This document shows, piece after piece, positions 1 to 25,394 of a stretch of DNA of 25,394 nucleotides. A model generated the notes under the pieces. The model saw only the letters and a program-made list of their open reading frames with translations, was not told where the DNA came from and did not search any database. The stretch lies in contig JAYOTF010000002.1 in assembly GCA_038150265.1 (NCBI GenBank), positions 143,252 through 168,645 of the forward strand. Reading direction: 5' to 3'. How positions within the stretch are numbered: position 1 is the first letter of the stretch; the number at the start of each line of letters is the position of its first letter. The translations under genes and the position numbers were made by a program. The stretch comes from Deltaproteobacteria bacterium. Lineage in GTDB: Bacteria; SAR324; NAC60-12.

Positions 1-88
1 CATTCTGCCAGCCAGTTGTTTCAGGTGATGGCCCTGAGCAGGATCTTCGAAGAGGAGTGGAGCCGAGGCTTTAGGTTCGGGGCACGCG

Positions 89-97
89 TGCTATAGT
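89..97 (+). promoter_or_regulatory. Possible sigma70 extended -10 element (TGcTATAGT) for the 162..746 gene
   Basis: TGn followed by TATAGT at 92-97, about 65 nt upstream of ATG 162; the -35 match is poor. Confidence 0.3.
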
Positions 98-161
98 CAT
101 AAGACGCCACCCGGAGCGTCCCCTTGGGTCCGCGCCGTTCATCCTATTTGCTGAGAGCGTT

Positions 162-746
162 ATGTCAGAGAGTCAATTGCACCCGGAAGTCCAGGCCCGT
201 CTGGACGAAATGAACCCGATCCTGGCCCAAATTGCGTGGGAGATCTTCAAGGGCGATCGAGAGCTGTACTTCAACACCGAACTGGCGGTTTACGAGATTG
301 AGCTGCATGGAATTGAGGAATTTGATGCGGTTTGGGGACCCCGTGACAGTGGCCAGGAGCCGGACAACTCGCTCTTTCTGCTCCTGTTGGAGCTGATGGA
401 TGATGAGATGTATCAGGAGAACAACGAGAAGTCTGCAGACGGACTGCCTTATGTGGAGTACGTCTACAAGCATGAGTTTGAGGAAAAGTTCTTCAAGATC
501 CTCGAAGATTTTGCCACCGAGCGGCTGAAGTGGCAGGTGGCCGAGGCAGCCGAAGAGCCTGTCAACCTGTTGCTGCTGGACTCCGCTCTGGAGGTCGAGC
601 ACGCCTACCGAGACTGGACCTTCAAGACGGTTCTGGCGGAGTTTGCCACACAGGAGCGCATCATGATTCAGCCAGAATCCAGTGCACCTGCGGATTGGGC
701 GCAGGGCCCGGGCTTCTCTTATACGGTTGCAGAGGTGCAGGACTGA
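162..746 (+). CDS. Hypothetical strongly acidic cytoplasmic protein (194 aa)
   Basis: ATG start after GAGAG, natural-looking protein composition, very E/D-rich, no recognisable motif. Confidence 0.75.
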   Translation: MSESQLHPEVQARLDEMNPILAQIAWEIFKGDRELYFNTELAVYEIELHGIEEFDAVWGPRDSGQEPDNSLFLLLLELMDDEMYQENNEKSADGLPYVEYVYKHEFEEKFFKILEDFATERLKWQVAEAAEEPVNLLLLDSALEVEHAYRDWTFKTVLAEFATQERIMIQPESSAPADWAQGPGFSYTVAEVQD

Positions 747-903
747 CCTTCAGAAAGCAGCCCGCCCGGATCACTTTTGTAGCTTTCCATTCTCCTGAGG
801 CAGGGATATGCTGAAGGTCCGATTCGAACTCCATCATTCCACACAGCACCTCTGTCTCCTGCGGCGTGTCAGGCTCCCGGAGGTCCATGATTCCTCCGAG
901 CCC

Positions 904-1554
904 ATGGGTACCAAGGAACGCAAGGCGCGACTGTTTCAGGCAAGAGAGCGCGAAATTCTAGAGGTCGCCCGCGAGCTGTTTCTCGAGCACGAGTTTCACC
1001 TGGTCTCCGTGGATCGGATTGCTGAGCGGGTGGAGGTGAGCAAGGGGACGATCTACAATCACTTTGCCAGCAAGGAAGAGATCTTTGCGCAGTTGATGGT
1101 GGAGTGGCGAGAGCAGATGATTGCGCAGGTCCGGAAGGTGCCTCAGGCGCCACCGTACCTGGAGGCGCTGCGCCAGAGCATGCGGGTGATGATTCACTTC
1201 AATCTGGAAAACCCGCAGGCTTATCAACGGTTTCGGCTATTTGAGGACTATGGCGCAACACACGCGGTCAGCCCCTCCCTGCGCGAAAAACTGGCACAGC
1301 AGGAGCAGGTGATGCACCAGGGCATCACCCGGTTGCTTCAGGGCTGCATGGAGGAAGGCTCGCTCCCCAACCAGAACACGGATTCCATGTATGTCTTGGG
1401 AAAGAGCCTGATTGTGGGGATCTCGGAGTTGCTGATTCACGACCGCTTCAGCATTTCGGCGCTGCAGGATGTCGACGAGTTCATCGACTTTGCGCTCGAG
1501 CACCTCCTCGGTTGCCCGCTCAGTCGGACGCCTTCCGGATCAGCGCCTGCCTGA
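904..1554 (+). CDS. TetR/AcrR family transcriptional regulator
   Basis: N-terminal HTH 'ILEVARELFLEHEFHLVSVDRIAERVEVSKGTIYNHFASKEEIF'; start moved from 808 to ATG 904 (MGTKERKAR) to fit typical TetR length. Confidence 0.92.
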   Translation: MGTKERKARLFQAREREILEVARELFLEHEFHLVSVDRIAERVEVSKGTIYNHFASKEEIFAQLMVEWREQMIAQVRKVPQAPPYLEALRQSMRVMIHFNLENPQAYQRFRLFEDYGATHAVSPSLREKLAQQEQVMHQGITRLLQGCMEEGSLPNQNTDSMYVLGKSLIVGISELLIHDRFSISALQDVDEFIDFALEHLLGCPLSRTPSGSAPA

Positions 1555-1574
1555 GCCCTGGGGCTCCGGACCCT

Positions 1575-1862
1575 TCAGCACTCGTAATCGACGACGACAG
1601 AGCCTGAGGTCAACTCCCGGATGGTCTGAATGACGGGAAGGTGGTTGGGGTGGGTCGCATAGACTTCCAGCCCGGCCGCGTCGTCAAATACGGTGGTGAT
1701 GACGAGGTCATAGGACCGGTCGGAGTGCTTGAAGTCGAGCCCGATTTCAATGGAGCGCAGGGTCTCGATGTTGCCCTCGAGGGTTTTCAGGGAGGCCACC
1801 GCCCGGTCGAGGTTTTCCGGGGTACGCTCCTTGAGTTTGAACATGACGATGTGCTTGACCAT
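1575..1862 (-). CDS. Dabb family (stress-responsive A/B barrel) protein
   Basis: 95 aa; 'MVKHIVMFKLK...YDLVITTVFDDAAGLEVYATHPNH...VVVDYE' is the typical Dabb pattern. Confidence 0.9.
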   Translation of the reverse strand: MVKHIVMFKLKERTPENLDRAVASLKTLEGNIETLRSIEIGLDFKHSDRSYDLVITTVFDDAAGLEVYATHPNHLPVIQTIRELTSGSVVVDYEC

Positions 1863-1883
1863 AACGGCTGAAGGGAAAAAGGG

Positions 1884-3116
1884 TTAGGCGGCAATGAGCC
1901 GGTGATAGCGTTTCTTTCCGGCACGCAGCAAAATGGCTCCGTCTTGCAGGTCGGCTTCAGTGAGCTGCGCATCGGGCTGGGTCGCGGCAACGGTGTTGAC
2001 GTAGAGGCCTCCTTGCTGGAGCATCCGACGGGCCTCGCCGTTGGACTTGCAGAGTCCCACCATCCGGAAGGCGTCCAGGAGGCCGATGCCTTCCTGGAGT
2101 TGGGTCCGGGGAAGTTCGGTGGAGGGCACCTCCTCGAGGTTGCCGCCGCCACCAAAGAGGGCCGCCGCCGCGGCTTCAGCCCGCTCGGCCTCTTCGACAC
2201 CATGCAGAATGGAGGTCGTCTCAAACGCCAGGCGCTTCTTGGCTTCGCGGATCTCAGCGCCTTCCAGCTGTCCGAGCTTCCGGACCTCCTCCATGGGCAG
2301 AAAGGTGAAGAGGCCCAGGAATTTTTCCACATCCCCGTCCTCCGTGTTCACCCAGTACTGGTAGTACTCGTAAGGCGAGGTTTTTTCGGCAGAAAGCCAG
2401 ACCGCGCCCTTTTCGGTCTTGCCCATCTTCTTTCCGGAAGCAGTCGTCAGGAGCGGATAGGTCCAGCCGAACGCCGGCTTCTGCTCAACCCGTCGGATCA
2501 GGTCGACTCCGGAGATGATGTTGGCCCACTGGTCGTCGCCTCCCATCTGCAGCACACACCCGTAGCGCCGGTTCAGCTCCAGGAAGTCGTAGGACTGCAG
2601 CAGCTGGTAGTTGAACTCGAGGAACGAGAGCCCATGCTCCAAGCGCGCCTTGTAGGTCTCGTAGGAGAGCATGCGGTTGACGGAGAAGTGCCGGCCGATG
2701 TCGCGCAGGAAGTTGAGGTAGTTGAGGTCCCGGAGCCACTCCGCGTTGTTGAGGAGCAGGGAGTCTTCCGAGAAGTCGAAGAAGCGCTCCATTTGTGGGC
2801 GGATGCCTTCGATGTTGGAGTCGAGTTGCTCAACGGTGAGCATCTTCCGGGTCTCGGTCTTTCCGCTGGGGTCGCCAATCATGGCGGTACCGCCTCCCAT
2901 GAGGGCGATGATGCGGTGTCCGGCGCGTTGCAGGTGGGCCAGGCCCATGAGGGGAATGAGGTGCCCGACGTGCAGAGAGTCAGCCGTTGGGTCGAAGCCA
3001 ATGTAGGCACACAGGCGCTCCTGAGCCGCCTGCTGCAGCTCTTCCGGATGCGTGGTTTGCTGAAAGAAGCCGCGTTCACGGAAGGTGTCAAAAATGGTCA
3101 TAGCGGACGCTGTCAT
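1884..3116 (-). CDS. tyrS: Tyrosine--tRNA ligase
   Basis: YIGFDPTADSLHVGH (HIGH motif), QMGGDDQW, KMGKT (KMSKS motif), C-terminal S4 domain ending LRAGKKRY; start is ATG 3116 or 3101. Confidence 0.98.
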   Translation of the reverse strand: MTASAMTIFDTFRERGFFQQTTHPEELQQAAQERLCAYIGFDPTADSLHVGHLIPLMGLAHLQRAGHRIIALMGGGTAMIGDPSGKTETRKMLTVEQLDSNIEGIRPQMERFFDFSEDSLLLNNAEWLRDLNYLNFLRDIGRHFSVNRMLSYETYKARLEHGLSFLEFNYQLLQSYDFLELNRRYGCVLQMGGDDQWANIISGVDLIRRVEQKPAFGWTYPLLTTASGKKMGKTEKGAVWLSAEKTSPYEYYQYWVNTEDGDVEKFLGLFTFLPMEEVRKLGQLEGAEIREAKKRLAFETTSILHGVEEAERAEAAAAALFGGGGNLEEVPSTELPRTQLQEGIGLLDAFRMVGLCKSNGEARRMLQQGGLYVNTVAATQPDAQLTEADLQDGAILLRAGKKRYHRLIAA

Positions 3117-3133
3117 CGAGAAAAGCAGGTTGG

Positions 3134-3568
3134 TTAAAAAGAGCGTTGGCCGGAGCAGGCCTGGTTGCAGGAAACCTCTCGGTGCCCGCAGGAGGCCACA
3201 AGCAGTTTGCCGTTGAGGCACTCGCAGTAGCCGCTGAGGCGCCGGTCGATGACCTGATCTCCGGGCGCCGTGACCAGGGGGATGTCGGTGAGGGACGATT
3301 CGCAGACCTGCATCTGCTTCCAGACGTCATCGGTCTGGAGCGGGCTTGGAAAGTAACCCGCGTTGTCCCGGAGGACCAGGCGGCAGTTCTGCAGGCACTC
3401 GTTGTAGACCTCGGCACACCGGGGCCCGGTCAGGTTTTCTCCCAGCTGGCCACAGGCCGGATACTGGAACAGCGGATTTCGGCGGACACAGGTCTCCACG
3501 CACCCATCGGGTTCCTGGGCCAGAACATTGGTTGCCAGCAGCAGCAAGATTCCCCACAGCAGTGCCAC
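3134..3568 (-). CDS. Secreted cysteine-rich hypothetical protein (about 144 aa, 12 Cys)
   Basis: GTG at 3568 with AAGGGG RBS just after the recR stop; signal peptide 'MALLWGILLLLATNVLA|QE'; fills the recR-tyrS gap. Confidence 0.75.
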   Translation of the reverse strand: MALLWGILLLLATNVLAQEPDGCVETCVRRNPLFQYPACGQLGENLTGPRCAEVYNECLQNCRLVLRDNAGYFPSPLQTDDVWKQMQVCESSLTDIPLVTAPGDQVIDRRLSGYCECLNGKLLVASCGHREVSCNQACSGQRSF

Positions 3569-3581
3569 GTGATCCCCTTGT

Positions 3582-4178
3582 TTAGAATGATTGACGGCCG
3601 GAAAACGCTTCCATGAGGGTGACGTCATCCACATAGTCGAGGTCGCTTCCAGAAGGAAGTCCCCGGGCCAGGCGGGTGATGCGGTCCACCTTCCCGGAAA
3701 ACTCATGCTGCAGGTACAGCGCGGTTGCCTCGCCGGCCACGGTCGGGTTGGTCGCCAGGATCAGCTCCTGAACCTCGCCCCCGGCAATGCGCTTGCGGAG
3801 TGCCGCAATCTTCAGCTGTTCCGGACCAATGCCTTCCAGCGGAGAGATGGCGCCCATCAGCACGTGGTAGAGCCCCTGGTAGACGCCGCTTTTTTCGAGC
3901 GGAAAGAGGTTGTGGGGCTGCTCGACGATGCACAGCACCCGCTGATCCCGTCGGGGGTTCAGGCAGATGGTGCACAGCTCCTCCTCCGTGAAGGCGCCAC
4001 ACTGGCGGCAGGGCCGGACCCGCTCCTTGACCTCCCGGATGGCTTCGGCGAAGCGCTGGGCCTCTTCTGGGGAGTACCGGAGGACTCCCATGGCCAGACG
4101 CTGAGCGGTTTTGCGACCAATGCCGGGGAGTCGGGAAAATTCGACGACCAGCCGCTCCAGAGGTGCAGGGAGGTTCAT
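3582..4178 (-). CDS. recR: Recombination mediator RecR
   Basis: HhH 'LPGIGRKTAQRLA', C4 zinc finger 'CRQCGAFTEEELCTIC', Toprim 'ELILATNPTVAGEATA', 'RLARGLPSGSDLDYVD'; 198 aa from ATG 4178. Confidence 0.98.
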   Translation of the reverse strand: MNLPAPLERLVVEFSRLPGIGRKTAQRLAMGVLRYSPEEAQRFAEAIREVKERVRPCRQCGAFTEEELCTICLNPRRDQRVLCIVEQPHNLFPLEKSGVYQGLYHVLMGAISPLEGIGPEQLKIAALRKRIAGGEVQELILATNPTVAGEATALYLQHEFSGKVDRITRLARGLPSGSDLDYVDDVTLMEAFSGRQSF

Positions 4179-4699
4179 GCGGGCTCGTTGCTTCCACCAA
4201 AATGCAGCTGCGGCTGGCGCGCCTCGGTGATCTTCAGGCCCGGGGGCTGGATGACGTTGAAGCGAATTCCGGCTTCTTCCGGCTGCCACGTCTCGGGGTA
4301 CGGATCGATGTCGCGTCCAGCCATGAGGGTCAGGCGCCGTTGGAATTCCTCTTCGGCACGCTTCAGGTTCTCCAGGTTGTCGCGTGCCGAGCGCAGCAGG
4401 CGCCCCAGTAGCTTCGACGCCGTTCCGGAGTCAAACACTTCCTGCAGGAGCAACAGGTTGCGCTGGGAGATGGTGTACTCGGCCCGGATGTCAATGGGGA
4501 CCTCGGCTTCTTCCACGAGGGTGCCACACTTGTGGTAGCGCCCCTCCGGCATCTGCACCTCCGTGTATTCCAGGGTGTTGCATTGGGGGCAATACAGCCA
4601 GATCAGCCACCCCGGAAGGGGGGCATGGGCGGCCTCCTGTTCGCGCTTGGCCCGCCAATCTGCCAGACTGATGACTTTTGCCGATTTTTCTTCACTCAT
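4175..4699 (-). CDS. Hypothetical protein with putative Zn-ribbon (CPQC...HKC)
   Basis: ATG 4699 (MSEEKSAKVISLADWR); stop overlaps the recR start (ATGA); CxxC plus HxC motifs. Confidence 0.75.
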   Translation of the reverse strand: MSEEKSAKVISLADWRAKREQEAAHAPLPGWLIWLYCPQCNTLEYTEVQMPEGRYHKCGTLVEEAEVPIDIRAEYTISQRNLLLLQEVFDSGTASKLLGRLLRSARDNLENLKRAEEEFQRRLTLMAGRDIDPYPETWQPEEAGIRFNVIQPPGLKITEARQPQLHFGGSNEPA

Positions 4700-4914
4700 T
4701 CCGTTTGCTCTCATTTTTGTGCAACGGCTCATTTAGCCGGAATCTCGCGGAAAGTACAAGCTACTGAAAACGCATTGCGAATGTCGTGCTTGAGCCCAGA
4801 CGCCATCCGCCTTATGATGAGGACCTCCGGAAGGAAACCCCGGAGGCAACCCAACGAACCGGCACCGACTCCCCCGCCCTGGTGCTGGAACGGCCATCAA
4901 GAAAGGCTTGGAAC

Positions 4915-5127
4915 ATGGAAGCAACCACACACCTCCAGGTGGAGGGCATGAAGTGTGAGGGATGTGTCAGTGCCGTCAAAGAGGCGCTGACGGCAGTGGC
5001 AGGCGTCACCTCGGTGGAGGTGCTGCTTGAAGAGAAGGTCGCTCATGTTGGCGGAACCGCCTCGACGGAAGCGCTCACAGAAGCCGTGGGCCGCGCCGGC
5101 TTTGCGGCCAACGTGACGCCAGCGTAA
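4915..5127 (+). CDS. Heavy-metal-associated (HMA) domain protein, CopZ-like chaperone
   Basis: 70 aa from ATG 4915 with the GMKCEGC (GMxCxxC) metal-binding loop. Confidence 0.9.
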   Translation: MEATTHLQVEGMKCEGCVSAVKEALTAVAGVTSVEVLLEEKVAHVGGTASTEALTEAVGRAGFAANVTPA

Positions 5128-5137
5128 CGGAGAGGCT

Positions 5138-5521
5138 GTGATCAAGTGGGCGTTGGCGCTGGCCCTGTTTGTGGTGCCGGTGCTGGAGATCCTCGTGCTC
5201 GGTGCCGCCAGCATGGCCTCCAATTTCCTGACGGTGATCCTGCTCTGTGCCACCACTGCCGGAGCCGGGTGGTGGCTGATGCGAGCAGAGGACTACACCC
5301 TCATGACCCTGATCGTTCAGGAGCTGAAGAACGACCGCCTGCCCACTGAAGAACTGCTGGACGCCACCTTGATCTGGGGAAGCGGCGTCCTCCTCCTGGT
5401 CCCAGGCATTCTGACAGATGCCTGTGGCTTTGCGCTGGTCCTCCCGCTGGTCCGGGAAAGCGCCGTGACCTCGATCCGCGAGGCGATGAAGCAATCCATT
5501 AACGTTTCTCCCCACACCTAA
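5138..5521 (+). CDS. fxsA: FxsA family membrane protein
   Basis: GTG start with GGAGG RBS; 'VPVLEI', 'GVLLLVPGILTDACGFALVLP' FxsA signature. Confidence 0.88.
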   Translation: MIKWALALALFVVPVLEILVLGAASMASNFLTVILLCATTAGAGWWLMRAEDYTLMTLIVQELKNDRLPTEELLDATLIWGSGVLLLVPGILTDACGFALVLPLVRESAVTSIREAMKQSINVSPHT

Positions 5522-5523
5522 GC

Positions 5524-6150
5524 ATGTTTACAGGAATTGTTCAGGGGACCCGCCCCGTCACCCAGGTGCTTCCACGCGAAGGCACCGTGCGCCTCCGGGT
5601 GCAGTTGGCAGACCTGGCCGCTGATCTGCAGCGTGGCGCCAGTGTGGCCCTCAACGGAACCTGCCTGACCGCGGTGACCATTGAAAACGGCGAGGCGGAA
5701 TTTGATGTCATTCAGGAGTCCCTCAACCGGACCAACCTCAAGGATCTCAAGGAAGGGGATCGTGTGAACATCGAACGCGCGGCTCGCTTTGGAGACGAAA
5801 TTGGCGGGCATCAGGTCAATGGGCACGTCGATGACACCGGCACCCTTGCCCGCATCGAACGCACTCCCAACAACTGCGTGGTGACAGTGGCCCATGCGCC
5901 GGAGTGGTCCCGCTTTGTGGTCTCCAAGGGCTGGATCGCGATTGATGGCATCAGCCTGACGGTGGTTGACGTGAGCCCCGGCTCCTTCTCGGTCAGCCTC
6001 ATTCCGGAGACGCTGGAGCAGACGCTCATGGGCACCCGGAGGGAAGGAGCGCTCGTGAACCTGGAGTTTGACCACCTGGCCAAGTTGGTGTATCAGACCA
6101 CTGAGGCCTTCCTCGAACGTTGGAAATCCGAACAAGCGGGGCCCTCATGA
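5524..6150 (+). CDS. ribC: Riboflavin synthase (alpha-chain type; RibC in E. coli nomenclature)
   Basis: MFTGIV N-terminus, NGTCLT, VNIERA, GGHQVNGHVD, KGWIAIDGISLTV, LIPETL, VNLEFD. Confidence 0.96.
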   Translation: MFTGIVQGTRPVTQVLPREGTVRLRVQLADLAADLQRGASVALNGTCLTAVTIENGEAEFDVIQESLNRTNLKDLKEGDRVNIERAARFGDEIGGHQVNGHVDDTGTLARIERTPNNCVVTVAHAPEWSRFVVSKGWIAIDGISLTVVDVSPGSFSVSLIPETLEQTLMGTRREGALVNLEFDHLAKLVYQTTEAFLERWKSEQAGPS

Positions 6151-7352
6151 AGCGCGGGAACCTTTGGGGCCTGGTGGCGGTCCTCGCCTTGGTCAGTGCC
6201 TGTAGCCTGACCCCGAAAACGGGCCTGCAGTCGCTGTCTCCGGAACAGGCTGCGCAGGTGGCCTTTACCGATGATGATGCCTTCAACGGCATGGCAGCTG
6301 CCGCAACCCGCTCCCTTGAGTACTACCAGCGGCTTCCGGATTCTCGCCAGTTTTCCTATGGCGACCAGACCTACTCGGCGCGTGAGATGGAGGCCTCCAC
6401 CCAGCACTTCCTGGACCTGCTGGCCGCTTACGAAGGTGCCGAACTGGAGGCACAGCTGCAACGCGATTTCTGGTTCTTTGAGAGCCGTAACGAAGACGGC
6501 CAGGCCTTCTTCACCGGGTACTACGAGCCGGTCCTGCGCGGAAGTGTGACCCAAACGGCTGCGTTTGCGGCGCCGCTTTATGCCAAGCCGGAAGACCTGG
6601 TGGAAGCCGACCTGGGGGCCTTTGCCGACGACCTCAAGGGGCGGACGCTGCGTGGGAAGCTTCAGGGCAACCGACTGGTGCCGTATGACAACCGTGAGGC
6701 CATCGTCTATCAGGGCTCGCTGGACAACCGGGCTGAGCCCCTGGCCTTTCTGGAGAATGACATTGAGGTGTTCTTTCTGCAGATTCAGGGCTCCGGACTC
6801 GTGCAACTCGACAACGGAACCCTGCTGCGCCTCAACTATGCCGGCCAGAACGGCCACGCTTACTTTGCCATCGGACGCCTGCTGCTCGACCAGATTCCGC
6901 GTGAGCAGATGTCCCTGCAGTCCATCAAGGAGTACCTCTACGCGCATCCGGATGAGGTTCAGGAAATCCTGACGGCCAACCCGAGCTACACCTTCTTCCG
7001 GCCGGTTCCGGAAGGGCCGCTGGGCAACATTGAGGTGCCGCTCACGCCTGGGCGGTCCCTGGCAGCCGACCGTCGGCTGTTGCCCAAAGGCAGCCTGGCC
7101 TGGTTTGAAACGACGTATCCACCTGAGGCCTTCCCGGAAGAAGCAGGCGTCCGCCCGCTCCGGCGCTTTGGCGTCATTCAAGACACCGGAGGCGCCATCA
7201 AGGGGCATGGCCGTGCCGACGTGTTCTGGGGCAATGGCCCGACGGCGGAACGCCTTGCTGGTCCGATGAAGCAGACCGGACGGCTGTTTCTGCTGGTTGC
7301 CAAAAAAGAGGTGCTTCCCCAGACGCGACCTGCCGTTTCCCAGCACCCCTGA
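6147..7352 (+). CDS. mltA: Membrane-bound lytic murein transglycosylase A (lipoprotein)
   Basis: Lipobox LVSAC; FTGYYEP, FFLQIQGSG, YAGQNGH, NPSYTFF, QDTGGAIKGHGRADVFWGNG; ATGA overlap with the upstream gene. Confidence 0.95.
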   Translation: MKRGNLWGLVAVLALVSACSLTPKTGLQSLSPEQAAQVAFTDDDAFNGMAAAATRSLEYYQRLPDSRQFSYGDQTYSAREMEASTQHFLDLLAAYEGAELEAQLQRDFWFFESRNEDGQAFFTGYYEPVLRGSVTQTAAFAAPLYAKPEDLVEADLGAFADDLKGRTLRGKLQGNRLVPYDNREAIVYQGSLDNRAEPLAFLENDIEVFFLQIQGSGLVQLDNGTLLRLNYAGQNGHAYFAIGRLLLDQIPREQMSLQSIKEYLYAHPDEVQEILTANPSYTFFRPVPEGPLGNIEVPLTPGRSLAADRRLLPKGSLAWFETTYPPEAFPEEAGVRPLRRFGVIQDTGGAIKGHGRADVFWGNGPTAERLAGPMKQTGRLFLLVAKKEVLPQTRPAVSQHP

Positions 7353-7419
7353 CTGACCCTGCTCGCACCTCCCGCCAGCAACGGTTTCCCGCCGCATTCA
7401 TCTCCTTCCGAGGCACGTC

Positions 7420-9996
7420 ATGCTGGACGCCTTCCTGAACCAAACCGCCCACTGGTTTGAGCTCCTTCCTGAGCGCCTTGCGCGCCGGGGTCGCTCAATT
7501 GGGCTCATCTTCATCCTGGTCACCATGGGGCTGGGAGCAGGAATCCCGGGACTGAAGGTGGACATGACCCTGGAATCCTACTTTCAGGAGGATGACCCGA
7601 TGAAGGTCAACCTCGACCGCTTCCGGGCCCTCTTCGGAAGTGACGAGGTGACCTACATCATCTATCGTGCGAAGGATGGCGACATCTTCTCTGATGCCTC
7701 GCTCCGTGCGCTTCAGGGCATTCAGCAGGAGCTGCAGGCCGCGCGAACCAGTCGGAACTCGGCGGAACCGGATCCGCTGGACCACCTCACGGAGGTCCGG
7801 ACCCTGCTCAATGCCTCCTACCTGGAGGCGACCGACGACGCCTTGATTTCGCGCCGGTTCATCGGCGACCGCCTTCCGCAGAACGAAGCCGAGCGCGAAG
7901 CCCTGCGCCAGGCGGCTCTGGCTCATCCGGACTTCCCGCTCTTCTTCCTGTCCCGCGATTCGGAGTATGGTGGGCTCATCCTCCGGACGGATTTTGGAAC
8001 ACGCCTGAAGGGGGCGGAGCCTCCGGAGGCGCCTTCTTCAGAGCCGACGGCCTCCGGAGACGAGTTTGGCTTTGGCGGTGACCTGGAAGAGGCGCTGGTG
8101 GATTTTTCAGGTGAGCCCGCGGTGGTGGAAGCCAGCCGGACGGAGGGGCTTCCGGAGTTTCAGCGGACTGAAATGGAGGAATACGGGGGCTTCGCGCAGG
8201 CCGTGCATCAGATTTTGGAGCAGCCTCAGTACCTCGATGCCCTTGAGTACCACCCGGTGGGCATGCCGGAGCTGATGTTCTTCCTCATGGAGACGGTCAT
8301 GACCGAGATGGGCGTGGTGTCGCTCGGGTCGCTCCTGCTGATCCTGGGGGCGCTGGCGCTGCTGTTCCGCTCCTGGAGCGCCATGGTCTGGCCGGTTGTG
8401 CTGGTGGTCGGGGCGCTGGTGTGGGTGCTGGGGCTGGTCGGTTGGATGGGGATGACGATGAGCTCGATGGTGACCATCATCGTGTACCTGGTGCTGGCGG
8501 TCGGTGTCTCTGATGCCGTTCACATTCTTTCCGGGTACCTCTACTTCCGGAACCTGGGCCAGGACCACCGGGAGGCGCTGCGGCTCACGTTTCAGAAGAG
8601 CGGGCTGGCTTGTGTCCTCACCAGCGTCACCACGGCCATCGGGCTGCTCTCGTTGCTGCTGGTGCCGATTGTGCCGATCAGCACCTTCGGGATGTTTTCG
8701 GCACTGGGAGTGGGGCTGGCGTTGCTGATGACGCTGTTCTGGCTTCCGATCATGCTCGATCGTTGGGCGCCGTCGCCTCGTCCGTCAGGCGGCACCCGCT
8801 CACGGCACCATGGGGTGCAGCAACTGCTGCAACGGCTGGAGCCCTTGAGCTACCAGGCGCCCGTAGCGGTGACACTGGCGTTTGCGGGCATCGGAGCAGT
8901 GCTGCTGGTGGGTGTCTTCCGGGTGCAGGTGGACTCCAACATGGTCAACCTCATCAAGGAGGGGGTGCCGCTCCGGGAAACCTATGAGCTGGTGGACCAG
9001 AAGATGAGCGGGACCAATAGCATGGAACTGCTGATTGATGGCAAGCAGGCGGGGGTGCTCAAGGATCCGGACGTGCTGCAGGCGATGGACGACCTGCAGC
9101 GTCACCTGGAGCAGCAGTATCCCGACCTGGTGACCCGCACCACGTCTCTGGTCAACATCGTCAAGGATTCCTACCGGGTCCTCAATGAGGGCCGTCCAGA
9201 CTGGTATCGGCTTCCGGAAGATCCGGCGGTGCTGAGCAACACCCTCTTTCTCTTCAACAACGCCGACCCCGGAGAGCGGCGACGCGTGGTGACGGATGAT
9301 TACGCGATGGGACGCATTGCCGTCAGCCTCCGGAACGCCGGCTCGCAGGAGTACCGGGCCTTGATTGATGAGACCGAACAGTGGGCTCACCAGCGCTTTG
9401 CCCCTCTGCTGGGCAAGTATCCGGACCTGACCATTGGTGGAACCGGAACCCTTGCGCTGACGATGGTGCTGACCGACTACATCAGCTGGTCGCAGATCAA
9501 GAGCTTCGGGCTGGCCCTGGCGGTCATTTCAGCGCTGCTGCTGATCACCTTCGGCTCCCTCAAGGCGGGGCTGGTGGCCCTCTTTCCGAACCTCTTCCCA
9601 ATCCTGACCATCTTTGGCCTGATGGGCTGGCTGGAGATGCCGCTGGACGCGGACACCTTGCTGATTGCCCCCATCACCATCGGCATTGCCGTGGATGACA
9701 CCATTCACTTCCTCACGCACTACCGCGCCGAAATTCAGGTCCGGAACGATCCACGAGAAGCGATTCGCCATGCCTTCCGGGAGACGGGGCAGGCCATCAG
9801 CTTTACGTCCATCATCCTGTCACTGGGGTTCCTCATCTTCGTGTTTTCCACCCATCAGGGGCTGAGCAACTTCGGAGTCATGAGTGCCGTCGCGTTTGTT
9901 GCCGCCCTGCTTGCCGACCTGCTGCTGCTTCCGTCGCTGTGCTTGCTGGTCAACCTGCGCTTTGGTGCCCAGCAACCGGTGCCGGTGGCGACTTGA
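7420..9996 (+). CDS. MMPL/RND superfamily transporter
   Basis: 858 aa; two repeats of TM + large periplasmic loop + 5 TM; motifs AVGVSDAVH and GIAVDDTIHF. Confidence 0.92.
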   Translation: MLDAFLNQTAHWFELLPERLARRGRSIGLIFILVTMGLGAGIPGLKVDMTLESYFQEDDPMKVNLDRFRALFGSDEVTYIIYRAKDGDIFSDASLRALQGIQQELQAARTSRNSAEPDPLDHLTEVRTLLNASYLEATDDALISRRFIGDRLPQNEAEREALRQAALAHPDFPLFFLSRDSEYGGLILRTDFGTRLKGAEPPEAPSSEPTASGDEFGFGGDLEEALVDFSGEPAVVEASRTEGLPEFQRTEMEEYGGFAQAVHQILEQPQYLDALEYHPVGMPELMFFLMETVMTEMGVVSLGSLLLILGALALLFRSWSAMVWPVVLVVGALVWVLGLVGWMGMTMSSMVTIIVYLVLAVGVSDAVHILSGYLYFRNLGQDHREALRLTFQKSGLACVLTSVTTAIGLLSLLLVPIVPISTFGMFSALGVGLALLMTLFWLPIMLDRWAPSPRPSGGTRSRHHGVQQLLQRLEPLSYQAPVAVTLAFAGIGAVLLVGVFRVQVDSNMVNLIKEGVPLRETYELVDQKMSGTNSMELLIDGKQAGVLKDPDVLQAMDDLQRHLEQQYPDLVTRTTSLVNIVKDSYRVLNEGRPDWYRLPEDPAVLSNTLFLFNNADPGERRRVVTDDYAMGRIAVSLRNAGSQEYRALIDETEQWAHQRFAPLLGKYPDLTIGGTGTLALTMVLTDYISWSQIKSFGLALAVISALLLITFGSLKAGLVALFPNLFPILTIFGLMGWLEMPLDADTLLIAPITIGIAVDDTIHFLTHYRAEIQVRNDPREAIRHAFRETGQAISFTSIILSLGFLIFVFSTHQGLSNFGVMSAVAFVAALLADLLLLPSLCLLVNLRFGAQQPVPVAT

Positions 9997-10038
9997 ATGG
10001 CGTGCCCTCCCGCCTCTGATTCCTTCTGAAAGGCCACA

Positions 10039-10911
10039 ATGATCCATTTTCTGAAAGGGGCTCTGCTGCTGTTGGGGGTGCTCCTTGCCCCGCTGCTTCA
10101 TGCAGAAGACGCCCGTAGCATCATGAAGCAAACCCTCGACCGCGAGACCGGCGCCTCTGAAGTCTCTCGCGTGACCCTGACCACCTGCCGGACCGTCAAG
10201 CGTGCCGGCAAGCTGGCGTGTGCCGAAACTCCCCGGATCAAGCGCTTTGACAGCGTTCGCCTCGATGTCGGCCCTGCAGGTGAAGACAGCCGGTCGCTCA
10301 TGGTCATTCGGGAGCCTGCAGATGAGCGCGGCATTGGCTTCCTGCAGTACGACTACGACGCGGCCGGAAAGGATTCTGACCAGTGGATGTACCTGGCGGC
10401 GCTTGGCAAGGTGAAGCGCATCGTTGCAGGCGATGAAGATGAGCCGAAAACCGGAAGCTTCTTCGGCTCCGAAATTGGCTACGAAGACCTGTCGGCCCTG
10501 CACCTGGAAGACTTCACCTACCGCTTGCTGAAGGAAGCCACCTACCGGGGGCGTCCCTGCTGGATTGTGGAGAGCCGTCCCACGGACGCCTATGCGCCCC
10601 GGAGCAACTACAGTCGCTCCATTCAGTGGATCGATCAGGAGCGAAACCTGACGCTGAAGCTGCTGCTGTACGACCGCCAGGATCAGCCGGTCAAGCAGAT
10701 TCTGATGACCGAAGTGGAGCCGGTGGAAGGAATCTGGGTGGCGCGCAAGATGCTGGTGTTCAATGTACAAACGCGGCGACAGACCACGATGGCCCTGGAG
10801 GCGGTCCGCCTCAACCTGGACATTCCGGAAGCCCTGCTGACGCAGCGGGCCTTGACCGACGCGGCGTTCCGGGAAGGGCACCTGAACGCCCTGATGCAGC
10901 GGTTGCCATGA
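10039..10911 (+). CDS. LolA-like periplasmic 'outer membrane lipoprotein-sorting' family protein
   Basis: Signal peptide; 'PADERGIGFL...DQWMYLAALGKVKRI...SFFGSEIGYEDL' typical of the MMPL-associated family. Confidence 0.85.
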   Translation: MIHFLKGALLLLGVLLAPLLHAEDARSIMKQTLDRETGASEVSRVTLTTCRTVKRAGKLACAETPRIKRFDSVRLDVGPAGEDSRSLMVIREPADERGIGFLQYDYDAAGKDSDQWMYLAALGKVKRIVAGDEDEPKTGSFFGSEIGYEDLSALHLEDFTYRLLKEATYRGRPCWIVESRPTDAYAPRSNYSRSIQWIDQERNLTLKLLLYDRQDQPVKQILMTEVEPVEGIWVARKMLVFNVQTRRQTTMALEAVRLNLDIPEALLTQRALTDAAFREGHLNALMQRLP

Positions 10912-12308
10912 GAGCTCTGGGGGTGTTGCTGAGCCTGCTGGTTGGAGGAGCCGCCCTGGGAGCAGCGCCGGTTCCGGATGAGCTGGATGCCGGCTTTGAC
11001 ACCGGCTTTGGGGTGGAGGAAGACCTGCTGCTCAACCTGGCGCCAGCCGAGGCTCCTGCTCCACAAACCGATGCCCTTGCTCCCTTGCGCTGGACGCTTC
11101 AGCACGACCTCGCCTACCGTACCTCCGCAGATCGCCTGGTCAACAATCGCGTCTCCCTCCGGTTGGAAACCGAAGCCTTGTGGGGCGAACACGGGCTGGT
11201 GCGCTTCGATGGCAAACTTGCCTGGAATGCCATTTATGACGAGGCCGTGTACCCCGATCGGGAGTACCCCCAGAGCCTGCGGGACGCCTACCGCACCCAG
11301 CGGCTCTGGCGAGACGGATACGTGCAGGGAAGCTGGCCGGCTTTTTCGGTGAAGCTGGGGCAGCAGGTGGTGGTTTGGGGAAAGGCTGATGCCGCTGTGG
11401 TGACCGATGTGCTCAGTCCCCGGGACCAGACCCTGGGGTTCAACACACCGATTGACGAGACCCGCATCGGCCAGCGGATGCTGGTCCTTGAAGCCTACCC
11501 TGGTGCCAATCAGACGGTGACCCTGGTGTTCAATCCGGACCTGCAGGTCAACCAGACGGCACCGGCCGGGCATGAGTTTGCCTTCCCGTTTGTGCTTCCG
11601 GAAGGCGTCAGCCTCCTTCCAGAGAAGCGTCCCGAGTTGGGCTCGTTTGGGGAAACCGGGGTCCGCTGGAGTCGCACTTCCGGAGCCCTTGACCTGAGCT
11701 TCATGGGGGCGCAGTTGCTGGACAACGATCCTGTGTACGCGTGCGCTCAGTCCGGAAGCTGGCTGGGGGAGCCGACCTGCCTGGCGTTGCAGCCGGAGTA
11801 CCGCCCCGTGACGCTGGCTGGAGCTGGGTTCAACTGGAGCAACGGCGCCTTCTTGTGGAAAGGAGAAGGGGCGCTTTGGAAAAACCGGGCGTGGACCACC
11901 ACGGACTATGAGCACCATCCGGATGGCGTGGCCCTTCATGACCGTGTGGTGCTTGCCGGCGGGTGGGACTACTCGGGAGCCGGCACCACTCAGGTGACGG
12001 TTGAGGTCTCGGGGGAGCGGGTGCTCGGCTGGGAGCCATCTCTGCTGGAGGTTCCGGAGGAGCAGGTGCTGGCGCTTCTGAGGGCTTCTCAAGCGCTGAG
12101 GCAGGAAACCCTGCTTCCGGAACTCAGCCTGGCGTACCGTCCGGCTGAAGGCGAGTGGCTGGTTCAGGCCCGGCTGACGTACGACTGGAGCGACACGCTG
12201 CAGGTTTCTTGCTCCGGAACCTCGGTCTTGGCTCGCCAAGAGGATACCGCCTTTGGTAGGCTAAAGGCTTACCAACAAGTCGCAGCCCAGTGGGTGGCGG
12301 TTTTTTAG
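10908..12308 (+). CDS. Putative outer-membrane beta-barrel protein (DUF1302-like)
   Basis: ATG 10908 overlaps the upstream stop (ATGA); signal peptide; 'VKLGQQVVVWGKAD...DVLSPRD' motif; amphipathic strands; C-terminal Phe. Confidence 0.75.
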   Translation: MRALGVLLSLLVGGAALGAAPVPDELDAGFDTGFGVEEDLLLNLAPAEAPAPQTDALAPLRWTLQHDLAYRTSADRLVNNRVSLRLETEALWGEHGLVRFDGKLAWNAIYDEAVYPDREYPQSLRDAYRTQRLWRDGYVQGSWPAFSVKLGQQVVVWGKADAAVVTDVLSPRDQTLGFNTPIDETRIGQRMLVLEAYPGANQTVTLVFNPDLQVNQTAPAGHEFAFPFVLPEGVSLLPEKRPELGSFGETGVRWSRTSGALDLSFMGAQLLDNDPVYACAQSGSWLGEPTCLALQPEYRPVTLAGAGFNWSNGAFLWKGEGALWKNRAWTTTDYEHHPDGVALHDRVVLAGGWDYSGAGTTQVTVEVSGERVLGWEPSLLEVPEEQVLALLRASQALRQETLLPELSLAYRPAEGEWLVQARLTYDWSDTLQVSCSGTSVLARQEDTAFGRLKAYQQVAAQWVAVF

Positions 12309-12331
12309 TTTCACCACTTACGGCATCCTCA

Positions 12332-14080
12332 ATGGCTGTTTCCCGCCCCCGTGCCCGTTTTCTGTGTGCCCTGTTCAGCCTCCTTGGCCTGCTGAGTGTT
12401 GCGGCTCTCCCGGCCCCGGCCCAGCCGCTCAAACTGGAAGCGCTCGTGCTTCCGCTCAAGGTGGAGGGCCTTCAGGATGAAAAAGCCGGGCCGATTCTGC
12501 AGCAGCAGGCGCTGGCGGAGCTGTCTCAATCGTTTGACCTGAAGTCGGAGCAGGAAATGCTCGCGGCCCGCGACAAGGCCATTGACCGGATTGCCTCGGA
12601 CGAATGCACAGAGGAGGCGTGCATCAAGGTCATGGGGGAGCTGCTGGATGTGGACTACACCTTCACTCTGAGTGTGACCGCGTCCGGAGACTACTGGAGC
12701 TTCACCGGCATCCGTTCCGAACCGCTGGGCCGTCGGGTGCGCAAGAACCTGGTTTGCGAGCAGTGCACGCTGCCGAAAGCCCGGCGGGTGCTCACCGAGC
12801 TGCTGCTGGGATTGCGTCCGGGCAGCGCCGTGGCAGGCACCGGCGAGGCGATTCTGATCCTGGAGTCGGAGCCGAGTGGCCTTGTGTTTGTCAACGGGCT
12901 GTCGCAGGGCAGCACGCCCCTGGAGGTGGCAGTGCCCGTGTCCGGGCCCGTGGACGTCCTCATTGTGGCAGAAGGCTACACCGATTTTGCAAAGGTGTAC
13001 GAAAGCCTGCAGGCGGGAGAAGAGGTGGTGGAAACGGTCCGGTTGGTCCGCAAGCGCGCCCGAGCGTCCCTGGTCTCTGAGCCTTCCGGAGCCGAGATCT
13101 GGCTGGATGGCAAGCCCCTCAAGCGTCCGGATGGCTCGGTTCGGGTGACACCCGATGAGATTCGTCCGGAGTATGGCTCCCACGAACTGGAGCTGAAACT
13201 TGCGCGCTACCAGTCCTTTCAGACCCGCCTGGACGTGGAGGAGCGAGACCTGGGAACGCTCCGGTATGAGCTGACGCCCAAGCCGGGGCGGCTCGTGGTG
13301 CGGGTGCCTGGGAAGTTTCGCGAGGCTGATGTTCTGCGGGAGGGGCAGGTGTTGGGAGGCATGGAGGGGCAGATTGCCCGGACCTTTTCCGTGGAGGCCG
13401 CTCAGCTCCTGACGCTGCAGGTGGTTTCCGGAACCTTCCGCTCAGAAGTGCAGTCTGTGACGGTGCCTCCAGACGGATCGGCAACAGTGAGCTTTGAGAG
13501 CTTTTCAGAAGCGGAGGCCTCAACCCGGACGCCTTCGGGGTGGAACCGCGACTGGCACCTTTCGCTGTGGGACGGAAGCGCGTCGGCAGGGCTGGCGTAT
13601 GGCTCCATCACCATGACCTTCAACCAGGACACCTCGGATGAAATTCAGCTTTCCTACGGACTCACCGGTGCGGATCTGCAGGTGGGACGCATGGCGTTGC
13701 AGTGGATGAGCGCCGAGGGGGAAATGAGCGACGCGACGGGCGAGGCGGTGGATTCCTTTTACTACTCCAGTGACACGGGCATCCAACAGGTCACCGAGAC
13801 CAATGCGAGCCTGGTGCGGTTGCTGTACACCGCGAATCAGAGCGGCTGGATGGGCTCGGCAGGGTATGAGCAGGTGACCCTGAACTTTCAGACCCTGCGC
13901 CAGACGGAGACGGTACAGATGACCCACCCGACCTTTGATGTGGGCTATCGCTGGAACTGGTCCCGCTGGTTCCTGAGCCTCCGTTACCGGATGGCGCTCT
14001 CGTTTGCCAATGAGTGGGGACGGCAGTCAGCCTTTGGGGTGATCTTTGCCACGGGCGCTCGCTTTGGAAACACACCTTGA
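12332..14080 (+). CDS. PEGA-domain exported protein with probable C-terminal beta-barrel
   Basis: Signal peptide; PEGA repeats 'LESEPSGLVFVNGLSQGSTPL' and 'VSEPSGAEIWLDG...TP'; aromatic beta-strand-rich C-terminus; start taken as ATG 12332. Confidence 0.8.
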   Translation: MAVSRPRARFLCALFSLLGLLSVAALPAPAQPLKLEALVLPLKVEGLQDEKAGPILQQQALAELSQSFDLKSEQEMLAARDKAIDRIASDECTEEACIKVMGELLDVDYTFTLSVTASGDYWSFTGIRSEPLGRRVRKNLVCEQCTLPKARRVLTELLLGLRPGSAVAGTGEAILILESEPSGLVFVNGLSQGSTPLEVAVPVSGPVDVLIVAEGYTDFAKVYESLQAGEEVVETVRLVRKRARASLVSEPSGAEIWLDGKPLKRPDGSVRVTPDEIRPEYGSHELELKLARYQSFQTRLDVEERDLGTLRYELTPKPGRLVVRVPGKFREADVLREGQVLGGMEGQIARTFSVEAAQLLTLQVVSGTFRSEVQSVTVPPDGSATVSFESFSEAEASTRTPSGWNRDWHLSLWDGSASAGLAYGSITMTFNQDTSDEIQLSYGLTGADLQVGRMALQWMSAEGEMSDATGEAVDSFYYSSDTGIQQVTETNASLVRLLYTANQSGWMGSAGYEQVTLNFQTLRQTETVQMTHPTFDVGYRWNWSRWFLSLRYRMALSFANEWGRQSAFGVIFATGARFGNTP

Positions 14081-14090
14081 GGAAGCACGC

Positions 14091-14714
14091 ATGAGAACTC
14101 GGCCGTTCGTCGTGGGGTTTGCCGGAGGCACCAACTCTGGAAAGACCACCTTTGTTCATTATCTGGAAGCAGAGTTGGGAGCTGGACAGGTGGCGGTGCT
14201 TCGTCATGATGCCTACTACCGGCACCGTCCGGAGCTGGCGCTCAGCGAGCGTCAACGCATCAACTACGATCACCCGGACTCGCTGGAGACGGAGCTGTGT
14301 CATCAGCACCTGCAGGAATTGCTGGCCGGCCAGCCGATTCCGATGCCGGTTTACGACTTCTCGGCTCACCTCCGCTCCGACGCGGTGGAGTGGGTGCAGC
14401 CGGCCCCCCTGGTGTTTGTTGAAGGGATCCTGGTGTTCTGTGAGCCCGTACTGCGTGACGAGATGGACCTGAAGGTGTTTGTGGATGTGGAGGCGGACAT
14501 TCGGGTGCTGCGGCGCATCAACCGAGACATCGCCGAGCGTGGACGGACGCTGGATTCCGTGCAGCGTCAGTACCTGGAAACGGTGCGACCGATGCACGAC
14601 CACTTTGTGCAACCGAGCCAGCAATTTGCGGACTTAGTGGTGCTGCATGGGGGAGAAAATCGGGCTGCGGCCCAAGTGTTGCTTGACCACCTGCGTTCTT
14701 TAACCGCTCACTAA
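14091..14714 (+). CDS. udk: Uridine kinase
   Basis: P-loop GGTNSGKTT, HDAYY, NYDHPDS, VEGIL, RRINRDIAERGR, VRPMH; GAGGA RBS before ATG 14091. Confidence 0.96.
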   Translation: MRTRPFVVGFAGGTNSGKTTFVHYLEAELGAGQVAVLRHDAYYRHRPELALSERQRINYDHPDSLETELCHQHLQELLAGQPIPMPVYDFSAHLRSDAVEWVQPAPLVFVEGILVFCEPVLRDEMDLKVFVDVEADIRVLRRINRDIAERGRTLDSVQRQYLETVRPMHDHFVQPSQQFADLVVLHGGENRAAAQVLLDHLRSLTAH

Positions 14715-14735
14715 CGCAAGGAAAAAGAGAGCCCC

Positions 14736-15509
14736 ATGGAGGTCATTCCCATTCCCTGTCTGAAGGACAACTACGCCTACCTGCTGATCTGTCCCGATAC
14801 TCGCGAGGCCGCGGTGGTGGACCCTTCAGAAGCCCCTCCGGTTCAGCAGGCGCTGCAGGACCATCAGGCCCAACTGGTCGCCATCTTCAACACGCACCAC
14901 CACTGGGATCATGTGGGGGGCAACGAAGCGCTCTTTGCCGCGTTTCCAGGAATCCGGGTCTACGGACATGCCTCGGATCAGGGGCGCATCCCGCAGCAAA
15001 CGGAATTCCTTGAAGAAGGAAACACGGTTGAGTTCGGGAGCCAAAGTGGCGCTATCACACACAACCCCGGACACACCACCGGCGCCATTTCCTACATCTT
15101 CGGAGACTCGGTCTTCACAGGCGATACACTGTTTGCTGCCGGATGCGGACGCCTGTTTGAAGGCACGGCCGAAGACCTGCACCGCTCCTTGAACAAGCAG
15201 ATCGGCCGACTTCCGGACTCCACTCGGGTCTGGTTTGGACACGAGTACACGGCTCGGAACCTCGAGTTTGCGCTGGAGGTGGAGCCCGGCAATGCCACTG
15301 CTCGCCGGAAGCTGGCTGAGGTCCGGACCCTCCGGAATGCCGGAAGGTTCACCACACCCTCCACGCTCCGCTCCGAGCGGGAGACCAACCCCTTCATGCG
15401 CTGTTCCAGTCCCGAAATCCGGGAGCGCGTCCTTCAGGAAGACCCTGGCAACGACCTCTCGGAGGTGGCGGTGCTCCGGGTGCTTCGTTCTCTCAAAGAT
15501 CAGTTCTGA
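14736..15509 (+). CDS. gloB: Hydroxyacylglutathione hydrolase (glyoxalase II)
   Basis: DNYAYL, THHHWDHVGG (HxHxDH), PGHT, FTGDTLFAAGCGRLFEG, GHEYT, ETNPFMR. Confidence 0.96.
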   Translation: MEVIPIPCLKDNYAYLLICPDTREAAVVDPSEAPPVQQALQDHQAQLVAIFNTHHHWDHVGGNEALFAAFPGIRVYGHASDQGRIPQQTEFLEEGNTVEFGSQSGAITHNPGHTTGAISYIFGDSVFTGDTLFAAGCGRLFEGTAEDLHRSLNKQIGRLPDSTRVWFGHEYTARNLEFALEVEPGNATARRKLAEVRTLRNAGRFTTPSTLRSERETNPFMRCSSPEIRERVLQEDPGNDLSEVAVLRVLRSLKDQF

Positions 15510-15519
15510 ATCCCAACCG

Positions 15520-15545
15520 CTGAGGCGAGCGGCTACTCGCCTCAG
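15520..15545. terminator. Perfect 10-bp hairpin between convergent genes, probable bidirectional terminator or RNA-stabilising stem
   Basis: CTGAGGCGAG-cggcta-CTCGCCTCAG; no clear U-tract. Confidence 0.5.
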
Positions 15546-15949
15546 ATGTTGCGCAACGTGATGCCGAACTGGTGTCGGATCATGTTGAGCAGGTAGGGGT
15601 CGTTTTCCAAACCGGCAAACCGGATCTCCGTCCGGATCTTCTCGCGGATGGTGATGAGCTCCTGCTCCGTGGTGCTCATGTCAATTTCCTGCTGCAGGTT
15701 GGAACGTCGCAACGTATTGACAACGTCCATGCGCAGCCGATGTTTCAGTCGCCGTAGCTGCTCGGCAGGAATGGTCCCCAGCATGCTCTCAATCTCAGAC
15801 TGGGTATGGCCCATCAGAGAAAGCTTGAGCCAGATGGAGTACACATTTCCCCGGGTATCAGCGACCGGCTGTTGGCCCAATCCCGGAGGAACTCCCACCA
15901 GGAGGACCACCAGCAAGGCAACCAGGACGACTTTCATGCGAAAGTTCAT
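15542..15949 (-). CDS. Hypothetical exported helical protein (135 aa)
   Basis: AGGAAA RBS; hydrophobic N-terminus 'MKVVLVALLVVLLVGVPPGLG'; helical mature part. Confidence 0.75.
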   Translation of the reverse strand: MNFRMKVVLVALLVVLLVGVPPGLGQQPVADTRGNVYSIWLKLSLMGHTQSEIESMLGTIPAEQLRRLKHRLRMDVVNTLRRSNLQQEIDMSTTEQELITIREKIRTEIRFAGLENDPYLLNMIRHQFGITLRNI

Positions 15950-16098
15950 GTCAGTTTCCTAACACGGGTTTACAGAAAGCGGCACCGCTCCTCACTTCAG
16001 TATCAGTAAAGGTCTGGAACGGGTCCGCGTTGGGTAGCGCTCCACGTCACACACGGGCCCAATTGGACACCGCGCGGAGGGAGCGTTCCCACAATTCA

Positions 16099-16853
16099 GC
16101 ACTGCACTCCCGAAATCCCGAGCCCCCCACTTTCCGGAAACAAGACGGATCTCGCTCCGCTCCGAAGGCGTTCGGCGGTTCCGGACCCAATCCGGCAGGC
16201 AAGGAGGCTTCTCCTTCAAGCTGGACGGATTCCGACCTTCCGTGGCTTCTGCCACTTCAGATAAACCTCTCCCCCTCCGGACCTGACTAGGCCGAATCCA
16301 CCGAGTTCTCCAAGCGCCACCGAAACGAGACCCGGGGCGTCCTGGAGTGAGTGGCACCCACCTCCGGGACCGGTCAAAGGCATCCCGGAGTCCGGATCAG
16401 GCCTGTCGTCCAAGGGGAACGGTCCGCTTTCGATGGAAAGCTTCCGGGCCCTGTTGGGAGCAGCACCTGGCACAGACACCAGCAAACACTTCGACAGCAT
16501 CACCGATGGTTCGTGAAGACGAATGAAGGCCCAGCCTCCTCATGGAGTTCAGGACAGAATCCGAGGAGCCATGGGGCGTCAGCAGCAGGCCCACCAAGGC
16601 AACCAAGGGTGTGGAGGGAAGACACAGGTCTGGGAAAACACTCCGGGGCTCAAGAGGTCGAGCAGGCCGACCTCTCCCTTGAGTCGCAGAGTCTGAAAAC
16701 TCGACCAGCGGGCAGCCTTGCTTCAGAAGAAGCACCTGTCCGGATGAGCCTCAGTTGTTCCCCACAGGGATGCGTCTGTCCTCCGACGGTTCCTTGAGGA
16801 GCGCCACGAACACCAGTCCGGGGCCGCGTTTCAGGAAAACGGGAGTGCAGTGC
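16099..16853 (+). ncRNA. Candidate large structured non-coding RNA (755 nt), class unknown
   Basis: Perfect 14-bp end-to-end helix 16099-16112/16840-16853; more than 15 nested helices; G-U wobbles and A-rich loops favour the + strand; no credible CDS. Confidence 0.55.
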
Positions 16854-17004
16854 AAGCTATCAAAGACCGATTATGGATCAGCTGCTTCTTCCAGAAGGAG
16901 CCAAACCAGGGACTCTTGAGGCGAATGGGACACCTCTCGAAGTTCCCTGATAGGGGAATCGGCATTTGAGGGGAAAACTTTAGGAGGAAAAGAGAAAAAG
17001 CGAA

Positions 17005-18603
17005 TCAGCGCAGGCCCAGGCGGGCATTGACCTGTTCAGGGGTGAGGACTTCATCGAGGAATTCACCGTTGCTCATCCGGAGGCGGACGCCTTCGGCATT
17101 TTGGTAGAGTTGGACGGTTTCGCCTTCTGAGGACTGCACCTCAAGGGCATAGACCGACTCTCCGTTGAGGTTTTCCGGAACAATGCGGCTGTTCGGGGTG
17201 GCCAGTCGGGTGGCGGTGCGCTTCAGGCTGTCCACCTGCTGCTTGAGGCGCTGGAGGGTTTGCTGGAGCTCATCAATCGAGAGCAGCTCCTTGACCTGTC
17301 CCTTCCAGAACATGAAGTAGCTCCCGGCCTGAGCAAAGGCAAAGGCGGCATCGCGTCCCAGCTCCGAGAGGAAGCTCTTCACGGCTTCCGACCGCTCCCG
17401 GTCGTTGCCATGCGAGAGGGCCATCAGCCGTGAGTCATTCTGGCGGACCTCGAGGTTGAGGCCAAAGTGATTGATGGTGTCGCGGAGTTCGATCTCCTGA
17501 GGGCCCTGATCCGGAACATTCCGGGCACGCAGGGTGTTGCCCTTGGGCTCAAACTTCAGCTCCTTCAGAGGATTCTTCTGAGGGGCAGGATTCAGCGGCA
17601 TGAGGAGGAACACCAGCAGGCCCACCACTCCAATGCCGGCAAAGAGGAACAGCAGGGGCTTGAAGTTGGTGGGCGGGGGCGGAGTGACCGGCGGAGGCGG
17701 AAGGGGGCTGGACTCGCGCTCCTCCTCCGATTCGGACCGCATGCTCTCAGAGATGATGGGCTCCGGAAAAAGAGACTGAACCTCTTCGATCAGCTGAGCG
17801 TTCCGTTGCTGAACGAGCTGAACCTTCTCCAGCAACTCAAAGCCCTGGGTCCGGAGGAAGATCTGTTGCAGCTCCTGCACCAGGTGCCGGAGGGCAGGGT
17901 GAGGGAACCCGGGCGGAAGCGGCGTTTTCTGGTAACTGGCCGTCCGTTGCCGCAACTCGGCTTCCAGCACAATTCCCATCTGCCGCAGCGCCAGCCACTG
18001 GTCTCGCCGGAAGAGCGGTGGCGCAACCGGGTAGTCGTCCATGTCATCTTCCGAGCTGGTGGCGGCCGTATTGGCGGCTGCGTCCGGCGTCTCATTGGCA
18101 CGGTTGGCCTCGGCACGTTCTCGGGCCCGCTTGCGTCGGGCATTGACCAGCTCCCACTGCTGCTTGTAGACCCGCCACTCTTCCTTGAAGTGGCTCCAGT
18201 TGCTCCGGAGCTGCTCGTTTCCGGCAAAGAAGCGGTTGAACAGTTCGGCAAACTGGGCATAGCCTTGCGGGTCCTTCTTCCGGACCAGAATGGAGAGCTT
18301 CCGGACCTTTTCCAGAAGCGCATCGACTTCTTCAGCCTGTTGGTCGATCTGGTTCCACTCGTCCTGGCTCAGGGGGCTCTTCCAGTCTTCAAGGATGGGG
18401 AAGACGAGCAGCTCCAGGCGGAGCATGTCGAGGAAGATGCGGTTGAGGTCAACGGTGCCGGAGGGGCCCGGATAGGTCTGGGTTTGCTGCTGAACGACCT
18501 CCCAGGCTGTGGCCTGGGCCTTGGTCTTGCGGTCCGGATCCACGAGGTCCAGGAGTTCGTCGAAACGCTCTCCGGTCAGGGGCAGGAGCTGGGGACCGTT
18601 CAT
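17005..18603 (-). CDS. Hypothetical bitopic membrane protein: helical/coiled-coil N-terminal region, Pro-rich linker, one TM helix, C-terminal domain
   Basis: 532 aa; Q/E/L-rich heptads; 'PLPPPPVTPPPP' followed by 'LLFLFAGIGVVGLLVFLLMPL'. Confidence 0.8.
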   Translation of the reverse strand: MNGPQLLPLTGERFDELLDLVDPDRKTKAQATAWEVVQQQTQTYPGPSGTVDLNRIFLDMLRLELLVFPILEDWKSPLSQDEWNQIDQQAEEVDALLEKVRKLSILVRKKDPQGYAQFAELFNRFFAGNEQLRSNWSHFKEEWRVYKQQWELVNARRKRARERAEANRANETPDAAANTAATSSEDDMDDYPVAPPLFRRDQWLALRQMGIVLEAELRQRTASYQKTPLPPGFPHPALRHLVQELQQIFLRTQGFELLEKVQLVQQRNAQLIEEVQSLFPEPIISESMRSESEEERESSPLPPPPVTPPPPTNFKPLLFLFAGIGVVGLLVFLLMPLNPAPQKNPLKELKFEPKGNTLRARNVPDQGPQEIELRDTINHFGLNLEVRQNDSRLMALSHGNDRERSEAVKSFLSELGRDAAFAFAQAGSYFMFWKGQVKELLSIDELQQTLQRLKQQVDSLKRTATRLATPNSRIVPENLNGESVYALEVQSSEGETVQLYQNAEGVRLRMSNGEFLDEVLTPEQVNARLGLR

Positions 18604-18612
18604 CGCGTGGGC

Positions 18613-19374
18613 TCAGGAAGAGGGGGCGGTTGAGGCTGTCTGGCGTCCGGTCAGGCCGTCGATTTCTTCCCGGAGGGAGGATTCCAGCAGCAGCAGTTCT
18701 TGGACAAAGGGCCCAGCCTGCCCCCACTCCGCGCTGTTGTTGAGGAAGTCCGGAGTGAGGGTGGCGGTGCCGCCATACTCCTCTTGCAGGAGCTGCACCA
18801 GGTCGAGTTCCGGGTTCTTTTCTGCGAGGCGGATGAGGCGAAGAGCGCTGTCGAGCTCATCCTGAACACGCTGGAAGGACTCTTGAATCTGCTGCAGCTC
18901 TTCCACCGTGAAGGGCGGGTCGAGCTTCTTGTTTTGCCGGTCGAGGGCAAAGTCGAGGAGGCCGACCCGGATGTTGTACTGCCGGGCGGTCTGCGCAAGG
19001 GTCTGGTAGAAGCGCCGTAGCTCCACGTCATTGTCGGAGTAGGCGAGGTTCTTCCGGTGCCACCAGCGTTGCCAGAAGCGCCGGCGCTTGCGGTGCTGAT
19101 CGAGCTCCTCAAGCTCCTGAGCCAGCTCCTGCAGCTGCGCAATTTCCGGAAGCCGCTGGCGGTACCAGCGCCACCCGAGCCAGGGCAAGATGAGCCAGCT
19201 GCTGAGGACGGCAAGCCAGAAGGGCCAGAAGCGCCGGCGTCGGTAGGCGCTGGAAAGCTGCTGGTAACGGGCCAGGCAGAGGTCACGCTGTTTGTCTTCA
19301 AGCGCATGAATGGTCCGGTCCGAGACCAGGCGCACCGTGCTGGGACGTTTGGAGGAGGATGAGGGAGTTTCCAT
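18613..19374 (-). CDS. Hypothetical membrane-anchored coiled-coil protein (253 aa)
   Basis: Trp-rich hydrophobic segment 'FWPFWLAVLSSWLILPWLGW' flanked by Arg clusters; helical C-terminus; 9 nt from the next gene. Confidence 0.75.
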   Translation of the reverse strand: METPSSSSKRPSTVRLVSDRTIHALEDKQRDLCLARYQQLSSAYRRRRFWPFWLAVLSSWLILPWLGWRWYRQRLPEIAQLQELAQELEELDQHRKRRRFWQRWWHRKNLAYSDNDVELRRFYQTLAQTARQYNIRVGLLDFALDRQNKKLDPPFTVEELQQIQESFQRVQDELDSALRLIRLAEKNPELDLVQLLQEEYGGTATLTPDFLNNSAEWGQAGPFVQELLLLESSLREEIDGLTGRQTASTAPSS

Positions 19375-19457
19375 GTGGGATTAGCACGAGGGACGCCATC
19401 AGGAGCGTGCCTGCGATCAGAAAGCGAGGAGCCTCCGGAGGAACACACGGAAGCGAA

Positions 19458-19482
19458 CCTCCCGGACGGAGTGCCCGGGAGG
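19458..19482 (-). terminator. Putative intrinsic terminator after the HEAT lipoprotein gene
   Basis: 8-bp stem CCTCCCGG/CCGGGAGG with a 9-nt loop, followed on the minus strand by TTCGCTT (weak U-tract). Confidence 0.45.
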
Positions 19483-19507
19483 CCCAAAGGGGAACCCGAG
19501 GAGCCGG

Positions 19508-20374
19508 TTAGAAGCCCCGGATTTGGGTCATGGCAAAGTCGGCGGCATCTCGGATGCGCTCACTGGGGTGAGTGGCCAGGGGCTCCAGGGTCGGAATGGC
19601 CCGGTTGTCCTTGAGCTTGCCGAGGATGCGGATGTGCAGCTCCAGGACGCGGACGTCATCAGGAGAGTTGGTGTAGCCCCTGATGCTTTCCAGCGTTGGG
19701 GCCACAGCCTTGCTGCCCAGCTTGCCCACGGCTTCCACCACCTGCTCCGCGACCTCTTCGTTTTCGAGGTACGGCAGCATCAGCGTGGCCACGCGTGGGT
19801 TCTGCATCTCCTGCAGGAGGGCAAAGGTGTCACGGTTCTCAAAGAAGGACTTCCCCTTGAGGGTGGTGATCAGGGCCTCGGCTGCCGGGGCTCCGACTTG
19901 CAGGAGCACCTTCCGGTAAACGCCACGGTTGGCCTTTTGGGAGGGCAGCGTGTAGCGCCGGACCAGCTCGTCCAGTGCCGGCTGACCGTAGTTGCTGAGG
20001 GCTCCACCAGCGGCCTGCAGGACGTCTGGATCTGCGCTTGGCAGGAGGTCGAGGATGGGCTCAATGCCAGGGGCATAGCGGTTGGCGCCCAGACCCCGGA
20101 CGGCTTCCGCCTGCACACGGTAGTTCGAGTCCCGCAGTCCCCGCAGCATCAGGCGTCCGGCCCGGTCGTTTCCGATCTGGCCTGCCAGCCGGACGGCCCG
20201 ACGGCGCACATCCGGGTTTTCGTTGTCCATCAGCTTTTCTGCCACATCAAGCGCCGCGTCTTCCTGTCCGGCCCGGTACAGGGCTTCGGCGTCGTCAATG
20301 TTCTTGGTGCAGGCGCCCACAGCCAGCACCAGCAGGGTGCTCAGGAGCAAGAGGATCAGGTTCCGCATCTTCAT
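19508..20374 (-). CDS. HEAT/PBS-lyase repeat lipoprotein
   Basis: Lipobox LAVGAC; repeats 'NPDVRRRAVRLAGQIG', 'NYRVQAEAVRGLG', 'ILGKLKDNRAIPTL...SERIRDAADFAM'. Confidence 0.88.
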   Translation of the reverse strand: MKMRNLILLLLSTLLVLAVGACTKNIDDAEALYRAGQEDAALDVAEKLMDNENPDVRRRAVRLAGQIGNDRAGRLMLRGLRDSNYRVQAEAVRGLGANRYAPGIEPILDLLPSADPDVLQAAGGALSNYGQPALDELVRRYTLPSQKANRGVYRKVLLQVGAPAAEALITTLKGKSFFENRDTFALLQEMQNPRVATLMLPYLENEEVAEQVVEAVGKLGSKAVAPTLESIRGYTNSPDDVRVLELHIRILGKLKDNRAIPTLEPLATHPSERIRDAADFAMTQIRGF

Positions 20375-21756
20375 TGGGCACCTCCGGTTCGTTCAATGAC
20401 GATGTCCTTCAGCTCCGGGGCAACCCGAGGCTCCTTGAAGTCGATCTGCTGGGAATCGAGAATGCCCATCAGCTGGTCGGCCAAACGGTCGGGCTTGCCT
20501 GCGTAACGGACCCGGATCGAAACGAGCGAAGGCTGGGCGTCGGCAAGCGTGTTGTCGTAGTCGATGTAGCGGAACTGGTCGCTCTGACGCTGGTCGAGCG
20601 CGCCCCGGAAGCGGCGGACGTCGCGGCTGTTGAAGTCCTTGAGGACGATCTCATACGGCATCAGCTTGTCGCCTCCGACCGAGATGGTGGACATTTCCTT
20701 GATGACCTGAGGAACAAATTCCTTCTTCATGTCGCCGTAGGTGTCTTGCACCAATCCGGTGATCATGGCGGACGGGATCACATTCGGACCGCCGCGGCGT
20801 GCGACGTTGAACAGCGAGTTGGCAAAGGCGCCACCACGTCCGGTGGAGATGTTCTTGGCGGTGACGTTGACCGAGAGGCTCATGTTCGACTGCGGGGTGC
20901 CGCCCAGGGCCTGGATGTTCACTTCAACGACGACCTTGGCCATCTGCTGGAGCAGGGTCAGGCCCGTGGAGTAGAACTCCTCGGAGTTCTGGATCTGGGT
21001 GTTCAGCTGGGCCGAGGCGGCATCGCTTCCGGAGACAAGGGCCAGAAACTGGTCTTTGGAGATGCTCTTGAACTGGTCGCGCAACGTGTCATCGGTCTGC
21101 AGCTGGGTGACCGCGTTCCGGAAGTCCATGGCCCGCAGGCCCCGTTGGTTGAGGTCGGTCTGGATCTGGTTCATCAGCGCATCCTCAATGTCCTGGAACT
21201 TGAATCCGGAAGACGAGAGGTCGATGTCCTTCTTGCTGGTGATGACGACCACCAGGGTGCTGGAGCTGGTGTTGATGAGCTTGAGGTCCTTCTGCAGAGC
21301 AACCAGCACCTTTTGGCGGCTGATCTTGAACGCGGAGTCGATGCCGTAGTACTTGCCGGCAAAGATGCGCTTCTCAGCAGTCACCTCCGAGTCCACAACG
21401 TAGTTTTGCAGATTCTGAGAGAGGTACTGCTCAATCTGCTCATAGTTGTTGTTGTAGGTCTCCTCGGTCAGCAGCTCCCGGACCATCTCGTCCACGGCAT
21501 AGGCGGTGGCGGTGTTGGTGGCCAGGATCTTGGCGGAGCGGATGTCGTTTTGCTTGATGAAGGCCTTGGCCTTGACGCGGATGACCCGGACATCAGGAGA
21601 GTCTTCCCGGAGGGTGACGCGTCCATTGACGTCAGCAAGCGTCAAAAAGTCTTCTGCCTTGGGAGGCGGTGGGGGCGCGTCCTCCAGGAGGCCGGAGCAT
21701 CCGGAGAGGGCCAGCAAGGCCACCGGCAGCAAGGTTCGCAGGATCTGTTTCAACAT
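20371..21756 (-). CDS. Lipoprotein, N-terminal region reminiscent of FlgT-N/LPP20-like domain
   Basis: Lipobox LSGC plus PPPP tether; 'VKAKAFIKQNDIRSAKILATNTATAYAVDEMV...NYVVDSEVTAEK...YYGIDSAFKISRQKV'; strong codon bias; ATGA overlap with the downstream gene; domain call is tentative. Confidence 0.75.
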   Translation of the reverse strand: MLKQILRTLLPVALLALSGCSGLLEDAPPPPPKAEDFLTLADVNGRVTLREDSPDVRVIRVKAKAFIKQNDIRSAKILATNTATAYAVDEMVRELLTEETYNNNYEQIEQYLSQNLQNYVVDSEVTAEKRIFAGKYYGIDSAFKISRQKVLVALQKDLKLINTSSSTLVVVITSKKDIDLSSSGFKFQDIEDALMNQIQTDLNQRGLRAMDFRNAVTQLQTDDTLRDQFKSISKDQFLALVSGSDAASAQLNTQIQNSEEFYSTGLTLLQQMAKVVVEVNIQALGGTPQSNMSLSVNVTAKNISTGRGGAFANSLFNVARRGGPNVIPSAMITGLVQDTYGDMKKEFVPQVIKEMSTISVGGDKLMPYEIVLKDFNSRDVRRFRGALDQRQSDQFRYIDYDNTLADAQPSLVSIRVRYAGKPDRLADQLMGILDSQQIDFKEPRVAPELKDIVIERTGGAQ

Positions 21757-21854
21757 ATTTCCCAAGTCGTACAGGTTGGAGGATTGCGGATTTTTCCGAA
21801 GGATGACATCTTGAAGAAACCACTAAATTACCATTAGGTCCATTGAATGGAAAG

Positions 21855-22709
21855 ATGATAGTTCAGCGCAATTCCGGGCCCGACTCCGGGGGAAAGACGA
21901 AAAAACTACTGATGGGATTCTTGCTTCTTCTCGGAGCAGGAAGCCTGGGCCCCGCCCTGGCAGAAGCCGGGGTGATGCAGTGGGCGGATTTGATGTACCA
22001 GATGAAGGAGCAGGTCAGCTGGGGCGGCATGGAGATTCAGACGCAGGTTCAGGTGTACGACCCCACCCGCAGCGAGCGCGACGCCAAGGGGAACCCGCTT
22101 CCTGTGGAAGTTCCGGCTCGTGGCTACACGCAGACCCTTCACTGGCAAGACAACGGGGTCTTGATGGTGGAAACCTTCGACGCTTCCGGAGCGCTGGTTC
22201 ACCTCTGGTGGGAGCACCATGGTGAGCAGATGGAGTGGTCGGGGAAACCCGGCTTTACGCATGAAGAGGTGCGCTGGCCGTGGCTGGAGTTTGCGTCGCG
22301 GCATCCAGACGTCCGGGAGCAGGCGCTCCGGGAGTGGGGGGTGGAGTCGCTGGCCGTGACCCAGGAGCTGGATGAACAGGAAGCAGTCTTCTACCGCGTT
22401 GGGCATCCGGATTCCGGAGCCTACGCCTGGATTGACCCCAAGACCTTTCAGCTGCATGCGTTGCGGCGGCCGTGGACGGTGCCTCAGGGAAGCTGGCTGC
22501 AGGAGGTCCGCTTTGAGGAGTTCAAGTCCTACCGCCAGCAAGACTATCCTTCCGTGGCCGAGTTCCGCCTCAATGGGAAGCTGTACAAGAAGCTGACGGT
22601 GACCAAGGTTCAGCGGGTGGGCGACCTTCCCCTCGGAACCCTCAGGGAGCAGGTGCTGCAGAAGCAGATCCGCTCGGAATCTCCAGCCTGGAGGGACGAT
22701 GCACGTTAA
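21855..22709 (+). CDS. Hypothetical exported protein, possible LolA-like fold
   Basis: Signal-like segment ending ALA; C-terminus 'EVRFEEFKSYRQQDYPSVAEFRLNGKLYKKLTVTKV' resembles LolA-like beta sheets; start uncertain (21843/21855/21912). Confidence 0.7.
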   Translation: MIVQRNSGPDSGGKTKKLLMGFLLLLGAGSLGPALAEAGVMQWADLMYQMKEQVSWGGMEIQTQVQVYDPTRSERDAKGNPLPVEVPARGYTQTLHWQDNGVLMVETFDASGALVHLWWEHHGEQMEWSGKPGFTHEEVRWPWLEFASRHPDVREQALREWGVESLAVTQELDEQEAVFYRVGHPDSGAYAWIDPKTFQLHALRRPWTVPQGSWLQEVRFEEFKSYRQQDYPSVAEFRLNGKLYKKLTVTKVQRVGDLPLGTLREQVLQKQIRSESPAWRDDAR

Positions 22710-23607
22710 ACGTGGGGCCCTGCTGCTGGGCGCCGTGCTGGCCAGTGCCGTGGCGTTTGGAGCCGATCCGCAGGTCATTGACCGAGTGGCCATTGTGGTC
22801 AACCAGCAGATGCTGACCCTCAGCGAAGTTGAGGAGGCCACTGCTTCTGCAAAGGCGCAGAGCCGCCTGCAACAGCTCCCTCCGGACTTTCAGGACCGGG
22901 TGGTGCAGCAGTTGGTAGAGGAGCTGCTGCTGCTGGACTACGCTCAGGCAAACAGCATTGAGGTCAAGGATCAGGAGGTCGAGGACCGCCTGGCCGCGCT
23001 CGAAGAACGGAACCCGCAGCTTCTCCAGACCTACTCCCGGGTGGAGCTCCAGGAACGCATCGTCAAGGACCTGAAGCGTCAGCGGGTGCTGGGGCGTGAG
23101 GTGGACCCAAAGATTCGGGTTGAGGAGGCAATGGTCCAGACCGCCTGTGAGCAGGAGCGGAGCCTGCAGCGCGAGGTCGAGCTGGGGCAGATCCTCTTCC
23201 GCAAGGACGAAGCCCAGGCTCAGGCTCAGGCCCAGCAGGTCCGCCAGCGGCTTGCCGAGGGAGCAACCTTTGAGAGCCTTGCACGCCTGTACTCCGATGA
23301 CCCGGCGGCTCAGGAAAACGGCGGACGTGTCGGGGTGTTCCGTCGCGGGCAGATTCTTCCAGAGATTGACCAGGCCGCCTTTGCCCTGAAGGTTGGAGAG
23401 GTGAGTGACCTGGTGCAGACGCAGTTCGGGTTTCACCTGCTGACCCTCTTTTCAGAACGCTTCCCGGAAGGCAGCGGGTGCGACAACCTGACGGAAGAGC
23501 GGCGCCGGGCTCTCTCGGATCGGGCCTACCAGCAGGAGCGAGACCGGCTGGCCCGCGAGTTTCTCAGCAAGCTGCGCGAGAACGCTGAGGTCTCAGTTCG
23601 CCTCTGA
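22699..23607 (+). CDS. SurA-like parvulin peptidyl-prolyl isomerase / periplasmic chaperone
   Basis: 'IDRVAIVVNQQMLTLSEV' SurA N-terminus; 'FESLARLYSDD...NGGRVG...AFALKVGEVSDLVQTQFGFHLL' single rotamase domain. Confidence 0.92.
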   Translation: MHVKRGALLLGAVLASAVAFGADPQVIDRVAIVVNQQMLTLSEVEEATASAKAQSRLQQLPPDFQDRVVQQLVEELLLLDYAQANSIEVKDQEVEDRLAALEERNPQLLQTYSRVELQERIVKDLKRQRVLGREVDPKIRVEEAMVQTACEQERSLQREVELGQILFRKDEAQAQAQAQQVRQRLAEGATFESLARLYSDDPAAQENGGRVGVFRRGQILPEIDQAAFALKVGEVSDLVQTQFGFHLLTLFSERFPEGSGCDNLTEERRRALSDRAYQQERDRLAREFLSKLRENAEVSVRL

Positions 23608-25215
23608 AGCAAAGTCCTCCGGAACCTCTCCTTCCTCCCAAAATCCAATCCGGATGCCAAGCTGCAATGAGCGTCCCCGGCGGGCCACCAGTTCCCTCGA
23701 GGAGCGGGTGACGCGTTGGGAGTGCCTCAGGCTCCACTCCAGCAGCAACTCCTTCATTTCAGACACCACCCTGGTGTGAGCGGCGCTGGTGCCAAGGTCT
23801 TCCTGCTCCAGCGGATCTTCCTGCAAGTCATACAGAATCGGACGGAACCCCGGGGCATGGAGGTACTTCCAGCGCTCCGTGGCGACCATGAAAACCCGGG
23901 CGTCTTCAGGGGTCCGGCCCAGCGCCGAGGCCATGGGGGTGACGGTGTAGTCGTATTCGCTGAAGGCGACTCCCTTCAACGCCTGTCCCGGGCCCTGCCT
24001 CAGCACTGGCAGCAGAGATTGTCCCTCTAGCCGAGGATGCGGAAGCTCGGCGCCGAGTGCGTCCAGGAAGGTCGGGATGAGGTCGATGGCCTGCACCGGA
24101 GTGGCACAGACGGAGCCGCGAGTGGCCTCTGCCTCTGCAGACGGATCGTAGCAAATCAGCGGAATCCGGACGGAAGGCTCATGGAACCAGTCCTTTTCTC
24201 CGAGCCAGTGATCGCCGAGGTAGTCTCCGTGGTCCGAGGTGAAGACGATGAGCGTGTGCTCCCAAAGCCCCTGTTCCTGCAGGGCGTGGAAGACGCGTCC
24301 GAGGTGGTCATCCAGCTGCTTGATGAGGCCCATGTAGGTGGGGAGCACGTGCTCCCGGACGCCTTCGCGGGCAAAGGTCTGGCTGACGTGTGTGTTCATG
24401 AAGGCCCGGTAAACCGGATGCGCGGCCGCTCGCTCCTCAGGCGTCCGGACGCGTGGAATCAGGTCGTCTGCTCCGTAAAGCTGGTGATACGGCGCCGGTG
24501 CCAGGTAAGGCCAGTGGGGCTTGATGTAGGAAAGGTGCAGGCACCACGGCTCCGGATGCGTCTGGAAGAACTTGAGGGCCTGGTCGGTGGTGTAGGCGGT
24601 TTCGGAGTGGGCCTCATCGACCCGGGCCGGTCGGTGGGCGTGGCGCATGTACCAGCCTTCGAGCAACTCTCCTCCGGGGCCTTCGGCAGCGTTGGCCCAG
24701 TCGTTCCAGGGGTTTTTCCCCGCATAGCCCATTTGGTTGAGGTAGGCTTCATAAGCCGACTGCTCCGGGTTGTAACGTCCCGCAGGCCCTTCCGGGTAGA
24801 GCCCTTCCATGCGATCCAACACGTCAAATCCGCACTCCAGCAGCCGTTTCCCTTCCGGGGTCTTCAGGTTCACGCCCAGGCGCTGAAGCTCGGGAGTGTC
24901 GGGGTAGAAGTGAGTCTTTCCCACTAGCCAGGTCGCCCGCCCCTGTTGGCGGAGGTAGTCCCCAAGCGTCCACTCGCCGGGTCGGAGGGGGATGCCGTTC
25001 CAGGTGGCGCCATGCGACTGCGCGTAACGCCCGGTGTAGAACGACATCCGGGACGGGCCGCAGATGGGAGAGGCACAGTAGGCGCGGGTGAACCGGACGC
25101 CCTGGGAGGCCAGCCAGTCGAGGTGGGGCGTCTGGAGGGTGGGGTGCCCGTAGCAAGAGAGGTAGTCGGCCCGAAGTTGATCGGCCATGATGAATAAGAT
25201 GTTCCGGACTGCCAT
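23593..25215 (-). CDS. Sulfatase-family hydrolase (alkaline phosphatase superfamily; phosphonate monoester hydrolase-like)
   Basis: NILFIMADQLR, CGPSR (CxPxR formylglycine motif), SYIKPHWPY, FTSDHGDYLGDH, EK; no signal peptide. Confidence 0.92.
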   Translation of the reverse strand: MAVRNILFIMADQLRADYLSCYGHPTLQTPHLDWLASQGVRFTRAYCASPICGPSRMSFYTGRYAQSHGATWNGIPLRPGEWTLGDYLRQQGRATWLVGKTHFYPDTPELQRLGVNLKTPEGKRLLECGFDVLDRMEGLYPEGPAGRYNPEQSAYEAYLNQMGYAGKNPWNDWANAAEGPGGELLEGWYMRHAHRPARVDEAHSETAYTTDQALKFFQTHPEPWCLHLSYIKPHWPYLAPAPYHQLYGADDLIPRVRTPEERAAAHPVYRAFMNTHVSQTFAREGVREHVLPTYMGLIKQLDDHLGRVFHALQEQGLWEHTLIVFTSDHGDYLGDHWLGEKDWFHEPSVRIPLICYDPSAEAEATRGSVCATPVQAIDLIPTFLDALGAELPHPRLEGQSLLPVLRQGPGQALKGVAFSEYDYTVTPMASALGRTPEDARVFMVATERWKYLHAPGFRPILYDLQEDPLEQEDLGTSAAHTRVVSEMKELLLEWSLRHSQRVTRSSRELVARRGRSLQLGIRIGFWEEGEVPEDFASEAN

Positions 25216-25374
25216 CTGGGGGCTCCTGCAACCGTGTTCTGAAAAAGCGGCACTTTAGAAAAGCTGAGGGGGAACTTCAATCGGAAATGCACGCTGGCCT
25301 CGACTTCAAGTTGACGAAGCAGGCCCAGAGGTGAGAGGCTTCAGGTGTCTGAAAACTGATTTGCTGACTTTTCC

Positions 25375-25394
25375 AAGGAGGAACAACATGAGGC
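25375..25394 (+). other. Strong RBS and start of a gene running off the window
   Basis: AAGGAGG at 25375-25381 followed by ATG at 25388. Confidence 0.6.

Follow-up and report, generated by a model that had tools for sequence, protein, structure and literature searches.

A highly iterated palindrome, TCCGGA, in one branch of SAR324: helically phased sites and a putative dimeric reader

What keeps a single six-base palindrome, TCCGGA, so frequent in the DNA of an uncultured marine bacterium of the SAR324 phylum? To our knowledge, the function of highly iterated palindromes (HIPs) has been open ever since HIP1 was described in cyanobacteria, and in the literature we found no paper describing TCCGGA as a word of this kind. 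The preliminary description of the 25,394-base stretch of DNA analyzed here (the window) estimated about 80 sites where 8-9 were expected, and proposed a HIP-type system that might serve methylation-directed repair, chromosome organisation or DNA uptake.

Excess of TCCGGA in the window and in the genome

The window (61.6% GC) contains exactly 80 matches to TCCGGA between positions 1130 and 25208, on average one per 305 bp, and every coordinate listed in the preliminary description is among them. The expectation from 100 dinucleotide-preserving shuffles was 9.60 sites on average (sd 2.89); 0 of the 100 reached 80, the largest count being 16. Codon frames 0, 1 and 2 hold 16, 22 and 34 sites, respectively, and the remaining 8 of the 80 lie outside called genes, as had been claimed of sites between genes. 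Genes were called with our own rough caller (2,725 genes, 89% coding), and the genes used as examples are supported by Pfam matches. Against these genes the three frame examples given earlier are correct: frame 2 (xxT CCG GAx) at 6003..6008 (+) in a riboflavin synthase (Lum_binding) gene (5524-6150), frame 0 (TCC GGA, Ser-Gly) at 6792..6797 (+) in an MltA gene (6120-7352), and frame 1 (xTC CGG Axx) at 7796..7801 (+) in an MMPL/RND gene (7420-9996). Sites outside called genes are found at 1565..1570, 4424-4429 and 19434-19439, and five sites (16133, 16180, 16276, 16391 and 16739; 16133..16744) fall within a stretch of about 1 kb that has no called gene.

The idea that the enrichment might be peculiar to the window fails. 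The source assembly (G000; 3.39 Mb, 97.8% complete, 87 contigs, in which the spacing of sites was analyzed at short range) carries 9,711 TCCGGA sites, or 2.86 per kb, more than any other of the 4,096 hexamers. Observed/expected ratios under Markov models of orders 0 to 4 were 8.7, 7.6, 3.95, 2.39 and 1.22; the excess almost disappears at order 4 only because the pentamers TCCGG and CCGGA are themselves given in that null, and 54% of them (19,422/36,035) lie inside a full TCCGGA site. When synonymous codons were shuffled within each gene, which preserves both the protein sequence and the codon usage of the gene, 8,755 sites were observed where 2,099 were expected (ratio 4.17, 30 shuffles), and all three codon frames were raised (3.89, 3.28 and 5.12). 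A shuffle of whole codons gave 6.79. TCCGGA ranked first among the 4,096 hexamers under the synonymous shuffle, by both z and ratio, and under the whole-codon shuffle, so that the enrichment survives codon-shuffled nulls of the kind called for in the preliminary description. At Markov order 1 the ratio was 6.1 in non-coding DNA and 5.0 in short intergenic DNA. An excess that spans the three frames as well as non-coding DNA indicates a signal at the level of DNA. Within coding sequences, TCCGGA occupies 8,755 of the 21,322 places where the protein permits it (41%), and TCC-GGA encodes 33.5% of Ser-Gly pairs compared with the 8.1% predicted by codon usage.

The excess is specific to the whole word. 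In the table of NCCGGN words the T..A cell holds 19,422 counts against 1,490-8,006 for the other cells, and the other 63 hexamer palindromes lack the excess, the next best having an observed/expected ratio of 1.58. Variants differing at an outer position reached 1.57 (CCCGGA/TCCGGG), 1.38 (ACCGGA/TCCGGT) and 0.97 (GCCGGA/TCCGGC), and those differing at an inner position 0.64-1.34; the bias of one-off variants toward the first and last positions is that of HIP-class words, the value of 0.97 notwithstanding. The flanks of the sites carry at most 0.08 bit of information, and no pair among the phased pairs at 31-63 bp (see below) has spacers at least 80% identical. Flank information near zero and unrelated spacers rule out a dispersed element of the REP or MITE type. 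The force that maintains TCCGGA is thus neither codon usage, nor protein sequence, nor a repeated element.

Patchy distribution and turnover of sites within SAR324

We surveyed 88 genomes of the SAR324 phylum, expressing TCCGGA relative to the composition-matched control AGGCCT. TCCGGA was at least three times as frequent as AGGCCT in 37 of the 88 and at most a third as frequent in 11. Enriched genomes account for 15 of the 18 in genus g11 and for 3 of 3 in each of g19 and g1, and 9 of the 19 f7 genomes are enriched, while all 9 genomes of genus g2 are non-enriched (ratios 0.8-1.2). In 70 loci from other phyla the pooled observed/expected ratio was 1.24, compared with 2.5-15.5 in 9 of 10 SAR324 loci. 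The survey of related taxa that had been recommended therefore confirms an enrichment shared by many relatives, if patchily, and with the evidence above it bears out the HIP-type claim: TCCGGA is a highly iterated palindrome belonging to one branch of the SAR324 phylum, found across the genome, whatever the codon frame, and outside coding sequence too.

At the other extreme, a 235-kb sample of G087 contains 0 TCCGGA sites where 63 were expected, and GTATAC, GTCGAC and CTCGAG are also lost. TCCGGA is the recognition site of BspEI, AccIII and Kpn2I, and sister SAR324 lineages appear to restrict this same word. The 11 depleted genomes resemble classical restriction-site avoidance, in that the word is evidently seen by sequence-specific enzymes in the phylum, but the sign is opposite in the source genome and 36 others, where it is enriched.

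Apparent restriction of the word by sister lineages also fits the idea that TCCGGA might mark DNA of the own lineage, either as an uptake sequence for natural transformation or as a Chi-like signal for recombination or protection from degradation. The confinement of the excess to SAR324 loci and the even spread of sites (variance/mean 1.22 per 10 kb, longest gap 3.6 kb) fit such a role, and recent work, as far as the available text goes, reports a connection of HIP1 with transformation, and with horizontal transfer as well (bioRxiv 10.1101/2024.09.10.611283, PMC13756078). We nevertheless regard this self-recognition signal as improbable, since same-face spacing of 10.5 bp would not be expected of copies that are read singly. 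Moreover, the uptake sequences known so far, like Chi, are asymmetric, strand-biased words of 8-12 nt, and a six-base palindrome with nearly uninformative flanks does not fall into that class.

We then consider whether sites persist. With G002, of the same genus as the source genome, 500 sites are shared, out of 1,136 (44%) and 890 (56%). The corresponding background is 33% over all hexamers, other NCCGGN words lie at 18-38%, and TCCGGA ranks 244 of 1,622, a conservation above background but modestly raised. When different genera are compared, places permitted in both are occupied almost independently, with odds ratios by frame of 2.13, 2.24 and 0.99 for G062 and 1.59, 0.92 and 1.13 for G032. 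This near-independence fits a blind mutational or repair drive equally well as weak selection. Accordingly, the palindrome might be a functionless by-product of the replication and repair enzymes of the lineage, whose context-dependent bias would favor TCCGGA; the modest positional conservation agrees with this, and the excess amounts by simple arithmetic to a log-odds of about 1.9 per site, which a weak bias could attain. However, a bias acting base by base does not account for a six-base target with two-fold symmetry when the NCCGGN neighbors and the 63 other palindromes show no excess. It also leaves unexplained why the excess is present across genomes of very different base composition and why sites are helically phased in four genera. 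A by-product therefore seems to us quite unlikely.

Spacing of sites on the DNA helix

In the source genome the distances between TCCGGA sites are periodic, with a spectral power of 37.1 at 10.5 bp; jittered sites gave maxima of 7.5 and 8.4 (two nulls of 200 runs each), and 10 control hexamers gave at most 7.4. Examples can be seen in the window. Four sites in the MMPL gene (7926, 7982, 8022 and 8053; 7926..8058) are separated by 56, 40 and 31 bp, a local case of near-helical spacing, and three sites in a PEGA-domain gene at 12290-14080 (13085, 13126 and 13165; 13085..13170) by 41 and 39 bp. A pair at 15322..15336 is 9 bp apart, which is the first spacing peak (45 such pairs genome-wide), and another at 22406..22418 is 7 bp apart. 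Masking 68 kb of self-similar DNA left the power at 37.0, and phasing was found for pairs in the same frame (15.5), in different frames (24.1) and including a non-coding site (10.3). No A/T, AA/TT or GC periodicity was seen around the sites (relative amplitude at most 2%). The cause of the phasing is neither repeats, codons nor A/T tracts. CCCGGA/TCCGGG is the single one-off variant in phase with TCCGGA (power 13.5). The amplitude falls from 0.43 through 0.24 and 0.14 to 0.12 across 7-218 bp, and phasing affects part of the pairs only (32.4 on-phase versus 24.2 off-phase pairs per position).

Phasing extends to relatives. In sampled DNA we obtained 8.6 at 10.4 bp for G002 (1 of 200 null runs as high), 7.7 at 9.9 bp for G062 (0 of 200) and 9.3 at 10.5 bp for G032, a genome of 43% GC (0 of 200). 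For G001, no period reached significance in 400 kb of sampled DNA (4.8; 24 of 200 null runs as high), yet its distance preference is visible in whole-genome counts. Pairs at 36-38, 41-43 and 46-48 bp number 64/129/52 in the source genome, 14/79/14 in G032, 23/72/28 in G039 and 10/36/7 in G005, whereas the opposite pattern is found in G001 (63/22/57), G062 (75/10/68) and G063 (26/0/33). Relatives thus form two spacing classes, of about 10.5 and about 10.0 bp, and phasing is found in four genera spanning 43-61% GC. Of the roles proposed at the outset, chromosome organisation gains indirect support from this phasing.

Phasing that reaches about 100-200 bp brings to mind an enzyme that wraps DNA. 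Gyrase and topoisomerase IV, around which about 130 bp of DNA are wrapped, cleave sites of two-fold symmetry with a 4-base stagger. TCCGGA could be a preferred site of such a core enzyme, given its 4-base CCGG core and its even distribution over the genome. The GC or AT periodicity expected of a wrapping signal is missing from the flanks, though, and close relatives, all of which must have gyrase, differ in the trait, every g2 genome lacking it. We consider this explanation highly improbable.

Methylation, repair and a putative reader

The likeness of TCCGGA to HIP1 (GCGATCGC) and the alternate cyanobacterial HIPs is extensive, as far as the available parts of the sources go. These are likewise GC-rich palindromes far commoner than other words (PMC4390886, PMC5861425); they occur in every codon frame as well as between genes, characterize a lineage apart from exceptional genomes without the word, and have enriched one-off variants at the outer positions. 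Conservation somewhat above background is reported for HIP1 (Xu et al., 2018, PMC5861425). TCCGGA differs in being another word in another phylum, with 0 occurrences in the available part of Elhai 2015 (PMC4390886), in its density (2.9 per kb compared with about 1 per kb for HIP1), and in its near-elimination from sister lineages. It also differs in its phasing at 10-10.5 bp: the periods given by Xu et al. (PMC5861425) are of 18-94 kb, and the available text contains no instance of the word "helical".

In the model of Elhai for HIP1, applied here, an orphan methyltransferase would mark TCCGGA or its core, methyl-dependent mismatch repair would be biased toward the site until saturation, and the repair system would be the only reader. 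A cognate methyltransferase has been reported in each genome with an alternate HIP (GGCGCC, GCsGC and rCCGGy) in the part of Elhai 2015 available (PMC4390886), and the outer-position bias of our variants is the one described there. The search for an orphan methyltransferase that had been suggested yielded two PF01555-like (N4/N6-type) candidates in the source genome, both with an SPPY motif: L081:1441-2217 (PF01555, E 1.5e-22) and L083:248-1387, whose best solved relative is a DNA cytosine-N4 methyltransferase (E 1.7e-5). Neither co-varies with TCCGGA enrichment over the 88 genomes. The C45 methylase, encoded behind a retron-type reverse transcriptase, has an orthologue in G001 only (71% identity), and the C51 family is found in the depleted genome G017 and in 7 of the 9 genomes of g2, which are not enriched, but in 0 of the 19 f7 genomes, 9 of them enriched. 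In the genera with the strongest enrichment, C5 methylases are absent or present as fragments (0 of 3 in g19, fragments in 3 of 18 in g11). The source genome has no match to the C5 methylase (PF00145), Vsr (PF03852), type I (PF02384), SeqA (PF03925) or MutH (PF02976) families, and a single weak match (27 bits) to the Dam-class family PF02086, inside the divergent C51 candidate gene. With no cognate methyltransferase found, in contrast to the cyanobacterial HIPs, the earlier link to methylation-directed repair is not supported by gene content. The density is also above the level of about 1 per kb at which, according to the available text of PMC4390886, sites should saturate, and such a repair ratchet alone predicts no helical phasing. 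We therefore consider it unlikely.

Two bacterial systems offer partial parallels. In E. coli, CCWGG is methylated by Dcm, and very-short-patch repair with Vsr enriches the methylated palindrome, which shows how a repair process can enrich such a word. Enrichment of this type is not supported here: C5 methylase and Vsr are absent from the source genome, and the T-for-C neighbors that such repair would remove are not depleted (TCTGGA/TCCAGA 1.27, TTCGGA/TCCGAA 0.91), which also speaks against the ratchet. GATC, likewise a short palindrome read on double-stranded DNA, is only slightly over-represented in Gammaproteobacteria, compared with an excess of 4-8 fold for TCCGGA. SeqA needs two or more GATC sites on the same helix face, making it the closest known analogue of the spacing, but a Dam/SeqA/MutH system is not what the source genome encodes.

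We favor, with moderate confidence, the interpretation that TCCGGA is a HIP-like motif that is probably read by a putative abundant dimeric DNA-binding protein. A force acting on double-stranded DNA would hold TCCGGA at about 40% of the places permitted by proteins, with a similar excess between genes. The reader would be an abundant, sequence-specific protein of two-fold symmetry that recognizes the hexamer, the palindromic word pointing to a dimer and the same-face spacing to protein-protein contact; copies on one face may interact over up to about 100-200 bp, in the manner of a nucleoid organiser or SeqA. Weak selection, or a repair bias coupled to binding, would keep site density at equilibrium. 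Individual sites would then be gained and lost, with density and local spacing retained because neighboring sites prefer whole numbers of helical turns. Our searches of the source genome yielded no candidate for the reader, and neither a histone-fold protein nor a Bse634I/NgoMIV-type enzyme, although two of these searches were weak, their controls matching in no genome. Operator-like arrays were likewise missing (0 clusters with 5 or more sites within 120 bp, and triplets between genes in just 11 cases).

More tentatively, the SAR324 chromosome may be packaged by a putative sequence-specific nucleoid protein through some 10,000 TCCGGA words per genome on one helix face, with a written repeat that differs between species (about 10.5 or about 10.0 bp). 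If sister lineages restrict the word, the motif could serve as a chromatin code and, in a conflict over foreign DNA, as a mark of lineage too.

TCCGGA is an independent case of a HIP in an abundant, uncultured ocean phylum, and it offers three testable features: a simple word of six bases; a physical signature, the same-face spacing of 10-10.5 bp decaying over about 100-200 bp; and the co-occurrence, in one family or phylum, of genomes that are enriched, neutral or nearly devoid of sites. The spacing signature predicts a dimeric binding protein, and which oligonucleotide spacings should or should not support cooperative binding, while the natural contrast among genomes is suited to phylogenetic profiling. 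In practical terms, the abundance of TCCGGA skews the k-mer statistics used for binning, and BspEI-type enzymes would cut DNA of the source organism every 350 bp. Taken together, occupancy of about 40% and spacing by helical turns suggest that a putative DNA-binding protein reads the chromosome through TCCGGA.

TCCGGA in the window and across the genome

The window (G000:C2:143252-168645, where G000 is the source assembly of 3,393,712 bases in 87 contigs, 97.8% complete) contains exactly 80 TCCGGA sites, while dinucleotide-preserving shuffles gave a mean of 9.6 and a maximum of 16 (n = 100). The preliminary description had estimated about 80, and all of the coordinates that it listed proved right. 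Its statement that the word falls in all three codon frames was likewise borne out, as its three examples are correct and the sites divide into 16, 22 and 34 in frames 0, 1 and 2, with 8 outside called genes. GC content is 61.6% overall and 58-63% along the length of the window. The genes are ordinary chromosomal ones, encoding a TetR-family regulator, TyrRS, RecR, riboflavin synthase, MltA, an MMPL transporter, LolA-like and DUF1302 proteins, PEGA, uridine kinase, glyoxalase II, a HEAT-repeat protein, a SurA-like protein and a sulfatase; the TyrRS gene has its nearest named relatives in SAR324-cluster metagenome genomes. A region of about 1 kb (15950-17004) has no called gene and no listed ORF of at least 150 aa, and carries five TCCGGA sites. 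There is an overlap of 286 bases between the LolA-like ORF (10039-10911) and the DUF1302 ORF, listed as 10626-12308, whose true start is probably further downstream.

The excess is not restricted to the window. We found 9,711 sites in G000 (2.86 per kb), making TCCGGA the commonest of the 4,096 hexamers, with 19,422 occurrences on both strands vs. 10,913 for the next hexamer. Among NCCGGN words, the T..A cell holds these 19,422 occurrences and the other cells 1,490-8,006. Observed/expected ratios under Markov models of order 0 to 4 were 8.7, 7.6, 3.95, 2.39 and 1.22. Loss of the enrichment under a higher-order model had been named beforehand as grounds for abandoning it; the order-4 value is no refutation, however, because TCCGG and CCGGA are themselves given in that null, and 54% of these pentamers sit inside the full site. 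When the 64 hexamer palindromes were compared, the next best after TCCGGA had an observed/expected ratio of 1.58.

For the codon-based nulls (30 shuffles each), genes were called with a rough caller trained on the Pfam-supported genes of the window, which yielded 2,725 genes covering 89% of G000 and overlooks some genes, such as that at 10626-12308 in the window. A within-gene shuffle of synonymous codons, which leaves the protein and the gene's own codon usage intact, put the expectation at 2,099 sites vs. 8,755 observed (ratio 4.17; 3.89, 3.28 and 5.12 in frames 0, 1 and 2), and a whole-codon shuffle put it at 1,290 (ratio 6.79). TCCGGA ranked first among all hexamers under both nulls, by z and by ratio. 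The word occupies 41% (8,755/21,322) of the places in G000 where the protein sequence permits it, and Ser-Gly pairs are encoded as TCC-GGA in 33.5% of cases vs. 8.1% expected from codon usage. It is also the commonest hexamer in non-coding DNA, with 913 sites in 384,547 bases (observed/expected 6.1, order 1) and a ratio of 5.0 in intergenic pieces shorter than 300 bases. The two shuffles and the non-coding DNA led us to reject an origin in codon or dipeptide bias. As a separate observation, many TA-containing hexamers are depleted 10-30 fold in G000 coding DNA relative to the synonymous-shuffle null, including ATTAAT (4 observed vs. 131 expected), CTTAAG (19 vs. 353) and CATATG (9 observed, ratio 0.07).

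Site density is even across G000, with a variance/mean of 1.22 per 10 kb and a range of 1.0-5.0 per kb. Close to start codons (within 50 bp) it falls to 1.6-1.8 per kb. A search of G000 for foreign site-free islands found none, the longest TCCGGA-free stretches lying in ordinary transporter genes.

Helical spacing of sites

Distances between sites in G000 peak at 9, 18-20, 30-31, 41-42, 51-52, 63, 72, 84 and 93 bp. After removal of the trend and of codon periodicity, spectral power was 37.1 at 10.5 bp, compared with a maximum of 7.4 among ten control hexamers and maxima of 7.5 and 8.4 in two sets of 200 null runs in which sites were shifted by multiples of 3 within 15 bp, preserving frame and local density. 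Phasing was detected for pairs in the same frame (power 15.5), pairs in different frames (24.1) and pairs that include a non-coding site (10.3). Its relative amplitude was 0.43 at 7-59 bp, then 0.24, 0.14 and 0.12, and did not exceed 0.11 past 220 bp. Just one of the nine classes of one-off variants, CCCGGA/TCCGGG, was phased with TCCGGA (power 13.5). We found no A/T-tract, AA/TT or GC periodicity around the sites. We rejected the idea that the word belongs to a longer motif or a repeat element, as the flanks hold at most 0.08 bit, the spacers of phased pairs are unrelated to one another, and masking 68 kb of self-similar DNA had no effect (power 37.0).

The phasing recurred in sampled DNA from three relatives: G002 (400 kb; power 8.6 at 10.4 bp, reached by 1 of 200 null runs), G062 (747 kb, 56% GC; 7.7 at 9.9 bp, 0 of 200) and G032 (398 kb, 43% GC; 9.3 at 10.5 bp, 0 of 200). 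The test on 400 kb of G001 was not significant (power 4.8, reached by 24 of 200 null runs); window counts over its whole genome showed the distance preference of the class opposite to that of G000. We defined these classes in family f1 by whole-genome pair counts at 36-38, 41-43 and 46-48 bp. Distances of 41-43 bp are favored in G000 (64/129/52), G002 (44/67/39), G005 (10/36/7) and 12 of the 13 genomes of genus g11 with at least 20 such pairs (e.g., G032, 14/79/14), the exception being a tie in G041 (24/24/8). The same distances are avoided in G001 (63/22/57) and in the three genomes of genus g19 (G061, 58/7/47; G062, 75/10/68; G063, 26/0/33). Taken with the fitted periods, these counts suggest repeat lengths of about 10.5 bp for the genomes favoring 41-43 bp and about 10.0 bp for those avoiding it. 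Because G001 shares a genus with G000 yet falls in the opposite class, the spacing class can change between related species.

Distribution across SAR324 and turnover of sites

We surveyed 88 genomes of the SAR324 phylum using the ratio of TCCGGA to AGGCCT (the same letters reversed). The ratio was at least 3 in 37 of the 88, a count over genomes that are related to one another and thus not independent, and in one of the 37, G065, it rests on just 13 vs. 4 occurrences. Ratios were 5.9 in G000, 3.9 and 5.0 in other members of its genus, up to 32 in genus g11 (15 of 18 genomes enriched) and 14-30 in genus g19 (3 of 3); 9 of 19 genomes of family f7 were also enriched. All nine genomes of genus g2 had ratios of 0.8-1.2. 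Samples of G002 and G062 had TCCGGA as their commonest hexamer, and in a sample of G040 (42% GC) it was fourth by count, after runs of N, AAAAAA and TTTTTT. Nine of 10 SAR324 loci had observed/expected ratios of 2.5-15.5; 70 loci from other phyla (1.1 Mb) had a pooled ratio of 1.24 and a maximum of 2.99.

The ratio was one third or less in 11 genomes, leaving the others neutral. The TCCGGA-poor relatives are G081 and G083-G087 of family f7 together with G015, G017, G020, G067 and G068. The extreme is G087, with 15 TCCGGA vs. 1,435 AGGCCT; in a 235-kb sample of this genome TCCGGA was absent vs. 63 expected, GTATAC and GTCGAC were also absent, and CTCGAG occurred once vs. 34 expected. Such losses are classic restriction avoidance. 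Near-elimination in these relatives means that a word hyper-abundant in part of the phylum is avoided elsewhere within it.

In an alignment of G002 with G000 (384,773 columns, 81.4% identity), 500 sites were common to both, representing 44% of 1,136 in G000 and 56% of 890 in G002. Hexamers as a whole were conserved at 33%, and other NCCGGN words at 18-38%; by conservation, TCCGGA ranked 244 of 1,622. At permitted places shared by orthologs, odds ratios for joint occupancy by frame were 4.9, 11.4 and 2.1 within the genus (G002), compared with 2.13, 2.24 and 0.99 (G062; 1,505 places) and 1.59, 0.92 and 1.13 (G032; 584 places) between genera. These values indicate that density and spacing are kept and that particular places are not.

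Methylase genes and the nature of the signal

The preliminary description had linked TCCGGA to a DNA methyltransferase, and this link was not supported by a search of G000, which found no PF00145, Vsr or PF02384 and two PF01555-like genes, neither tracking the enrichment. Both have an SPPY motif, which we take to be typical of N4-cytosine enzymes. At the first (contig C45, L081:35-3159), the gene of an RVT_1 reverse transcriptase of retron type (NCBIfam retron St85, 200 bits) runs 4 bases into that of a 258-aa beta-class PF01555 methylase, which is followed by an unassigned 311-aa ORF. This locus may be a retron defense unit with a methylase partner. Among the 88 genomes, only G001 has an ortholog of the C45 methylase (71% identity), and this genus-limited gene was rejected as a correlate of the trait. 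The second (contig C51, L083:2-1387; G002 copy at L091:451-2643) encodes a divergent methylase-like protein with motifs DPFMGGGT ... ITSPPYPG and a long, highly charged N-terminal Arg/Asp/Glu repeat, with a weak LED-repeat match in G002; among solved structures, its best match is a DNA cytosine-N4 methyltransferase (E 1.7e-5). This gene is present in single copy in 32 of 44 genomes of family f1 and 18 of 19 of f2, these including 7 of 9 of the non-enriched g2, but in none of 19 of f7, and was rejected as vertically inherited and uncorrelated with enrichment.

Genera g1, g11 and g19 have no C5 methylases or only fragments of them, and the relation of these enzymes to enrichment is, if anything, an anti-correlation. 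Full-length C5 methylases are found in five of the six strongly depleted f7 genomes and are not orthologous (26-50% identity). One of them, in G084 (G084:C5, L197:6919-9050), belongs to a complete HpaII-type restriction-modification pair, with RE_HpaII (E 1.9e-119) adjoining a C5 methylase (E 2.7e-105). A very-short-patch-like signature was also rejected, as no one-off neighbor of TCCGGA is depleted beyond 0.64. A methylation ratchet, as set out for HIP1, the highly iterated palindrome of cyanobacteria, by Elhai (2015; PMC4390886), is a possible alternative explanation of the excess; however, the enzymes it requires are missing here and it does not predict helical phasing.

Searches of G000 for a histone fold (PF00808), SeqA and MutH gave no matches, nor did those for the CCGG-family restriction folds PF07832 and PF09015, which are weak negatives because control genomes gave none either. 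No arrays resembling operators, which could have led to a reader gene, were found in G000. In the literature searched (full text of articles), we found no report of TCCGGA hyper-abundance or of SAR324 palindromes.

The results show a six-base palindromic signal that lies at the level of the DNA, extends across the lineage, is helically phased and turns over site by site. We propose that a two-fold symmetric protein reads TCCGGA, and that bound copies of this protein may interact with each other along a single helix face. By our own arithmetic, occupancy relative to the codon null corresponds to a log-odds of about 1.9, and the density of sites would be held by weak selection or by a repair bias coupled to binding.

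Follow-up and report, generated by a model that had tools for sequence, protein, structure and literature searches.

We consider it rather likely that the 755-nt element at positions 16099–16853 of the window (the whole 25,394-nt stretch of SAR324 DNA analysed here) is a genus-specific insert within a flagellar-regulon mRNA leader, where a long-range RNA helix matching RNase III substrates in size would loop it out. If minus-strand transcription starts at the FliA promoter 16982–16956 and enters the 135-aa protein gene (15949–15542), this interval would be the central part of a 5′ leader of ~1 kb. Within the genus, a single transcript spanning the whole leader would carry a neutrally drifting insert of 0.5–0.75 kb, and the conserved arms would pair in the RNA as helices of 14–15 bp and 6–8 bp and loop this insert out, so that a conserved 5′ leader of ~100 nt would adjoin a 3′ leader of ~150 nt. 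An RNase III cut at the helix would remove the insert and define where the mature mRNA begins. The locus had been put forward as a giant non-coding RNA of a new class; that candidate is removed, and a testable picture stands in its place.

SAR324 is an uncultured marine phylum that is abundant in the ocean, and we know of no genetic system for it. The parts of the locus, with G000 denoting the present genome and G001 and G002 two genomes of the same genus, are as follows:

16956–16982, minus strand: FliA/sigma-28-type promoter motif, TAAAGTTT-N11-GCCGATTC (−35 at 16982–16975, −10 at 16963–16956)
16854–16955, minus strand: 5′ part of the leader, conserved, ~100 nt, with hairpins
16830–16853, minus strand: helix strand on the RNA 5′ side (3′ arm of the original prediction plus extension), kept in three species
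16803–16824, minus strand: conserved hairpin just inside the helix, more stable on the minus strand
16123–16802, minus strand: insert interior, fast-evolving and non-coding, no coding signature; the whole of 16123–16829 is 53% identical to G002
16099–16122, minus strand: helix strand on the RNA 3′ side (5′ arm of the original prediction plus extension)
15950–16098, minus strand: 3′ part of the leader up to the start codon, with Shine–Dalgarno region AGGAAA, 67% identical to G002
15542–15949, minus strand: 135-aa protein gene; the product has an N-terminus resembling a signal peptide and belongs to no known family

A long-range helix with compensatory changes

The arms of the element are exact reverse complements, GCACTGCACTCCCG (16099–16112) matching 16840–16853 in a perfect 14-bp inverted repeat; by our own arithmetic, a perfect 14-mer inverted pair within ~1 kb is expected by chance ~0.003 times in the gap. 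The predicted extension helix TCCCGAG/TTCAGGA was borne out with one mismatch, and arms and extension together comprise 23 nt that are 83% complementary. Helix and 7-bp extension are present in all three species that carry the element (G000, G002 and G001). CCCG/CGGG in the helix of G000 and G002 is replaced by CCTG/CAGG in G001, a compensatory change, and the second helix retains its pairing as TCCCGAG/TTCAGGA, TTCCCGCG/TGCAGGAA or TTCCGGAG/CTCCGGAA. Helix pairs were counted by script, because a MAFFT alignment of the whole element misplaced the G001 arm. The arms are invariant over 11–14 nt (neutral sites are 53–59% identical), and a comparison of G001 with locus L009 revealed 12 substitutions in the interior and none in the arms. 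Invariant arms combined with compensated changes require selection or conversion.

The minus-strand helix is built alike in all three species: 14–17 bp, a short internal loop and a further 6–8 bp. Duplex energies on the minus strand were −50.3 (G000), −45.7 (G002) and −48.6 kcal/mol (G001), compared with −45.2, −47.1 and −41.4 kcal/mol on the plus strand; the duplex is more stable on the minus strand in G000 and G001 and slightly more stable on the plus strand in G002. As the composite helix amounts to about two turns of double-stranded RNA, it is a plausible site for RNase III, whose gene is encoded in the genome (224.3 bits versus a cut-off of 166.25). As for the suggested processing stem, compensatory changes among the three species mark the terminal stem as a selected pairing, and its length suits RNase III. 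Two nested long-range pairings had also been proposed. GTTCGTG/CACGAAC (16509–15/16805–11) is indeed a perfect 7-mer pair, at a frequency expected by chance, and 16442–49/16816–23, built on a palindromic CCGG core, falls to the same level. Both are to be expected, since we calculate ~15 perfect 7-mer pairs in 700 nt, and neither is retained by G002 in an alignment that is unreliable in the interior.

DNA-level recombination between the arms would equally be expected to produce compensatory changes in an inverted repeat. An inverton, in which a site-specific recombinase flips the interior and thereby switches expression of the downstream gene, would account for the identity of the arms and the apparently compensatory changes alike, and the variable segment does lie between conserved inverted repeats, with a promoter on one side and a flagellar-regulon gene on the other. 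This arrangement is shared with the flagellar switch of C. difficile, outlined in PMC5386303 as a 154-bp segment in the 5′ UTR of flgB, bounded by 21-bp repeats, with a promoter of sigma-A consensus, a recombinase encoded elsewhere and proven inversion. Lenient scoring also brought out one weak similarity, 26 nt at 85% (E 0.007), between G000 and the reverse-complemented interior of G001. However, no inversion was seen in the assemblies and contigs compared, and there is no recombinase nearby, none of the 41 Pfam-scanned ORFs of the 25-kb window having a recombinase domain. The interiors of G000 and G002 are homologous in the same orientation only (63.6% identity across 352 nt at E 3e-24, with no inverted match), and L009 is collinear with G001 from one end of the element to the other. 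In another sample, a contig spans the arm 16840–16853 in the reference orientation with no reported strand-changing joints, although contigs hide minority forms. In addition, the helix extends beyond the internal loop and its wobbles favour one strand. We therefore regard inversion as unlikely.

A sigma-28-type promoter ahead of a conserved gene

The motif at 16982–16956 is both specific and conserved. The FliA consensus consists of −35 TAAAGTTT, an 11-nt spacer and −10 GCCGATAA, as outlined in PMC7286023, and the motif agrees with TAAAGTTT-N11-GCCGATAA at 14 of 16 positions, the two mismatches being the last two bases. With up to three mismatches allowed, it is the window's sole match (0.04 expected in the 25 kb). 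Genome-wide, the strict motif matched four times, compared with none for the reversed control, singling out three flagellin genes and one conserved protein without a known family. The three flagellin matches lie 48–73 nt upstream of Flagellin_N genes (90.6–99.4 bits). The motif is kept in G002, in G001 and in the genera g4, g11 and g12. FliA is encoded in the genome (262.8 bits versus a cut-off of 189.6) and probably uses this promoter; judging by the position of the motif, transcription would start near 16950 on the minus strand. The promoter thus resembles FliA class 3 promoters, the same motif type preceding the genome's flagellin genes, but with a ~1-kb leader here in place of 48–73 nt from motif to ATG there, and ahead of a protein that belongs to no known flagellar family.

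The gene downstream occurs in 53 of the 64 genomes of the order, and its 135-aa product is 100% identical in G000 and G002. The protein is annotated in the sources as a SAR324 hypothetical protein. A Pfam search with it yielded nothing above cut-off, its AlphaFold model (pLDDT 83.9, all-helical) had no match in a PDB fold search at E ≤ 0.001, and the protein atlas returned unnamed clusters only. By our own reading of the signal-peptide-like N-terminus it may be secreted, and its promoter makes it a candidate motility-associated factor. Of 20 loci scanned by regex, 18 have a sigma-28-type motif ahead of the gene, and the two g12 loci carry it as TCAAGTTT; for more distant genera the count was 11 of 20, with two more recognised by eye. 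In G001, gene, insert and promoter block have shifted as one module. The leader between promoter and gene grew across genera from ~35 nt to ~1 kb (~35 nt in g2, ~337 nt in g11 and 759–1001 nt in g1). The element had been described as a stand-alone RNA gene; its position between a sigma-28 promoter and a conserved gene that bears such promoters in many SAR324 genera argues against this.

The distance from motif to ATG, 1009 nt, is unusually long for a leader, and the promoter could instead drive a non-coding RNA that ends before the gene, the gene having its own promoter in 15950–16098. UTR-derived FliA-dependent small RNAs are known in E. coli, as outlined in PMC10578931, and weak terminator-like sites are found on the minus strand at 16539–16525 and 16160–16145. 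Such sites were, however, no more frequent than in shuffled sequences (3 versus 1.8, sd 1.9). No sigma-28-like or sigma-70-like site was detected closer to the gene, in 15950–16098, and a consensus sigma-70 scan of 15400–17200 returned no site on either strand. Other genera have the same promoter type 35–340 nt from the same gene with nothing between, and the interior has neither conserved sequence nor a CsrA-sponge signature. Together, these observations make a separate sigma-28-driven RNA quite unlikely.

A neutrally drifting, non-coding interior

As originally noted, 15950–17004 is the sole kb-scale non-coding stretch of the window. ORFs in this gap have GC2 of 0.51–0.67 and GC3 of 0.56–0.65, compared with ~0.4 and ~0.75 in real genes; they lack the codon-position GC pattern of the genome. 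With this flat codon-position GC and no Pfam match, a coding potential of the gap ORFs was rejected.

The interior drifts at or above the neutral rate. Over the whole of 16123–16829, G000 and G002 are 53% identical with 70 gap columns, while their four-fold sites are 56–72% identical; only the half at 16487–16829 can be aligned (63.6%), and the G001 interior is unalignable. Interior length varies from 473 to 707 nt among the species, and that of the whole element from 524 to 754 nt. The 12 substitutions between G001 and L009 kept two predicted pairs and broke four on the plus strand, and kept two and broke five on the minus strand. A multi-domain RNA under RNA-level selection, as had been envisaged, does not agree with an interior that diverges at no less than the neutral rate and whose substitutions mostly break pairs.

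Two further candidates for the interior were considered. GGA motifs are enriched on both strands (38 versus 26 expected in sense, 33 versus 26 in antisense), with 5/29, 5/29 and 1/13 predicted to be unpaired (shuffled means 1.9, 2.9 and 1.9); a CsrA-sequestering RNA of the CsrB/RsmZ kind was rejected because so few GGA motifs are exposed. A pseudogene of ribosomal protein L3 was also rejected, as tblastn against the g1 gaps gave chance-level matches only (best E 0.095). Ribosomal protein L3 is the upstream gene at this locus in other genera.

The 5′ leader (16854–16955) is 85% identical between G000 and G002, compared with 56–72% at four-fold sites. RNAalifold on four sequences, three of them distinct, predicted 19 pairs in this part, five with two-sided changes, and its hairpins contain G–U pairs on the minus strand. 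The sequence directly left of 16099 is poorly conserved.

A BLAST search of 40 relatives retrieved the element from two same-genus genomes only, plus one chance-level 35-nt match. A pattern scan of genome contigs found it in G001 and G002 only, a metagenome scan added one contig, 98.6% identical to G001, and the leaders of other genera are without it. This absence, together with terminal inverted repeats around a non-coding, neutrally drifting segment of variable length, would also suit a relic mobile element (a MITE or IS remnant) whose repeats persist and whose arms and interior have no present function. However, the element is single-copy in its own genome: the arm 12-mer is unique except for the partner arm, and matches with one mismatch are about as frequent as in the reversed control (20 versus 15). 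The flanks, TTCA and AAGC, show no target-site duplication, and arms invariant over 11–14 nt with compensated changes would be unexpected in a remnant. We consider this origin quite improbable.

The genera may share an architecture in which a long-range helix comes after a GTTCTT-like motif, although we treat this as a weak lead. The duplex was better than 40 shuffles in 3/3 g1 leaders, in the one g12 leader tested and in 3/5 g11 leaders. In g4 leaders it did not beat the shuffles (8/40 for L013; L014 was scored at the wrong regex site), and the regex did not find the motif in 4 of 15 leaders. Searching g1, g4 and g12 with a covariance model built on the 5′ leader of g11 gave no match (best E 3.7), which means that the leaders of the genera are not demonstrably homologous beyond the promoter.

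Folding energy and strand

Compared with shuffled sequences (20 per strand), the whole element folds better, with z scores of −3.88 (plus) and −3.44 (minus), and predicted local stems such as CTCCGGGA/TCCCGGAG are present in the minimum free energy (MFE) fold. Without the terminal helix, interior z scores on the plus and minus strands (40 shuffles) were −2.9/−1.8 in G000, −1.3/−4.5 in G002 and −1.9/−1.2 in G001; 16 coding windows of 600 nt gave a background mean of −0.14 (sd 1.27, min. −3.0). The excess structure of the interior is therefore modest and has no consistent strand preference.

The conserved helices, in turn, are biased towards the minus strand. G–U pairs had been thought to favour the plus strand, but the MFE fold has 12 among 255 pairs there and 37 among 268 on the minus strand, and the wobbles of the conserved helices lie mainly on the minus strand, which folds more stably than the plus strand in all three species. 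The hairpin at 16803–16824 has energies of −10.0 (G000) and −12.9 kcal/mol (G002) on the minus strand versus −5.5 and −7.2 kcal/mol on the plus strand, where its minus-strand G–U pairs turn into A–C. The proposed plus-strand transcript is not supported, the sole conserved promoter being the minus-strand sigma-28 site and the conserved helices being better on the minus strand.

No Rfam family matches the element: at the gathering threshold, Rfam 15 gave no match in the window and none at 12 related loci, and at an E-value threshold 15900–17050 gave only two chance-level matches (E 5.6 and 5.9). A stand-alone large structured RNA of a new class on the plus strand would fit this result, the gap retained in three species and the plus-strand z scores of the element and the G000 interior, but it is very improbable given plus-strand z scores of only −1.3 and −1.9 in the other two species, the greater stability of the minus strand throughout, hairpins that lose pairs on the plus strand, a neutral interior with more pairs broken than kept, poor conservation left of 16099, no consensus sigma-70-like site on the plus strand and no intrinsic terminator on that strand between 16853 and the next gene.

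Comparison with known systems

What defines the OLE-, GOLLD- and ROOL-type classes is a large number of conserved nucleotides together with stems that covary. The element falls in a similar size range and has a strong terminal helix, but its conservation is limited to this closing helix and the hairpin next to it. In Neisseria, Correia repeat-enclosed elements (CREE/NEMIS) are short and occur in many copies. Like them, the element is bounded by inverted repeats and probably co-transcribed with the adjoining gene; unlike them, it is single-copy, 524–754 nt long, without a visible target duplication and at one orthologous site in three species. Once paired, CREE repeats can serve as RNase III binding sites and undergo cleavage, with altered expression, as outlined in PMC2649163.

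A parallel is provided by the intervening sequences (IVS) of bacterial 23S rRNA, which RNase III excises. These too are extra segments of variable length and sequence inside a functional RNA, sporadic among relatives and closed by a long stem, which in the IVS is the RNase III site and in the element a putative one (in part after PMC4990558 and PMC8708148). In contrast to an IVS, the host RNA here would be an mRNA leader, and the element is larger than most IVS and contains no recognisable ORF or selfish element. An IVS-like system in an mRNA is possible but doubtful: a selected helix of ~24 bp would direct RNase III to excise a neutral insert, releasing a conserved 5′ RNA of ~100 nt and a trimmed mRNA, or else the arms would act as a flagellar-regulon DNA switch. 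Under the IVS-like reading, a neutral half-kb insert would be tolerated because the helix directs its excision. If RNase III does cut the helix, the element would be the mRNA counterpart of rRNA intervening sequences and would show how large neutral insertions can be tolerated in bacterial regulatory RNA. Weighing against the leader-insert reading are the retention of a neutral insert of 0.5–0.7 kb in three species, the slightly better plus-strand duplex in G002, an RNA-library contig that reaches 16966, and covariation drawn from three species only.

RNA-library cover

RNA-library contigs (unstranded, depth 2–5 and possibly derived from DNA) cover 16816–16966, 16684–16889, 15926–16100 and the gene, and one of them bridges the promoter-side arm. 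They leave 16103–16683 uncovered, at a depth too low for interpretation. The contig extending to 16966 passes the inferred start by ~16 nt, which suggests read-through from the upstream gene or another start site. The end of one contig, at 16100, coincides with the stem base; as a single low-depth contig it carries no evidential weight. The contigs also revealed a 1-nt deletion polymorphism at 16760.

Genomic setting and closing helix

The element (755 nt) lies in a gap of 1055 nt that is flanked by two minus-strand genes and, as first claimed, no other gap of ~1 kb exists in the window. The features considered here are:

15542–15949 (−), gene for a 135-aa protein
15950–15970 (−), predicted start-codon hairpin
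16099–16853, element
16123–16829, interior of the element
16854–16955 (−), 5′ leader hairpin with GGA in the loop
16982–16956 (−), sigma-28/FliA-type promoter motif
17005–18603 (−), 532-aa ORF

ORFs within the gap had no Pfam match and lacked the genome's codon-position GC pattern. The Rfam search proposed with the original prediction matched no family: nothing was found at gathering thresholds, and just two chance-level matches (E about 6) at a looser E-value threshold. For the 532-aa ORF, codon-position GC is normal and Pfam gave no family above cut-off; its synteny extends to G002, a second species of the genus, and not to G001, a third.

The arms of the terminal inverted repeat, GCACTGCACTCCCG (16099–16112) and CGGGAGTGCAGTGC (16840–16853), are exact reverse complements; with their extension beyond an AAA/AAA loop they measure 23 nt each and are 83% complementary. 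Both were found in all three species (the window's own genome, G000, as well as G001 and G002). The arm pair CCCG/CGGG of G000 and G002 becomes CCTG/CAGG in G001, and the second helix reads TCCCGAG/TTCAGGA in G000, TTCCCGCG/TGCAGGAA in G002 and TTCCGGAG/CTCCGGAA in G001. Since the bases differ between species at both helices and the partners still match, pairing has been kept, which bears out the predicted 14-bp repeat and its extension. The arm 12-mer occurs in the G000 genome at the two arms only, and the arms show no substitutions between G001 and a near-identical contig. As judged from these sequence comparisons, the closing helix is under selection.

The element is single-copy in its own genome. 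A BLAST search of 40 relatives, with scans of genome contigs (by pattern) and of metagenome contigs, recovered it only in G001, G002 and one contig 98.6% identical to G001. In G001, the block of gene, element and promoter is located in a different neighbourhood, and the three therefore move together. One DNA run, X5 (window 15516–16112 and 16803–16861), contains G000-like and G002-like strains; its contigs end at the conserved arm and block, sequences common to both.

Interior of the element

Against 20 dinucleotide shuffles per strand, the whole element reached z-scores of −3.88 (plus) and −3.44 (minus); part of this excess comes from the terminal helix. Compared with 16 coding windows of 600 nt (mean −0.14, s.d. 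1.27, minimum −3.0), the self-complementarity of the interior is modestly in excess and inconsistent in strand. The anticipated folding beyond shuffled controls thus holds for the element, and only modestly, with no consistent strand, for its interior.

Folding by strand: energies in kcal/mol; interior-alone z-scores from 40 shuffles each
Terminal duplex, G000: minus −50.3, plus −45.2
Terminal duplex, G001: minus −48.6, plus −41.4
Terminal duplex, G002: minus −45.7, plus −47.1
Hairpin 16803–16824, G000: minus −10.0, plus −5.5
Hairpin 16803–16824, G002: minus −12.9, plus −7.2
Interior z, G000: minus −1.8, plus −2.9
Interior z, G001: minus −1.2, plus −1.9
Interior z, G002: minus −4.5, plus −1.3

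Identity between the G000 and G002 interiors is 53% (70 gap columns). Three flanking genes reach 56–72% at their four-fold degenerate sites, and 16854–17004, the block beyond the arm, reaches 85%. The two interiors are alignable only in the half nearest 16829 (63.6% over 352 nt), and the G001 interior aligned no better than shuffle. Interior lengths are 707 nt in G000, 661 nt in G002 and 473 nt in G001. Across the 523 nt of the element, G001 is separated from its near-identical contig by 12 substitutions (2.3%; gene 0.73%). On MFE folds, the predicted pairs kept and broken by these number 2 and 4 for the plus strand, and 2 and 5 for the minus strand. A 1-nt deletion polymorphism lies at 16760. 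Given this divergence and the broken pairs, selection on a multi-domain structure is not detectable. The repeat is real and selected. A new class of structured RNA of 755 nt, with multiple domains under RNA-level selection as first proposed, is not supported.

A sigma-28-type promoter motif and the gene downstream

To the right of the element, the conserved block carries TAAAGTTT-N11-GCCGATTC; the FliA consensus given in PMC7286023 is TAAAGTTT-N11-GCCGATAA. Allowing up to three mismatches, the FliA motif matches once in the 25-kb window (0.04 expected). The strict motif has four matches in the 3.39-Mb genome versus none for a reversed control, and each of the other three precedes a ~480-aa gene with a Flagellin_N domain. 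These flagellin paralogues (promoters on G000 contigs at C5:90513–90537, C11:77795–77819 and C41:21960–21984; L031–L033) each carry a strict TAAAGTTT-N11-GCCGAT promoter 48–73 nt ahead of the ATG.

On the minus strand the promoter is followed by the element, then by a spacer of 149 nt and finally by the 135-aa protein gene. Of 64 genomes from the order, 53 yielded this gene. The protein has a signal-peptide-like N-terminus, is 100% identical in G000 and G002, and is modelled as all-helical (pLDDT 83.9); no Pfam family or PDB fold matched it, and its only name in the sources is 'hypothetical protein' of SAR324 bacteria. We consider it a candidate for an uncharacterised protein of the SAR324 motility regulon. 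In the leader MFE fold, a hairpin of 8 bp closed by a GAAA loop, CGUGUUAG-GAAA-CUGACAUG, takes in the gene's start codon and some of the Shine-Dalgarno region; the hairpin sequence is identical in G000 and G002.

FliA, CsrA, FliW and RNase III are all encoded in the genome, above curated cut-offs. csrA and fliW adjoin on the same strand (G000 contig C4:13079–13765; L034, L035), and a FliW–CsrA partner-switch module is therefore present. The GGA-loop hairpin of the 5′ leader, found in G000 (CUUCU-GGA-AGAAG) and G002 and missing in G001, could be a CsrA site. The idea of a CsrA sponge was rejected on exposed GGA counts.

Contigs from three metatranscriptome libraries, which are unstranded, of depth 2–5 and possibly include DNA, cover the gene, 15926–16100, 16684–16889 and 16816–16966. 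One spans the promoter-side arm and one extends ~16 nt past the predicted start site. They signify presence in RNA libraries, nothing more.

A proposed excisable leader insert

The element is probably an excisable, helix-closed insert in a long SAR324 flagellar-regulon mRNA leader, a new variation on an already known theme. We infer promoter use, transcript continuity and cleavage: FliA RNA polymerase would start near 16950 and read through a ~1-kb leader before reaching the small gene, and in this genus the leader would contain a neutral insert. The arms would pair over 14–17 bp, a short internal loop and a further 6–8 bp, placing the conserved 5′ leader beside the 3′ leader. With a helix of RNase III-substrate size and a genome that encodes the enzyme, the insert could plausibly be excised, by analogy with the excised 23S rRNA intervening sequences described in PMC4990558 and PMC8708148 and the co-transcribed Correia elements of PMC2649163.

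Alternatively, the arms might be inversion sites of a DNA inverton around the interior, as in the C. difficile flagellar switch reported in PMC5386303. This would account for arm-to-arm identity as well, and one weak inverted similarity to G001 still lacks explanation. However, a single orientation was seen in every comparison (contigs could miss a minority orientation) and a Pfam scan of the ORFs in the 25-kb window found no recombinase nearby, leaving an inverton unlikely. A separate RNA from the sigma-28 promoter seems improbable, and so, to the same degree, does a mobile-element relic without function.

G-U pairs had been taken to indicate a plus-strand transcript. At three positions of G001, G-U on the minus strand corresponds to C-A on the plus strand; the leader block folds as hairpins with two-sided changes, and their G-U pairs also belong to the minus strand; and for the whole element the minus strand has the lower MFE in all three species. 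The G-U positions of conserved helices and the lower minus-strand energies therefore reverse the argument, and a stand-alone plus-strand ncRNA is very hard to credit.

Leaders in other genera

A sigma-28-type motif precedes the same gene in other SAR324 genera (regex match in 18 of 20 loci; two g12 loci have TCAAGTTT). Among 20 more distant loci, 11 matched the regex, 2 more were recognised by eye and 7 had no motif. Leader length, counted up to the ATG from ~8 nt beyond the −10 element and estimated from the motif offset in distant genera, is ~35 nt in g2, ~300 in g12, 332–341 in g11, 604–688 in g4 and 759–1001 in this genus (g1).

The g11 leader (L017–L029, beginning ~340 nt ahead of this gene) is of constant length in 13 genomes. 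Its full 13-sequence alignment has a mean column identity of 74%, two-sided changes at 10 of 44 predicted pairs and two long-range helices predicted by RNAalifold; Rfam gave no match. This leader is itself a candidate for a conserved RNA structure. A covariance model of its 5′ part (R1; 12 sequences, first ~135 nt) found no matches in other genera, and a shared cross-genus architecture is therefore a weak lead only. Leaders of several genera (g1, g4, g11 and g12) carry a GTTCTT-like motif (GGTCTTTGA, GTTCTTAGA, GTTCTTGTAAA, GTTCTCAGC) a few bases 5′ to the long-range helix; it is short enough for chance.

In the window, the gene upstream of the promoter is the 532-aa ORF without a family, not that of ribosomal protein L3. 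In L014 and L015–L029 (g4, g11, g12), the L3 gene (Pfam Ribosomal_L3, 64 bits in L018) is immediately upstream, with a terminator-like hairpin between it and the sigma-28 promoter.
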